DNA of 64,000 nt from positions 1-64,000 of IMG/VR virus record IMGVR_UViG_3300034356_000609; one strand, given 5' to 3'. The notes below the pieces were generated by a model that ran no database searches, was not told where the DNA came from, and was given only the letters and a program-made list of their open reading frames with translations. This DNA is from a virus. The translations under genes and the position numbers were made by a program. This document shows, piece by piece, positions 1-64,000 of the stretch (its first letter is position 1; every line of letters begins with the position of its first letter).

Positions 1-2
1 CT

Positions 3-104
3 ACTACACATTGGGGCTTCAGACATTGGATGTGGACACTGTGTGGCGTAACGCTGTTCGTTTGGAATGTTGTAGAACTAATTGATAAGAAATACAGACT
101 ATGA
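3..104 (+). CDS. 3' end of a small hydrophobic protein, truncated by the window edge
   Basis: Open frame ...TTHWGFRHWMWTLCGVTLFVWNVVELIDKKYRL* ends in an ATGA overlap with the next gene. Confidence 0.55.
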   Translation, partial: TTHWGFRHWMWTLCGVTLFVWNVVELIDKKYRL

Positions 105-325
105 CAAACAATAAACAACAAACGGCAGTGGAATACTTAGTTGAGCAATTATTCCCAAAAGCATTAAGTGTAGAGCAACATTATCATATTGAAAAAGCAA
201 AAGAAATGGACAAAGAGCAAAAGATAAGTGATTTTACAGATGGTTATTTATATCGTGGAGAGCAACTCCGTCCTTGGTTAATTGACAAATGGTACAACGA
301 AACCTACGGAGGAGGTGAGCAATGA
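101..325 (+). CDS. small phage protein, MTNNKQQTAVE family, copy 1
   Basis: Conserved N-terminus MTNNKQQTAVE and C-terminus YNETYGGGEQ; ATGA overlap. Confidence 0.85.
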   Translation: MTNNKQQTAVEYLVEQLFPKALSVEQHYHIEKAKEMDKEQKISDFTDGYLYRGEQLRPWLIDKWYNETYGGGEQ

Positions 326-561
326 CAAACAATAAACAACAGACGGCAGTTGAACAATTTCTAAATGCTATTAAAGACCAAATTCTACTGAGTAAAGAAC
401 ATCTTGAAATGATAGAATCTTATGCAGACCAATGCAAAGAAATGGAGAAGGAAAGAATTGAAACTGCATACAACAAAGGAACAGTTCATGGAATTGATTA
501 TCCTGAAAGTACACTACCAATAACTGGTGAACAATACTACAACGAAACCTACGGGCAATGA
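322..561 (+). CDS. small phage protein, MTNNKQQTAVE family, copy 2
   Basis: Same termini (ends YNETYGQ), different middle. Confidence 0.85.
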   Translation: MTNNKQQTAVEQFLNAIKDQILLSKEHLEMIESYADQCKEMEKERIETAYNKGTVHGIDYPESTLPITGEQYYNETYGQ

Positions 562-848
562 CAAACAATAAACAACAAACGGCAGTTGAGTGGTTGGTTG
601 AGCAATTTAAAGAATATGATTTTGCTGATGTAAAAGATACAGAAAATTACATTATTAAAATGCAATCTTTTGTATTGACCGAAAAATTAGAAAAAGCCAA
701 AGAAATGCACAGGCAACAAGCCATCAATTTGTATTATGAATACGAAAGATATGTAATGATGAATCAATCAGATGAAATGATAACTGAATCAAGTGTAATG
801 ACATTTGGGCAGTTTTACAAACAAACCTACGGAGGAGGTGAGCAATGA
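558..848 (+). CDS. small phage protein, MTNNKQQTAVE family, copy 3
   Basis: Same termini; EKAKEM core. Confidence 0.85.
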   Translation: MTNNKQQTAVEWLVEQFKEYDFADVKDTENYIIKMQSFVLTEKLEKAKEMHRQQAINLYYEYERYVMMNQSDEMITESSVMTFGQFYKQTYGGGEQ

Positions 849-1138
849 CAAGTAATAAAGAATTAACATCAAACCACTTTGATAATCAAAAAACGGAAAA
901 TATTAACAACAAGCAACAAAGTAGTGTTGAGTGGTTACACGATGAATTATTCAAATCTTTTCAAAAGTTCTATACTCTTCAATTGACTATGGAAGAATAC
1001 CAAGCAAACAACGTAAAACTTTATTTACAAGCCCAAGCAATGCACAAAAAAGAAATTGTAGATGCTTATTATGTAGATAATGAAAAGAATGAAGGATTTG
1101 AATACTACCATGCAATCTACGGAGGAGGTGAGCAATGA
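845..1138 (+). CDS. small phage protein, MTNNKQQTAVE family, copy 4 (N-terminal extension)
   Basis: NNKQQSSVEWL and YGGGEQ motifs. Confidence 0.8.
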   Translation: MTSNKELTSNHFDNQKTENINNKQQSSVEWLHDELFKSFQKFYTLQLTMEEYQANNVKLYLQAQAMHKKEIVDAYYVDNEKNEGFEYYHAIYGGGEQ

Positions 1139-1281
1139 ATGACAAGATAAGAGAACTTCTTAAAAACGCAGAGAAAGTAGACGGCTTAGCCAATATAAAA
1201 TGGCGTATTGAGAACCGAGAGCAACTAAGAAAAGAGCGTAAAGAAAAATTAAAAGAACTTATGGAAAAAGATAAACAATGA
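1135..1281 (+). CDS. 48-aa charged protein (MNDKIRELLK...MEKDKQ), below the ORF-track cutoff
   Basis: Manual translation; ATGA overlaps at both ends. Confidence 0.7.
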   Translation: MNDKIRELLKNAEKVDGLANIKWRIENREQLRKERKEKLKELMEKDKQ

Positions 1282-1304
1282 GCAACAATAAACAATAAAA
1301 AGTT

Positions 1305-2456
1305 ATGGAAAATCAAAATAGTGTATGTTTTGTAGCTCGTATTAACGAGGTTAAACCTATTGAAGGTGCTGATAATATTGAGTTAGCTGTAATCGGTGGG
1401 TGGAACTGTATTGTAAAGAAAGGTAGTCATAAAGCATATGAGTTAGTTGTAGTAGCAACTACTGATGCTGTTATACCTCAAGAATTATCAGATGCAATTA
1501 ACGTAACTAATTACTTACGCAAAGGTCAACGTGTACGTACTGTTAAGTTGAGAGGTGTTTATTCTGAATGTTTAGTTATTTCATTAGATAGTTTACCTCA
1601 AATGAAAGAGCAATACACAAAGGGTATTGGTTACTATTGGGATGAAGGTACAGATTTGATGGAAAAATTAGGGATCTACAAATACGAACCACCAGCAGTT
1701 CAAATCCAATTATCCTCAGGACGTGTAATTAAGTACCATCAGAATCCTAACTTCGGTGTTTATTATAAGTTCCCAAACATTAAAAACGTTCAAGGCATGT
1801 TTAATGAATATGATGAAGTAGAGATAACTCGAAAGATACATGGTACGAATGCTCGTTATGGTATTGTTAGAAAGAGCAAATTATCTATTTGGGATAAACT
1901 AAAACGATTCTTTGGCAATAAATGGGTTGAGTATGAATACGTATACGGATCTCACAACGTTGAAAAAGGAAGTGATTCTCAAGGTTTTTATGATAGTGAT
2001 GTTTGGAGAACAATTGCTGAAAAATACAACATTAGAGAAAAGTTGTGGGATTTGTTTAAACGATATAAAGACTATTATAATATTGAAGAAGGTATTGTAA
2101 TCTATGGAGAAATCTATGGAGCAGGTATTCAAAAGAACTATGATTATAGGTTAACAGATATTGAGTTTGCTGGATTCGATGTTACAATCAATGGTAAATA
2201 CTGCGAAGTTGGTAGAAGTATTGATGTTTTTTGTAATGTTTTAGAATTATCTTATGTGCCTATTTTATATGGAGGACCATGGTCTCAAGAAATTCAAGAC
2301 AAATTTGTATTTAATAACTTTATTGAAGGAACTAAAGTACCTCATGAAGGAGTTGTTATTAAAGCAGTTGATGGTGATAGACGCAAAGTGGCTAAAGTAA
2401 TCAATCCAGACTATCTGATTTACGGAGAAAAACACAATGTAGGAGATTCACACTAA
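1305..2456 (+). CDS. ATP-dependent RNA ligase, DRB0094/Rnl5-like, with N-terminal OB-like domain
   Basis: Motifs RKIHGTN (adenylated Lys), YGEIYG, FAGFDV, EGVVIK, KVAKVIN; N-terminal PIEGADNIE. Confidence 0.9.
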   Translation: MENQNSVCFVARINEVKPIEGADNIELAVIGGWNCIVKKGSHKAYELVVVATTDAVIPQELSDAINVTNYLRKGQRVRTVKLRGVYSECLVISLDSLPQMKEQYTKGIGYYWDEGTDLMEKLGIYKYEPPAVQIQLSSGRVIKYHQNPNFGVYYKFPNIKNVQGMFNEYDEVEITRKIHGTNARYGIVRKSKLSIWDKLKRFFGNKWVEYEYVYGSHNVEKGSDSQGFYDSDVWRTIAEKYNIREKLWDLFKRYKDYYNIEEGIVIYGEIYGAGIQKNYDYRLTDIEFAGFDVTINGKYCEVGRSIDVFCNVLELSYVPILYGGPWSQEIQDKFVFNNFIEGTKVPHEGVVIKAVDGDRRKVAKVINPDYLIYGEKHNVGDSH

Positions 2457-2467
2457 AATACAAGTCT

Positions 2468-2701
2468 ATGAGCAACAATAAAGCAAGGGAAATTAACTCA
2501 CCCCTAATTAAACAACTAATTGACGAAACAACACCCGAAGAATTGGCTAAAATTGATGCGGAAATGAGTTATGCCGATGGTTACAAAGAAGGTTATAAAC
2601 GGGCATTAGAAGTGATGGAATGGTACATCAAAAACCACATTAGTGGAATGGTACAAGACCATATCGGTGAAGACAACAAAATGGTCGGAGGTAAGAAATG
2701 A
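2468..2701 (+). CDS. hypothetical protein (MSNNK start)
   Basis: ORF with a start shared with the array family; ATGA overlap. Confidence 0.7.
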   Translation: MSNNKAREINSPLIKQLIDETTPEELAKIDAEMSYADGYKEGYKRALEVMEWYIKNHISGMVQDHIGEDNKMVGGKK

Positions 2702-2883
2702 AATCACAGGAGAAAGCAAAGGAACTAATAGAGCGATTTGAAGATGCATTAACGGTAAAAGATTGTGCCTTGATTGCAGTGAATGAGATGCTTAAAGTTG
2801 CCTTTTTCCTCGCTGATCATAAGATATACGATCATCTTTTAGAAGTAAAACAAGAGATAGAAAACTATGAAAACACCAATTGA
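2698..2883 (+). CDS. hypothetical phage protein (KEKAKEL...CALIAVxE...EVKQEI type)
   Basis: ORF in a tightly packed operon. Confidence 0.7.
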   Translation: MKSQEKAKELIERFEDALTVKDCALIAVNEMLKVAFFLADHKIYDHLLEVKQEIENYENTN

Positions 2884-3043
2884 AAGATTCGTTGAGTATC
2901 TGCGAACTGAAAAACCTGATTGCGATATATCCCCAAGTATTATTTACAACTTTAAGATACTAGAGAAAATAGAGCAACAACTAGCATATAATGCCGGGTT
3001 TGCAAACGCTAAAAAGATGTACAGTGAAGAACAACATGCTTAA
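2867..3043 (+). CDS. 58-aa protein distantly resembling the array family (MKTPIERFVEYL...AYNAG)
   Basis: Manual translation. Confidence 0.6.
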   Translation: MKTPIERFVEYLRTEKPDCDISPSIIYNFKILEKIEQQLAYNAGFANAKKMYSEEQHA

Positions 3044-3139
3044 GTTTATTACGTTTCTCATAAAGATTGAGGAACAATTACATCAAGTAGCATTATATAA
3101 CAATAAGAGTGGCTCCTTTTAGTAACCTCATTGTTTATT

Positions 3140-3169
3140 TTGCTTTTAATATAATAAGTTATTAATTTG
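3140..3169 (+). promoter_or_regulatory. candidate Bacteroidota sigma70 promoter, TTG-N19-TTAATTTG (one mismatch)
   Basis: Exact 19-nt spacer, intergenic, upstream of 3188. Confidence 0.5.
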
Positions 3170-3187
3170 CATTATTAAAATAAAACC

Positions 3188-3655
3188 ATGGAAACAACCT
3201 ACCTAGTATTCGTATTTGTAGCAGCCTTAGTTGCTACCGTTAAAGCAATCCAGTATTACTCTAAAGCTTCTAGCCTTAGTGGTGATGTAGATCGTCTTAA
3301 GTCTAACTTAAAGCTAGCAGACAAAGCAACACTTGAGAAGTCTGAAGAAGTCTTTAAGTTGACCGCTAAGTTAGCTGCTGCAGTAGAACAGTATAGAGCA
3401 TGTCGTAGAGACAAAGACGTAATTGCTTTAGAACTTGAAACCGCAAATAGTAAACTTTCCGCTTTGACTAAAGACGCAGCAAAACCAGAAGCTGAAGTTG
3501 TTGAAGTTGTTGAAGTTGCACAACCTACTGTAGAAGCTGTAGCAGCTGTATCAGCTTTAGTAGAACCTGTAGAGAACGCTGTAGTAGAAGCTCCAAAGAA
3601 AGTGGAGACTCCAGCACCTACTAACAACAGAAAGTCCAACAGACGTAAAAGATAA
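3188..3655 (+). CDS. membrane-anchored coiled-coil protein with low-complexity tail
   Basis: N-terminal hydrophobic helix, heptads, A/E/V-rich tail, basic C-terminus. Confidence 0.75.
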   Translation: METTYLVFVFVAALVATVKAIQYYSKASSLSGDVDRLKSNLKLADKATLEKSEEVFKLTAKLAAAVEQYRACRRDKDVIALELETANSKLSALTKDAAKPEAEVVEVVEVAQPTVEAVAAVSALVEPVENAVVEAPKKVETPAPTNNRKSNRRKR

Positions 3656-3843
3656 TGTTCAATAGGCCGAAGAATAAGTTTCGGGCTACAGTTGAAGAAA
3701 AAGCAAATCATTATATGGGACGTACCTGTCCAGTGTGTGGTAAACCACTGAGTAGTCAGCGTCCCGTATGTTTTGCTTGTCCAATCTATTCATTAGAGTA
3801 TTATGAAGAACGAGAGCGTAGAAACAAAGAGAAACGATTATAA
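3655..3843 (+). CDS. small Zn-ribbon protein
   Basis: CPVC...CFAC. Confidence 0.6.
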   Translation: MFNRPKNKFRATVEEKANHYMGRTCPVCGKPLSSQRPVCFACPIYSLEYYEERERRNKEKRL

Positions 3844-4009
3844 ACGTGTTGATGTAATTACAGAATATAAATTAAAAGGTCTCAGAGATAAGATTAGTGA
3901 GCATTTTATTGATTACTGTAATACAAACAGCATAAATTTGCACCAATGGTACAGATGGAACCTACATCTTATCTGGGAACAGCGTAAAATACAAAGAAAA
4001 TTGTTCTAA
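3803..4009 (+). CDS. hypothetical protein
   Basis: ORF in operon. Confidence 0.55.
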   Translation: MKNESVETKRNDYKRVDVITEYKLKGLRDKISEHFIDYCNTNSINLHQWYRWNLHLIWEQRKIQRKLF

Positions 4010-4027
4010 CACTTAAATAGCAAAATC

Positions 4028-4282
4028 ATGTCAGACAAAGAAATGTATAAAGTAAATTATCAAGCAGGGCAAGGAAAGATACATATCATTAGTATCTTAC
4101 AAAAAGAAAACGATACTTGGGTATTATGCAAAAACAATGATGTAGAAACCCTTATCGAGCAACGTTTATTTAGTAAAGGTCACCATAACCAAGGTAATGT
4201 TAACATAGGTTACGGACAAATAATACTTACAGATAAACTTACTTATATTACTGGCCAGTTTGAAGTACCTAGTAAACTATAA
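4028..4282 (+). CDS. hypothetical protein
   Basis: ORF with A-rich leader. Confidence 0.65.
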   Translation: MSDKEMYKVNYQAGQGKIHIISILQKENDTWVLCKNNDVETLIEQRLFSKGHHNQGNVNIGYGQIILTDKLTYITGQFEVPSKL

Positions 4283-4284
4283 TT

Positions 4285-4590
4285 ATGGAAAATATAATGC
4301 CTGAATTGACTTCAGAACAACTAAACGAAGTTGTAGAGAAGAAAGCCAAAGAGATACTTGATATGTTTGAATCAGCACTCAAGCCTCACTACGATTTGTC
4401 TGTTGAGCATAACTCAGAACAAACACTACGTCAAATGATTAAAGCCTGTAGCTTAGCACACGTTATACCATTTGTTGACCCATTAGAAAAAGTTCCTCAT
4501 GATAAGCTCAACGGTGCTGCATTGGACAGATTAAAAATGGTGTTAGAGTTTTGGAATGGAGTTAAAGTTGTCCTCAATGCTTACCAGTAA
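4285..4590 (+). CDS. hypothetical protein
   Basis: ORF; resembles 2698..2883 (KAKEIL...KACSL...W.GVK). Confidence 0.7.
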   Translation: MENIMPELTSEQLNEVVEKKAKEILDMFESALKPHYDLSVEHNSEQTLRQMIKACSLAHVIPFVDPLEKVPHDKLNGAALDRLKMVLEFWNGVKVVLNAYQ

Positions 4591-4623
4591 GTAATTAAGG
4601 TTTCACATTACTAATCTTTGTAG

Positions 4624-4655
4624 AAAGAGGGTCCTAATAAGGCCCTCTTTTTTCT
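4624..4655 (+). terminator. intrinsic terminator
   Basis: aaagaggg(t)cc-taataa-ggccctcttt followed by a T run. Confidence 0.8.
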
Positions 4656-4690
4656 TTTCCATTACATCTAACTAATCAAAAAGCAAAACT

Positions 4691-6274
4691 ATGCCACTAG
4701 AAGAACTTATTGGGCAAGAAGCCCTAGAAACAACTAATCCAGTTGTAACTCCCGCTGATGTTTTACCTACAGTAGAACAAACTACCTACTCTCTTGATGT
4801 TCTCATTGAAACTACTCCAGAGCCTGAGTATGTAAAGCTAGAAATGTCTCCTGCTTTCTTACAAAGACTAACAGAGATGACATCTAACAATGATTTGGCA
4901 GTTTTCCTATGGAAACTACACAACGGCCAATACAAGTTTAAGAGTCAACCTGACAGCATTAATTACTTGGGAATTAGTGAAGAGGAAAATAGTAAAATCT
5001 CTTACCTAACTGCAAGTAGATTACAGTGTATTGACGATGAGTCAGCACTGTATGACAGCAATTTTCGGTATCATTCACGTGCTGCTAAGGTTATTAACAA
5101 GTTTCTTACTAATCTTATTGTTTATCCAGAGGATTTTGAGATAAGAAATGCCCTACAATCTACGCATTACTTAAGTCCACAAGAATTTACATTGAGAAGT
5201 TTGTTTACAGAACGTGATATTGACCAGTTTAACAATGCCTACAGACTAGAAGCATTTAAATTAGACGAAACCTTTAATGTACAAATGGTTCAAGGACACT
5301 TTATACCAATGTTCTACAATCAAGACAAGTACTTTGAGATTTCAGGTCAGTTGGGTAGTTCTTGTATGCGGTATGATAGGTGTCAGACTTACTTTTCTAT
5401 TTATAGTCATAATCTAAACATCTGTTCGTTGGCTGTCTCTTTAGTTGGTGAGAGAGTTACAGCACGTGCATTGGTGTGGACTATTGACGGTAAGCAGTAT
5501 TTTGACCGTATCTATGCTATTAGTGACGACATAGCGGATCGTATGAAGGCTTACTTCTTAGTAAAAGGTATTGAGACTTGCTATGGACTTAGAAAACACC
5601 TAACCATTAAGCAAGATACTAGCCTCAAAGACTTAAGTAAGTATGTAAAGTTAAGCTTTGACGAGTATCCATACATGGACACTTTCAAGTACTTATCTCC
5701 TGACATGACCGAGTTGTCTAACGAGTGTACTAATATGACAGAACACTATCTAGAATTGTCAAGTACCTCAGGTGGTTACGAAGAGTTTGAACCCAGCGAT
5801 ACATGTGATGAATGTGGAGGCAGCATTCGTGATAACGGTTCAATAATCGAAGATACACGTGATAGCATGCATGGAAGCCACTTGTGTGACAACTGTTGTT
5901 CATATTCTGAAGTAGAAGACACTTATATCAGTAATCGTTCTAGCGTGTATTCTGAGAGCTGTGAGACCGTTATATTCAGGTCTACTGCCATTAGGGATTA
6001 TAATGGACACTACATTCGTGGAGATGATGCAGTAGAACTCTTTACTGGTGATTATGCAGACAAGGAGAATACAAGTATTTTTTATACTCATGACGGACTA
6101 GCTTTTACTGAAGACCATCACGACTTGTTTACTGAATACAATAACGAATGGTATAACAACTCAGAGATGGTAGAGACAAACGAAGGATTAAGAGTGCCTA
6201 GGCATCTTACAGTAGAGGTAAATAACGTAATATGGTTAGTATCTGACTACAACAATCAATTAAACTTAATTTAA
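4691..6274 (+). CDS. conserved phage protein (SCMRY / ARALVW / DRIY / PYMD motifs) with Cys-rich C-terminal region
   Basis: 527-aa ORF with motif blocks and CxxC pairs; adjacent to a peptidase. Confidence 0.75.
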   Translation: MPLEELIGQEALETTNPVVTPADVLPTVEQTTYSLDVLIETTPEPEYVKLEMSPAFLQRLTEMTSNNDLAVFLWKLHNGQYKFKSQPDSINYLGISEEENSKISYLTASRLQCIDDESALYDSNFRYHSRAAKVINKFLTNLIVYPEDFEIRNALQSTHYLSPQEFTLRSLFTERDIDQFNNAYRLEAFKLDETFNVQMVQGHFIPMFYNQDKYFEISGQLGSSCMRYDRCQTYFSIYSHNLNICSLAVSLVGERVTARALVWTIDGKQYFDRIYAISDDIADRMKAYFLVKGIETCYGLRKHLTIKQDTSLKDLSKYVKLSFDEYPYMDTFKYLSPDMTELSNECTNMTEHYLELSSTSGGYEEFEPSDTCDECGGSIRDNGSIIEDTRDSMHGSHLCDNCCSYSEVEDTYISNRSSVYSESCETVIFRSTAIRDYNGHYIRGDDAVELFTGDYADKENTSIFYTHDGLAFTEDHHDLFTEYNNEWYNNSEMVETNEGLRVPRHLTVEVNNVIWLVSDYNNQLNLI

Positions 6275-6279
6275 ACAAC

Positions 6280-7578
6280 ATGACTAAAAGAAAGAAGAAT
6301 CAATTTAAAACGACAATAGAGTCAGAGCCAGATGCTATTCGTGTAGGCAATCTACATACCATACCTGTATTAGAGCATAAGATTAAACCCAACTATGAGA
6401 AACTCATAGAGTTACTGAACTTTAGAACTCACTCTTACAGTCCTGCCCAAGATATGTTTATCGCAGAACTTCAGAAAGAGCTCGAAAGTAAAGGAGGTTA
6501 CACTACTTTGGATGATTATGGCAATCTATACGTGACTAAAGGTATAACTAATCTTTATCCCTGTGTAGTTGCACATACAGACATCAACCAACATGTAGTA
6601 AGTTCTCCTACAGTTCAGATGAACTATCCTTGGATTTACGGCTTTGACTTAGAAGAAGGTGCTCAGTGCGGCATTGGTGCAGACGATAAAGTCGGTGTAT
6701 ACTTTGCTCTTGAAATGTTTAACCATTTTGATGAGATTAAACTATTCTTCCCTAAAGACGAAGAAGTAGGTTTGGTAGGTACTTACAAAGCAAACAAAGA
6801 GTTCTTTACAGATTGCAGTATGCTTGTTCAATTGGACAGAAACTCCTACAAAAATGACCTCATTACTTACACAAATGGAATTACCGTTTGTAGTGACGAG
6901 TTTATTATGGCTGCTGGAGGAATCATGGATAAGTATAACTATGCCAAGAACAACGGCAGCTGTACAGACATCGGCGGCTTAAAGAAGTATGACACTGTTA
7001 CTTGTGTGGCTATGAACGTAAGTTGTGGCTACATCAACGAGCATGCAAATGACGAAGTAATTAGTATGCCTCACTTTGAGAATGCTATTAACTTTGGTTA
7101 TGAATTGCTATTGATGGGTGTAAATCAGAAATGGGAACACATTGCTGCTAAGGAAGTTTATCCTACATATACTTATGGAACTTATGGAACTTACAGTAAG
7201 TTAGATTTTTCCTACAACAAGACTCGTAGCTCACAACTGTCAGAATATCTGCCTCCAAATGCTTCTACCTATGAAGTTAAAACTCCTACAAGAGAAAATA
7301 TTACTCTAAACCTTAAAGACAAAGACAATGATGAGTTCTTGTTGTCTCTATATCCAGAGCTAATAGAACAATCTTTTAGAGAAACAGCATTTGAGCATCA
7401 CGTAGACGGATTAGACACTGCAGATCAAGAGTATATTGACCAATGTTTGTCCGATAGAATCTGTCCATGTTGTTATAATAATGTCAAAATTGATAACAGA
7501 TTACTAATGTATGTTGATTGCGAGTATTGTGATTCTTCATTTAATTATCCTACCAATGTCTTTGAATCAACGAGGTAA
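6280..7578 (+). CDS. M20/M28-type Zn metallopeptidase with C-terminal Zn finger
   Basis: VAHTD, GADDKVG, DEEVG, QLDR, SCGYINEH; CPCC...CEYC. Confidence 0.85.
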   Translation: MTKRKKNQFKTTIESEPDAIRVGNLHTIPVLEHKIKPNYEKLIELLNFRTHSYSPAQDMFIAELQKELESKGGYTTLDDYGNLYVTKGITNLYPCVVAHTDINQHVVSSPTVQMNYPWIYGFDLEEGAQCGIGADDKVGVYFALEMFNHFDEIKLFFPKDEEVGLVGTYKANKEFFTDCSMLVQLDRNSYKNDLITYTNGITVCSDEFIMAAGGIMDKYNYAKNNGSCTDIGGLKKYDTVTCVAMNVSCGYINEHANDEVISMPHFENAINFGYELLLMGVNQKWEHIAAKEVYPTYTYGTYGTYSKLDFSYNKTRSSQLSEYLPPNASTYEVKTPTRENITLNLKDKDNDEFLLSLYPELIEQSFRETAFEHHVDGLDTADQEYIDQCLSDRICPCCYNNVKIDNRLLMYVDCEYCDSSFNYPTNVFESTR

Positions 7579-7819
7579 TTTGCCCTTCAATCATTTTGGA
7601 GAAAGTCTGGATACACATCCAGATTTTCTTCTAATGAAGAAGATGTATGAAGAAGAATGCTTGGAATTGTGTGGAGAAGATGTTACATTTGAAACCCCAC
7701 TATTAGAAAATATACCTCTAATTTTTGCAGAGTCAAAAGATGACCCTATGTTAGAGAGAGATTTAACTCTAATTACAGAAACTAAACCAACCAAAATAGA
7801 TGAAGAAAACGTTTTATGA
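7511..7819 (+). CDS. acidic hypothetical protein (true start probably the ATG at 7556)
   Basis: ORF filling the gap between two genes. Confidence 0.55.
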   Translation: MLIASIVILHLIILPMSLNQRGNLPFNHFGESLDTHPDFLLMKKMYEEECLELCGEDVTFETPLLENIPLIFAESKDDPMLERDLTLITETKPTKIDEENVL

Positions 7820-8333
7820 GATTCTTTGGAGTCTTCTTGAAAAGGAAGGTATCAAAGACAAATGGATTGAACATGGATTACTCATACAAACTAAAGACAC
7901 CTATTCATGGTCGCCAAAAGCCTTAGATTTACTAAGGCTTGAGGCTTCCATAGGTGAACTTAAGTTTGAAGGAAGCTACAAAGAAAAGTCCAAACCCAAG
8001 GTGGTAGTAGATTTATCGTGGATAGACGATTATATCGTTAAGTTCAGTCACAAGAAAATAGGCATAGCAGGTAAGGCTACCGACAAAAAGACTGTACTTA
8101 AAAAGATGGAAAAGTTTCTAGTAGAATACGACTACACACGTGAAGAAATACTTGGTGGAACAGATCTGTATGTGGATAATTTGTTGACTAGTGGAGGTAT
8201 AGCTTATGTTCAAGAGTGTGGCTACTTTATCAGTAAAGTAATAGATGGTGTACCTACTAGCAATCTAGCTAAATGGTGTGAAGAGTTTAGAAATGGTGGT
8301 GCTAAACGATACACAAGTCACAACATCCTGTAA
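7800..8333 (+). CDS. hypothetical protein upstream of the helicase
   Basis: 177-aa ORF. Confidence 0.75.
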   Translation: MKKTFYEILWSLLEKEGIKDKWIEHGLLIQTKDTYSWSPKALDLLRLEASIGELKFEGSYKEKSKPKVVVDLSWIDDYIVKFSHKKIGIAGKATDKKTVLKKMEKFLVEYDYTREEILGGTDLYVDNLLTSGGIAYVQECGYFISKVIDGVPTSNLAKWCEEFRNGGAKRYTSHNIL

Positions 8334-8392
8334 GTTAGATTTAAGCTATTGTAGGTTTATTTTTTCTTTCCCCTCTCACAACCCTAACTATC

Positions 8393-9493
8393 ATGAAGTT
8401 TGAAGATTTAATTGGAGTCATTGAACGTAACAAACAAATAAAGGAAAACTCAGGTATCACTTCGATTTTAAGTCCGTTTGAGAGACTATCACAAGTGTAT
8501 GGGGGATTTACTAAAAGTTCTATTACGTGTATTACAGCTTCTTCGGGAGTAGGAAAAACTAAGTTTGTTAAGTTTCTAACCATTGATAATGTTATTAGGA
8601 AAACTCACGGCAGTCACATCAAACCCAAGATATTCTACTTTGCATTAGAGGAAAACGCTACCGACTTCTGGTTGTCTTTTATATGTAGCTTTCTATACAA
8701 AAAATATAAACTAAGCATTAGTGTAACTCAGTTAAAATCTATCGGCTCATTTACAGTCAATGCTGACTTAATGACTAAGATTAAAGATGCAGAAAGATAC
8801 ATTACAGCCCTACAGGAAGTAGTAGAAGTAGTAGATTATGTACGAAATCCTACTGGGATTGCTAAATACATTGAAGCCTACTTCAACAACCCTGAAGTAG
8901 GTGAGTATACTTACAAAGAAATAGAAGACGGCAAGAGAATACCTACGGGATATAAATACAAATCAGATGACCTTTGGGTGTTTTGTGTAATTGACCACAT
9001 CAGTCTTGTCTCTAATGAAACACAGCCTGGACATGGAGGTAAATACACATCCTATCAGACATTCGACTTACTAGTAAAAGATTATGTATTAGAAAGATTC
9101 TCTAAAAGATATCAAATGGTAAACATTATTGTACATCAGCAAACTCCTTCCTCAGAGAAAGCAGTATACACTAATAAAGGAATGCTAATAGAAGAACGTA
9201 TTGAGCCTTCTTTAGAAGAGTTACACATCAACAAAGGTGTCCATCAAGACTACGAGATAGTTATGGGGCTATTTAACCCCTCCAGATACGATATAGAGAC
9301 TCATAATGGATATGACATATCATTGTTGGGTCGAGGGTATCGTGCACTTAAATTCCTCAAGGATAGACATTACGGCTTAGAAAACACAAGTCTAGGTTTA
9401 CACTTTGAAGGTGCTAGTGGATTCTTTACGGAATTACCTAGAGCAGAAGTAATGATTAGTGGTAACCACTATGATAAGTTTAAAGACAAATAA
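8393..9493 (+). CDS. dnaB: DnaB-like (SF4) replicative helicase
   Basis: Walker A ASSGVGKT, ALEE, Walker B VIDHI, VHQQ, LKDRHYG. Confidence 0.85.
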   Translation: MKFEDLIGVIERNKQIKENSGITSILSPFERLSQVYGGFTKSSITCITASSGVGKTKFVKFLTIDNVIRKTHGSHIKPKIFYFALEENATDFWLSFICSFLYKKYKLSISVTQLKSIGSFTVNADLMTKIKDAERYITALQEVVEVVDYVRNPTGIAKYIEAYFNNPEVGEYTYKEIEDGKRIPTGYKYKSDDLWVFCVIDHISLVSNETQPGHGGKYTSYQTFDLLVKDYVLERFSKRYQMVNIIVHQQTPSSEKAVYTNKGMLIEERIEPSLEELHINKGVHQDYEIVMGLFNPSRYDIETHNGYDISLLGRGYRALKFLKDRHYGLENTSLGLHFEGASGFFTELPRAEVMISGNHYDKFKDK

Positions 9494-9854
9494 GAAAGTG
9501 AGCAAACAATTAAAATTTGGAGTACATACAAAGTACATTCTAAAGACCATGTGTGGTATAATCAATGTAGACGTTAATGACATTGACTTTAATGAACCTG
9601 ATTGGCAAGATAAACATCGTTGGACTTTTGCTAATGAAGTTGCATTTCAGAACTGGCTGATAAATTACCTTCAAGACAATCCATCTGCAGTTAAAGAACT
9701 TATAGTGTTGGATTCTATGGGAGGAGACAAAAGGTGGATACATAATGTAGAGCAGCGTGTAGCTAAAAGATTTACGCTATTCTATGGATGGGCTTTAGAA
9801 AGTTATGAAAGTGAGTTAAACAAAATTACCGAGCAAACAATATATAAATACTAA
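9459..9854 (+). CDS. hypothetical protein
   Basis: ORF between helicase and ATPase; start uncertain. Confidence 0.65.
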   Translation: MVTTMISLKTNKKVSKQLKFGVHTKYILKTMCGIINVDVNDIDFNEPDWQDKHRWTFANEVAFQNWLINYLQDNPSAVKELIVLDSMGGDKRWIHNVEQRVAKRFTLFYGWALESYESELNKITEQTIYKY

Positions 9855-9859
9855 ATATC

Positions 9860-10531
9860 ATGTCAAGTAAATTAATCGCAGTTGTAGGAGCCACAGGAAG
9901 TGGCAAATCCACATCCATTAAGTCGTTAGACCCAAAGGAAACATTCATCATTAACGTAGCACGTAAAGAGCTACCATTTAAAGGTTCAGCTAAATTGTAC
10001 AATGCAGAGAACAAGAATTACCTAGAGATAGACGATGCACTCGGTATTCTTAAAGCCTTGCAAAGTATCAGTGAAAGAGGACCACACATCAAACAAGTTA
10101 TCCTAGAAGATAGTAACTATATCATGGGATTTAACATGGTCAAGAAAGCCACCGAAACAGGTTATACTAAATTTAGTATAATGGCTAAGGATATGGTGAC
10201 CCTTTTAACAGAAGCCCGTAAACTTAGGGACGACTTGAAAATTTTCTACTTTTCCCATCCTGAGTCCGTCGAGGATGAGGGTGCTATCGTGTCTTACAAG
10301 ATGAAGACAGCAGGAAAGCTATTGGATAGTCAAATCGTATTAGAGGGTTTGTTTACAGTTGCCTTGTACACTCATGTAGATGAAGATAAAAACGGAGAGA
10401 CAACGTATGAATTTGTAACCAACCGTTGGAAGAAATACCCAGCTAAATCTCCTGACGGCATGTTTGAGGCAGTAAGAATCCCCAATAACTTGCAAGACGT
10501 ATGTGATAGAATCAACGATTACTACAACTAA
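9860..10531 (+). CDS. AAA_24/Sak4-like P-loop ATPase
   Basis: GATGSGKST, ILEDS, FSH, KTAGK, EGLF, AKSP. Confidence 0.85.
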   Translation: MSSKLIAVVGATGSGKSTSIKSLDPKETFIINVARKELPFKGSAKLYNAENKNYLEIDDALGILKALQSISERGPHIKQVILEDSNYIMGFNMVKKATETGYTKFSIMAKDMVTLLTEARKLRDDLKIFYFSHPESVEDEGAIVSYKMKTAGKLLDSQIVLEGLFTVALYTHVDEDKNGETTYEFVTNRWKKYPAKSPDGMFEAVRIPNNLQDVCDRINDYYN

Positions 10532-10578
10532 AAGAAAAAAACAACTTAAAACAAAAAACAACTTAACGAAAATTAATT

Positions 10579-11421
10579 ATGAACTTAGAATCATTAGAAA
10601 CCCGACAACCAAACAGTTCTAGTAAGAAGCTGTACACAGGATTTGCTAACTTACAGATTGTTGCTGTAAACCCTACCAGAGAAGAAATTGCAAAACTTTA
10701 CGACGTAGATGTAGAGAAGACCAAAGAGCCTAACTATTTTCTAGAAAATAGTACTAGAATTGACTTTTGGTATCGTAACCATACTTCACTTTCTACACCT
10801 TTGTTGGGTAAGTTTTGTGTATTTATCAGTAAGGACTATCGTGTGAGTCAAAGTGGTAAGAATCAGTATATAGATGCACATAGTCGTGTTTGTTGGGCAG
10901 ATAGCATTAGCGATTTGTCTGCTCGTAACGAAAGACTTGCGGAGTTTGGTAAGTTGAACATTGCAACTGCACGTCAAGCATACAAGGGTGAAGAAGATCT
11001 TCTTGCTCTTATGAAAGCTTATGGCAACGTAGATATCACCAATGGGCCATTTGCTTTGGATGACTTTATTGCAATTGTTAAAGGTAACGTAAAAGAACTT
11101 AGTGAGTTCTTTGACCACTTCAACAAGAGAGAAGGTGGCATCAAAGTATTATTGGGTGTTAAAGACGGCCAGTATCAGGATGTGTGTAGTTTGGTATTCT
11201 TGCCTGTAAACGGTAAAATTACAGACTATGTAAACAGACGTATTACAGCATCTGACTACGGTTACAAACAGTATTATGGTTATTCTTTCGACTTTAAAGA
11301 GTTTGTTGCAGAAGCAGAACCTGTCAAGTCTGAAGAGAATTTTGAATGGGGAGATCCATTGCCAGAAACTAAAACAACAAGTTTAAGCAGCCCATTTACG
11401 GCTGACGAAGACATATTCTAA
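10579..11421 (+). CDS. putative single-stranded DNA-binding protein
   Basis: Lies between the Sak4-like ATPase and primase; acidic tail ending DEDIF. Confidence 0.55.
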   Translation: MNLESLETRQPNSSSKKLYTGFANLQIVAVNPTREEIAKLYDVDVEKTKEPNYFLENSTRIDFWYRNHTSLSTPLLGKFCVFISKDYRVSQSGKNQYIDAHSRVCWADSISDLSARNERLAEFGKLNIATARQAYKGEEDLLALMKAYGNVDITNGPFALDDFIAIVKGNVKELSEFFDHFNKREGGIKVLLGVKDGQYQDVCSLVFLPVNGKITDYVNRRITASDYGYKQYYGYSFDFKEFVAEAEPVKSEENFEWGDPLPETKTTSLSSPFTADEDIF

Positions 11422-11432
11422 TCAACTTAAGC

Positions 11433-11457
11433 GTAGGAGGGGTCGAAAGGCCCCTAC
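11433..11457 (+). other. GC-rich hairpin with GAAA tetraloop and no U-tract
   Basis: aggggtc-gaaa-ggcccct in the SSB-primase gap. Confidence 0.6.
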
Positions 11458-11472
11458 TATTAGATGTAAACC

Positions 11473-12438
11473 ATGGATTTAAACGCACTAACAACAATAC
11501 TTACAAAAGATGACGTACTTAATAAGTACAGTCAAGAGATGATTATGGAGTTTTACTTTCAGGAACCTGTTAGATTGGGCAAATTTTATTGCAATCCATT
11601 TAGAGATGACAAAACTCCTGGCTGTAGATTCTTTTATACTCGTCAAGGATTCCTAGTCTTCAACGACTTTAGTATAAATAAACAATATCATTGTTTTCAA
11701 GTAGCTGCTCTTAGAGTAGGAAGACCAATAACTGCTAGTGAAATCCACAATCAGATGTCTGGCGTACCTCCTAAAAGTCTTCCTAAACCCAAGATAAGAT
11801 ACTTTAACGAAGAAGAGAAACAAAGCACTACAACCATTACGGTTAAGATAATGCCTTACAGACAAGAAGATTTAGAGTATTGGGCACAGTATAATATCAG
11901 CTTGTCTACCTTGAAGAAGTTTAATGTACGCAAAGTAGAGAAAGCTTGGATTAACGGAACGCTAAAGTATATCGACTTACTATCAGACCCTTGTTACAGA
12001 TACTCAGAGAAAGATAGAATAAAACTATATCGACCTAATAGTAAGAAGAATAAATTTCGCAACAACTATACTGAAGAACTAGAAGGTATGGACTATTTGC
12101 CTGAGAAGGGAGACAAAGTGATAATCACCAAAGCTATGAAGGATGTTATGACCTTTGACAGCATAGGGATACCAGCAGTTTGTCCTCGTTCTGAAACAAG
12201 TTTACTTAGTGAAGCTATTATGGATAATCTATTTAGTCGATTTACTGAAGTCTTTATCTGGTTTGACTCTGACCCTACAGGTGTGGAAAGGTCTATCATA
12301 CTCTACGAAAAGTACAAAGAACAAGGACTTATACGCTTGTCTCATAGTGAATTTCTAGCCAAGGATACTAGTGATATTGTAAAATTATATGGTATTGATA
12401 AATTAATAGAGTTATGCAAACAGTGCGAGATATTGTAG
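11473..12438 (+). CDS. DNA primase (crAss-type TOPRIM)
   Basis: CNPFRDDKTPGC N-terminal domain; ITKAMKD and FDSD TOPRIM motifs. Confidence 0.8.
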   Translation: MDLNALTTILTKDDVLNKYSQEMIMEFYFQEPVRLGKFYCNPFRDDKTPGCRFFYTRQGFLVFNDFSINKQYHCFQVAALRVGRPITASEIHNQMSGVPPKSLPKPKIRYFNEEEKQSTTTITVKIMPYRQEDLEYWAQYNISLSTLKKFNVRKVEKAWINGTLKYIDLLSDPCYRYSEKDRIKLYRPNSKKNKFRNNYTEELEGMDYLPEKGDKVIITKAMKDVMTFDSIGIPAVCPRSETSLLSEAIMDNLFSRFTEVFIWFDSDPTGVERSIILYEKYKEQGLIRLSHSEFLAKDTSDIVKLYGIDKLIELCKQCEIL

Positions 12439-12998
12439 AAATAGCCGTAAGGCATTGTGCTACACACAAACAAAAGGATGCTTACTATATAGAAAAGATG
12501 GTAAATCAGATTCTAAATCTTGAACCTATCAAACCCTATAAGAATAAAGCATTTGGCACTAACCCTAAAGGTAGAGTAAAAATGATCAATACCTATAGAC
12601 CGATGACTGGACAAGAGATAAAGATAGCTCAGATAGTCTGTGAAGCTACTCACACTGAGTTCAATGACCTATTCTCTAGAACTAGAAAACGTTGTATTGT
12701 GGATGTTCGTATTCAACTTGTTAGTTTCTTTTACTATTACAGGGCTTACACGTATACGGACTTAGGCAGTATGCTAGGAAGAGACCACAGCACCATTATC
12801 CATAGCGTAAGCACACATCAAGACCTAGTAGATTCCAATCATCTCTATGCAGTTAAGTTTTACAACCTCATAAACAAAATCAAAGAGGAAATGCCTGAAC
12901 TGTTTATTGATAGATTAAAACTAGAAGACCAATCTAGAGAGTACGCTAAGATAAAACTAGAGAGAAAAGCCAAAAGAACTAAGTATGCTATTGAATAA
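12414..12998 (+). CDS. protein with DnaA C-terminal (domain IV) HTH
   Basis: SRTRKR..VDVR...LGSMLGRDHSTIIHS, matching the DnaA signature. Confidence 0.8.
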   Translation: MQTVRDIVEIAVRHCATHKQKDAYYIEKMVNQILNLEPIKPYKNKAFGTNPKGRVKMINTYRPMTGQEIKIAQIVCEATHTEFNDLFSRTRKRCIVDVRIQLVSFFYYYRAYTYTDLGSMLGRDHSTIIHSVSTHQDLVDSNHLYAVKFYNLINKIKEEMPELFIDRLKLEDQSREYAKIKLERKAKRTKYAIE

Positions 12999-13680
12999 AA
13001 GAATCAATATACCAGACGATTGGTATCACAAACTAAAACACTTTATTGAGTCGGATAAGTTTACCGAACTAGGTAAACAAGTGGCACACTTAAGAAAGAC
13101 CACAACCGTATATCCACCAAAAGAAGAAGTGTTTAAAGCATTCCAACTAACCCCTTTCCAAGAAGTTCGTGTAGTTATACTTGGACAAGATCCCTACCCA
13201 GGAGTTTACAAGACAGAACCTGTGGCTTGTGGGTTAGCATTTGCTCCAAGAAATACGGAATTTACAACCCCATCATTGAGAAAAATCTACAATAGAATAA
13301 AAGAAGATTTCTATATGAATGAGTTGACGTTTCCAGTAGATTTAAACTTACATAAGTGGGCAAAACAAGGAGTACTTTTACTTAACACAGCCCTTACAGT
13401 AGAGGCTGGTAAATCAGGAAGTCACATGAACCTTTGGTCTGAGTGGACACTAGAGGTACTTAAAGCTATTAACGAGCACAACACAGGGGTTATATTCTGT
13501 TTCTGGGGTAGTGATGCAGGTAAACATGCACATATTGTCGGAGAACATAATTTAGCATTTAGAGCACCTCACCCAATGGCAGCACATTATGCAGGTAAAG
13601 AGTGGAATTGTGACCATTTCCTAAAGATTAACGATTACTTACAAAAACACAACAACTACCAAATCAAATGGATCAACTAG
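12985..13680 (+). CDS. ung: uracil-DNA glycosylase, family 1
   Basis: ILGQDPY, GLAF, QGVLLLNTALTV, FWG, HP. Confidence 0.95.
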   Translation: MLLNKRINIPDDWYHKLKHFIESDKFTELGKQVAHLRKTTTVYPPKEEVFKAFQLTPFQEVRVVILGQDPYPGVYKTEPVACGLAFAPRNTEFTTPSLRKIYNRIKEDFYMNELTFPVDLNLHKWAKQGVLLLNTALTVEAGKSGSHMNLWSEWTLEVLKAINEHNTGVIFCFWGSDAGKHAHIVGEHNLAFRAPHPMAAHYAGKEWNCDHFLKINDYLQKHNNYQIKWIN

Positions 13681-13916
13681 AAAACGTGCTTGCTTTAATA
13701 AAAACTATAGAAGAAAGCAGAACAGAAGATATACGTATCACACAGCAAATCAAACTTAACGAGGTAAAGATTGACCTTAAATCTTTTGTGTCTGAGAGAA
13801 TTATGTTAGCTGAAAGTATCGTAAATAGTCGTATTGATGAATATACCTACCACGAAAACTTAGCTAGACTAGATGAACTAATCAAAATATCAAACAAAAT
13901 AAACAACTTAACTTAA
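13668..13916 (+). CDS. hypothetical protein
   Basis: ORF in operon. Confidence 0.65.
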   Translation: MDQLENVLALIKTIEESRTEDIRITQQIKLNEVKIDLKSFVSERIMLAESIVNSRIDEYTYHENLARLDELIKISNKINNLT

Positions 13917-13920
13917 AATC

Positions 13921-14742
13921 ATGGAACTTACAACCTTATTAACAGAATCCAACACCAATTGGACAGTATCAAAACGCCCACTTGTGGGACCTAATGGAGA
14001 AACCTCTCCAGCTTTTGGCATCTTTAGAGATGACACAGACAAGTGTCTTGGTATAGTTAAAAGTAAATATACCATCACTCAGAACTCTCAAGTAGCTAGT
14101 CTAATGCTAGAAGCTGCTGATACTTTAAACATCAAAGCCAGCCGTGGAGGCTCTTTAGGTAATGGTGAGAGAGTTTATTATCAGTTTACATTGCCTCAAG
14201 TACATATCGGAGGTTCTGATAGTCTTAGGTATTTGACAGGGCTTACAGCGCATGACGGCTTAACTAAAATCGGTTTTGGTGCAACTAACGTAGTTGTAAC
14301 TTGTGCCAATACTTTCTACAGTGCATTACAGGATTGTGAAGCAGTAAAACACACTCCAAATCATGGTCAAAAGCTAGTTCAAATCATCAATAGTTTAAAG
14401 TTATCTTTGTCTGCTGAAGAAATGCTAGTAGACAGATTAATCAAACTAAGCAATACTACAATCCCATCAAAGATTGATGATGAGTTCTTGATTAGTATTC
14501 TAGGAGGTACTGCTGACACTTCTAGAACTAAGAATAGAATAGCAGAACTTCGTCTTGCTATGATACCTGAGTATAATACTCACGGGGAGACAGCTTATGG
14601 ACTGTTTAATGCTGTTACTAGATATACCAATCATTCCGTAACGTATAAGGATTTAGATTCTAAACGTAAGGCATTGATGTTTGGTACGGCTGCTAGAATT
14701 AACGAAAATGCCTTAAACATTATCGAAGCTACTTACGCATAA
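13921..14742 (+). CDS. DUF932-family phage/plasmid protein
   Basis: NWTV, R.DT...LG.V...Y...QN, HDG, VVTCANT, KHT, TAYGLFNAVT. Confidence 0.85.
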   Translation: MELTTLLTESNTNWTVSKRPLVGPNGETSPAFGIFRDDTDKCLGIVKSKYTITQNSQVASLMLEAADTLNIKASRGGSLGNGERVYYQFTLPQVHIGGSDSLRYLTGLTAHDGLTKIGFGATNVVVTCANTFYSALQDCEAVKHTPNHGQKLVQIINSLKLSLSAEEMLVDRLIKLSNTTIPSKIDDEFLISILGGTADTSRTKNRIAELRLAMIPEYNTHGETAYGLFNAVTRYTNHSVTYKDLDSKRKALMFGTAARINENALNIIEATYA

Positions 14743-14757
14743 CTTATTTGGAACTGG

Positions 14758-14795
14758 ACAACCTACTAAGAAGGTAGGTTGTTCTTTTCCTTTTT
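14758..14795 (+). terminator. probable intrinsic terminator
   Basis: acaacctac-taagaag-gtaggttgt followed by a T-rich tract. Confidence 0.65.
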
Positions 14796-14806
14796 ATACA
14801 ATCAAG

Positions 14807-15424
14807 ATGTTAAACAGAACAAGTACAAAAGAAAAAAAGATTCCTGTGAAGGGATTAGCCATAAAAGTTGAAAAAGTCTTAATTGAGACAATTTGCTCAG
14901 AATGTGGTAAAAAGAGACCTTATTCCAACAAATCCAAGAAGTTATGTGCTGTTTGTGTGAAAAAATCACAAATAGTAAAACTAAGAGAAAGAAAGGCAAA
15001 GGTCAAAAAGAAGAAAGCCGAATCCATTGGTGTGTTGACTAAGAAACTAGACCGTATTTTTAGCGTCTTCGTAAGATTATCTGGCACCAAAGAAGATGGC
15101 AGTTGTACTTGTTTTACTTGTAACAAAGTTTTGCACTGGAGAGAGATACAATGTGGACATTTTCAGTCAAGAAGATTCTACTCAACTCGATTCCATGAGC
15201 TAAATTGCAAACCTCAATGTTATGGCTGTAATATAGGTTTAAGTGGCAATCAATACACATTCGGAATAAACTTAGATAAACTTCATGGTAAGGATACGGC
15301 TGACTCAATGGTCAGGAAATCCAAGGAAGTTAAAAAGTTTACTAGCGAAGAGATGATGGAACTAATTGAACACTATGAGAAGGAAGTATCTGAAATAAGA
15401 AAACGATTAAACCTGTGGGAGTAA
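14807..15424 (+). CDS. NinG/Rap-like HNH junction endonuclease
   Basis: FSVFVR, CFTC, QCGHF.SR, TRFHELNCKPQCYGCN. Confidence 0.85.
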   Translation: MLNRTSTKEKKIPVKGLAIKVEKVLIETICSECGKKRPYSNKSKKLCAVCVKKSQIVKLRERKAKVKKKKAESIGVLTKKLDRIFSVFVRLSGTKEDGSCTCFTCNKVLHWREIQCGHFQSRRFYSTRFHELNCKPQCYGCNIGLSGNQYTFGINLDKLHGKDTADSMVRKSKEVKKFTSEEMMELIEHYEKEVSEIRKRLNLWE

Positions 15425-15426
15425 GT

Positions 15427-17430
15427 ATGATATATTTTGTAACGGAAGATCAAGCCTTAAGGCAACAGATCAGAAATCACCCTATGAGGCGGATAGATAC
15501 CTGTACTGTAGAAACGTGTATAGAGTCTATTAAACAGATGGATGACGATTGTATTGGGTTTGACATAGAAACTCTGGGATTTGACCCATATACAGACCGT
15601 ATTGTATGTATTCAGATAGGTAATGCTCGTGCTCAGTTTGTAATTGATACGGGAACAGTAGATATCCAACTCTTCAAAGAAATATTAGAGACTAGGACTC
15701 TTATAGGTCATAACCTAAAGTTTGATATTAGATTCCTTCTTCATCAGCGTATTATCCCTAGTAGGGTGTTTGATACTTTTCTTGCAGAGAAGACAACACA
15801 CCTAGGTCTAGAATCCCATCGATGCTCTCTGGCTGAGTGTACTGCCAGGTACTTAGGTTTAATTATGGATAAGACCGAAAGAGGTAAGATAGATGGAAAG
15901 TTTACTTACGAATTTATTATCTATAGTGCCACCGATGTAGCTTACTTACATGAACTTAAGAAAATACAAGAAAAGAAAATTCAGGAACTTGGATGTGCTG
16001 TATCTATAGAACTCGACAATAAGTTCGTTATTGTTTTATCTTATATAGAGTACTGTGGGATGAAACTTGACGTAAGTAAATGGATGAATAGATTGGAGAG
16101 AATAAAACAAGAGTCAGACCATCATTTGTCTATCCTAGAAGACTTTGTTACCAAGAATTATAGAAAGTTTGTTGAAGAACAGATTGATATGTTCCAAACC
16201 AAAGTAAAGACTAAGATTAACTGGAACTCAGCTGCACAAGTAATCAAACTGTTTACCTTAATGGGAGTAGATACTGAAGTTATCGTAGATGGTCAAGTAA
16301 AACACACTACAGAGAGCAGTCAACTAGTACCACAAGTTGATAAGTTCCCTATTCTCGACACATACATTAAGTATAAAGAATGTCAGAAGAATATTGGAAC
16401 CTATGGAGAGAACTGGATTAAGATGATTAACCCTGTAAGTGGAAGAATCCACACTCAGTACAAACAACTAATGAATACTGGTCGTTTGTCTAGTGGCGGT
16501 AAAAACATAGCCACTAAAGAATCCTATCCAAACTTTCAAAACATTCCTAGTGATGAGGAAACTAGAAGTTGTTTTGTAGCAGAGGAAGGAAATGTACTTA
16601 TTGGCTGTGATTACACAGGTCAAGAACAGATTGTCCTAGTAAATAAGTGTTTAGACGAGAACCTATTAGAATTTTATAGGAAAGATTTAGGTGATATGCA
16701 TTCATTCGTGGCTTCTAAGATGTACGCAGAACTAGATGGATTGCCGTTAGACGAAATCAAGAAAAAGCACAAGGACAAAAGACAAGCGGCAAAAGTCGCA
16801 GGATTTGCCATCAACTATGGTGGTAGTGGTAAAGGTATTGCTGAACAATTAGGATTATCTTTAGAGCAAGGACAACATATATACGAGTCCTACTTTAATG
16901 CATTTCCTGGTTTGAAGAATTACTTTGAAGAAGCCAAGAAATTTGGTACTACAAATGGCTACGTTCTTATATCAGAAGTAACAGGTAAAAGGTCTTTTGT
17001 AGACAATTACAAAGATTACTTAGAATTAAAGAAGAAGCAAGACAATGCGTTTTGGGAAAAGTACAAGAAACATAAGAAATCAAATACTCCTACTTACAAA
17101 GAAATGAAGAAGGAAGTACAGATTGTTAGTCAAAAGCGAGGAGCTATTGAACGTATGTCATTGAACTTCCCAATCCAAGGTGAATCTGCCGAGATAACAA
17201 AACTAGCAGGTATTTATTTTTGGAAGAAATTTCTTTTACCCAATAATTTAGTGTTTACTGTAAAGTTTATTAATGCTATACACGATGAGTATCTTTTAGA
17301 GTGCCCAAAAGGTTTGGCTGAAGAATGCGCTGAAGAACTAAAAAAAGCTATGGAAACTGCGGGAGATAAATTTTGTAAAACGGTCAAATTAAAGGCAGAA
17401 CCTAAAATAAGTTTATATTGGGAAAAATAA
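15427..17430 (+). CDS. polA: family A DNA polymerase with 3'-5' exonuclease (no 5'-3' exonuclease)
   Basis: FDIET, HNLKFD, YSATD; TGRLSS, NFQNIP, DYTGQE, RQAAKVAGFAINYG, NFPIQG, IHDE; ATG at 15427 preferred over GTG at 15415. Confidence 0.95.
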   Translation: MIYFVTEDQALRQQIRNHPMRRIDTCTVETCIESIKQMDDDCIGFDIETLGFDPYTDRIVCIQIGNARAQFVIDTGTVDIQLFKEILETRTLIGHNLKFDIRFLLHQRIIPSRVFDTFLAEKTTHLGLESHRCSLAECTARYLGLIMDKTERGKIDGKFTYEFIIYSATDVAYLHELKKIQEKKIQELGCAVSIELDNKFVIVLSYIEYCGMKLDVSKWMNRLERIKQESDHHLSILEDFVTKNYRKFVEEQIDMFQTKVKTKINWNSAAQVIKLFTLMGVDTEVIVDGQVKHTTESSQLVPQVDKFPILDTYIKYKECQKNIGTYGENWIKMINPVSGRIHTQYKQLMNTGRLSSGGKNIATKESYPNFQNIPSDEETRSCFVAEEGNVLIGCDYTGQEQIVLVNKCLDENLLEFYRKDLGDMHSFVASKMYAELDGLPLDEIKKKHKDKRQAAKVAGFAINYGGSGKGIAEQLGLSLEQGQHIYESYFNAFPGLKNYFEEAKKFGTTNGYVLISEVTGKRSFVDNYKDYLELKKKQDNAFWEKYKKHKKSNTPTYKEMKKEVQIVSQKRGAIERMSLNFPIQGESAEITKLAGIYFWKKFLLPNNLVFTVKFINAIHDEYLLECPKGLAEECAEELKKAMETAGDKFCKTVKLKAEPKISLYWEK

Positions 17431-17458
17431 ATTATCCAAAGCATCTGTAGGATAATTT
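17429..17458. other. inverted repeat directly after the polA stop (terminator or operator)
   Basis: aaattatcc-N12-ggataattt. Confidence 0.45.
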
Positions 17459-17468
17459 AAAAACTGTG

Positions 17469-17476
17469 TATATTTG
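17469..17476 (+). promoter_or_regulatory. Bacteroidota -7 element TATATTTG, 4 nt before the HNH ATG
   Basis: Matches TAnnTTTG. Confidence 0.6.
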
Positions 17477-17480
17477 CAAT

Positions 17481-17999
17481 ATGAAGACTTGTACTAAGTG
17501 TTTAATAGAAAAAAATTTATCAGAGTTTTACCTAGCAAAAGGGACTCACGATGGTCATACTTACAATTGTAAATCTTGCTATGCTGCTTATAGAGAAGGT
17601 AAAAGAGAGCAAGCAAGGATTTACATGGGTAAGTTACGAGAGACTAGAAAAGACGAACTCAACGCTAAAAAAAGAGAGTCTTGGAGTAAACAAGATTTCC
17701 GAAAAAAACTTATTTGTCAAGTACGAGGTAGGGCAAAAACTAGAGGGTTTGATTTTAATCTGGAATTAGAGGACATACCCTACACAGAAACCTGTCCACT
17801 ACTTGGGTGTAAGTTAATTCCTGGAACCCAACATGACTATGAATACACACATTCTTTAGATAGAATAGATCCTACTAAAGGATATATCAAGGGTAATGTG
17901 TGGGTTATGTCTAAAAAAGCAAACAGTATGAAAAATAACGCTAACAAAGAAGAATTAATATTATTTGCTGAGAATGTGTTAAAACTATTTAAAAAATAA
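17481..17999 (+). CDS. free-standing HNH (His-Me) homing endonuclease-like protein
   Basis: MKTCTKC..CKSC Zn finger; CPLLG, SLDRIDPTKGYIKGNVWVMS..AN..K. Confidence 0.85.
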   Translation: MKTCTKCLIEKNLSEFYLAKGTHDGHTYNCKSCYAAYREGKREQARIYMGKLRETRKDELNAKKRESWSKQDFRKKLICQVRGRAKTRGFDFNLELEDIPYTETCPLLGCKLIPGTQHDYEYTHSLDRIDPTKGYIKGNVWVMSKKANSMKNNANKEELILFAENVLKLFKK

Positions 18000-18024
18000 A
18001 AACAAACTAAAACAAAGAAAAATT

Positions 18025-18582
18025 ATGGGAGCAAATTTAATTATAGTAAGTGGCACAGGAGCCACTATGCGTGAAGCGTATGCTGATGCAGTAGAGATTG
18101 CAGCCTACGAATATGGCAATGACCCTTACAATGGTACAATTACAACTACTAGTGGATGTATAGATGTTACTAAGGAGTTTCGTGAATCTGGCTTAGAGTT
18201 AGACGAGTATGCTGACGATATCTGTAACAAAAATAAATTAAGCAAGTGGGGAAATGCACATGGCATCTGTGTTAGTGAACCTGTAGTCAATACCAACAAG
18301 ATTAAATCACAAGTAGAAACAACTCCACAGCGTGGTGCTAGAGCTTGGAAAACTGTTTATGTGGTACAAGACAATGCAGGTAATGTACTAGAGAGTAGGG
18401 CATTTCGAATTGATGCTATTAACATAGCTAGAGAGTATACGGAACGCACAAAGAACTCTAGTCAAGTAGTTATCCAAAAAGTCCTAGCTAACTCCTCTCC
18501 ACTTGTCTCTAAGATAACTTACAAGAAATCAGACAAAGAGAAGAAAGGTTTGTATTACTTTATAGCATTAGCAGCAGAATGA
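18025..18582 (+). CDS. conserved hypothetical phage protein
   Basis: YEYGNDPYNGTI, KWG motifs. Confidence 0.75.
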   Translation: MGANLIIVSGTGATMREAYADAVEIAAYEYGNDPYNGTITTTSGCIDVTKEFRESGLELDEYADDICNKNKLSKWGNAHGICVSEPVVNTNKIKSQVETTPQRGARAWKTVYVVQDNAGNVLESRAFRIDAINIAREYTERTKNSSQVVIQKVLANSSPLVSKITYKKSDKEKKGLYYFIALAAE

Positions 18583-18836
18583 ATAGACTAGAGCATGAAG
18601 TAGAAAGGTTGGAATTAGCCAACCTTCTACTAAAAGACAAAAAGATTGTAGAAATCCGCTACTCAACCGAAGAAGAGATAAAGGAGATGGGTTGGCACGA
18701 AGCTTTCATTATATTTAGAACGGAAGACGGTGTAAGTTTTTACCCTAGCAGAGATTTTGAAGGTAATGAGGCAGGTGTTATCTTTCTACAAGAGCCAGTT
18801 TCCCTCAAAGGTCCACTACTATTTCACGAATTCTAA
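18579..18836 (+). CDS. hypothetical protein
   Basis: PSRD.EGN..G motif; ATGA overlap. Confidence 0.7.
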   Translation: MNRLEHEVERLELANLLLKDKKIVEIRYSTEEEIKEMGWHEAFIIFRTEDGVSFYPSRDFEGNEAGVIFLQEPVSLKGPLLFHEF

Positions 18837-19474
18837 TGGCAAATCATTGTTATAACTACGCTACATTTCATGGAGACGCAGCAGGTATAGTCAGACTGCA
18901 CAAAAGATTACTTAAAATCTTATCTGAACAGGAGAGAGGTTACGGAGGTATTCACTTTGACATAAGCAACTACCATACTGTTTTATTTGGTAAACGTAAC
19001 AACAAAGTAGATGCCTATGACAGCTTTGGTTCTAAATGGTTTGAATGTGAGTTTGAACTTAATTTCTTTGATGAGAAAGTTTGCAGTGTAACTCTTATGG
19101 GAGATAGTGCCTGGAGTCCTATGACACCTCTATTCATAAAGATTTGTAAGAAATACGACTTACAATGTAATGGGAATTACGAGGAGTCAGGTATGGACTT
19201 TGCAGGAGAGTTCTCCATAGATGCTGAAGGCACTTGTGAGGTTGAAGAAACTACTTACCAAGAGTTCCAACAGAAGCACAATCCCGAATCTTATTGGGAT
19301 ACTGTAATTACTGATATCCAAGATGGTTACTGTGAGACCTTTGAAGCTGTACTAGAAAGATTTAACCCACATATCTGGGAACTTAATAAATCTGAGATAG
19401 CAGAACTTAGAACTTACTTTAACGATTACAAGGATTCTCTAGGAGAAATTAACAATGACCAAGAAACCATCTGA
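18836..19474 (+). CDS. YubB/DUF1281-like ferredoxin-fold protein
   Basis: MANHCYN, GSKW, SAWSP, YEESGMDFAG. Confidence 0.7.
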   Translation: MANHCYNYATFHGDAAGIVRLHKRLLKILSEQERGYGGIHFDISNYHTVLFGKRNNKVDAYDSFGSKWFECEFELNFFDEKVCSVTLMGDSAWSPMTPLFIKICKKYDLQCNGNYEESGMDFAGEFSIDAEGTCEVEETTYQEFQQKHNPESYWDTVITDIQDGYCETFEAVLERFNPHIWELNKSEIAELRTYFNDYKDSLGEINNDQETI

Positions 19475-19769
19475 AGTACAGATACTTAAAGATGTAAGAA
19501 GGGCCTACGTACTTGCGAAGGCCCTTAACATCCAGTATCAATACATACGAGAGTATGTAAATGTAGACATGTACAAAACTATAAGTACAGCCAAAGGCAC
19601 TAACTCTTACTTTATCAAACAGATAGACCTAGCTTTTGGTCGTAAGAATGTTGAGAATCAGTTGGACTACGATGAACAGATGGCTTTTAGAATCCTTGAA
19701 GAACTAGAAGAACTAGAAAGGTCAGAGAAGTTAGAATTAATTGAACGTAAAAAGAAGAAAGATGATTAA
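19455..19769 (+). CDS. hypothetical protein
   Basis: ORF in operon. Confidence 0.7.
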   Translation: MTKKPSEVQILKDVRRAYVLAKALNIQYQYIREYVNVDMYKTISTAKGTNSYFIKQIDLAFGRKNVENQLDYDEQMAFRILEELEELERSEKLELIERKKKKDD

Positions 19770-20199
19770 CAGAGTTTATTTACCCGCACAACTGGTAAAG
19801 AAGATTGATGGTACGAGTTACCTTAAAATAGATAGAGACCTACTACAAGAATACTATAGTGCTGTAATGAACAATGCCAACGAGGTAGATGTAGAAGTAT
19901 GTATTACTCGAATAGACAGTAAGAAAAGTTTACAACAACTTAGGTATTTTTATAGTGTAGTTGTTCCTATTATTAAGGCGGGATTAGAAGATTTGCAGGG
20001 AGAAAGTTTAACTAAAGAAGAAGTTATTATGTTCCTTAAAGATAAATTCTTCTACGAAGATGTCCCAACAAACAACACATACGTAAGACTACCTATGTCT
20101 TTGTCTAAAGCAACTAAGGAAGAAACAAGTAAGTTTATTTCTAATGTAATTAATTTTGGAAATGACATATTAGGAGTACGTTTCCCAGAATCTAACTAA
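19741..20199 (+). CDS. NinB/Orf-like recombination protein (true start probably 19762)
   Basis: KSLQQLRYFY, SLSKATKEETSKFI, LGVRFP. Confidence 0.65.
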   Translation: MNVKRRKMINRVYLPAQLVKKIDGTSYLKIDRDLLQEYYSAVMNNANEVDVEVCITRIDSKKSLQQLRYFYSVVVPIIKAGLEDLQGESLTKEEVIMFLKDKFFYEDVPTNNTYVRLPMSLSKATKEETSKFISNVINFGNDILGVRFPESN

Positions 20200-20206
20200 A
20201 TTTATT

Positions 20207-20593
20207 ATGAGTTTTGAAAAGAAAATAAAAAAAGAAACCCCCCAAAAAGATACTGAAAGATACACCGACGAGATGCAAGCCTTACGATACAATCAAGGTA
20301 AGTTAGAATGGTCATTGGTTGACTTTGACTCATTAGAAGGTCTAGTTAGAGTTTTAGAGTACGGGAAAGACAAATATGCACGGGATAACTGGAAGCTAGG
20401 TATGCCCGTAACTCAAGTTACCGAGAGTTTAATGAGGCATTTGTTTGCCTTTGCTAAAGGTGAGGATGTAGACCCTGAGTCAGGCTGTCGTCACATCTCA
20501 CACGTATTATGCAATGCAATGTTCTTAGAATACATCTTAAGAGAAAAACAACACTATGATGATAGGAAACCGAGTAACCCTAACGACTTATAA
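20207..20593 (+). CDS. dATP/dGTP diphosphohydrolase domain protein (DUF5664)
   Basis: GKLEWSL, VLEYGKDKYARDNW, RHL, GEDVDPESG..H..H..CN. Confidence 0.85.
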   Translation: MSFEKKIKKETPQKDTERYTDEMQALRYNQGKLEWSLVDFDSLEGLVRVLEYGKDKYARDNWKLGMPVTQVTESLMRHLFAFAKGEDVDPESGCRHISHVLCNAMFLEYILREKQHYDDRKPSNPNDL

Positions 20594-20780
20594 TTTCTTC
20601 CGTAAGAAAAAAGGACAGAGAGATACTGTTTTTCTTTTTTTCTATCTCCTTCCACACTGTTCTTTGTCTAAAACAACATCCCAAGTAAAAGTAAACTTAC
20701 ACTTAGGTTGGTTGTTTTGGTCATTGACAATAACCATCCTAAAAGATTATGATACTAAACGAAGAATACCTAGAAAGTAG
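20556..20780 (+). CDS. hypothetical hydrophobic protein
   Basis: ORF filling the gap between two genes. Confidence 0.5.
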   Translation: MMIGNRVTLTTYNFFRKKKGQRDTVFLFFYLLPHCSLSKTTSQVKVNLHLGWLFWSLTITILKDYDTKRRIPRK

Positions 20781-21732
20781 TGCAGTTAGTCAAAGCAGAC
20801 TAAAAAAGCTACTATTACACCCACAAATGTATCTGAATGCTTATAGCAATTCAGAACTAGACGAACCCAAAGAAACTTCAGTTATAGGAGATGCAGTAGA
20901 CTTAATCTTAACTCAAGGCGATGACGTGTTCTATAATAGTTTCTATATTACAGATGCAGAAAGACCTACGGCACAAATGGGAGATTTTGTTTGGCATCTT
21001 TACATTAACCGTAACGACTCTAATGCAGAACAAATAGCATATGATACTGTAGGCTTCAAGAGAGACAAAATAGAGAAGGTTCGTGAAAGGTTTGAGAAGG
21101 AAGGTAGAATGTACTATGAAGCGTTGTTAGAGTCTGAAGGTAAAAGCACTATCAGCACACAACAAATGGCTAAAATTAATGCAATCGTAGACAGTTTAAG
21201 AACAAATCCTTTTACTGCAGAGTGGATTGTAGGTAATCAGGACATAGAACTACATAAACAAGTTGTGCTGAACTTTGAGTATCTTGGTGTACCATGCAAA
21301 GGTTTAGTAGATTTGATTGCCGTAGATCGCAAAAGATGCATCATATATCCTATTGACATAAAGACAAGTTCATGTTCTACAGGGACATGGGCACATACTA
21401 TGTTTTGGAAGTTCCGTTATGACATCCAAGCTGCCTTTTATACTTACGGAATTAAAAACGGTGGTCTATTAGATAAGTTTGGCTGTGATAAAGTACATCC
21501 TTTTAGGTTTATCGTAGAGAACCAAGACTTTCCTGGTAATCCATTAATCTATCAGATAGCTGACACAGTAGCACAAATAGGCTATACAGGTGGTACTATT
21601 GACGGCAGAGTTTATGAGGGCTTTCATCAAGCAGTAGAAAGATACAAATGGCACACTGAAAATGATTTGTGGCAGTATCCTATGCATGATTATGTAAACA
21701 ACGGTGTAAGACAGATAGGTAATGCATTTTAA
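20749..21732 (+). CDS. PD-(D/E)xK exonuclease (ExoVIII/DUF3799-like)
   Basis: SQSRLK, KGLVDLI, IDIKT, YDIQAAFY. Confidence 0.85.
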   Translation: MILNEEYLESSAVSQSRLKKLLLHPQMYLNAYSNSELDEPKETSVIGDAVDLILTQGDDVFYNSFYITDAERPTAQMGDFVWHLYINRNDSNAEQIAYDTVGFKRDKIEKVRERFEKEGRMYYEALLESEGKSTISTQQMAKINAIVDSLRTNPFTAEWIVGNQDIELHKQVVLNFEYLGVPCKGLVDLIAVDRKRCIIYPIDIKTSSCSTGTWAHTMFWKFRYDIQAAFYTYGIKNGGLLDKFGCDKVHPFRFIVENQDFPGNPLIYQIADTVAQIGYTGGTIDGRVYEGFHQAVERYKWHTENDLWQYPMHDYVNNGVRQIGNAF

Positions 21733-22234
21733 TCCTGTAAACAACTCAGAAGGGTCAGGTAGACTTAATCACATGGTCATTAACAAACAAACCTTAACTA
21801 GTCAGTATTTGAGTGCACTTGTGTTTAATAATCAGGCATTACCTACACTTCGTAGCTTTGGTTTGATAAACGTTTATCTCGATGATTACGGACATAGCAA
21901 ACGACACTCAGGGGATTGTTTGTTTTTCCTATTCAGTAATAAGAATAAACCCGACTATGATAGTTTCGAGAGAAAGATTGCAGACTTTGCATCGTTTCAT
22001 GATTATTATGAAGTACCTCAACCAGAAGATCTACAAAGGATGTATATATTTAAAGTACATCCTGCATACAGAAGAGACTTATTTAGCTTTAAGTATAATC
22101 GTTTAGATGAACTTAGTGAGCAGTTCTTTCGTGTGGTAGACCCTCAGATTAATGTCAGCGAGTTAAAGGTTGAACTAGATAAAGAGATTTATCGATTCAA
22201 CAACTACCTAGAAATAATAAAGGAGGGTTTATAG
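21722..22234 (+). CDS. hypothetical protein
   Basis: 170-aa ORF ending in a terminator. Confidence 0.75.
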   Translation: MHFNPVNNSEGSGRLNHMVINKQTLTSQYLSALVFNNQALPTLRSFGLINVYLDDYGHSKRHSGDCLFFLFSNKNKPDYDSFERKIADFASFHDYYEVPQPEDLQRMYIFKVHPAYRRDLFSFKYNRLDELSEQFFRVVDPQINVSELKVELDKEIYRFNNYLEIIKEGL

Positions 22235-22250
22235 CCCTCCTTTACTTTTA
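22218..22250. terminator. bidirectional terminator between convergent genes
   Basis: taaaggaggg-tttatag-ccctccttta. Confidence 0.8.
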
Positions 22251-22268
22251 ACTAAACTTAAACTACAG

Positions 22269-22580
22269 TCACAAAATCTCGTCAGAAATCTCCGACAAGT
22301 TACTTGGCACTGATATCTTTGACTCCTGTGGAATGTTCTCTACTTCTACCACTTCTTCAATAGGAGTTGCACTTAACTTACCTTCATCTGCAAGTCGTTC
22401 CATGATGTTATTTTTTGCTTGTGTAGCCAATGCAAACGTCTCCATAAGAGTGTTCAATGGTACTTGGCTAATGGCAACAGTTTGTAAATCTACTACCTGC
22501 AATAAGGCTGCAAGTTCAGTTCCTTTAAGTGTAATTACCTCGTCAGGTTTCCAGTACACGGTTGATTGTTGGCTTTCCAT
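22269..22580 (-). CDS. acidic hypothetical protein
   Basis: ORF with its own promoter and terminator. Confidence 0.75.
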   Translation of the reverse strand: MESQQSTVYWKPDEVITLKGTELAALLQVVDLQTVAISQVPLNTLMETFALATQAKNNIMERLADEGKLSATPIEEVVEVENIPQESKISVPSNLSEISDEIL

Positions 22581-22599
22581 AATTTTTATTATTATGTTT

Positions 22600-22630
22600 C
22601 AAATATACTTCTAAGTTAATAACTTTGCAA
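22600..22630. promoter_or_regulatory. overlapping divergent Bacteroidota promoters
   Basis: Minus-strand TATATTTG at 22600-22607 (TTG at N20); plus-strand TAACTTTG at 22620-22627. Confidence 0.7.
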
Positions 22631-22636
22631 ATTAAG

Positions 22637-23062
22637 ATGTCAAAACTAAGCCACCAAAACAAGAAAAATAAGCTCTACATGGACATAGCTCACAGGGTAG
22701 CTAAAGAGTCCTATTGTAAACGTTTAGAGGTAGGTGCTGTTATAGTCAAAGATGGGAATATTATATCATTCGGATATAACGGAACCCCTAGCGGCATGCC
22801 TAACAAATGTGAAGAGAACGATGTAACTTTGAGCTACATTCTTCACGCTGAGTCTAACGCTATTACAAAGGCTTGTAAGAGCACCGTAAGTACATTGGGA
22901 GCAAGTATGTATATTACACACTCTTGTTGTCTTGAGTGTGCTAGATTAATCATACAAAGCGGTATCAAAGAAGTGTATTATGCAGAAGAATACAGATCAC
23001 CCGCAGGACTTAACCTACTTAAGAATTGTAAAATAAAACTAACCAAATTAACCAAACTATAA
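22637..23062 (+). CDS. dCMP deaminase
   Basis: VGAVI, GYNG.PSG, HAESNAI, CCLEC; ATG at 22637 lies just downstream of the promoter. Confidence 0.92.
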   Translation: MSKLSHQNKKNKLYMDIAHRVAKESYCKRLEVGAVIVKDGNIISFGYNGTPSGMPNKCEENDVTLSYILHAESNAITKACKSTVSTLGASMYITHSCCLECARLIIQSGIKEVYYAEEYRSPAGLNLLKNCKIKLTKLTKL

Positions 23063-23064
23063 AC

Positions 23065-23349
23065 ATGAGCACATTTAAATTAAGAGGACACAGAGTATTA
23101 CTTACTCGTCCTGAGAGAAACGACCTTGGCTTACAACTGAGCAAGGAAATGCAAGAACAACTAATTATAGAAGAGCTTCAGAATATGAAGTCTTTACCTG
23201 TATTTGCAGTTGGAGATGAAGTAACAGACATTTACCCTGGAGACTTGGTACTTATTCCTACTTCTACTTTGATGCATGCAGAAGTAATTAAAGTAGACGA
23301 CAAAGATAGAATCATGGTAAGAGCCATGGATGTTGCAATCATTTGGTAA
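23065..23349 (+). CDS. groES: GroES/Cpn10-like co-chaperonin
   Basis: LRGHRVLL, VFAVG, PGDLVL, IMVRAMDV. Confidence 0.7.
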   Translation: MSTFKLRGHRVLLTRPERNDLGLQLSKEMQEQLIIEELQNMKSLPVFAVGDEVTDIYPGDLVLIPTSTLMHAEVIKVDDKDRIMVRAMDVAIIW

Positions 23350-23355
23350 AAAGAC

Positions 23356-23691
23356 ATGAATAAACTATTTTATTACTCAGAAGTAGAGAAGAGTTCTCAC
23401 GAAGATGAGATGGACATTACCCGCAAGAACGGATACTCTTTTAACATTGACATGGTTATGTTGACTTATCCTGATAAAGATGGATTAGCTATCGTCTTAT
23501 CTAGTAATGCAGATAAGATGAACCCTATCGATTATCAATATAAGATTAATCCAGAGACAAAGCAGAAGGAGCCAGTAAAGATTACAAAGTTTGAGGTGAC
23601 TAGTGAGCCCATCGTGCTTGTCTTAAAAGACCAAAGTGATATCCAAAGATTCTTAAAAGCTACGGGAGGTCCCGATAAGCTAGAAAGTTAA
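23356..23691 (+). CDS. hypothetical protein
   Basis: ORF before a terminator. Confidence 0.7.
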   Translation: MNKLFYYSEVEKSSHEDEMDITRKNGYSFNIDMVMLTYPDKDGLAIVLSSNADKMNPIDYQYKINPETKQKEPVKITKFEVTSEPIVLVLKDQSDIQRFLKATGGPDKLES

Positions 23692-23711
23692 ACCATTTAA
23701 AATTAAATAGT

Positions 23712-23740
23712 AAAGGGGGCTTCGGTCCCCTTTTCTTTTA
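23712..23740 (+). terminator. intrinsic terminator with cUUCGg loop
   Basis: aaagggggc-ttcg-gtcccctttt followed by a T run. Confidence 0.85.
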
Positions 23741-23775
23741 CTTATAGCTATGGTTTACTTTTTTATAGGTTAACT

Positions 23776-23783
23776 TATATTTG
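23776..23783 (+). promoter_or_regulatory. Bacteroidota -7 element TATATTTG
   Basis: 8 nt upstream of the tail-fibre ATG. Confidence 0.65.
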
Positions 23784-23791
23784 TACTAGTT

Positions 23792-26700
23792 ATGCCTAGT
23801 AATCCACTGTTACCTCAAGAATTGTTGCTTTACATACAAGCATCAGCACAGAATGGTATTGTCCCACCAAATCTACCTTCTGGATATGTATATGCAACTC
23901 CACCAACAAGTGACGGGCATTTATACTTAAGAAGGTTTGATGCTGCTTATATTCAGACAGGAATCATTGACCCTAATCGTTTGGGTACAGGATCTACAGG
24001 AGCAGGTAATCTTTACTTAGCTGACGATGGTACTTGGAAAGCTATTGGAGGTGGAGGTGGCGGTGGAGCGGACATGCTTAAAGCCACGTATGACGTAGAT
24101 AATGACGGAGTTGTGGACTCAGCAGAAAGAACTGAGATTATAGTAAGAAACTCTACTGGTTCTACTCTAACTAAAGGTACAATTGTTTATTTAAGTGGAG
24201 CAACAGGAAACAGACCTAATGCCTTAAGAGCCCAAGCACATACTGAGGCTACTTCTTCAAAGACCATAGGTATGGTTGAAGCAGATATTTCAAATAACTC
24301 TGACGGATATGTTGCAACAAACGGAACTCTTCATGATTTAGATACTTCGGCTTTTACGGCTGGAGATGCTGTTTGGTTGTCTGCTACCACCGCTGGGGCA
24401 TTTACAAGCACAATTCCAGCAGAACCTAATCATGCAGTATTTATCGGATATATTGCTCGTTCTCACCCTACGCAAGGTAGGATAGTTCTTCATATTCAAA
24501 ATGGCTACGAGTTAAATGAGTTGCACGGAGTTCTTGTAACTTCTGAGGCTAACAATGACTTATTGGTTTATGAATCTGCAACTACTCTTTGGAAGAACAA
24601 AAGCATATCTACCATCTTCGGAGGTACTCCTTTAGTCTCAGTACCTACCCTAGCACAAGTAACCACAGCAGGTAACACCACCACCAATGCGATTACTGTA
24701 GGGGGATTGACAGTTGCTACCAATCTTATTTATACTGATACTGTAAATGGTAGAGTGGGTATTGGAACTACTAGTCCAACTTATAAATTAGAGGCTTCTT
24801 CAGCAGGATATACTGCTTTTGGAATAATGTCAGGCGCAAACAATAACGCTGAGATACATTTTCAGAATACAGGATACAGTGTTCCAAGATGGACAATACG
24901 TACATCAGGAACTCCAAATGGTTCATCTGGTAACCTAACATTTCAAAGACTGGGAAGTACTTTTCCGCTTACAATTACAAGTGGGGACAATGTGTTAATA
25001 GGATTTGGTACCGATGCAGGATATAAGTTAGATGTTAATGGGACTGGTAGATACCAAGGTGCGTTGACCGTAAATACATCTAATGCTGTAACGGCAACAT
25101 TCACTAATTTAGGCGATTTTTCTAATAATGTACCCTATGAGGTATTGAGGTTACAATCTTATAGAACTGCAGCAAATCCTGCAAACGGATATGGCATTGC
25201 ACAGACCTTTTACTCTTCGGTTGCCCAAGCGGTAAATAGTAACGGTGAGGTCGCAAGGTTTGAAATTGCTCACAACATGGGCAGTCCTTCTCAAGTAGCT
25301 TCAAGAACATTTGCTCTAAAGGTAAAAGGAGTATTTTCAGGAGATGCTAACTATACTGCATTTATAACATCTGTAAGTAATAATAATGCTACTTACACAT
25401 TTACTATACCTACTGGAGTTTTAACAACTACAGGCTCAATTACTGCGGCCTCACTACTTGCACAAGGAGTATACTTCAACAACACTTTAGTAGCAGCAGC
25501 AAACAATGACGTATTAGTAGGACTAGACATCAATCCTACCTTTACTAATGGTGCGTTTACGGGGGTAACGAACTTGGGTGTAAGATTAACATCAGCAGCG
25601 GGAAACAATGTTTTATTTAGAACAGGAGTTAATAACTCTGGTACTCACAGTATACTATTTTCAAATGCGGGTGCCACAACCAATTCATTTATAAGGGCTG
25701 TATCTTCGGGTACTTTCTCAAATATGAACTTGGTACTTGGCCAAGCATTTTTTGATGGAAGCACTGTAAACACTACGAACAACATTGTTATTCAAAACAA
25801 TAGTTCTACAGTATTTGAGCCACGTACCGCTATAAGCTACGCATATTTAACAGGCGATGCTTACGTAGTAACTGCTGTAAACAACACTAATGCAGTACTA
25901 GGATTTTCTAACGGAAGTAATGCGACTAGTACAAGAGGAGCAGCTATTTTTGCTATAGCTGGTGGATCTTTTGCATCAACGGCAAGATTAGACTTTGCCA
26001 TATCAAATGTTAACGCTCCCGTAGTAACTACTGCGGATGTAGCAATGTCCTTGTTTAATAGCAAGAACTTTGCAATTGGAACCACTACAGACGCAGGGTA
26101 CAAACTAGATGTAAATGGTAGTGTTCGAGCAGTAAATGATATTACAACCAACGGTACTTTTGTTGCAACATCTACAAGTTTAAGTGGATCTGTTAAATAC
26201 TTTAATCTAGTCAGAAGTACTGATGGTAATAATCCATTCTATGTTACCTCTGATAAAGTAAATATGTACGGGGTACTTTTCCAACTAAGTAGCCAAGGAG
26301 GGGGGACTATATCTAGTGCAAATAGTGTAGGGAATCCAACTACATATATCACAATGCGTGGTCCTGTTCACTATAATCCGACAAGTGGAGTAGCAGGTAC
26401 ATTTTCTGTTACAGGACAATCTAGTATGGCTAGTGGGACTGCTACATTTAATACATTAACTGTAGCTCCTACTATAAATAACTCAGGAACTTACTCGGGT
26501 ATTTTTAGAGGATTATACTACAACCCAACTCTCACATCTGTCACAGGAACTACTCACAGAGCAATAGAGACAACTAGTGGTGATGTAATATTCAATGGTG
26601 GTAATGTAGGTATAGGACTAACTCCAACAAACAAACTAGACATTGCATATGCAACTGGTGTAACTAATCGTTTCATATCTTTTGGAGTAAGGTCAGGACT

Positions 26701-28195
26701 AACAGCAGACCATGCAGAAATACTATTTACAAATGTAAGTACTGGACATATAAGTACAACAACTGGTAGTTTACAATTAAACCCATTTGGAAACAGTATA
26801 AACACAAACTTCGGTTTGTCTATATTACAACTAACAGCTAGTAGTAATTACGGATTATATTCTCCTGCAGCAAGAGGATTACAGGCTAGTACAAACGCTG
26901 CAATGGGCTTTCTTTCAAATAACCTAGATGTAAACACAGATAGTTTTGTATTCTCTGGACCAACAGGAGGTAGACATTTCTTTAAAGTAGTACAGAACAA
27001 CGTTCCTTATTTTACTATAATGCCTACTGGTAATGTATTAATCAATACTACTACTGATGCTGGGTATAAATTGGACGTGAATGGTACAGCAAGAGTACAA
27101 ACAAACCTAAATGTAGGAGATACAGCATTTACGGCAACAACTCCAAATTATATTTCTTTAGGTGGAACATATGCAAATAGCGGATATGGAGCTAAATTAA
27201 AACTTTTAGATTCTGGGTCAACGCAATGGGGACTTGGTATTTCTACTGCTGGAATAAATTATTATGGATCTTTTCATAATTTTTTTGCAGGAACAACAAC
27301 AGCGGCAATAGTAATATCTCCAAGTGCAGATACGGCATCAACATCTCCTGCTTACATTGCGATAGGACAAAGTTATAGTAGTGTTGCTGGGGCGAATCCA
27401 AAGTTAAGATTATTTGGAACAACATACGGACTAGGAGTTTCCGCTGGTCAAGTAGATTATATTGCTCCAAGTCATGTTTTTTATGCAAACGGAACAGAGG
27501 CGATGAGAATTACCTCGGCTGGATATATAGGTGTAGGAACAACAACACCAACAGAAAAACTAGAGGTTAATGGAAACATTAAAGCCACTTCCTTTATTAA
27601 AAGTGGAGGAACTTCTTCTCAGTTCTTAAAAGCAGATGGTAGTGTAGACTCTACGGTTTACTATGCCGCATCTAACCCTAGTGGTTATACAACAAATGTA
27701 GGAACAGTAACCTCAGTAGCAACAGGTACAGGACTGACTGGAGGAACAATTACTGGTAGTGGAACTATATCTCTAGCTAACACCGCTGTAAGTGCTGGTT
27801 CGTACTCAAACGCAAACATCACAGTAGACGCACAGGGAAGAATCACCGCTGCTTCTAATGGAAGTGGAGGTGGAGGTTCTACAAGTACGATAAGTATAGG
27901 TGCTACTTCTAGTAGTAATGTGTACAGTTCTGGATCAGTTGTTGGACATATGAAGTTTGAGTATTGGTCAACTGATAACCCAGCCTCAGGTAAACAAGAG
28001 ACAGGTGTTTTGTATGTTACTTACTACCCAGGTCCTATAGGCGGATTTAACTATTGGCTAGATGTTCAAACAACAACCCCCGACAGTACTGCTCCTTTGA
28101 GTTTTACTATTACAGGAGGTCCCACCTTGGATATTAACATAACTAACCCGAATCCATACGGTGTGGACATTACTTATAAAATTACTACTTTTTAA
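23792..28195 (+). CDS. long modular tail fibre / receptor-binding protein
   Basis: G/T/S/N-rich; 3x TDAGYKLDVNG, VGIGTT repeats, FLKADGS, ITVDAQGRITAAS. Confidence 0.85.
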   Translation: MPSNPLLPQELLLYIQASAQNGIVPPNLPSGYVYATPPTSDGHLYLRRFDAAYIQTGIIDPNRLGTGSTGAGNLYLADDGTWKAIGGGGGGGADMLKATYDVDNDGVVDSAERTEIIVRNSTGSTLTKGTIVYLSGATGNRPNALRAQAHTEATSSKTIGMVEADISNNSDGYVATNGTLHDLDTSAFTAGDAVWLSATTAGAFTSTIPAEPNHAVFIGYIARSHPTQGRIVLHIQNGYELNELHGVLVTSEANNDLLVYESATTLWKNKSISTIFGGTPLVSVPTLAQVTTAGNTTTNAITVGGLTVATNLIYTDTVNGRVGIGTTSPTYKLEASSAGYTAFGIMSGANNNAEIHFQNTGYSVPRWTIRTSGTPNGSSGNLTFQRLGSTFPLTITSGDNVLIGFGTDAGYKLDVNGTGRYQGALTVNTSNAVTATFTNLGDFSNNVPYEVLRLQSYRTAANPANGYGIAQTFYSSVAQAVNSNGEVARFEIAHNMGSPSQVASRTFALKVKGVFSGDANYTAFITSVSNNNATYTFTIPTGVLTTTGSITAASLLAQGVYFNNTLVAAANNDVLVGLDINPTFTNGAFTGVTNLGVRLTSAAGNNVLFRTGVNNSGTHSILFSNAGATTNSFIRAVSSGTFSNMNLVLGQAFFDGSTVNTTNNIVIQNNSSTVFEPRTAISYAYLTGDAYVVTAVNNTNAVLGFSNGSNATSTRGAAIFAIAGGSFASTARLDFAISNVNAPVVTTADVAMSLFNSKNFAIGTTTDAGYKLDVNGSVRAVNDITTNGTFVATSTSLSGSVKYFNLVRSTDGNNPFYVTSDKVNMYGVLFQLSSQGGGTISSANSVGNPTTYITMRGPVHYNPTSGVAGTFSVTGQSSMASGTATFNTLTVAPTINNSGTYSGIFRGLYYNPTLTSVTGTTHRAIETTSGDVIFNGGNVGIGLTPTNKLDIAYATGVTNRFISFGVRSGLTADHAEILFTNVSTGHISTTTGSLQLNPFGNSINTNFGLSILQLTASSNYGLYSPAARGLQASTNAAMGFLSNNLDVNTDSFVFSGPTGGRHFFKVVQNNVPYFTIMPTGNVLINTTTDAGYKLDVNGTARVQTNLNVGDTAFTATTPNYISLGGTYANSGYGAKLKLLDSGSTQWGLGISTAGINYYGSFHNFFAGTTTAAIVISPSADTASTSPAYIAIGQSYSSVAGANPKLRLFGTTYGLGVSAGQVDYIAPSHVFYANGTEAMRITSAGYIGVGTTTPTEKLEVNGNIKATSFIKSGGTSSQFLKADGSVDSTVYYAASNPSGYTTNVGTVTSVATGTGLTGGTITGSGTISLANTAVSAGSYSNANITVDAQGRITAASNGSGGGGSTSTISIGATSSSNVYSSGSVVGHMKFEYWSTDNPASGKQETGVLYVTYYPGPIGGFNYWLDVQTTTPDSTAPLSFTITGGPTLDINITNPNPYGVDITYKITTF

Positions 28196-28205
28196 TTTTA
28201 AGCAT

Positions 28206-28213
28206 TATATTTG
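28206..28213 (+). promoter_or_regulatory. Bacteroidota -7 element TATATTTG, 4 nt before ATG
   Basis: Matches TAnnTTTG. Confidence 0.55.
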
Positions 28214-28217
28214 AAGT

Positions 28218-28496
28218 ATGATTAAGATTCAAGATGTCGTTGTACCAACCAAAGGAACTGCAAAGTACTTCAATATTATTGCGTTAAACTTTCCAATGAA
28301 TCCACCTTCTGTTACTTTTTACTGGCAGATATTCTCTGAAGTAGAAGATGAAGAAGAACAAGTTAAAGCTGGTAGTTCATTGATGGATGGTAACTTAACT
28401 ATGAATGAAGAAGAGTATAACCTATGGGCTGCTGACGATAGCTACGTAGTGAATTGGGCATTAGCACAACTTAACTTTGTAAAATCAATTAACTAA
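28218..28496 (+). CDS. tail-fibre-associated small protein (possible chaperone)
   Basis: Directly downstream of the fibre; GNLTM..EEY..W..DD. Confidence 0.65.
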   Translation: MIKIQDVVVPTKGTAKYFNIIALNFPMNPPSVTFYWQIFSEVEDEEEQVKAGSSLMDGNLTMNEEEYNLWAADDSYVVNWALAQLNFVKSIN

Positions 28497-28515
28497 AATT
28501 AACTAAAATTAACTA
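28487..28515 (+). repeat. tandem 10-mer (aattaactaa) x ~3
   Basis: Read directly from the sequence. Confidence 0.8.
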
Positions 28516-28520
28516 TTAAT

Positions 28521-28793
28521 ATGTCTATCAAAACAATCAACCTAAACAATCCTTTAACCGACTTAGATGGTAAGGAGATTCCAGATTCCAACATTGGAAA
28601 GATCGTAGCTCAAATGCTTGTAACTGCAACTAAAGGAGATGCTCTCAAGTTTATGGCTTGGGCTCTTAAACTACATGCTGGTGAAAGTATTGAAATTGAT
28701 CCTAGTGACTTGGAAACTCTCAAGAGTTTCATAAAAGAGCATGAACAGTTGACTATTCTTTCTAAAGCACAAATTCTGCAGTGCATTGATTAA
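28521..28793 (+). CDS. tail-fibre-associated small protein
   Basis: ORF; LTDLDGK. Confidence 0.7.
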   Translation: MSIKTINLNNPLTDLDGKEIPDSNIGKIVAQMLVTATKGDALKFMAWALKLHAGESIEIDPSDLETLKSFIKEHEQLTILSKAQILQCID

Positions 28794-28844
28794 ATTTATC
28801 TAAGAGCCATAGTTAGTTTAGTATCTTCCTACGGTCACTGTTCT

Positions 28845-28875
28845 AACCCTTACCAACTTGGTGGGGGTTTTTTTA
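28845..28875. terminator. terminator at the convergence of the + and - blocks
   Basis: aacccttacca-act-tggtgggggtt followed by a T run. Confidence 0.7.
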
Positions 28876-29154
28876 TGCGTCGGGTAAATCTTTTAGGTAT
28901 AATACCTTTGGCTGATCTACGTGTTCTGTGAAGACAACCTGTAAGCCCTCTATACAGAGTATCTTTACTTCAAAGATGATGTCTTCGGACACGTCGTCAA
29001 TTAGCTTGAAGAGTTCTTTAATAAGAACTACATACTGTTCTTTAGTTAAAAGAATAGCATTAGGGTAGATACCCTTTTGTCTCTTTAACCCTGCATCTTT
29101 CTCAGACTCTAGGTAATAAGAATTGATTGCTTGTTGTACTTCATATAAGTTCAT
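28873..29154 (-). CDS. hypothetical protein
   Basis: ORF at the end of the late operon. Confidence 0.7.
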   Translation of the reverse strand: MNLYEVQQAINSYYLESEKDAGLKRQKGIYPNAILLTKEQYVVLIKELFKLIDDVSEDIIFEVKILCIEGLQVVFTEHVDQPKVLYLKDLPDA

Positions 29155-29165
29155 AACAGTAAATA

Positions 29166-29744
29166 TTACTGCACCTTATACTTAGTATAGTCTGTGGTAT
29201 TAGGTGCTTCGTTTGCAAAGTAATACACTTCTTTTTTATTTCCAAACTTTATGGTCTTATAAAAGGCAGTAGGTATAGTTGCACCTGTTGGTAGCTTAGC
29301 TGCCTTAGGGCCATAAATCACCCTTATCTCTACTTCTACTTTACTTGTCTTAGCCAACTCTCTCTCATATGCCTCAAGTAATCTCCACGCACCTCTGTTA
29401 AGTTTCTCGTGTTGTAAGATACAATTCAAGTAAGAGAAGGTCTGCCACAGAGTTTCTCTAGTACAGTTAAAGTCAGCTGCTGGTGCACAATGTCCTTTGT
29501 CCCATACATTTCCTTCGTAGTCTTTTCCGTCTGAGGTCTTAACACTATCGTTAGTGTAGAAGTCCATTCCTTTACGAGGATAAGAACCTGTAGGGCATTG
29601 TACTGTGTACCATACACGTTTAGGTTGTTGAAGGACTTCAGAATAAACACAAGAGTAAATAGGAGTTTTAATTAACACACTGTCTCTCTGTGAGTATACA
29701 GTAAGAGAATAGAGACAAAGAAGGAGTATTATAAGTTTTTTCAT
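29166..29744 (-). CDS. exported DNA/RNA non-specific endonuclease (NucA/EndoG family)
   Basis: WDKGHCAPAAD, TFSYLN..LQ..LNRGAW..LE, IPTAFYK; signal peptide ending YS-Q. Confidence 0.9.
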   Translation of the reverse strand: MKKLIILLLCLYSLTVYSQRDSVLIKTPIYSCVYSEVLQQPKRVWYTVQCPTGSYPRKGMDFYTNDSVKTSDGKDYEGNVWDKGHCAPAADFNCTRETLWQTFSYLNCILQHEKLNRGAWRLLEAYERELAKTSKVEVEIRVIYGPKAAKLPTGATIPTAFYKTIKFGNKKEVYYFANEAPNTTDYTKYKVQ

Positions 29745-29746
29745 GG

Positions 29747-30136
29747 TTATAAGATAAGACTAAAGATAGCAAGAATAGACATACCTAAGAATCCGTACTT
29801 GTACATCTTCATCTCAAGATTCTTGCGGTCTATCACACGATTAAGTCTAGTTACTTCTTTCTTTGACTCTTCTACCATAACCTGATAGTTAGGAACAATA
29901 GAATCCCTATACAAATTAATTTGCTGACTGTCTAAATGAATTACGTTCTTGAGAACAACTACTCTCTCTCTGGCTTTGATACCTTTGAGGAATTCGTTAT
30001 TCAACTCCTTTAGCGGTAAGCTGTCTAGAGATTGTGAGTAAGAACTTTGTGCCGTCAATATCAGGCATAGTGTCAAGAGCAATCTGAATAGTATCATACT
30101 TGAGGTTGATTTTTTCATAGTAACTAAATTGTTCAT
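29747..30136 (-). CDS. exported coiled-coil protein with C-terminal TM helix (spanin-like; start may be at MILFR)
   Basis: Signal peptide ...SSYS-Q, heptads, hydrophobic C-terminus; overlaps the upstream gene. Confidence 0.55.
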   Translation of the reverse strand: MNNLVTMKKSTSSMILFRLLLTLCLILTAQSSYSQSLDSLPLKELNNEFLKGIKARERVVVLKNVIHLDSQQINLYRDSIVPNYQVMVEESKKEVTRLNRVIDRKNLEMKMYKYGFLGMSILAIFSLIL

Positions 30137-30317
30137 GTTTAAGTGTAGATAACGAGTCTACTCTACTGAGGAAACTTTCGTTGCGTTTCTCCATAGAGTC
30201 CATGTAAGACATAAATTTCTCTTCACTACCGCTACTTAAGCTTTGTCTTTCCCATAACAAAAAAGCTACTGTGATTAGTAGTAGCCCTATAACAATAACT
30301 TCAATCTTGTTTTTCAT
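29997..30317 (-). CDS. N-terminal TM plus coiled coil (i-spanin-like)
   Basis: Single TM helix, helical domain, directly after the holin. Confidence 0.55.
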   Translation of the reverse strand: MKNKIEVIVIGLLLITVAFLLWERQSLSSGSEEKFMSYMDSMEKRNESFLSRVDSLSTLKHEQFSYYEKINLKYDTIQIALDTMPDIDGTKFLLTISRQLTAKGVE

Positions 30318-30720
30318 TTACTTTATGTTGGTCGATTTTATCTAAGATTAACTGCAGTAACTCATTTTTAATTAACCCTGCTCTGGCTGCGTTCTTGAGT
30401 GCACTTATAAGCTGAAAGAGAATAAAGGGAGCACAGATAGTCTCACTTAGCCAGAAAGTACCTTCAAAGCCCTTCTCAATCATCAAGATACCTGTAAGCA
30501 TAAATACCCACACCATTAAAGTTTTAAGCACGCTAAGAGCTTTATTCGTTTTAAAGCCTTCCATCTTAGTTCCTGCCCATACCCCAAAGAATCCATCTAT
30601 AAACACAACAGCAACTACAGCTAAGTACTGTTCAGCATTATCTGCTCCTAGATTAAGGAAGTAAGTTCCTAAGAAAGCTAAGATAGTTGTACCTGTGTAT
30701 AAGAGGAAAGAGGTCTTCAT
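30301..30720 (-). CDS. holin (phage holin 4 / toxin-secretion family-like)
   Basis: Several TM helices; FIDGFFGVWAG, SALKNA..AG. Confidence 0.75.
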   Translation of the reverse strand: MKTSFLLYTGTTILAFLGTYFLNLGADNAEQYLAVVAVVFIDGFFGVWAGTKMEGFKTNKALSVLKTLMVWVFMLTGILMIEKGFEGTFWLSETICAPFILFQLISALKNAARAGLIKNELLQLILDKIDQHKVNEKQD

Positions 30721-30947
30721 TATTCAGTAGGGGGGAATGGTGGGGGTGGTGGTGGGATGTATTCGGCTTGGGGTAAATCGAACAACCACATAAATTCAGT
30801 ATTCTCAAACGCTTCTTTGTCTTGTTCATTGCCAAAAAAGAACCAATTGCCGTTAATGTCTTGTACGCAGTTGATGAATTGATAAGGGTTGATATATTGC
30901 CCTTGTACTGCTTGGTATTGTTCGGGTGTAAGTGTGTAACCTATCAT
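30720..30947 (-). CDS. small protein with poly-Pro C-terminus (fibre-associated)
   Basis: NCVQDINGNWF, PPPPPPFPP. Confidence 0.7.
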   Translation of the reverse strand: MIGYTLTPEQYQAVQGQYINPYQFINCVQDINGNWFFFGNEQDKEAFENTEFMWLFDLPQAEYIPPPPPPFPPTE

Positions 30948-31738
30948 ACTTCGCGATTTAAAGTGTCTTGAAATGCTTGTACTGCGGTGTAAAGATTGGA
31001 TAAATTTGTTGTTGTTAAACCATCAGCTACAAATCCAAATGCGTTTTCTCTATCTTCTGCATTTGCCTGTGCCCCTTTTCCAAAAACAAAATTTTTAGAA
31101 GTCAGTGAACCGCTTGATGAAGATGAAAAAGTGGAAATTGACGAATTTAATTGAATATATTTTGTTGTAGTTGCAATTCTCGACATCGCGTTCAAGCCTC
31201 GACAATCGCTAACCGCTCCCCCATCGTTACCACCGTCAAACAAATATCCGTATTTATTACCGTCTGTGTATCTTATATAAAATTCATTGATTGGGCTTGT
31301 TGCACCTCCAAAACCCCAACCAAAAGACCCAATACTTAATGAATTTGTACGGCAATAATAACCATAACTAATATCATTAATTGAGTTCATTATATTCAAA
31401 TTTAATGTAGTATCAAAATACGCACTTGTGCCATTTGGCGTTACCCCCGTACTTGCAAAAGTCCAACCCGTACTGAAACTACCCGTAAAACTTGCACTCT
31501 TTAAGTTTTGAGCACACGCTGCGGCACTTGCACCAACCATTGGATAAATGGCTTTCATAGGTGTCCAAAGTGAATTGGCTTTTAAGTCTAATACAAGTTG
31601 ATTAGTTGCATCTTTTTCGGTGGTGGATAGTGTTCCTCCGGCCGTTGTTACGCGGTCAAAGAATGCCTGAGCATCTGCGTCATAAGTAGGACCGAACCCA
31701 GCCTTATTAAATCCAAAAAACGATGGTATCGCGAACAT
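30944..31738 (-). CDS. virion structural protein, possibly a LamG-like beta-sandwich
   Basis: YDADAQAF..V..AGGTL, LW..MKAIYP, NGTSAYFDT. Confidence 0.65.
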   Translation of the reverse strand: MFAIPSFFGFNKAGFGPTYDADAQAFFDRVTTAGGTLSTTEKDATNQLVLDLKANSLWTPMKAIYPMVGASAAACAQNLKSASFTGSFSTGWTFASTGVTPNGTSAYFDTTLNLNIMNSINDISYGYYCRTNSLSIGSFGWGFGGATSPINEFYIRYTDGNKYGYLFDGGNDGGAVSDCRGLNAMSRIATTTKYIQLNSSISTFSSSSSGSLTSKNFVFGKGAQANAEDRENAFGFVADGLTTTNLSNLYTAVQAFQDTLNREV

Positions 31739-31739
31739 A

Positions 31740-33041
31740 TTACAAAGATGTGTCTCCGCCTAAAATTGCCAATACGTTGGTGTACTTGATGATGCTCACC
31801 ACTGAGTACTGCCCGTTGTTCTTGCCATGACCCTGTCTGTTGCCGATCACCAGTCCACCCGTACCTGCAATGGTAGAAATCGCAGCGTCCAACTGAATGA
31901 GCGTTACGTTAAAGCCATTGGGTAATGATGCGTCAAATGTGATCGTCAAAGCGCCTGTCAATGCAATTACGCTTGAGTTGTATGTAGAAGCATTGGCCGA
32001 GTTAAGAGTTAAGTTCGCAGAAGTACTCGCTGTATTTGGCATGAAGTTCTGAAGAACTTGAGCGTTTAAATTCGTAGGGATCCTAGCCGCAGCAAGGACA
32101 CCACTAGAGATGTTTGCAGCATTGGTAGTGTCTGCGTTTGCTACGTTGCCAAGTCCAACAGCCGTCTTGTCAAGTGTTTGAAACGTCTTGTCTCCCCTGT
32201 AGTACTGTGAGGTAGTTCCTGCAGTGATCTGGTCCTGCTTTCCGTTGAACGTGCTCCAGTCAGTGCTTGTAAGAGCGCCCCTGTTGGATGCAGATGCATT
32301 GGGAACGTTCAATGTGATGACAGGCGTAGTTGTGCTGTTAGCAACACTAGAACTTAAATCTGTACCTGTAGTGCCTAGAGTAAGTGCCGATACGTTAGTA
32401 ACTGTTCCACTTCCTCCACCGCCACCGCCTGTAGCGTTAATAGTTACAACTCCTGTTCCCCCTGCTGGAGAAATGGTAATGTTTGTTCCTGCTACAATCT
32501 GAGATACGCCACTTGCACCACCACCACTATACTGTGGGATATTTAATGTACCACCAACCAATGTGGCAGCGCCACTAGTACCGGTTGTGGTCAATGTTAA
32601 TGTTTGCTGTTTGCCGCCAAGTTGCGTCTGGATGTTATCCGTCAACCCATTTAGATAGTCAAACTCAGCATTACTGATTAATCCCGTGCTAATTTTAGCA
32701 GCATCTATACCAGTGGGCAAATCACTAGCAGTTAAGTCAGCCCCTGCTGTAACTAGTCCTTTTGCATCGTACGTGATCTTTGTCTTGGTGGCTCCTGTAA
32801 TTGCAGCGTTCTCATCCACTTTCAAATCCAATGCAGTTTGAGTTGCAGTTGAGACAGGTTTATTTGCATCTGATGTATTAGAAACGTTATCTAATGCTAA
32901 TGCAACCTTCAGTTGACTTGGAGCTACTTTCTTTGTCTCTCCTACACCTGCTGCTACACTAACATCTACAATTGGTATCATGTCATTGCTGACATCAATA
33001 CCTCCAATCAGAGCTAGTTCGGTTATTTTTTGATTTGCCAT
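31740..33041 (-). CDS. fibre protein
   Basis: MANQKITEL start, LDNVSNTSDANKPVS, YDAKGLVT, QYYRGDKT, VGLGNV. Confidence 0.8.
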   Translation of the reverse strand: MANQKITELALIGGIDVSNDMIPIVDVSVAAGVGETKKVAPSQLKVALALDNVSNTSDANKPVSTATQTALDLKVDENAAITGATKTKITYDAKGLVTAGADLTASDLPTGIDAAKISTGLISNAEFDYLNGLTDNIQTQLGGKQQTLTLTTTGTSGAATLVGGTLNIPQYSGGGASGVSQIVAGTNITISPAGGTGVVTINATGGGGGGSGTVTNVSALTLGTTGTDLSSSVANSTTTPVITLNVPNASASNRGALTSTDWSTFNGKQDQITAGTTSQYYRGDKTFQTLDKTAVGLGNVANADTTNAANISSGVLAAARIPTNLNAQVLQNFMPNTASTSANLTLNSANASTYNSSVIALTGALTITFDASLPNGFNVTLIQLDAAISTIAGTGGLVIGNRQGHGKNNGQYSVVSIIKYTNVLAILGGDTSL

Positions 33042-33043
33042 GA

Positions 33044-33181
33044 TTATACCTTAACTGTAGTTATAATTTGATCTCCTGATTGTAATAACAAGAAGTCTCC
33101 ATCTTGCTTAGTCAACAAGCCAGTAGTTAAAACAACTGGTTTAGTGTTCCTTTTAAGGATACTTATGAATATACCAATCAT
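33044..33181 (-). CDS. 45-aa protein (MIGIFISILK...LLTKQDGDFLLLQSGDQI...)
   Basis: Manual translation; fills the gap exactly (TAATG overlap with the upstream stop). Confidence 0.65.
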   Translation of the reverse strand: MIGIFISILKRNTKPVVLTTGLLTKQDGDFLLLQSGDQIITTVKV

Positions 33182-33483
33182 TACTTGTACGCAATTACAC
33201 TACCTGAAGAGATAGCAAAACCAGTAATTAGTCCTCCAGGGATAAATGCCCCCTGAACAAAAGTTACACCACTCATACCATTGTTAGACAACTCAGAAGC
33301 ACCATTGACAAGGAATTCTGTGAATACAGTATCTTCTTGTACTACTAGTGCATTGTAGCGTACGTTTGATACAGTACCTGTGCCGTGGCGTTTAAAGCCT
33401 CCAGAGCCTACAGAAAGTCCAGTGTGTGCTGAAATCGCTCTCAAGCGTTTTCCTTGTTCGTTTACTTGTTGATAATTATCCAT
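33181..33483 (-). CDS. small beta-rich structural protein
   Basis: Ends SSGSVIAYK; has its own promoter. Confidence 0.7.
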   Translation of the reverse strand: MDNYQQVNEQGKRLRAISAHTGLSVGSGGFKRHGTGTVSNVRYNALVVQEDTVFTEFLVNGASELSNNGMSGVTFVQGAFIPGGLITGFAISSGSVIAYK

Positions 33484-33521
33484 TTTCTTTCGTTATTAAA
33501 ACCGACTTGCGTCCGACATTA

Positions 33522-33551
33522 CAAATTTAACTTTATTTATAAATAAGTCAA
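33522..33551 (-). promoter_or_regulatory. Bacteroidota sigma70 promoter TTG-N19-TAAATTTG
   Basis: Exact consensus and spacing; spacer contains the palindrome ttatttataaataa. Confidence 0.8.
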
Positions 33552-33555
33552 GTAG

Positions 33556-36500
33556 TTAATCAGGGTCACTAAAAGAACTATCTTCTACGGGTTCTAGTTC
33601 TCTTAGTTGGCTTTTAAGAGTTCTTATCAAGTCTCTAGTGTATCTCTTTTCTCTACTTATAGATTCTTCGTAACTTTCACTCTTCTCAGCTTCAGGGATA
33701 CTCATTCCAGGCATGGCTACTTTTAATAACTTATCTAGTACTTTGCGTGACTCTTGTCCTTCCTTTGCTGCTATTTTCTTTTCTTCTTCGTAGTTACGGA
33801 TGACATAGTTCTTGTCTTGCATTTCTACCTTAGCTAGTCGTCTTTCTGCCCACTCTAAAAGATTAGTTCTAAACTCTTGTATGTTCTCGGACTTCAAAGC
33901 AGTCAAGTCGCCAGCTTCGTACTTTTCTATATTCCCTAAGTCCCTAGCCAATAAGTCTTTTTGTAATTCTTGGATCTTTTTATCGTTCTGTACATAGTCT
34001 CCCAAAGGATCTTTGAGTCCAAGCATAGGACTTAGTTTAAGTATGTCTTGTACACGTTTCTTAGGTTCGGTAAATGGCTTTAATCCTAGTTCTACTCCAT
34101 AAACTTTAAGTAAAACTGCTTGCCATCTCTGTAATCCTGCCGTTGGCTTTGGTGTATTTACCACACTCTTACCTCCTATACCACCTCTACGTTGTTCATA
34201 GTACTCTCCAAAAGGATCTGTTACGTTTTTCCAATCAAATACAGCTTCATAGATTTGGTCATAGCTTCTCATCTGTTGTCCAAACACAGTATACAAGCCA
34301 TGTTTAACTACACTAGATACACCTTCTCTATCTTCCCCTGGTTTGTCTAGAGGTCTGCGGAAGAATGTCTTATAAATATAATTACTAGGAGCTAGTATAG
34401 GATGTAAGCTGATATACTCGTCATAAGTACCCAATGCAATTAACGCAAGTAAGGATAGTACTTTATCTTCTCCGTCACCTCCTGATAGATTTGCAAGTAC
34501 CATTCCAATCAAAGAGTAAGAAAGCAAATGTAACCCCAATGCATTGCCAGTATCTCTAACTATTCTTTCGTACTTTTCTTTCTCAAGGGCAGTACTTCCC
34601 AGATTGGTTCTTTCTCTATTAGATAAGTATTGAAGCTTCCGTACGATTGCTTTACCTCCTGCCCTATAAAAACCTTCTTCTATGTTTCCAGTATATAAAC
34701 TTAGTCTTTGTTTCCCGTAGTTTGTCTGTAGTAAAGGTTGTAACCACCTTTTCATACTAAAGACAAAAGACGTGAATATATTACCCTCATAGAAAGAACG
34801 AGTTCTTGTAAAGTAGTTACCCTGTGTACTAGTGTAGAGTTCGTGTATTTGGTCTCTTAAATACTGTTCTACTTGACGTAGCTTTTCTCTTTTTACCTTA
34901 TTAGAATCTTCTAGTGACTTGATCTTTGTATCTTGTTTTTTAAGTAAGTCATTTAGAGCAATCTTTTGTGGGGTAGACAAGCGGTCATAGCTTGATACCT
35001 GTGCTGAGGATAAATAATTGTTTAGGATTTGTTGGCGTTCTACTATCAAACTCCTCATAGCATTTTGCTCCAAACCAAACACACCGTCTTTAGGCACAAG
35101 CATACCATTTATTACATCGTAAGCATCTTCTAATTTAATCTGTACTTCCTGCCCATTAACCATCATAGGTACGGTCATACGTGCCATCAATGCTTCGTAG
35201 ATGGGAATTGTAGATGCCATCTCCGTATATCCAAATATCTGAGAACTAAAGTTGTTTAGATTTATGTACTTATAGATATTACGTTGGTGTACGTTACCAG
35301 CCATTGAAGTTGGATTTGCACTAGGTACAGCTCTAAAATACATTAGTTTTAATGCATAGTCATTGTACTTACGAGAACCATTCTCTAATTGCATTAAACT
35401 TCTGTGACTTTGCATTCCCTTCCACCAAGCCTTTAACAATTCCTTACGTGTAAGACCATACTTGTTCTTAGACAACATAATCTTTAAGAAGTTATTAAAG
35501 ACGTTTTTAAACAGACGCATAAAGTTAAATACCAATGCTCTAGTCTGTGTGAACCTAAACATTCGTCTAAATACCCTAGCGGCAATCTTTAGGTATTTGT
35601 TGTCTGGATTGCTTACTTCACCTCCGTAAAAGAATCTGTTTACTTCGTTGTCAATAACTTGTAAGTCCTCCTTAGGAGTTTTTCCTTCTAGGGCTTCTCT
35701 AGCGGCAAAGATTGCAGGCATAGCTTTTTGTAAACCTTGGAACTCTGCAGCGTATACTCCATAATTAGCTAGAGATTGAGTCAACAGGTGGGATACTTGA
35801 TTGACATTTACAGGTTGTTTGTATCTAGTTTTAATTAATTGTACTTTACGACCTTTACCACGACTCTCTGCGTTCTTATTAGCTTGGATAATACTACTGT
35901 CTACTTCATCTAAAGTTTCTCCAGGTAACCCTTCCCTCCACAATAGTTTAATACTGTCAAAGAAAGTATGGAATCTCTTTTTAATGTTTGTTTCAGTTAC
36001 TCTTTCTTGACCACTTTTGACTGCGTTTGGTACTACATAACCTCTAAGTCTTTGACTTGCAGGGAGTTTTCTTTGAATGTCTTCATACAAACCTACCAAA
36101 TCTCCTACCAACGCTTTGTCTTCATTGTTTAACTTTTCGTAGTCTGGGTTATTATATTTACCGTCAGTAGTTTCTTTGGGTCTTAAATCCCCTAAGAAGT
36201 TATAGTCTTTGTTTTTGTACTCGTCTCTTACCCTAGGGATAGTCCACTCAAAGCTAGGATTTTCTTGTCTAATATATTTAGAGTCAGAAGGAATGGTCTT
36301 GGTCCAAATATATATAGGGCGTTCTGTTACATCTTCAAACTCTTCTCCCGTATCTTTATCAAATCTTTTGCGTACTATGCTAATGTGATTGGCTTTATAC
36401 CAGTCAGTGTCACGCATACGTTTATTGACTTCATTAGAATAAAGAACACTATAGTAAGCATCTATTAAATTCTTTCTGTAGATAGCAGATTTAAGGTCTG

Positions 36501-39500
36501 TTAAAGTTTGAGCTGTAGGCAACTCGTCTAATGCACTAGGGTCTGAAAAGATACCAACGTCTAAATGGTTGCCATCAGTTTCAATAAAGTGGTCTGCCAT
36601 CTTTTCAGCCTTGGTTTGCATTTCTGCAAGTAAAACTGTCTCAGTAGCGAGTTGACCTCTAATGTTTCTCTTGACACTTTCTACTACTTCGTAGTAATAG
36701 TCTGTCTTCTCTTTTGTTTGTAGTGCAAACAATCTTTTGAACAATCCTTTTAACAGAAGTTTATCTGCATCTGTCATGTTACGATTCTGGTCTGCAGCAT
36801 CCTTTAAATCTTCTATCTCATTTTCAATCTCACGGATAGTTTCACTTAACCCTAACTCAACTGCCGAACCTACTATAACTCCATCTTGGTCTCTATAACC
36901 TTTAACTGCATTAAACAACCTAGTATATGCATCGTTAATCTCTGGGCTCTCTCCATATTTAAGAAAGACTGCCTTAATCTTATCAGCAATAGTTTGTTGT
37001 AACTCAAAAAACTGAGGATCTATTTCTATTCTAGTGTTGTTCTTGAGCCAAGTAGCTAAGTTGTTTTGTGCTTCTACTAGATTTTCTTTTTCTTCAAACA
37101 ACTTACTTTGGAGTGCAGTTGTGTTTTGACCTAACGCTTCTGCATCTGCTAAGTCTGTTTCTAGAATACCAATACGAGTCTTAACCTGCTTTACAGCATC
37201 TTTACGACTTTGCTTTTCTATGTTAAACCTCTTAAGTACTGCTTCAGGAATAGTAAACTCAACAACATCAAGTTCTTTTCTTCTCTGCTTATAAGATATA
37301 ATAGATTCAGCAATATCCCTTTCTTTTGAGCCTATGGGTTTTTCTGACCCGTCCTCATTAAATATAGAACCTAATCTCTCGTATTGTCTTCTTAGGTCTC
37401 CACGTACCTTACGATCTTCTTCTGTAGAGTCAACGTCTCCAAATACGTCTATGTGTTCTTTTATCTCGTCTAGTAAGGCGGCTCTAGCTTCACGAGCTTC
37501 TTCACTTAAAAGCGATTCTGCCTGATAATACTCATCCGTGTATCTACCTACTGCATACTTTTCTTGGAAATCTCCCAATGCTTTTTCCGCTGCTAGTATA
37601 TCAGCTTCAACTCCTGCCTTTTCTGCTACTTCTAAGTTATGCTGAAGGTCAAGCAAATCAGAGTAGAACTCAGCTTCTTTGAATTTAGTGTTATAGGCTA
37701 ACTGTTTTACTTTAGTTCTTCTTCCTTGCTCGTCATAATAGATCATATCTACCTCACGAGTTAACCCTTGGTAATGTTTATCTACAGTACTAAAGGCACT
37801 TACATTCCCTCTTTGTTTGTTTCTAGCTTCTACACGACGTTCAATGGCTTCTGCTCGTGTAGTTGTATCTATACTTGAGTTCTCTGCTTCTGTTAAATGG
37901 ACATCTAAGAACTGTTTAAGTACTTGAACTACAGGGCTGCCAGAACTCGTAGCCATACCCATGTATACATTCCACATACTTCCTCCTTCATATGAAGGGT
38001 CCATACCTCTTTGTAGAAGTATTTGTATGTTCTGTGTAGTTGGCACCCAAGACAAAAAGTACTTTAAGTTTTGAATGTCTGACTCTAGGTTTTTTATCTT
38101 CTTAGCTTCATTGTTAGCTTGTGCATCTAGTAACAAAGCTTCTTTAGCAGCAAGTTCTTGATTAAGTTGACTGTCTGAAGCTTGTAGCTTTTTACTAATT
38201 AATCTAAAAGGTTCTGCAAGCTGAGAAGCTACGGGAATAATAATAGCTTTTTGAGCAGCAGTACGTAAGTTAGTACTATTGTTTTGTATTCTTTCTAACT
38301 TGGTCTGTAACTCTTTAACAACTACATCATAGTTTTCTATCTGTCTTCTGCGTTCCTGTAAGAATTCTGCCTTACCAGTTGGGTCTAACGCCAATTGGTC
38401 TTTAGTTACATTCATTACAAGTTCAGGCATCAACAAGCTATTAAAGCTTTCTACTTGCTCGTTGATTAAGTCTGATAGGTTTTTAGCATAGTTAAACAAA
38501 CGTATAGCCTCTACATCTGACATCTGGCTTAGATTGTCCTTTGTTGTTTTGACTGTTGTTTGAATCCGTTTAAGTATGTTCTCTAATGCATCTATATAAC
38601 TTACAGTAGAGTTAATAGTATCTGCTACTCCAGCACTAGATATATTGCCAAGCTTTTGTTTAATTCTTTCAATAGAGCCAAAGCGTGGATCTATCTCTGA
38701 TAAAGCTTGAGACATCTGTGCCCAACTAGAACTGTTTAAACTCTCTCGTACATAGTTTTGAAACTTACTTAAATCTATTGAAGGAGGCGTTACTGTGGCA
38801 CTACTATAGGGAGCATTGAATCTTAGTTGATGTTCTCCTGCCAGTTCAGGCATATCTTCTAAACTTTCTAAGTAATCAAAGTACTCGTTTAAAGTAACAT
38901 CTAAGTCACTTAAAGATACGTTGGTAAACTGACCCTTTAAGAATCTTTTTATAGTTGCAACAAGTCTTCCTAGTAAGCCAGTATTCTTAGCTTTCTGTTC
39001 TGCCTCTTGGAGTGTTTCTCTAAAATAAGGATTAGATAGGTACTCACTTACAAACTCTTCAGTATTCTTAAATCCGTAGTTATTCTGAAGTAAAGGAAAG
39101 TTACTTCTATATTGGGATAAATACCTATCCATCTCTTGAGAGAATTGTATCTCTGCAGGAGTTTGAGGGTTAGTCAAAGCGTGGATAGTGTATGCGTGTA
39201 ATGTCTCGTGGATAAGTTCCTTAACGAAACTTTTACTATTGAAGTCAGATGAAACCGTCTTACCTACGTATACCGTATTGGTTTTAGGGTCATAGAAAGA
39301 TCTTTGATACTCGTCTGCTACGGTAGCATCATCAAACACTACCAACTTTAAAGTTGGATTAATCCTAAGTAAGCTACTAAGTCTGGTTAAGATTTCCTTT
39401 TGGAAGTTCTCTGTCTCCCCGCTATTAACAACTCCATCGATAAGTTCTTTTAACTGTGCGTTAGAAAAGTCCTGTACGCTGTTGACTATCAAAGAAGGGA

Positions 39501-39996
39501 ACTTTACTTTGTTTAAGTATGCTTTACTTACAGGCTTTAAAGTCTTTTCAGATATAGCTGGTTTAACTGATAAATAGTATTTACCATCACGGGTTACTAC
39601 CTCACTTGTGATTAAATCATACTTAGGGTTTAGATTAATTTCTTCGTGGATAAACTCAAAGGCATTGGGATTTGTATATCCTATGTTCAAGTATCCAAGA
39701 GAAGCTACCTCTTCTATTTGTTCTGCTGACCTAATCTCTTGGTCAGTCATATTCAATCTAAGATGTTTGTTAATCTCCTGTATGCTAGGCTCTCCTACAA
39801 AGTTTAACTTAGGACTATATCCTAGTTGTTGCTTTGTCCAGTCAAAACCAAACTCTGTTTTAAATGTATTTGTAGTCAGTGCCTCATAAATACTTTTACC
39901 TTGTGCAGGTGGAAAGAATGAAGTCAACTGATAGTATGCAGGACTTGTAACTTGAAGGCCTGACAGAGGGGATTTTATGGTAGCAAAACAAGACAT
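33556..39996 (-). CDS. giant virion cargo protein with zincin-like metalloprotease domain
   Basis: 2146 aa; LIHETLHAY...EEFVSE near the N-terminus; hydrophobic helices near the C-terminus; close to the vRNAP gene as in crAss-like phages. Confidence 0.8.
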   Translation of the reverse strand: MSCFATIKSPLSGLQVTSPAYYQLTSFFPPAQGKSIYEALTTNTFKTEFGFDWTKQQLGYSPKLNFVGEPSIQEINKHLRLNMTDQEIRSAEQIEEVASLGYLNIGYTNPNAFEFIHEEINLNPKYDLITSEVVTRDGKYYLSVKPAISEKTLKPVSKAYLNKVKFPSLIVNSVQDFSNAQLKELIDGVVNSGETENFQKEILTRLSSLLRINPTLKLVVFDDATVADEYQRSFYDPKTNTVYVGKTVSSDFNSKSFVKELIHETLHAYTIHALTNPQTPAEIQFSQEMDRYLSQYRSNFPLLQNNYGFKNTEEFVSEYLSNPYFRETLQEAEQKAKNTGLLGRLVATIKRFLKGQFTNVSLSDLDVTLNEYFDYLESLEDMPELAGEHQLRFNAPYSSATVTPPSIDLSKFQNYVRESLNSSSWAQMSQALSEIDPRFGSIERIKQKLGNISSAGVADTINSTVSYIDALENILKRIQTTVKTTKDNLSQMSDVEAIRLFNYAKNLSDLINEQVESFNSLLMPELVMNVTKDQLALDPTGKAEFLQERRRQIENYDVVVKELQTKLERIQNNSTNLRTAAQKAIIIPVASQLAEPFRLISKKLQASDSQLNQELAAKEALLLDAQANNEAKKIKNLESDIQNLKYFLSWVPTTQNIQILLQRGMDPSYEGGSMWNVYMGMATSSGSPVVQVLKQFLDVHLTEAENSSIDTTTRAEAIERRVEARNKQRGNVSAFSTVDKHYQGLTREVDMIYYDEQGRRTKVKQLAYNTKFKEAEFYSDLLDLQHNLEVAEKAGVEADILAAEKALGDFQEKYAVGRYTDEYYQAESLLSEEAREARAALLDEIKEHIDVFGDVDSTEEDRKVRGDLRRQYERLGSIFNEDGSEKPIGSKERDIAESIISYKQRRKELDVVEFTIPEAVLKRFNIEKQSRKDAVKQVKTRIGILETDLADAEALGQNTTALQSKLFEEKENLVEAQNNLATWLKNNTRIEIDPQFFELQQTIADKIKAVFLKYGESPEINDAYTRLFNAVKGYRDQDGVIVGSAVELGLSETIREIENEIEDLKDAADQNRNMTDADKLLLKGLFKRLFALQTKEKTDYYYEVVESVKRNIRGQLATETVLLAEMQTKAEKMADHFIETDGNHLDVGIFSDPSALDELPTAQTLTDLKSAIYRKNLIDAYYSVLYSNEVNKRMRDTDWYKANHISIVRKRFDKDTGEEFEDVTERPIYIWTKTIPSDSKYIRQENPSFEWTIPRVRDEYKNKDYNFLGDLRPKETTDGKYNNPDYEKLNNEDKALVGDLVGLYEDIQRKLPASQRLRGYVVPNAVKSGQERVTETNIKKRFHTFFDSIKLLWREGLPGETLDEVDSSIIQANKNAESRGKGRKVQLIKTRYKQPVNVNQVSHLLTQSLANYGVYAAEFQGLQKAMPAIFAAREALEGKTPKEDLQVIDNEVNRFFYGGEVSNPDNKYLKIAARVFRRMFRFTQTRALVFNFMRLFKNVFNNFLKIMLSKNKYGLTRKELLKAWWKGMQSHRSLMQLENGSRKYNDYALKLMYFRAVPSANPTSMAGNVHQRNIYKYINLNNFSSQIFGYTEMASTIPIYEALMARMTVPMMVNGQEVQIKLEDAYDVINGMLVPKDGVFGLEQNAMRSLIVERQQILNNYLSSAQVSSYDRLSTPQKIALNDLLKKQDTKIKSLEDSNKVKREKLRQVEQYLRDQIHELYTSTQGNYFTRTRSFYEGNIFTSFVFSMKRWLQPLLQTNYGKQRLSLYTGNIEEGFYRAGGKAIVRKLQYLSNRERTNLGSTALEKEKYERIVRDTGNALGLHLLSYSLIGMVLANLSGGDGEDKVLSLLALIALGTYDEYISLHPILAPSNYIYKTFFRRPLDKPGEDREGVSSVVKHGLYTVFGQQMRSYDQIYEAVFDWKNVTDPFGEYYEQRRGGIGGKSVVNTPKPTAGLQRWQAVLLKVYGVELGLKPFTEPKKRVQDILKLSPMLGLKDPLGDYVQNDKKIQELQKDLLARDLGNIEKYEAGDLTALKSENIQEFRTNLLEWAERRLAKVEMQDKNYVIRNYEEEKKIAAKEGQESRKVLDKLLKVAMPGMSIPEAEKSESYEESISREKRYTRDLIRTLKSQLRELEPVEDSSFSDPD

Positions 39997-40002
39997 TATT
40001 TA

Positions 40003-40032
40003 CAAATTTAATCTATTTAAGAACTAAATCAA
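40003..40032 (-). promoter_or_regulatory. Bacteroidota sigma70 promoter TTG-N19-TAAATTTG
   Basis: Exact consensus and spacing; 6 nt before the ATG at 39996. Confidence 0.75.
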
Positions 40033-40640
40033 GGTACTTCACAACTCACCTCTTCAAAGCTAATGCTATTGAGGTCTGGAGTATCTGGGGCACTTGTTTT
40101 ATCTAGAGACAAAGTAAGCTGTAGAGGCTGCTGTCTTAAAGGAGCTTCGTATACTTGAGTATCAGGTATCTGAACAGATGTTTCCATTACTTCAAATAAA
40201 CTATCCTCTAAGTCGTTTAACTCCTGTAAAGCTAAAGCGGCATCGTCTTTGTAAAAACCTTCAGGTCTATAACTCACAGGTAACTCAAAAGCTTCTTGTA
40301 AAGATACTTCTTCAAACTTAACTTGATATGCGGCCAATAACTTAGGTGTAATGTATACTTGGATAGCAGCACCATCAGTATAACTACGACCTCCAAAAAC
40401 AACTCCAAATAACTTTCTTGGTATGTTTAACTCATTAGATATAGCAACTGCCGTACTGTCTGCAATACTACGTACTTTCTTAACTGTATTCATACTAGCA
40501 TCCCTAGAGTTTACTGGGAGAAATATCTCTCCTGTACCCAGTAGTTTAAATGCATTATTTTTTGTCTTAGCAATCGTAACTGCCTTAGGAGTTATCTGAC
40601 TGCTAATTTCTCTAGCTGATATTTTACATGCTTGTGCCAT
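40029..40640 (-). CDS. 203-aa protein within the cargo block (Cys at both ends)
   Basis: ORF MAQAC...SCEVP. Confidence 0.8.
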   Translation of the reverse strand: MAQACKISAREISSQITPKAVTIAKTKNNAFKLLGTGEIFLPVNSRDASMNTVKKVRSIADSTAVAISNELNIPRKLFGVVFGGRSYTDGAAIQVYITPKLLAAYQVKFEEVSLQEAFELPVSYRPEGFYKDDAALALQELNDLEDSLFEVMETSVQIPDTQVYEAPLRQQPLQLTLSLDKTSAPDTPDLNSISFEEVSCEVP

Positions 40641-40644
40641 AGTC

Positions 40645-43600
40645 TTATCCGCAAGGATTTATATTAGGTAAGTTATTAATATCGTTTTGGTTAGGATTTG
40701 TAGATGGTTGAGTAATAGGTTTATTTACTACTTCAAACTCTATAGCATAAGGATATTGACCTACATTTTTATCAGTTACAGATTTTACCCATCCTTCTTT
40801 TTGCCAGGTAGCATCTTGATATTCTTGTGTAAATGGAGTAACTTTAGTAATTCTAGTATATACTTGTCTTCCTGTTTTATCAGTCATTCTTATAACTTTA
40901 CCTACAAGATCTGATATTTTAGATAAACCATAATCCTTAGACATTCTTTGTATGTCAGTATTAGCTCTGGTAGTTCTAGTTCTATCCCCTGATATAATAA
41001 GATCCATAGTAGACTTTCCTTTAAACTGAGGTTGCATTTGACCGCCTTGACCATCTGCAAAGTTTTGTGCTATAGGTGTTAGTTTATCTGCTAGGTTAAA
41101 TTCATCAACACTAGTAGCTGGTTGAATAGTCTCGGTAGGCATACTTTCAGGTGAGTATACACTACGTTCTATTGCAATCAAACTCTTAATGGCCGAGTCT
41201 TGTAACCTCATGGTTTTTAACTTCTCTGGGTTTGTTCTGGCTAAGAACTCGATGCTTGTAGTTATAGGGGATAGTGTAGTACTAAACATCTTAGTAGAGT
41301 ATCTTACGAGAGTCAAATAGGACTTGAACTTTTGCGGCTCTTCCTTCCTCATTGTCTCTAGTTCATTGTAAGACTTTGTTGTGTAGTCTATATAAGCTTC
41401 ATGAGGTACGATACTAGATACATTGTCTGTGTTGAAGTGACCTCCGTATTGCATAAAAGATCCCAATGCCAAATCAGTAAAGAACTCTTTTATCTCAGCA
41501 ATAGGACTGTTTAGTCCTTCTAAGAATGCAGTCCTATATAACTTGTTGGTCTCCGACATAACGACACTCTTTAACTTAAAGTTTATCTCACCAGTATTAC
41601 TTGTCTCTGGATACAAGTTCTGTACTAGATAATTATTCCTTAAATCAGGATTACTGATTATACCCTCAAAACGTTTTGCAAGGTTGTTAGAAGTGGTCTT
41701 TTGCATTAGACCGTCTTTACCTCTATAGTATTCTAACAAATTGCCCTTTTCGTTACTAGCTGTTTTTTGGGTATAGTTAAAGATTAGATTTGTCTTTAAC
41801 CTTTTAATAGCCTTCATACGAAGTTCTTGACCTGTTATATCATTCTTAGTTAAGAAAGTATTTATAGTCTCATGAACTTCCACAGAGTCAGACAATGGAT
41901 ATATTTGACCCATAACCTCTTGTACAAATCCGCTTACATTAAACTGCGCCAATGCAGATTGATTAAACATAAAGTCAATTGCCTCTGCGTTAAAGTATTC
42001 TTTTAATCCTCCCTCTTTGGCAACCGTCTCCGTACTTTGGAATGAAGTTCTATAATTCGTAGTATTAAAGTCAGTAATGCTAGTCAACTCCCTCAACCCA
42101 CTTTGCTGTGCTACAACTACACCAAACTGTAATAAATAGGCAATATCCCTCATTGCCTTCTCTTCACCAGTCAATGTCTCATTAGGATTAAAATTAGTAA
42201 TGTATTGATTCAAAGTAGGTACACCCATCATCGCTTCAATATACATAGCTAGCTTTTTCTTAGATCCTTTGATGTTAGCTGCTTTAATTTCTTTGTCTAT
42301 ACCTGCAACAAACTTTTCTAGCTTTACATTCCCTGAAGTCTGAACTCGGTTTTTAATAAGAGACATAATAGCTGAGTTCTTACTGACGTATAAGTTCTCC
42401 ATCTTCTTATGTATCTCTGCTCTGTTAGCCATGCTTAGAGCTAGTTTAATTACATCTGAGTTGATGAAGTCCAATACATCTTTTACAGGAGTACCTGCAA
42501 GAATCATAGCATGTGCCAATGGACTAGTCTCTTGGTTTAAACCTAAAAGAATAATCCAATCTTCGTTTGCAATGTCGACGTGTCCGTTTACAAACTCACT
42601 CAATACTTTAGAGATACGATTCGTTCCATCTGCGTCTTTCTTGCCTCCAAGCATTATCTGACCCTCAGCATTTCTGTTGGCCTTAAAGTAATAGGCATTA
42701 AACAAACTAGAAGTATACTTTAGTCCTGCCCTTTGGAATTCTTTCTGTAGAGTATTAATCTTAGCGTCAATACCCAATGCATCTTTAGATAGGATATTTT
42801 CCAAGAAAATTCTCCAAGATGTTCTAGGATTAAACACATCGGTAGAACTAATCTTCTTTCCAGGTTTAGTATACTGGGTAAGAATGCTGTTGTTGTTTGG
42901 AGTAGTTAAAGAATCATACAACTCTCCTGTCTTTAGAATGGATTTTAAACTATCTACAAGTCCATTGCCTAATGCTTTTTTATAGTCGTCAACTACGGCA
43001 ATTTCATTTCTTATATCTTTTATGTCATTGCGTACTTCTGCTAAAATAAACAAAGCCTCCATAGGGTTTTCTCTATCTAGTTTTGCAAGTTCTGCAAACT
43101 TTCTAGCTATTAGTTTCTTTTCTTTTCTAATATCTAACAAAGTCTCTGACTCTTCTTGACCTACAATCTCATTAACCAGCAACTCCTTAATGCCTTCAAT
43201 TGCTTCGTCAATCTCCTCGTTGAGTATGTTTATCTCATCTTTGATGTCTTTGCGTTGTTCGTAGATAGGATTCTCACTCATCTCTGCACGCATCTCTTTT
43301 TGAATAGCTTTTAACCTAGAGAGACTTATCTTAAGTTCTTTTTGACGAGACAACTCGCTGGTATAGTCTTCTACGTCAAACTCTTTTTTAATTACTTCTC
43401 CCGACTCTGATAAGGCCGTCATAAAGAATGTTAACTTATCAATGTCGTAGTCACCTCCTGTTTTAGTTACTATCTGTGCAGGAAGAATCATTACTGCACC
43501 TGCGGATTCGTCAAGAAACTCCCGAACAATAGCATACTCCATAGAAGAAAATCCTTGTACTGGAATACGTACACCAACCATAGTTAATTTGTCCTTGTGA

Positions 43601-46600
43601 AGTTCTTTCCAACTATTAGCCGTTTCCGTAGAAGAAGTAAGAATACTATTTAATACCTGTAAAGAGCCGACCTTCTTACCCTCGTAAGTCAAGTTAAGTA
43701 GTCCTGCATGCTTCTTAGGGTTAAATGCAATCTTAACCTCCATAGGATTTGTTTCTCCTGTAGTGGGGTTGAGGGTATAAAACTTTAAGTCGTTCGCTCC
43801 AAACTGTTCTAACTGTTGTTGAGTAGGGTTAGCAAATCGGATTCTCTCAAATCCAGTACCAGCTACTTGGATAAAGCTTTCTCCAAATATCTTTTGAGAA
43901 ATAACTTTGTTGTTGAAAATGTTTAATATAAGAGCCTCTACCTCATCTCTGTCTTTGTTCGCATCCAAAGGATTTACAAAGTTACCTTGCTCATCTACCT
44001 TAATAAAGTTACGTAGTCCTTCAGAAACTTCTTTCTCCTCGAATTGTTCTGCAACATATCTAGCCAACTGAAGTTGATTAATACCGTCAATCTGTCCGTT
44101 AGTTCTAGTTATACCTAACTTCTTTTCTAGTTTGATAACTTCAAACTGTACCAAGTTGTTTAAGTTATTAGTGAACTCATTGTACAATCCTGATATACGT
44201 TCCTGGGTGTCAAGACTAAAGTCTCCAGAGAGTTCTCCAAACTCATAGAAGTCTCCAAAGATTAACTTCATCATCTGAGTTGCAAGTGTACTTTCATCCT
44301 TATACTTAGGAGCTTGATATTGCTGTTCTCTTAAGTTTTCTATATGGAGTGTAGTAACTAAACTGTCGTCTATGTTTTGTTTTACTTCTAAGTACTCTAC
44401 TCCGTTACGTGTTACCTTTTCGTAATAATCGCTTGGTTCAGCATTGTCAGACATCTTAGAGCCAGACTTGAATGTATAATAGTTTACTTGCGTATTATAC
44501 ATGGCTATCATTTGCTTTTCCATTTGTCTCCCTTCTACTACACTAGGTATCATAGGTATTAGAGAAAACTTATGTAATGCTACTTGTTTTGGGTCTCTCT
44601 CTGTAGGTCCAAAGTGTCCTAGCTTCAAAGGAGGAAAAGGAGTCAAACCAGTAGTGTTAATTAACTTGGTCTTTTCTGATATTAATTCTTGTGCATTAGC
44701 AGGGTTGCCCTTTAGTGCAACATTAATTTCTGCAATACGTACTTGCTGTTGGTAAGCCTTCTCTTGTTTAGTACTGTCCCATCTACCTATACTTATTAAA
44801 TAATTTCTATAAAAGTCAAGTGTAACTACACCTTGAGCATCTGCTTCCTTAGGATTGTTTACGTAAGCGTCAAACTCGGACTTCTCTTCTTCTAAGAGTG
44901 TATCCCAATTACCACTATCGTAAACCTTTTTGTAGGTTTCAAAATCACTCTTACTAAAACTAAGTACATCCTTATAGATTACAGTACGGATAACAGGATT
45001 AAACTTATTCTCAACTCCTGTGTAAGCTATACTAATAGCATCTTGTCCTGTATCGGTATCAAAGAAGTCTTGTAAGGCACTATCCCAGAATACTGGACTA
45101 CCAGGTGATGCTGAGAATGCAGGTCTCTTAAACAACTCTCTATAGTCTGCCTTAACATTAAAGTTAGACATATCACCAATAAAGAACTTCAAGAACTCTA
45201 CGTTATTAATAAAAGCATTCTTCAGCATTACTTGTGCTAAGTACTGAAGATTCTGACTTGTAATTGTAGGAGGTGTTTTTCTGTCGGCAGCTGGAAGTAA
45301 CTGAGCATTAATCATATTTAATTTACTTAAATATGATGCAGTTTGTGCAAGACGTGTACTGTAGTCTACTGTATAACCCTGAGAATTTACAGGAGTTGAC
45401 ATAATATCTACCAACTCTCTAGTGAATAACTCACCTTGAGTTGCAAAGTAAGTACTTAAAGATTGTGGCAAAGCTGCTACAGCCTTATGGTAACCTGCTA
45501 TTAGTTCTTCTTTTGTGGTAGCTTTTGTAATCTCTTCTACAATCTCATTGGGAAGAATGTCATTAAAAATAAATAGATTCTTAGCGTTTTTATTATAAGT
45601 AGTTTTTGCTACACCCTCACCAGCTTCAATTGCATTAGATATCCTTGTGACTTCTGAGACTAAGTAGTTCTTAAACGTAGCCACCAACTCAGGTTCTATA
45701 GGCACTTCTTCCGTGGGAGATTTAAGAAGATTTACATTGATAGGTACATAAATCTTCTCTGCTAGAATAGGATTAGAAAAACTTGTGCTTAAAGAAGAAG
45801 TCTTATCTCCAAAGCGCATATTCTCTAATTCTGTAGATTGGAAGAAACTTACAAAGTCTTGGATAATTTTATCTCCAGGATGTAAATTGGTTGTATGACC
45901 TCCGTAGTTATCAGAGTCAAAGTCTTTAAGTTCTAAACCTCCGAAGTCAGTTACATTGATTGTACGTGGTCCTGTAGTCTTGTCTACGACTTTAGTATAA
46001 CTACTTAATGGATTCTTTTCTATCTCTGCCTTAGTTAATGGCAATCCAAACAAACGGTTTAACCAAATAGATCCTAGTATGTCTGGATTCTTTCTATAGT
46101 CAAAACGAGCATAGGCAGGTTGGCTTATTAGTTCTTCGTAGTTATTAGCTTTGTTTACTGCGGAAGCTTGCTGAGTCATAAAAGACCAAGGGGAACGTAT
46201 GAACTTTTTCTTCTGCTCTGCCGTTGTATACGCTGTAGGTCTAGATGCTACGTCAAAGTTTGAAAAGAACTTAGTAAAAGGATTTAACTCTGTCTCCTTC
46301 TTCTGTAAATAAGAAGTAGCTTGTTGTAGACTGTAAGTTACAACTTTACTATTGACTGCCTTTTTAAGAGCTTGAGATATACTGCTTACGTCAATTCTCC
46401 AATCCTTAAACGAAGCTGTCTGTGTACCTGCAAGTCTTGCTTCGATATAACTCTCAAACAAAGGTTCTTGAAGTGAAGACACCTCGTAACCTCTGTCTTT
46501 AATGTATTTAAGTGCCTCTTCTTTAGTTGTAGAAAAGGCGATAATCTTTTCAAACAAGTCGTCAGCTTCTGCGAGCTCTGTTGGACTCATACTTGCTTGT

Positions 46601-48249
46601 CCTGTCTTAGTAATATCTAAAGTTCTAGATATCTGTCTACCATTGGGAAATGTACGTACGTCAGTGCCGATGATATAAGTAAGAGGTTTATAAATCTTAA
46701 TCTGATCTGCAGGGTTTAAGTTAGCATTAATCGCAGCAGTTACACGTAACTTTTGGAAGATGGTTGTTAACTGTGAAAGGTTATCAACTATAAACTTTGT
46801 AGTTAAGTCTCTGTTGTTGGGGTTTAGGTAATCTTGATTGGTTAATCCTAGTCCAATGTCTTGTAGAAAAGTCAACAAAGCCGACAAGCGGTTGTCTGTC
46901 ATATACAAGTTCATGTCACTTTTCTTAGCTAACCCAGAAGCTATGTTCTTAAAAGTTTGTTCGTAGTCTTTAACTAACGCATCTACGTTTAAGTATTGTT
47001 CTCCACTCTCGTCTATAAGTTTATACTTTGGCCTATACAAAAAGTACTGTGCATCATATTGACCTAGAATATTGCGTACGTTCTGGAATCCTTTTTTCTG
47101 CAACGTAGTTGCAATCATTCCATTATCCTTAATCGAGATATCAACTACGTTAGAAACTACCTCAGGATTGCTTAGAATACCTTTAAAGGCAGATACTAAC
47201 ACCATCTTCTTGACATCTTTGGTAGATCCTTTAACTCTAGGGTCTGGCATATCTTGAAGTAAGTAGTTAAACTGAGGATACTGCTTAGAAAGATTGAGCA
47301 TAATGTCATACATCTCCGTGTAAGTAGTCTTACCTGACAATGCATTACTTAGGATTTTCCAGTTCTTTAAGAAATCTCCACTCTTTGGAAGTCCCAATAA
47401 ATTACCTTCTAGTTGAATAGCATTACCACTACGTACTAATCCCCCCTCTACCTCATTAGACAGTGAGTTTCTATACGAAGGTAAACCTGTTACTAAGGCA
47501 ATAACAGCACTACCTGCTCTTTGGATTTGTGACTTTTCTTTTGTCTTCCAATCCTCACTATCCTCGTTCTTTGACTCTAAATCTTCAACCCCTACAATAC
47601 CTTCTTGAGAAGAATACCAATCTACAAACAAATCAAAGTTCTGAAGAACTTTTTCTAAGTTTACAATCTTTACAATATCTCCCTCAAAGGTTTTGTTTTC
47701 TTGGAATCTTGATAGTATCTCGTTTCTCTTATCAGTCAAAGCGGTAAATACTGAGTACCAGTTTTTACCGTAACCTAATAGGAACTGAAATGTATCGTAA
47801 ATCTCTTGTGCTTCTTCTGGTGCATAATGTATAGGAGTTACATTTCCGTCAATCTCAGCTTCTAAGAAGTTGATAGCCATACTACTAGGAGTATTGATAG
47901 CCGCTTTGGTACGTTCTTGTAATTCCCTAACACGTTGCTTTTGTTTCTCTACGTAGTCAACTACCTGATCAACAGAATATCTACCTTCGGCATCAGCAAT
48001 ATACTGGCTCTTAAAATTAACAAAGAAAGTCCGAGCTACTAACTCTAGTGCAGTCTTTCTATTACCTTCTGTAATTGGATGTGCAAGTAAAGCTCCGTAC
48101 AGAGGATTGTCAATTACCTCGTCTCCAACTTTAATCTTATCCAAAGGTTGTTCATTGTTCTGTGTCCATACATAGGCCACAGCTGAAGGGTCTAGAAACT
48201 CTAAGTATTCTTTCTCGTAATTAGTACCTTTAATGCTACAAGCGTTCAT
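40645..48249 (-). CDS. virion-packaged single-chain two-barrel RNA polymerase (phi14:2 gp66-like) with C-terminal ASCH-like domain
   Basis: Catalytic GGDYDIDK (DYDID at 43438-43452), upstream RIPVQG, ADAQG, LHKFS, SGSK; 2534 aa. Confidence 0.9.
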   Translation of the reverse strand: MNACSIKGTNYEKEYLEFLDPSAVAYVWTQNNEQPLDKIKVGDEVIDNPLYGALLAHPITEGNRKTALELVARTFFVNFKSQYIADAEGRYSVDQVVDYVEKQKQRVRELQERTKAAINTPSSMAINFLEAEIDGNVTPIHYAPEEAQEIYDTFQFLLGYGKNWYSVFTALTDKRNEILSRFQENKTFEGDIVKIVNLEKVLQNFDLFVDWYSSQEGIVGVEDLESKNEDSEDWKTKEKSQIQRAGSAVIALVTGLPSYRNSLSNEVEGGLVRSGNAIQLEGNLLGLPKSGDFLKNWKILSNALSGKTTYTEMYDIMLNLSKQYPQFNYLLQDMPDPRVKGSTKDVKKMVLVSAFKGILSNPEVVSNVVDISIKDNGMIATTLQKKGFQNVRNILGQYDAQYFLYRPKYKLIDESGEQYLNVDALVKDYEQTFKNIASGLAKKSDMNLYMTDNRLSALLTFLQDIGLGLTNQDYLNPNNRDLTTKFIVDNLSQLTTIFQKLRVTAAINANLNPADQIKIYKPLTYIIGTDVRTFPNGRQISRTLDITKTGQASMSPTELAEADDLFEKIIAFSTTKEEALKYIKDRGYEVSSLQEPLFESYIEARLAGTQTASFKDWRIDVSSISQALKKAVNSKVVTYSLQQATSYLQKKETELNPFTKFFSNFDVASRPTAYTTAEQKKKFIRSPWSFMTQQASAVNKANNYEELISQPAYARFDYRKNPDILGSIWLNRLFGLPLTKAEIEKNPLSSYTKVVDKTTGPRTINVTDFGGLELKDFDSDNYGGHTTNLHPGDKIIQDFVSFFQSTELENMRFGDKTSSLSTSFSNPILAEKIYVPINVNLLKSPTEEVPIEPELVATFKNYLVSEVTRISNAIEAGEGVAKTTYNKNAKNLFIFNDILPNEIVEEITKATTKEELIAGYHKAVAALPQSLSTYFATQGELFTRELVDIMSTPVNSQGYTVDYSTRLAQTASYLSKLNMINAQLLPAADRKTPPTITSQNLQYLAQVMLKNAFINNVEFLKFFIGDMSNFNVKADYRELFKRPAFSASPGSPVFWDSALQDFFDTDTGQDAISIAYTGVENKFNPVIRTVIYKDVLSFSKSDFETYKKVYDSGNWDTLLEEEKSEFDAYVNNPKEADAQGVVTLDFYRNYLISIGRWDSTKQEKAYQQQVRIAEINVALKGNPANAQELISEKTKLINTTGLTPFPPLKLGHFGPTERDPKQVALHKFSLIPMIPSVVEGRQMEKQMIAMYNTQVNYYTFKSGSKMSDNAEPSDYYEKVTRNGVEYLEVKQNIDDSLVTTLHIENLREQQYQAPKYKDESTLATQMMKLIFGDFYEFGELSGDFSLDTQERISGLYNEFTNNLNNLVQFEVIKLEKKLGITRTNGQIDGINQLQLARYVAEQFEEKEVSEGLRNFIKVDEQGNFVNPLDANKDRDEVEALILNIFNNKVISQKIFGESFIQVAGTGFERIRFANPTQQQLEQFGANDLKFYTLNPTTGETNPMEVKIAFNPKKHAGLLNLTYEGKKVGSLQVLNSILTSSTETANSWKELHKDKLTMVGVRIPVQGFSSMEYAIVREFLDESAGAVMILPAQIVTKTGGDYDIDKLTFFMTALSESGEVIKKEFDVEDYTSELSRQKELKISLSRLKAIQKEMRAEMSENPIYEQRKDIKDEINILNEEIDEAIEGIKELLVNEIVGQEESETLLDIRKEKKLIARKFAELAKLDRENPMEALFILAEVRNDIKDIRNEIAVVDDYKKALGNGLVDSLKSILKTGELYDSLTTPNNNSILTQYTKPGKKISSTDVFNPRTSWRIFLENILSKDALGIDAKINTLQKEFQRAGLKYTSSLFNAYYFKANRNAEGQIMLGGKKDADGTNRISKVLSEFVNGHVDIANEDWIILLGLNQETSPLAHAMILAGTPVKDVLDFINSDVIKLALSMANRAEIHKKMENLYVSKNSAIMSLIKNRVQTSGNVKLEKFVAGIDKEIKAANIKGSKKKLAMYIEAMMGVPTLNQYITNFNPNETLTGEEKAMRDIAYLLQFGVVVAQQSGLRELTSITDFNTTNYRTSFQSTETVAKEGGLKEYFNAEAIDFMFNQSALAQFNVSGFVQEVMGQIYPLSDSVEVHETINTFLTKNDITGQELRMKAIKRLKTNLIFNYTQKTASNEKGNLLEYYRGKDGLMQKTTSNNLAKRFEGIISNPDLRNNYLVQNLYPETSNTGEINFKLKSVVMSETNKLYRTAFLEGLNSPIAEIKEFFTDLALGSFMQYGGHFNTDNVSSIVPHEAYIDYTTKSYNELETMRKEEPQKFKSYLTLVRYSTKMFSTTLSPITTSIEFLARTNPEKLKTMRLQDSAIKSLIAIERSVYSPESMPTETIQPATSVDEFNLADKLTPIAQNFADGQGGQMQPQFKGKSTMDLIISGDRTRTTRANTDIQRMSKDYGLSKISDLVGKVIRMTDKTGRQVYTRITKVTPFTQEYQDATWQKEGWVKSVTDKNVGQYPYAIEFEVVNKPITQPSTNPNQNDINNLPNINPCG

Positions 48250-48251
48250 CT

Positions 48252-51200
48252 TTATGTGCAGGGTTTAGGATTAATACTATCTGCGGTTTTATCTCCGTTT
48301 CCTAAGCTAGTTCTACCTAACTCAGAGTTAATATCAATGCCTAGCGAAGATAACACATTTAATGTGCTTTGTGAATTTGCTCCTCCTAGTTCAGGTATAT
48401 TTTCTGTAATAGCATCTATACTAGTAGGTTGTGTAGGAGCAGGTTGAACAGCTACTTGCTCTTGAGGAGTATTTGTTCTTGCGTTAATCTGCTTGATGAC
48501 TTGGAAGTCATAACCTAAACTAATAATGGTATCTGAAATAGGGCTCTTATGCTTCTCTATAACAGGTGCTTTGTTAGATGCTAGAGTTAATCCTTTTATT
48601 GTTATAACTCCTGGCTTAACAAATAAGCTTCCTTCGTTTTCGTTTAAGTAGTTATGTATAGCTAAGAAAGTCTTACTATCGTACTTACTAAACTTTGGAT
48701 TCTTACCATTCCACATAGATTTGATAAACCATCCATTAGTAGCAAACCCCGTAATAGGAGTCCACTCACCCTCAGACTCTGCTCCAGTACCTGTGCCTGT
48801 TGATTTATATACTAGGAAATGTTCTCCTCCTGCAAATACATCTACGATTCTACGGCCTGATACTTCTGCACGGAAACTACCAATAGTCCAAGGTGCACTT
48901 TCTTTATCAAGTTTTTGTCCCAAGTCAAATAGTTTCTGAGTCTCTGCATTTACTAAGGATGCTGAACCACTTGAGCCATCTATCTTTTGATTTATCCAAG
49001 GATTAAATATACTTGGTTTGTTTTGTGCGTCTTGTGTAACTACTACTTCTACATTACTACCTACTGTTTTAGGGTTGTTTTGTACTCCAGGTATCTGTGG
49101 TGCTTTAGGTTGCCTAGATGTATCAGGGATACTACTCTCTTCATACTCTGAGGCAAATGCTAGAATGTTGATTGTTTTAGGAGACAAATCAAAGTCTTCA
49201 CTAAGTATAGAGTAAGTCGATTGTTGGGTGCTCCATTTAGATACTGCCGAAGGGTATCTAGGATTCATCAAGTACATGCTATCAGTAAACTTCTGTAGTG
49301 TGTTAAACTTCTTGTTCTTGAAGTCAATAATGTGAGTGTTGCCTTCCGTATCTACCGCTACAATATCCATCGCCCCTGCTACTCCGAAGTATCCTGTAGC
49401 ATCTTTTTCTTCTTGAGTAAACTCACGATGTACAATTAAACCTTCTGTAAATACTTTCCATCCCTTGTCTTCAAATTCTTTTGCTACTGATTGCATCTCT
49501 GCTACCAAAGCATCAAACTGTTCTTGAGTTACTTCTAACTCATAGCCCTGCTTGTCTCTTAGAGGTTTGTTCATCTGACGTACTTCTTTTAAGTAATCGT
49601 CAAGTTTTTTAACTGGTTTACCTCCTAAGATGTCACGACCTAAAATATCGACAAAGTTTCCTACAGCTGCACCCATCTCCATGTTACGTACGCTGTCTTC
49701 TGTATTTACTTTCTTTTCTCCAAGTACTCTTTGAACAAAAGCCGACTGACGTTCATATCTATTGCCGTTAATTACATAACCTTCCTTGCTAGGATCACCT
49801 ATGGCTTTTGACTCTGTAATCAGTTTTTCTAACGCAGCCACTGTGTTTGCTTGAGTTTTCTCAGTAGGCATTGCTATTTGTTCTTTTACTTTAACTGCTT
49901 CTTTCTGAACACTAGCAGTAGGATAGGCTAGAGTAGGAATGATGTCAGAGTTATTGAACTCTATCACATATCCAGAGTTCTGTTGAATTGTTTGTTCAGG
50001 ATTATTTGGATCTTCAATAGTCTTTATTTCTTGGGCATAAGGAATACTTACCAAAGACACTTCGTGCTTTACTCTGCCTCCTACTAGTATTTGTTTTCTC
50101 AAAGAGTCAAACTGTTGGTCTACTGGGGTAGGGTTTGCTTTCCCTTTAGATGTAGGTAGGTATAAAAACAAACTGCTCTTACCATTACTGTCTTTGTTAC
50201 CCTCAGTGTCAAACTTTTGAATCTTACCCGACCCATCGATAGTAGCAAATACCAATGTATTAATAGCACTGAAAGTAATAGGGTTAGAACCAATCTTAGG
50301 GTAAACTAAACCGTTTATCTTGTCCTTAGTAGGATCGGCTTGTAACCACAAGTTTGTTGTAGTTACACTTCCGTCAGATTCTATGACACTCTTACCATTT
50401 TTAACTAAAAGTAATAACTTACCCTCTTTGAATTGCACCACGGCTTCTCCAAACTTACGACCATCTGCCATTTGTACAGATACCTTACGGCCTCGATTTA
50501 ATGCCATCAATTCCTCTATGGTAGCGTTCTCTTTAATCTTGTCCACTTGGCTTACATCAGCTACTGATACTTTGTCTATCATCTGTGTAGAGAAGATATA
50601 ATCTCTTACACTAGCCTTCATAAAGGTTACAGGGATTAATCTCTTAAACTTCTCATAGAGTTCTACCATTTTCTCATCAGACAAAGTGGGAGTAGATTGT
50701 ATCTCGTTGAATATGTCTTCTATCTCTCTGAGAACTTCTGTGCCTAACACCTCTTCAATTACAGTAAACATATCGACAAGTACTGGCTTAGTCTTGGAAG
50801 GTTCTTTAGTAATTGATTTGATAATCTTTTCTTGTGCTTGAAAGTAAGGATTGTTACCTTTTGCCTCAAAGAAAAGAGGAGAGGTAGAACTCACATTAGA
50901 TGTCTGTGCAAGGGTAGACTTCTGTTCTTCAGTAACTGCAGGTTCTAAAGTAACCGCAGGTTCTACAATAGGAAGTACAACTACCTCAGTTACAACTTCT
51001 TCTGGAACTGTTGCATCTATTGTTGTCTCCACTACTGCCTCTATAGGAGTTACTCCTAAGTTAACTTGAGTTGCTTTATCTGCCTTACCGATAAACTTAC
51101 TTGTAAAATCCCCTACGATGTCAAGCATGTCAAACATGTGAGTACCTGTATCTTCCATTATAGGCATACCTTTACCTACAGTATCCATTAGGTTTAATGT

Positions 51201-54200
51201 CTCTTGGATGTTTTCTGCAGATTCACCAGCGGCTTGCATTACTGCAGCCATCTTAGCTTTAGCAGAGTCAAGTGATGCTGAGTTTGCCACATCTACGAGT
51301 AAACCATTTATTAGTTTGGTTCTAGCATTGCTGTATTCCTGTTGATCAACAAAAGTCCCTAAGATAGAACTACCTGTAAAATCTATTGGACTTTCCTCTA
51401 ACTGCTTAATGCTTTCTTCAAACGCAACAGTTACATCTTCAGGCAATAACTCAGGAGCAGTAAATGTTACTCCTGCTTCTTCTATAGTTACTTCTTCTCT
51501 AGTCTCAACTTGCTCTTGGGTAGCTTTAACATCGCTAATGTATTTGTTTATCTTGTCGGCATTCTGAGCAACAAACTCTATGAATCTAAACTTATCGTAA
51601 AAGATTTCTTGTTCAAATGCTTGATCGCCTGTCAGCAATCTAGAGACAGCTTGAAACTTCATAGCAACATTATCCATTAAGGACTCTTGCTGTTCGATAC
51701 TAACATTACCTTTAGCAATCGTATTTAAAACCGCCTCGTTTAAGATAGTGTTTATCTTTTCCTTACGTTCTGTTAAATCGTCATGCTCGTTCTTAATAAC
51801 TGCTAGAACCTCAGTAAGTTCTTCAAACTGCTCTTCACTTAAATCCTTCAAAGAACTATAACGTTTGATTGGATCTGTCTCTTCTTCTCCTTCTTTCTCT
51901 GCTTCTAGTGTACTTGCAGTTTTAGTTTTAGCGTTAAGGTTCTCAAGAAAGTTTTCTATTACCGCCTCTGAGTCTTTGTCTAGGTTTTCTAAGTGTCGGT
52001 CTAAATCTCCACTTAAAAACATGTACAACTCTTTACCTCTATCAGGACTCATCATTGCCTGAACTAAAGAATCTTCTAGTTCTTCTATTGTATCAAAACC
52101 TCCGATAGAAGTCGCGGGTACTTTATTCTCTAATTGATCTACAATAGGGTTGTATGTTCCATCCTCAAATGCTCTCTCTTGTGCTACAACTCTATCAGTT
52201 TTAATCTGTGCTAGATTGTCTCTATATCTTCTTAAACTTTCTACAAAGTATTCAGGTCTTTGATTTACACGAGCCTCTGCTGTCAACTGTTCTATCTGAG
52301 CTGACATGTTTTCTAGATTCTCAGAATCTAATCCTCTAGATAAATTAACTTTATTGTCTATATTTTTATCTAGAACTGCTTTCTTATCAGCAGCAGTCAT
52401 CTGACCATAAAAGTCAGATCTTTCTTTATAGTTATTAATTGTTCTACTTGCTTCCTCTGCCTGATTAATTAAATCTTCTCTTTGAGCTTCTGTGTATTGA
52501 GTAGCACCAGCATCTGCAAGTTTCTTTTCTATGTCTTGCTTCTTTAATACTTTTTCAAAGTAGTCAAACTGCATAATAGGGTCACTCATCAAATCATCCA
52601 AAGTTTCAATCTCCTTGTTAGTTTGAAAGTTTCTTAGATTCTTGATTCCGTTTTGTTGCTCTATAGTTTCTAACTCTTGAATCTTAGCAATAGCAACAGA
52701 GGCTTGCTGTGGAGTAAGGTTGCCTGCTTTTAGTTCAGTATTAATTTTATTTTTATAATACTGACTATTCATCATAATATCAAACAACTGCCCTGTCTTA
52801 CGATTCTTTTCGTAGTTTGATACTTGTGTCCCTAAACCAATTGGAGGTCCTAGGAATGCACCAGAGAAAGCATTTACGATGTCTTGGGTTTCTAGTTCTC
52901 TAGGAGCTTCTCCTTTCATTGCTGCCACACCCATATGATTGTCAGCAAAGTAGTTCATTAGTTCAGCCGTTACTTCTTCAAGACCTTCTTCTATTCCTCT
53001 TTTAGCTACGAATCTAGCACCTGCACCAAGCTTACCTAAGTTTGATAATGATTGAGTTGCTAAGTAGTCTAGGGTCTTGCCAGAAAATGTCTTTCCAAAA
53101 ACATCTCCATACAAGGTTCTATACTGTTGGAGACTACCTGTCCACTTGTTCTTGTTGAAACCTTTTACTTCGAAGTCATCTAAGTACTTCATATCAGGAA
53201 ATATGTTCTCTGTAATGACTTCTATTCCAGTAGTCAAAGCAGCAATAGTGTGGGCTTTCCCTCTAGCGTCTTTAATTCCCTTTTGATATAACTCGTTGTA
53301 AGTAGCTGCAAACTGTTGTGGATATACTAAGGCTCCCATAGACATTGCACTTGGTATTCTATCTGCCAATGCTCTTACTAAGCCATTACTACTCTGAGAT
53401 ACAGTAGACCTTAGTGCTTGTCCGTAACTACCTGTAGCTGTTAATACTTTATTAAATTGTCCAGCTCTTTGAGCACTCATCAACCCCCTAGCAGTTAAAC
53501 TGTTGAGACTGGACTTCAATGCTCTACCTCCTAAACCTGTAACTCCTGCACCTCCATATACGGTTGCTATCACCAACGGTGTTGTCTCTGCACCTGTATA
53601 TAACAAAGATGTTGGTTGAAACTTCTGATTGCCTTCACCATCTACAAAATAAAAGTCCATTCCTGTTTGGAACTCCCCTTTATTATTCTGTATATCAAAG
53701 TTTATCAACTCTCTAGGAGAGACGTAATTACTTATACGTCTACTTGTAGTTGCTAACGCATCCCAACCTGTAACTATACCTAAGCCTTCAGTTATATTAG
53801 TTCCTAATTTAACAACCGCAGAACTTAAATACCCAGCAGTCTTAGCTGCAACAGCCATTCCTTTCTCTAATCCACTTAGTTCTCCTGAGTAGTATAACTT
53901 ACTTTCTTTGAGAATTGCTTCTTGCTCCTCTAGATAAGAACCTGCAAAGTTTTTAATAGACGCATCTTTCTTCATAGCATCATAGCTATAAACTTCGTTT
54001 GTCTTACCTATTAACTTTTGATATACTTCTAGTTCCTTCTTAGAGGAATTAAACTGCTGTTCTACTTTCTTGTATTCCTCAGGACTTAAGTTTGCTTTCT
54101 TACTAGTGTTGATTAAATCCTCTTGTTTGCGAACCACCGTAAGAGCTGCACTACTTAATTGGTTACTTATAGATTCCCCCAATTGTTGGTAGGCATTTAT

Positions 54201-55364
54201 AATATGATTACGTGTATTATCATATCTGTTCTCAGCGATTGCTTCTCCTACAGTTAAAGTTGTATTCTGTTCAAACCTTTGAAGTGCTTGTTCATTTAAT
54301 ACTTTTTCTCCTCCTAATTCTAAATCTTCAGGAGTCAAAGGACGATTTAAATATTTGTCTGGATATGCTTGTCTGATGAGTGGACCAAGTACTAGGTTAG
54401 TTATACCTCCAAGTGCTACCTGCTTCTTTAAATAATCATCTACGTTTGTAGATTGAGAGATTTCAGTTATTAATTGCTGAGCACGTTGTCCTCCTGCAAT
54501 ATTAAATACTTTATTCTGATAAGTCTTATCTAAAGACTCCTTAAGTTTAACTAACTCTGCCTTTCTACCAGCATTTACATCTGCCCCAGAGGCAGCAAGG
54601 TTCATAGCTGCTCCTTGAGGCAATTGACTTAATTGCTGTGGAGTGTACGTGTATCCTAATTGATTTAACTCTTTGTCTATCTGTGCATCTAACGCTTTCT
54701 TAGATTCTTGTATCTCATTAAGGTCGTCGCTATTACTTAAAAACCTACTAGCAGTAGCTTGTAAATTTGCATAACGACTACTTGCAGTAGCCTTTTGCTG
54801 TGCAATAGCTTCTGGTGTTAAATTGTAAGTATCTGCAGTAGCAAAACCTTTATTCAACAGTTTAGCTACTTGCTCTGATGCAGCACTAATCTGAGAGTTT
54901 TTATCTGTAATACCCCAAGTGTTTTTTGTTAATTCTCCTCCATATATTTTTAGAGGATTAGTTACATTCTTAGTGTGAATGTCTAACTCCTCTTGTGGAG
55001 TTAAAAAAAACTTCTGGTCGTATACAGTACTAAGTTTCTTCTGAGGTGCAGGAGCCACATTGCCTGCGGCATCTAAAGCTTCTGGGTTAGGTATATTTCT
55101 TTTGTATTCCCCACTTTGAATCATAGCTGCCAATGATTTGTTAGAGGGAACAGGTTTTGGTGGAGCTACTGTAGGTGTAGTTTTAGGTACAGGAGCAGCT
55201 GCAGTACCCATTGACTGATATACACCTAACGTACTGTTAGCGTAAAAATTAGTCCTTACTGCAGCAACTTGACTATCAAGTTCATTACCCACACTAAATG
55301 CTTTGTCAGCACTTACACCTTTGGACATAAGCCCTATTGCCTTTACGGTACCTGGAGAAAACAT
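48252..55364 (-). CDS. giant virion cargo protein with C-terminal PD-(D/E)xK nuclease-like domain
   Basis: 2370 aa; EEGLEE motif, G/A-rich hydrophobic segments; VAGAMDIV...IIDFK...QQSTY. Confidence 0.8.
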   Translation of the reverse strand: MFSPGTVKAIGLMSKGVSADKAFSVGNELDSQVAAVRTNFYANSTLGVYQSMGTAAAPVPKTTPTVAPPKPVPSNKSLAAMIQSGEYKRNIPNPEALDAAGNVAPAPQKKLSTVYDQKFFLTPQEELDIHTKNVTNPLKIYGGELTKNTWGITDKNSQISAASEQVAKLLNKGFATADTYNLTPEAIAQQKATASSRYANLQATASRFLSNSDDLNEIQESKKALDAQIDKELNQLGYTYTPQQLSQLPQGAAMNLAASGADVNAGRKAELVKLKESLDKTYQNKVFNIAGGQRAQQLITEISQSTNVDDYLKKQVALGGITNLVLGPLIRQAYPDKYLNRPLTPEDLELGGEKVLNEQALQRFEQNTTLTVGEAIAENRYDNTRNHIINAYQQLGESISNQLSSAALTVVRKQEDLINTSKKANLSPEEYKKVEQQFNSSKKELEVYQKLIGKTNEVYSYDAMKKDASIKNFAGSYLEEQEAILKESKLYYSGELSGLEKGMAVAAKTAGYLSSAVVKLGTNITEGLGIVTGWDALATTSRRISNYVSPRELINFDIQNNKGEFQTGMDFYFVDGEGNQKFQPTSLLYTGAETTPLVIATVYGGAGVTGLGGRALKSSLNSLTARGLMSAQRAGQFNKVLTATGSYGQALRSTVSQSSNGLVRALADRIPSAMSMGALVYPQQFAATYNELYQKGIKDARGKAHTIAALTTGIEVITENIFPDMKYLDDFEVKGFNKNKWTGSLQQYRTLYGDVFGKTFSGKTLDYLATQSLSNLGKLGAGARFVAKRGIEEGLEEVTAELMNYFADNHMGVAAMKGEAPRELETQDIVNAFSGAFLGPPIGLGTQVSNYEKNRKTGQLFDIMMNSQYYKNKINTELKAGNLTPQQASVAIAKIQELETIEQQNGIKNLRNFQTNKEIETLDDLMSDPIMQFDYFEKVLKKQDIEKKLADAGATQYTEAQREDLINQAEEASRTINNYKERSDFYGQMTAADKKAVLDKNIDNKVNLSRGLDSENLENMSAQIEQLTAEARVNQRPEYFVESLRRYRDNLAQIKTDRVVAQERAFEDGTYNPIVDQLENKVPATSIGGFDTIEELEDSLVQAMMSPDRGKELYMFLSGDLDRHLENLDKDSEAVIENFLENLNAKTKTASTLEAEKEGEEETDPIKRYSSLKDLSEEQFEELTEVLAVIKNEHDDLTERKEKINTILNEAVLNTIAKGNVSIEQQESLMDNVAMKFQAVSRLLTGDQAFEQEIFYDKFRFIEFVAQNADKINKYISDVKATQEQVETREEVTIEEAGVTFTAPELLPEDVTVAFEESIKQLEESPIDFTGSSILGTFVDQQEYSNARTKLINGLLVDVANSASLDSAKAKMAAVMQAAGESAENIQETLNLMDTVGKGMPIMEDTGTHMFDMLDIVGDFTSKFIGKADKATQVNLGVTPIEAVVETTIDATVPEEVVTEVVVLPIVEPAVTLEPAVTEEQKSTLAQTSNVSSTSPLFFEAKGNNPYFQAQEKIIKSITKEPSKTKPVLVDMFTVIEEVLGTEVLREIEDIFNEIQSTPTLSDEKMVELYEKFKRLIPVTFMKASVRDYIFSTQMIDKVSVADVSQVDKIKENATIEELMALNRGRKVSVQMADGRKFGEAVVQFKEGKLLLLVKNGKSVIESDGSVTTTNLWLQADPTKDKINGLVYPKIGSNPITFSAINTLVFATIDGSGKIQKFDTEGNKDSNGKSSLFLYLPTSKGKANPTPVDQQFDSLRKQILVGGRVKHEVSLVSIPYAQEIKTIEDPNNPEQTIQQNSGYVIEFNNSDIIPTLAYPTASVQKEAVKVKEQIAMPTEKTQANTVAALEKLITESKAIGDPSKEGYVINGNRYERQSAFVQRVLGEKKVNTEDSVRNMEMGAAVGNFVDILGRDILGGKPVKKLDDYLKEVRQMNKPLRDKQGYELEVTQEQFDALVAEMQSVAKEFEDKGWKVFTEGLIVHREFTQEEKDATGYFGVAGAMDIVAVDTEGNTHIIDFKNKKFNTLQKFTDSMYLMNPRYPSAVSKWSTQQSTYSILSEDFDLSPKTINILAFASEYEESSIPDTSRQPKAPQIPGVQNNPKTVGSNVEVVVTQDAQNKPSIFNPWINQKIDGSSGSASLVNAETQKLFDLGQKLDKESAPWTIGSFRAEVSGRRIVDVFAGGEHFLVYKSTGTGTGAESEGEWTPITGFATNGWFIKSMWNGKNPKFSKYDSKTFLAIHNYLNENEGSLFVKPGVITIKGLTLASNKAPVIEKHKSPISDTIISLGYDFQVIKQINARTNTPQEQVAVQPAPTQPTSIDAITENIPELGGANSQSTLNVLSSLGIDINSELGRTSLGNGDKTADSINPKPCT

Positions 55365-55379
55365 GTTTTATATTTAAAA

Positions 55380-57041
55380 TTATTTACTTAGCTTCTCTTC
55401 CATTGCATTCTGCACTAACTTATCAATTTCAGCTTTAGGCTTATTAGGATAGATAGCTTTAAATCCAGCTTCTATTTCAGCTTTTGTCTTGGCTGCTTTT
55501 TGTTCTGGAGTTTCTTTTGCTGCAGTTGCTTTAGGAGCATTTCTTTGTAATACCTCAATTGTATTGCCACTCGCCATTACGTCAAAGATAGAACGAGTCA
55601 ACAAGTCACTTGCAGATGTTTCTACTCTACCAAGTCCAGAAGAACGATTTAATACAATCTTACTGTTTGTTGCCCCTCTAATAGCTGAATCATAAAATGC
55701 TTTAAGACTAGCCAACTCGGTAACATACTTGTTCTTATTAACTGCACTTAACTTCTTGGGGTCGATGTTATTGATTTGTGTAATAACATCGTCAATCTGT
55801 TGCTGTGGCGTTTTGGCAGGATCCAACTTAAAGTCCTTACTAAGTAAATTTGGAACCCCTTTAAGAATACCTAAACTTGAAGTACTTGCTACGTTGTAGT
55901 TTTCAATGTCATTCTCTACGGTAGCAGTTAATCTATCTTGTGCTCCTTCAGCATTAATCTGACTAATTTTATTTCTATGCTCTAGTCCAATAAGGAATAC
56001 TTTGTCTTCCTTTAAGTCAACCTTTGTATTCTCATAGGCTAGCTTTTTAGAGAAGCCTGTTAAGAATCTTTTTGTAAACAAGTCAGTGTACTCACCTGCA
56101 TCAAACTCATCAGGATTCATTTCAATGTTTGTCTTGGTAGCGTTAATTACTGACTCTTGACTTTCTATAATGTTTTGAAGCTGACGGATACTTTCTTTTT
56201 GTGCTTCTGTCCTTTGGTTAGGAGGTATTGATTCTAAAGAAGACAAACCACCGAGTGCCTCTCTACGAGTTGTCTCTGCTAGTATCTTTTCCTGTTTGTT
56301 GTGTCCTACCCATACTTGATATGCAGCTCCATCACCCATTCTATACATTTCAGCTTGTGCATGAATCTGTAGTTGGCGTTGTTCTGCTGGAGTCATTCCA
56401 AGCATTGCTCTCTCATAAATGTCTTGTTGGCGTTTACGAGTATACTCAACCTCTTTTAAGTATCCTTGCGGACCTTGTTCAATACGTTCAAACGTCTCTG
56501 CAGGAATTTCTTTTTCTGCATCAGCTAATTTCTTACTGATGTCTATGTACTGCTCGTAAGATTTATTTTGAACAATCTCAGTATCCAAACCTCCATTCTG
56601 AATGTACTCTTGTGCATCTTGCATGTATACAAGATCATTATCAGAATTACGTTTATCCTTAGCCATACCACTCAACTCTTTGGTACGTCGTTGATACTCC
56701 ATACCATTCTTTAGAGCTATCTTAATGTACTTATCATTCTCTAGTGGTTTGCCTATGTTCATTACAGCTTCTACGTTGTTAATGTTTGCAAAGTCAAGTC
56801 CTGCGTTTTCGTTCACGTTCTTTACAAACTTACCCATCTCTTGGTCAAAGTACTTAAGTGCATTCTCGTTAACAATGGTACCACGTAACTGCTGATACTT
56901 ATCTACCTCTTGCTTAATCTTTTGTCGGCCTTCATCGTACATCTCTTGCTTCTTTAAAGCAACTTTGATTAAGTCCTCTGCTGGTAGGGGACTTATATAA
57001 TCATGAGAGACAAATCTGGTATGTTGTGCTGAAATAGCCAT
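55380..57041 (-). CDS. virion/ejection protein (helical)
   Basis: 553 aa, YISPLP...KQEMYD N-terminus; directly upstream of the giant genes. Confidence 0.7.
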   Translation of the reverse strand: MAISAQHTRFVSHDYISPLPAEDLIKVALKKQEMYDEGRQKIKQEVDKYQQLRGTIVNENALKYFDQEMGKFVKNVNENAGLDFANINNVEAVMNIGKPLENDKYIKIALKNGMEYQRRTKELSGMAKDKRNSDNDLVYMQDAQEYIQNGGLDTEIVQNKSYEQYIDISKKLADAEKEIPAETFERIEQGPQGYLKEVEYTRKRQQDIYERAMLGMTPAEQRQLQIHAQAEMYRMGDGAAYQVWVGHNKQEKILAETTRREALGGLSSLESIPPNQRTEAQKESIRQLQNIIESQESVINATKTNIEMNPDEFDAGEYTDLFTKRFLTGFSKKLAYENTKVDLKEDKVFLIGLEHRNKISQINAEGAQDRLTATVENDIENYNVASTSSLGILKGVPNLLSKDFKLDPAKTPQQQIDDVITQINNIDPKKLSAVNKNKYVTELASLKAFYDSAIRGATNSKIVLNRSSGLGRVETSASDLLTRSIFDVMASGNTIEVLQRNAPKATAAKETPEQKAAKTKAEIEAGFKAIYPNKPKAEIDKLVQNAMEEKLSK

Positions 57042-57048
57042 AGTTTAG

Positions 57049-59925
57049 TTATTTAGATTCTTCTGTAGTTGTAGTACTTGTAGTACTTGTAGTGCCTGTA
57101 GTAGCTGTGGTACTTTTTTTACTTTTGTCTTGTACTTGATTGTTGAACAACATCTCCCCCAAGTCTACTAAACTTGTAACAGTATCTGGCTTTACAGTAA
57201 TAGCTCCCGTCTTACCGTCTACTTTATAATTCCTTACAAAGTTATTAATATACAATGCCTTACGATTCTCTTCTTGATTGTACATCTCACGTTTCTTAGC
57301 AGCAGAGTCAATCAATGCTTGACGCTGTGATGTAACAGCATCGTCAGCCTGTGCAATCAAAGTATTGTATACTTTATCTAAAGACTGCATGTCATATACA
57401 TCTTCCTGCCAACGTGCTTGTGCATTGTATTGATCAGTAGCTGCTCTTTGTTGTGCATCAAAGTTTTGTTTCTCTGAGTAGATTCTTTGCTTTCCTCCTA
57501 AGGTTGCAAGTAATGCTGCGTTTGGATCTGCACCTGCATTAATAGCCGCCATATAAGAATTGTCAATATCTTGTAACTGTGGTTGTATATTCAATGTTTG
57601 AGGCATTAAGTATGGAGCTGTATAGTCCATAGGTTGATATGCAAACATCTGTGCCGAAGCCATCCCATACAATTCAGGTGCAAGTTGAGGGAAGTCAAAA
57701 GGAGCTTTTACATACTCTCCTCCTGGACTTCCAGTTATTTTCTTATTAAACTCCCCACCACCGTCTTCAGTTTTAACACCCTCTTTTGGCTTTTGGGGTT
57801 TAATAGGTTCTTCATCTTCAAAGGCACTAATCTGACCGATAGTTGTATTACCACCCCATCTATCCACAGGAGAGATAGGAAGTCCCATCCATTGGTGATC
57901 TTGTAATCCTTCGGGAGCTACTCTATAACCTTTTAGTAATTCGGGTTTAGATTTTTTAACTGCAGCAAATGCCTTGTAAGACGCTTGGTAGTTTTCTGTG
58001 TAGTCGTGGTTAATCTCCGCATTCTCCAAAGTATAGATAGGATTACCTTTAGAGTCTTTACTTAATTTAGGTTGTTCTTTTAACCAAGGAATAAATGTAG
58101 ATGCTTTACCTGCTTTTACATCTGCCGCATACTGAGGAGATTCTACGTAGTCTTTAAATAACTTAGCCGTTTTAGCTTGAGCCATATTATCAAAAGCTCC
58201 CTTATCTAAAGCAGGATCAAACAAGTCTCCTTCTTTGCCAATGACTTTAAAGTAGTTTCTCATAGCTACCAAAGAGCTATTCCCTGACTCCATTACATCG
58301 ACTAATTCTTCTGCACTACCTACTGCTAAATTTTTATTTTTTAACTGAGCCTGATAAGCAGACAAAAGGGTAGGTGTCAACTCTTCGTAGTGCTCGTTAA
58401 GACGATTACGTACTAAGTTAAATACATCTCCTCCGTATTGGTCTCTATAAGATTTACCTTTAAATTCTCCTTGACCCTCTACGTAATAACTTCTACCACT
58501 GGCTGTTTTCTTTCTGTAGATAGAATTCTCATCGGCTCCATTACCTTTACTTACAGTTCCTGCACTAGTAACATCTGCCTGAGTAGCTCCTGCTTTAGCA
58601 GCCGTGTTATTGGATTGCTGTAGCTGGTTATTAGTACTGTTTAAATCTTGATCTCCAAATAAAGTTTGATTCTTAACAAACTCTTTTGCTTGTTCTGGAG
58701 TTAATACCGAAGGAACTGCAGGTGCTGCAGAAGTAGTGGCACTAGGCATAACTGCAGAACCTGTATTTGGTTTTGCTTCCGTAGCTTTCTTTGCAATCTC
58801 AGCAGTTTTTTCCGCTGTATCTAACTTCTGCAAATGTTTAGTTAAGGCGTCTGCCTCTGCTGACTTAGCTTCTAACTCTACATCCCCTTGCATATACTCA
58901 GGAATAGTATTTAAAGTTGCACTTTGGTTAGAGTATCCAGGGTTATTAAACATACCTTGGTTTAGGTAGTACTGTTGTTGTTGTTCGGGAGTCAACACGG
59001 CAGGTGCATTAGGACCAAAGGTCGGAGCTCGGTTTACATTAATTAAACCTGCTTGCCCTTTTCTCATACTTTGTGTTTCTGCTTCTCCATTAGAGTTGCC
59101 GTTCTTGGCTTGTTGTATACCAAATAACTCTTGCAACTTTTTCATGTTCCTATCCATCATGATTTGTGCAGTATCTCTATCAACTGCTTTTGCATGTGGA
59201 TTCTCCAAAGTCTCTCGGTACTTTGTTATATCATAACTCTTTGCCATTTGGGCAAAAGTTTTACTTGTACCAGGAACTTTTAAGTAGTCAGAAAATACAA
59301 TAGTGCCCTGAGGCAGTACAAACTTTTCTCCACCCGAATGGTGCTTCTTACCACCTACTACGTAACTGTCTAGATTTGGAAGCATAAACATTTCACCTCT
59401 TTCTAGCTCAGCTTCCTCTGCTCCTGTCTGTGTGCCTGTACGCACTTCAGCACCGTGCTTAGCAAAAATTACAGATTGACTTCCAGGTCTTGCCATGTTT
59501 TCATACTCATTAGGCATATACCTAGCTTGGTCATTTAAATTCTGAACTCTTTCAGTTAAGTTCATACGACCTTTAGCGTCATCTTGTACTCCTTTAATGT
59601 TAGATACTGCACCTACTCCTGCTCTTACATAGTTCCTCCAATCTCTTGGAGGTGTGATAGTTGGTGCTTCCTCTTGTGCTACTTCTGCCTTCTCATCAAT
59701 GTTAACTGCCATAAACCCTTCAGGGTTTTCTCTAGTTACATTGGGAGTTTGCTCAGGGGTAGAGTAGTCATAAGGACTAGATTTATAGTTTAACTCCTTT
59801 TCTATACTTTGAGTTAAGTCAGGAATACCCAACATATCTGTTGGATTTTTAACTATAGGGTCAGTCTGATACTTCCTAAAAAGTGCCGTCTTTAAACCTT
59901 TAACTCTATTTTTACCAGTATTCAT
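57049..59925 (-). CDS. virion cargo/structural protein
   Basis: 958 aa; AELERGE..GGKKHHSGG..VFSDYLK block typical of crAss-like structural genes. Confidence 0.7.
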   Translation of the reverse strand: MNTGKNRVKGLKTALFRKYQTDPIVKNPTDMLGIPDLTQSIEKELNYKSSPYDYSTPEQTPNVTRENPEGFMAVNIDEKAEVAQEEAPTITPPRDWRNYVRAGVGAVSNIKGVQDDAKGRMNLTERVQNLNDQARYMPNEYENMARPGSQSVIFAKHGAEVRTGTQTGAEEAELERGEMFMLPNLDSYVVGGKKHHSGGEKFVLPQGTIVFSDYLKVPGTSKTFAQMAKSYDITKYRETLENPHAKAVDRDTAQIMMDRNMKKLQELFGIQQAKNGNSNGEAETQSMRKGQAGLINVNRAPTFGPNAPAVLTPEQQQQYYLNQGMFNNPGYSNQSATLNTIPEYMQGDVELEAKSAEADALTKHLQKLDTAEKTAEIAKKATEAKPNTGSAVMPSATTSAAPAVPSVLTPEQAKEFVKNQTLFGDQDLNSTNNQLQQSNNTAAKAGATQADVTSAGTVSKGNGADENSIYRKKTASGRSYYVEGQGEFKGKSYRDQYGGDVFNLVRNRLNEHYEELTPTLLSAYQAQLKNKNLAVGSAEELVDVMESGNSSLVAMRNYFKVIGKEGDLFDPALDKGAFDNMAQAKTAKLFKDYVESPQYAADVKAGKASTFIPWLKEQPKLSKDSKGNPIYTLENAEINHDYTENYQASYKAFAAVKKSKPELLKGYRVAPEGLQDHQWMGLPISPVDRWGGNTTIGQISAFEDEEPIKPQKPKEGVKTEDGGGEFNKKITGSPGGEYVKAPFDFPQLAPELYGMASAQMFAYQPMDYTAPYLMPQTLNIQPQLQDIDNSYMAAINAGADPNAALLATLGGKQRIYSEKQNFDAQQRAATDQYNAQARWQEDVYDMQSLDKVYNTLIAQADDAVTSQRQALIDSAAKKREMYNQEENRKALYINNFVRNYKVDGKTGAITVKPDTVTSLVDLGEMLFNNQVQDKSKKSTTATTGTTSTTSTTTTEESK

Positions 59926-59983
59926 TAACTTTAATTATTATTAACTTTATTAATTATAATATTTATATTTAAAAGTCTAAATA

Positions 59984-60013
59984 CAAATATAATTGATTAA
60001 GGAGAAAAAGCAA
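59984..60013 (-). promoter_or_regulatory. Bacteroidota sigma70 promoter TTG-N19-TATATTTG
   Basis: Exact consensus and spacing, upstream of the cargo operon. Confidence 0.8.
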
Positions 60014-60021
60014 GTAATTAC

Positions 60022-60177
60022 TTAGCCCTGACCTCTTGAGAGCTTCTTGTAGTTTCTACTTTGTTTTAACTTAGAAGTTCTTGTCTTTGCATGAACTCCT
60101 GGTCTGTTGACCTTAGGTTTTTCTTTAAACAAATTAGAAGTAGAAGTACTTTTAGATTTTGCTGCTTTAGTTGCCAT
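60022..60177 (-). CDS. 51-aa highly basic protein (…RPGVHAK…NYKKLSRGQG)
   Basis: Manual translation; K/R/S-rich, possibly DNA-binding in the virion. Confidence 0.75.
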   Translation of the reverse strand: MATKAAKSKSTSTSNLFKEKPKVNRPGVHAKTRTSKLKQSRNYKKLSRGQG

Positions 60178-60199
60178 GTTGTTGTATATTAGTAAGTTA

Positions 60200-62155
60200 T
60201 CACCACTTTACTTTATTAGCCCAGTATGCAGCTGAAGATTTACCTTTAGCTATATTCTTTGCGTGACGTGCTTTAAAAGATGCTGCACGCTTAGTATTAG
60301 TCCTGTCTCCTGTTACACCTGCTTGTCCGAAACGAATCAACTTGTAGTTGCCTCCAACCTTAGTAACTACTGCATGACTCTTGCCTCCACTCGTAGTTCT
60401 TTTAGGTTGGTCTACACCACTAAATCCCATCTTCTTGTACCGGTCTGGAAATTGTCCACCCTTCTTCATGTAATACATGTCTTTGAGTGTACCTCCACTT
60501 TCAAACTTCTTAACCTCTTGATTGAATATCTCCTTCTTTAAGTTAGTGGGTTGCATTGCTACTTGTCCTGTATTAGGATCTACTGCCTCTGTAAAAGTGT
60601 TAGACTTTAACATAGGTTTAGCAGAAGGAGAGTCAAACATCATACGACCTGTTTGGTCTGCATATGAGTTAGGGTTAGAAGACTTGTAGTAATCGTATAC
60701 AGCGTTTCTAGTCGGCAAGTCAGCTTTAGTAACTCCTGATTGATTTAGTTTTTGAATCTGTTGATTGTAATACTGTTCAAATTTAGGATCGTTACCATCT
60801 GCTGCGTAGGTATCTATAACCTTTGCTCCTAATGCCATGTATTTTTTAGAATACATATTTTTAGTATTACCTCCTGTTTTGTAAGCTAATAAAGGAGACA
60901 ACAGCATATGTTGCCCTGCATGACTAAATTGATGTTGTGCACCTTTACTTACTCCGCTACCAACTAAATTGCCTGCAGCACTTCCTGCTTTAGTTCTTCC
61001 AACAGCATTTGCTCCTCTACCTATAACTCCTTCAGAGATGTTACCAGCCTTACCTCTCAAAGCGGCCAATGCTGCTGTTTTACCTGCAGCTGATACTCCT
61101 TCTGTATAATTACCTGCAGAAACTTCACCTGCCGCATTTGCTGCTCCTGAAACTAAACTAGCCCCAATACTTAATGGGTTTATTAAATCTACTGCTTTAC
61201 CTACTGAGGACTGCATTACCTTTTCAGTAACTGCCTTGCTACTAGCTAAGTTGCTAGCCATATTAGTTGCACCTACAGCCGCTGCTCCAGCAGTTCCAAT
61301 ATCAAATAAATCAGTTACAACATTTCTATCACTGCTTGCGTTCAAGTAAGTACCAAAGCCTTCCATGTAATCCCCTATGTTTTGCATAGACACATCACCA
61401 GACTTAATTTTATTAAATGCAGCTTTACTTGTTTGTGTACTCGTAGGTACAAAAGAAGCAGCACGTGCCTGTTGATTAGCTTGAGACTGTCCAACAACCT
61501 CATCCATTACTTGTTGGGAATCTGTCTTAGGAGCAGGACTACTTAGACCTAATGCTCTTCCTGCCTTTCTTACATTACCTTTTACTCTATCTAAAAAAGA
61601 ACGTTTTCTTCTTATAGCCAAAGGTTCCATTCTTTCTATGTCGGTAGGTACTTCTTCTTTAGGGGCATTAGCAAATGCTGAGGCTTTAGAGAAATCAAAT
61701 CCTGCTGTACCTGCATTCATATTAGGCATACCTGTAGGACTAAATCCTCCTACTTGCATTTTGTAACCATACTTAGAAGCAGTTGCTTTAGCTTGACCTA
61801 CATTGCCATTAGCTGCAGCCATGAATCTAGCACGTGCAATATCTGCTGGCATCTTACCACCACTTTGCATTTTTGCCATCATAGCTTCTTGAAGTACTGA
61901 TTGTCCTATAGCAGTTTGAGGCATTAACCCACCCTCCTGCACATTAGACTGTATTTTAGCTTGAACGTAACCAGGTAAAGCCTCAAAGCCTGGATTGTTT
62001 ATACCACCCTCAGCCATGTTTCTTTTAATCTTACGTTCTTGCTTAAGCATTTCTGCGGTAGGTTTCTTACCACTACCCCGATTTGCTCTAATGTTATCCC
62101 ACAATCCTCTTTGAGAGTAAGAACCATCAGCCCGTTTTATCATTTGCTTTTTCAT
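60200..62155 (-). CDS. multi-module internal virion protein with phi-x-x-GG repeats and basic terminal domains
   Basis: GLWDNIRA N-terminal module; KLIRFGQ..SFKARH..SAAYWA..VKW C-terminal module. Confidence 0.75.
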   Translation of the reverse strand: MKKQMIKRADGSYSQRGLWDNIRANRGSGKKPTAEMLKQERKIKRNMAEGGINNPGFEALPGYVQAKIQSNVQEGGLMPQTAIGQSVLQEAMMAKMQSGGKMPADIARARFMAAANGNVGQAKATASKYGYKMQVGGFSPTGMPNMNAGTAGFDFSKASAFANAPKEEVPTDIERMEPLAIRRKRSFLDRVKGNVRKAGRALGLSSPAPKTDSQQVMDEVVGQSQANQQARAASFVPTSTQTSKAAFNKIKSGDVSMQNIGDYMEGFGTYLNASSDRNVVTDLFDIGTAGAAAVGATNMASNLASSKAVTEKVMQSSVGKAVDLINPLSIGASLVSGAANAAGEVSAGNYTEGVSAAGKTAALAALRGKAGNISEGVIGRGANAVGRTKAGSAAGNLVGSGVSKGAQHQFSHAGQHMLLSPLLAYKTGGNTKNMYSKKYMALGAKVIDTYAADGNDPKFEQYYNQQIQKLNQSGVTKADLPTRNAVYDYYKSSNPNSYADQTGRMMFDSPSAKPMLKSNTFTEAVDPNTGQVAMQPTNLKKEIFNQEVKKFESGGTLKDMYYMKKGGQFPDRYKKMGFSGVDQPKRTTSGGKSHAVVTKVGGNYKLIRFGQAGVTGDRTNTKRAASFKARHAKNIAKGKSSAAYWANKVKW

Positions 62156-63567
62156 TTTTTCTTTTTCTTCTTATAAGTATCTTTTAAACTTACAGGACTA
62201 ATACTAGCTACTACTGTCCCGTTAACTCCTGGTATAGACATGCCTCCCATTTGCATTACTTTGGCAGCCTCCATAAAGTCGTCAAGACTATACTCTACAT
62301 CCTCCTCCTCAAAATCATCTACCATTTGCTTTGCAATTTGTTTTCTATTGTTTTTATCTTTAACTCTTCTTAAAATATCAGCAATACCTTCCACCATCTC
62401 CTTGTCATTCTTTTCTTCATCTTCCTCATCTTCGATTTCTCCTCCCTCTTCAAAGGCATTCATATAACTTAATCCTATGTTATAGTTGCCAGGTTGATTT
62501 GCTTGTTTTGAGTAACTACCGCTAAGATTTATATTTCTACCAAGATCTAAATTGGCTCCTACGTTGTATCCTTGAACTGCTTGATTTTCTGCTTGAATGT
62601 TGCCAGAAATGTTAAGACGGTCTTTAAGTAGATTCAATGAGGCTTCACCTTCGTAGGTCATTCCTGTTTTAGGATTATACTGTCCTTCGACATTATATCT
62701 TAAAGGACCTACCTGCCCTTGTATGCCTAAGTTAGCATCTACATTGGCTTGTAGTTGTAGTGGGTCAAGACCCTTAAGAGTAACTGCGTCTTTACCCTTG
62801 AACTCTGTGCCTCCGTAAACAGATAATATTTCTGGAAGTACTTGAGTATTAAAGTTTAACTGATTCAATATTTCTGAGTCAGACATTCTTCTACTTACAC
62901 TAAGGTTACTATCCTTACTTCTTAAGTTTAGTGTTTGACTGTTGGGGCTTACTCTTATACTTCCCTTAGGTAGATTTTTACTGTAAGATAAATTGTTAAG
63001 TAAGTTCTCACTAGCATTAGTGTCAAAGGGATTGTAAGAGCCACTGTAGTTTAAATTACCTAACTCTGAGGGTAAAGCTACTCTGGAACTAAGATTGATT
63101 CCACTGCTTTTAATAGCTTCTAATACTTGAGGAGACAAATCGCCAACATTCTTTGTAGCGTCCATTTGCCTTAAGTATTGGTTTTGTATATCTTTTAAAT
63201 CTGTGTCTAGGGACACGCCTTTAGGTATAACTTTAGACCTTTGGGTGTCTTTAGCCATGTACTCGTTTAATCTCTTTTGATAATCTACACCTCCCTGTTG
63301 AAACTTCTTAGTTTCGTAAACAGATTTATCGTTAGGAAAAGTATAATCTTTTCCTGGCTGCATGACTTTTGTAGTACCACTTTGCATACCAATACCCATT
63401 ATAGGAGAGTTAAAGTAATCACTCTCTCCTTTGGGGCCTTTCATAGTAATGTTGTTTGAGGGAACTACTACATCTCCGTCTTGATACCACATGCCCTTAG
63501 CGTTGACAGGAGTTTTACCTCCTACCTTATACTTAGCCTTGTAGTGTTCAAATAAAGATGACTTCAT
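62152..63567 (-). CDS. virion protein with central amphipathic beta-strand region and phi-x-x-GG motifs
   Basis: VPSNNITMKG..MQPGKDYTF..VYE module; alternating beta pattern. Confidence 0.7.
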   Translation of the reverse strand: MKSSLFEHYKAKYKVGGKTPVNAKGMWYQDGDVVVPSNNITMKGPKGESDYFNSPIMGIGMQSGTTKVMQPGKDYTFPNDKSVYETKKFQQGGVDYQKRLNEYMAKDTQRSKVIPKGVSLDTDLKDIQNQYLRQMDATKNVGDLSPQVLEAIKSSGINLSSRVALPSELGNLNYSGSYNPFDTNASENLLNNLSYSKNLPKGSIRVSPNSQTLNLRSKDSNLSVSRRMSDSEILNQLNFNTQVLPEILSVYGGTEFKGKDAVTLKGLDPLQLQANVDANLGIQGQVGPLRYNVEGQYNPKTGMTYEGEASLNLLKDRLNISGNIQAENQAVQGYNVGANLDLGRNINLSGSYSKQANQPGNYNIGLSYMNAFEEGGEIEDEEDEEKNDKEMVEGIADILRRVKDKNNRKQIAKQMVDDFEEEDVEYSLDDFMEAAKVMQMGGMSIPGVNGTVVASISPVSLKDTYKKKKKK

Positions 63568-63806
63568 TACTTCTTCATTTTAGACAATGTCTTTGCAAGT
63601 TGTGCTCGCTTTACTGTAGTAGAAGAAAAACTCTCTTTATTAGCAAGTACTTTATTTCTAAAAGCAGCCGTAGACATACCTGCTCTTTTAGCTTGTGCAG
63701 TAAATGAACCTGGCTTCTTAATAGCATCTTTAATCCAGCTACCACCTTTCTTCATCTTTATGCCCGACTTAGCATAATAAAGTTCCTGTAGTTTTGAGTT
63801 ATTCAT
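63567..63806 (-). CDS. small basic protein (WIKDAIKKPGSFTAQAK)
   Basis: 79 aa, K-rich, MKKGG. Confidence 0.75.
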   Translation of the reverse strand: MNNSKLQELYYAKSGIKMKKGGSWIKDAIKKPGSFTAQAKRAGMSTAAFRNKVLANKESFSSTTVKRAQLAKTLSKMKK

Positions 63807-63819
63807 CGTATTTAAGCAA

Positions 63820-63999
63820 TTAACTTAGTGTAAGCAAATATAATGTCTTATTGATTAAAGCGATTAACTCATCTATAAGATTTTGTACATCAGTTCTATC
63901 CATACCAAACACAATTCTATGCTTCTTTATGTAGTCTTTAAACTGCTTTAGGTGCGTCTCAGGATTCATGTAATCAGAAGCAGGGATTTTAAAGTTTAA
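63820..63999 (-). CDS. 3' end of a ferritin/Dps-like (DUF5856-type) protein, truncated by the window edge
   Basis: ...DVQNLIDELIALINKTLYLLTLS*. Confidence 0.7.
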   Translation of the reverse strand, partial: LNFKIPASDYMNPETHLKQFKDYIKKHRIVFGMDRTDVQNLIDELIALINKTLYLLTLS

Positions 64000-64000
64000 T

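Follow-up and report, generated by a model that had tools for sequence, protein, structure and literature searches.

Paired terminal cysteines at gene junctions point to head-to-tail tethering of giant cargo proteins in a crAss-like phage

How does a crassvirus pack, count and eject at least three giant proteins through a narrow tail, in which order do these proteins leave, and how are they activated? Both Bayfield 2023 and the 2026 N4 paper call for study of how the three RNAP-associated proteins relate to each other. The window analysed here, a stretch of 64,000 nucleotides from an IMG/VR virus record, carries four adjacent late genes that bear on this question. From the letters of this DNA alone it had been predicted that the four proteins contain only six Cys, that each of these lies close to a terminus facing a neighbouring gene, and that the proteins are linked head to tail by them. 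The features concerned are the following.

48252..55364, minus strand: P2370, first chain member, 2370 aa; contains Cys2369 only and no N-terminal Cys
48258..48260, minus strand: Cys2369 codon of P2370, tail ...NPKPCT; matches the DNA
40645..48249, minus strand: vRNAP (P2534), 2534 aa; contains Cys4 and Cys2533 only; homologue of phi14:2 gp66 (PDB 6VR4)
48238..48240, minus strand: Cys4 codon of vRNAP, head MNACSIKG; invariant in the 22-sequence alignment A1
43438..43452, minus strand: catalytic DxDxD of vRNAP (D1600, D1602, D1604); invariant in the 22-sequence alignment A1
40651..40653, minus strand: Cys2533 codon of vRNAP, tail ...NINPCG; invariant in alignment A1
40029..40640, minus strand: P203, two-ended adaptor, 203 aa; contains Cys5 and Cys200
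40626..40628, minus strand: Cys5 codon of P203, head MAQACKIS; matches the DNA
40032..40223, minus strand: portable C-terminal tail of P203 (about residues 140-203), ending FEEVSCEVP; homologous to the vRNAP C-tail of adaptor-less relatives
40041..40043, minus strand: Cys200 codon of P203, C-terminus ...SCEVP; matches the DNA
33556..39996, minus strand: P2146, last chain member, 2146 aa; contains Cys3 only and no C-terminal Cys; homologue of phi14:2 g065
39988..39990, minus strand: Cys3 codon of P2146, head MSCFATIK; invariant in the 17-sequence alignment A3
39196..39210, minus strand: HExxH zincin motif of P2146 (H263, E264, H267); invariant in the 17-sequence alignment A3

The open reading frames, a script count and the DNA coordinates all agree on 6 Cys in the 7253 aa of P2370, vRNAP, P203 and P2146, at exactly the codons that had been predicted, and the recount found no internal Cys beyond these terminal ones. 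All six face internal junctions, and the outer ends of the block are without Cys. With as much Cys as the window's replication module has (1.89%), the four proteins should contain ~137. The six-Cys pattern is far beyond chance, with a probability of ~2e-14 that six uniformly placed Cys would all lie ≤5 residues from a terminus. The remaining late-side ORFs of the window (4633 aa) contain zero Cys.

The best explanation for the four genes is an RNA-polymerase-associated cargo block of a distant lake-water crAss-like phage. In a tblastn search vRNAP matched polymerases of crAss-like and Flavobacterium phages only (21-27% identity); it has BLAST matches to phi14:2 g066, crAss001 gp50 and FpV4 gp32, and a profile of the 22 homologues in alignment A1 matched 6VR4_A (phi14:2 gp66) with an E-value of 3.9e-16. 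P2146 resembles phi14:2 g065 (BLAST, E 4e-13), carries its HExxH motif ~260 residues from the N-terminus, and gave weak zincin-fold matches when a model of its N-terminal part was used as a Foldseek query. For P2370 the BLAST matches are short and weak (crAss001 gp47, E 1e-5; phi14:2 g067, E 0.004), and the search with P203, a lineage-specific protein, returned five close clusters only, with no family assigned. PHROGs had no match for any of six late proteins, and Pfam nothing meaningful in the four cargo proteins or the adjacent late ORFs. The four proteins are most likely packed and injected by the phage. Mass spectrometry places the cargo proteins of phi14:2 and crAss001 in the virions. The window DNA differs little from a 68-kb IMG/VR contig and is present in ~20 lake-water metagenome runs. 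In a lake-metagenome strain with 24 differences over 8.5 kb the six Cys codons are unchanged, a divergence too small to carry weight.

Weight comes from more distant relatives. In 80 IMG/VR loci the cargo block was defined independently of Cys, as the stretch bounded by and including the outermost ORFs of ≥1000 aa, and a junction was scored as positive when a Cys lay ≤12 residues from both facing ends. By this measure 120 of 131 junctions carry a Cys pair, in chains of 2, 3, 4 and 5 genes alike; the first protein of these chains has no N-terminal Cys and the last one no C-terminal Cys. Internal Cys are rare in the cargo (0.15 per 1000 aa vs 2.8 per 1000 in neighbouring ORFs), and just 8% of the neighbouring ORFs have a Cys near a given terminus. 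Nearly all of 78 vRNAP homologues (2300-4400 aa, identity down to 21%) have Cys at positions 3-6 and -1 to -7; about two thirds of them lack internal Cys and the others contain 1-5. Some gut relatives have several (five in the Kolpuevirus vRNAP). The three-member chain of phi14:2 is perfect (g067 C1797; g066 C3 and C2179; g065 C3), crAss001 shows the corresponding arrangement (gp47 C2339; gp50 C5 and C2404; gp49 C5), and the rule is also seen in Kolpuevirus and FpV4. Another 80 loci, this time chosen around the last protein, agreed with these results. Across Crassvirales the Cys thus follow the gene junctions, as the original prediction demanded, and they do so through splits, fusions and insertions.

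Most of the unpaired junctions among the 131 are artefacts of ORF calling or assembly. One exception is a miscalled start codon (L012), in three loci the tail Cys lies farther in, at -19 to -27 (L014, L018, L043), and in another the downstream gene is outside the cargo block (L038). Where genes for GIY-YIG endonucleases are inserted (L021, L024, L074), the flanking fragments keep the pair. L079 has a Cys-less break whose GTGA overlap suggests a frameshift, and two further Cys-less breaks occur in the second locus set (L131, L140). All three are perhaps due to frameshifts or to errors of assembly; an Rfam search of the L131 gap gave no intron. Every apparent Cys at an outer end belongs to a locus truncated where its contig stops or by the length threshold.

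Fusions and splits of the cargo genes serve as natural experiments. Where the first protein is fused to vRNAP, as in FpV4 gp32 (4287 aa), the former junction is free of Cys, and the junction Cys are likewise gone from the fusion giants of 4000-4900 aa in seven loci (L022, L038, L049, L060, L066, L068, L069). The reverse is found at gene breaks. Together the two products of a split gene in L035 (583 and 1852 aa) match the whole length of the unsplit L032 protein (2352 aa) and carry Cys at -3 and 4, whereas the L032 protein has none at the corresponding site; a pair was likewise gained at the break in L074 (396 and 1953 aa) compared to the unsplit L071 protein (2444 aa). In crAss001 and Kolpuevirus the gene for the first protein lies on the opposite strand, and this protein still has its C-terminal Cys alone, while vRNAP has both Cys and the zincin-side protein the N-terminal one only. 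Linkage in gene order, as it had been proposed, is therefore not a requirement. Since the pair is present at junctions, absent at outer ends, lost in fusions, gained at splits and retained by genes that have ceased to be neighbours, the comparative data strongly support a pairing of each C-terminal Cys with the N-terminal Cys of the next cargo protein.

Could each protein instead use its terminal Cys for itself, for instance as a signal for packaging or processing, for lipidation or to sense redox state, so that the junction pattern would simply follow from the operon structure or from DNA-level translational coupling? Coupling is tight at most junctions, and over half of the gaps measure -4 to +5 nt, as this explanation would have it. 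However, other gaps reach 86 nt, the position of the Cys varies (3-6 at heads, -1 to -27 at tails), the outer ends stay free of Cys, and the rule survives a first gene on the other strand. Both Cys codons are used at the termini across the 80 loci (213 TGT, 45 TGC), so selection acts on the residue. We regard this explanation as very improbable as a whole; a DNA-level signal or translational coupling is ruled out by codon use, variable gaps and strands, and a lipoprotein reading by heads such as MSC, which no signal peptide or lipobox fits. A split intein or another form of trans-splicing was also considered and rejected. Pfam detected no Hint domain, and the 0-6 residues that follow the Cys in most cases are too few for an intein half. 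In sum, the comparative data place selection at the protein level and on junction pairs, which argues for a C-to-N tether.

Which end meets which is further indicated by the exchange of heads and tails between proteins. In three clades one type of tail, ~60 aa long, precedes the last protein, whether it is carried by vRNAP or by an adaptor: the vRNAP tail reads NINPCG, EVDPC or DPFKC where an adaptor follows and FEExxCE where the last protein follows directly, while the vRNAP head stays constant. The idea that P203 is a two-ended adaptor held up well, since its last ~60 aa correspond to the vRNAP tail of adaptor-less relatives, with L175, L179, L190, F195, E197 and C200 as invariant residues. 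Heads are portable as well, the first ~90 residues of a 328-aa ART-PolyVal adaptor (L017) being common to the last protein of other phages. These observations bear on the possibility that the middle proteins cyclise N-to-C and the first protein pairs with the last one, so that no linear chain would form. The Cys counts, two per middle protein and one each in the first and the last, are compatible with such an intra-protein pairing. Against it, the type of the vRNAP C-tail tracks the downstream neighbour and not the protein's own head, the new pairs at gene splits restore connectivity under junction pairing only, and the bond in the one solved case, described below, connects two proteins. We therefore give cyclisation hardly any credence and retain the pairing across junctions. 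Within the window vRNAP and P203 have heads of one type, and P2370 and vRNAP tails of one type; due to this likeness the visible motifs do not fix the pairing order.

Predicted structures fit the docking of a tail on a head. The model of P203, of low confidence overall (pLDDT 61), has a small alpha/beta core and a low-confidence C-tail, which is predicted to be disordered with short strands. In the AlphaFold model of the P2146 N-terminus, Cys3 starts a beta-hairpin within a folded domain.

Of the predicted linking, the junction pairing is strongly borne out by the comparative evidence. The Cys pairs are very probably junction clasps of some kind, and probably inter-protein disulfide tethers. 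The bond is most likely a disulfide by analogy to the cyanopodophage A4 (Anabaena phage A-4L), in which two pre-ejectosome proteins with a matching Cys pattern are disulfide-bonded: cryo-EM revealed a bond between gp27 Cys1715 and gp26 Cys5, with the C-terminal helix of gp27 in a cleft of gp26 (PNAS 2025, PMC12002296). According to our count in the A-4L record, Cys1715 is the single Cys of gp27 (1717 aa; position -3) and Cys5 the single Cys of gp26 (1114 aa). As an alternative, the terminal thiols could share a metal ion (Zn, Fe or Cu) or undergo other thiol chemistry (thioether, thioester) and would still clasp tail to head. The comparative data reveal a clasp and are silent on its chemistry, and the tail Cys often has acidic neighbours (FEEVSCEV, EEDTCEIV), which could aid metal binding. 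Two thiolates by themselves are, however, a poor metal site, no conserved His or second Cys is present in heads and tails, and the sole solved case of the pattern, A4, is a disulfide. A shared metal or other thiol chemistry thus appears unlikely to us, and we proceed with the disulfide.

Every chain protein bears a short flexible C-tail, an N-head or both, each tipped with one Cys, and we propose that each tail docks on the head of the protein that follows. As soon as the particle meets oxidising conditions, the docked thiols would be joined in an inter-protein disulfide. The product would be a linear thread, P2370-vRNAP-P203-P2146, a post-translational equivalent of the fused polyproteins of relatives. 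The purge of all other Cys would prevent mis-pairing and leave the thread able to unfold for its passage through the tail, and the host cytoplasm would reduce the bonds and release the parts. Such a tether could serve co-packaging, stoichiometry and the order of ejection. For crAss-like phages the disulfide itself, its timing, the pairing order and these functional roles are what we infer. Structural disulfides are known from crAss001 virions. No gene for a thiol oxidase or a thioredoxin-like protein was found among the 20 window proteins scanned.

A broader reading, which we put forward tentatively and hold to be somewhat short of probable, is that of a modular "Cys-clasp" connector. A portable tail of ~60 aa and a head of ~50-100 aa would string together any number of cargo modules, broken genes would be healed by a new clasp, the order of the chain would set the order of ejection, and the reducing cytoplasm would trigger release. 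The connector would be used by crass-like phages and, through convergence or distant descent, by A4-like cyanophages. Candidate modules are vRNAP, the zincin protein, ART-PolyVal toxins and small adaptors, and the gene breaks healed would be those made by homing endonucleases.

If it exists, a covalent head-to-tail thread would explain a 1:1 stoichiometry, co-packaging from a single targeting signal and exit in a set order; it would also account for why split and fused forms are equivalent and why internal Cys have been purged to such an extreme. The terminal-Cys rule moreover gives annotators a simple means to recognise cargo chains and their members in metagenomic phages without detectable homology. 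A full-text literature search found no published description of the rule in Crassvirales, and the examined literature on crAss001, phi14:2, DEV and N4 does not mention terminal Cys of crAss cargo proteins. The earlier remark that no description of such a system was known has to be amended in that one such link is published for A4 (PMC12002296).

Among known systems, the ejected proteins of Schitoviridae (N4 gp50-52, DEV gp71-73), including the giant vRNAP, are almost free of Cys, and this scarcity has been explained by an unfolded passage through the periplasm (PMC11445570). They have no terminal Cys and combine NTD, core and CTD in one polypeptide, whereas the corresponding parts in the window are separate and Cys-tipped. 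The near-zero Cys content of Schitoviridae is also not what the window has, where six conserved terminal Cys go together with the absence of internal ones.

The fused forms, FpV4 gp32 with 4287 aa and the L036 protein with 5002 aa, show the same domains in the same order as one covalent thread, and a fusion of the three proteins in some phages is also described in the preprint by Drobysheva. Here the connection is a peptide bond made by the ribosome, no junction Cys are present, and release would need proteolysis. Split inteins resemble the system in that the products of split genes are rejoined and homing endonucleases are involved in the splits.

A4 is similar in that its ejection-protein genes are consecutive, with a lone C-terminal Cys in the upstream and a lone N-terminal Cys in the downstream product, as in the window. 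It differs by a single link, by the lack of an RNA polymerase and an adaptor in the chain, and by other virion proteins that contain Cys. In the paper on the structure the bond is seen as stabilising locally, and no rule is drawn from it (PMC12002296). BLASTP gave no significant similarity between gp27 or gp26 and the window proteins, and no A4 chain was among the Foldseek matches of the P2146 N-terminal model. A4 is a mechanistic precedent; it does not argue for membership in one family.

Common descent is found with phi14:2 (g067-g066-g065) and crAss001 (gp47-gp50-gp49), whose blocks contain homologues of the vRNAP and the zincin protein together with a first protein that P2370 matches weakly, and follow the same terminal-Cys rule as the window. 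The window differs from both by an identity of 20-25%, by the extra Cys-tipped adaptor of 203 aa, and by a phage genome of ~68 kb compared to ~100 kb. Next to these three-member chains, the window offers a clean chain of four that includes a two-ended adaptor, alongside a late module free of Cys.

In the window, the ends that meet at the first two junctions of the cargo block are alike, both for the Cys-tipped N-termini (heads) of the RNA polymerase vRNAP and the 203-aa adaptor P203 (MNACSIKG and MAQACKIS) and for the Cys-tipped C-termini (tails) of the first protein P2370 and vRNAP (NPKPCT and NINPCG; 48238-48260 and 40626-40653). Judged from these sequences, the adaptor junction resembles a second copy of the first one, and with such a duplicate cross-pairing between like heads and tails would be possible. 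In related IMG/VR phage loci, vRNAP and the last protein are separated by another Cys-tipped adaptor:

L017:16918-17904, 328-aa adaptor (also in L015 and L142-L146)

It contains an ART-PolyVal ADP-ribosyltransferase domain (PF18760) and may represent an effector module strung into the cargo chain.

At three loci a GIY-YIG homing-endonuclease ORF lies inside a cargo-gene junction:

L021:12361-13050
L024:10024-10641
L074:16087-16680

These ORFs encode several Cys. The Cys pair is present in the cargo fragments on either side, a pattern suggesting that the splits were driven by endonuclease insertion and were then bridged at the protein level. Three further breaks in cargo genes lack the pair (L079:11100-11420, L131:4545-6100 and L140:4393-4514). 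The first has a stop/start overlap (GTGA, -1 frame) and the second a gap of 205 nt, in which Rfam detected no intron. These breaks could be true exceptions, or could result from frameshifts or from errors in assembly.

One locus encodes a single giant protein, and the rest of that locus contains no other plus-strand ORF of at least 150 aa:

L036:4664-19672, ORF of 5002 aa

It appears to be a fusion of the first protein and vRNAP, possibly with further parts, and has no terminal but two internal Cys (2130 and 2533). For the last protein, P2146 (window 33556-39996), the IMG/VR copy of the contig (L086:6001-12441) has 13 residue differences; one of these, F1879C, gives this population variant an internal Cys.

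Cys suppression is more widespread than the clasp proposed for the Cys pairs, since in other phages (L154-L165) the zincin-bearing proteins lack terminal Cys and are Cys-free apart from one Cys in L160, and their upstream neighbours are likewise without Cys. These zincin-bearing proteins are about 1600-2500 aa long, although the locus end truncates some of them. On the replication and lysis side the window encodes:

1305-2456, RNA ligase
14807-15424, NinG-like protein
15427-17430, family A DNA polymerase
29166-29744, non-specific endonuclease
30301-30720, holin

No thioredoxin or sulfhydryl oxidase was found among the 20 window proteins scanned. Apart from the four cargo genes, every late-side ORF of the window (1467, 433, 100, 553, 958, 651 and 471 aa; 4633 aa) is devoid of Cys:

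23792-28195 (+), Cys-free
31740-33483 (-), Cys-free
55380-63567 (-), Cys-free

In contrast to these ORFs, the tail proteins of crAss001 and phi14:2 contain Cys, and those of crAss001 also have disulfides.
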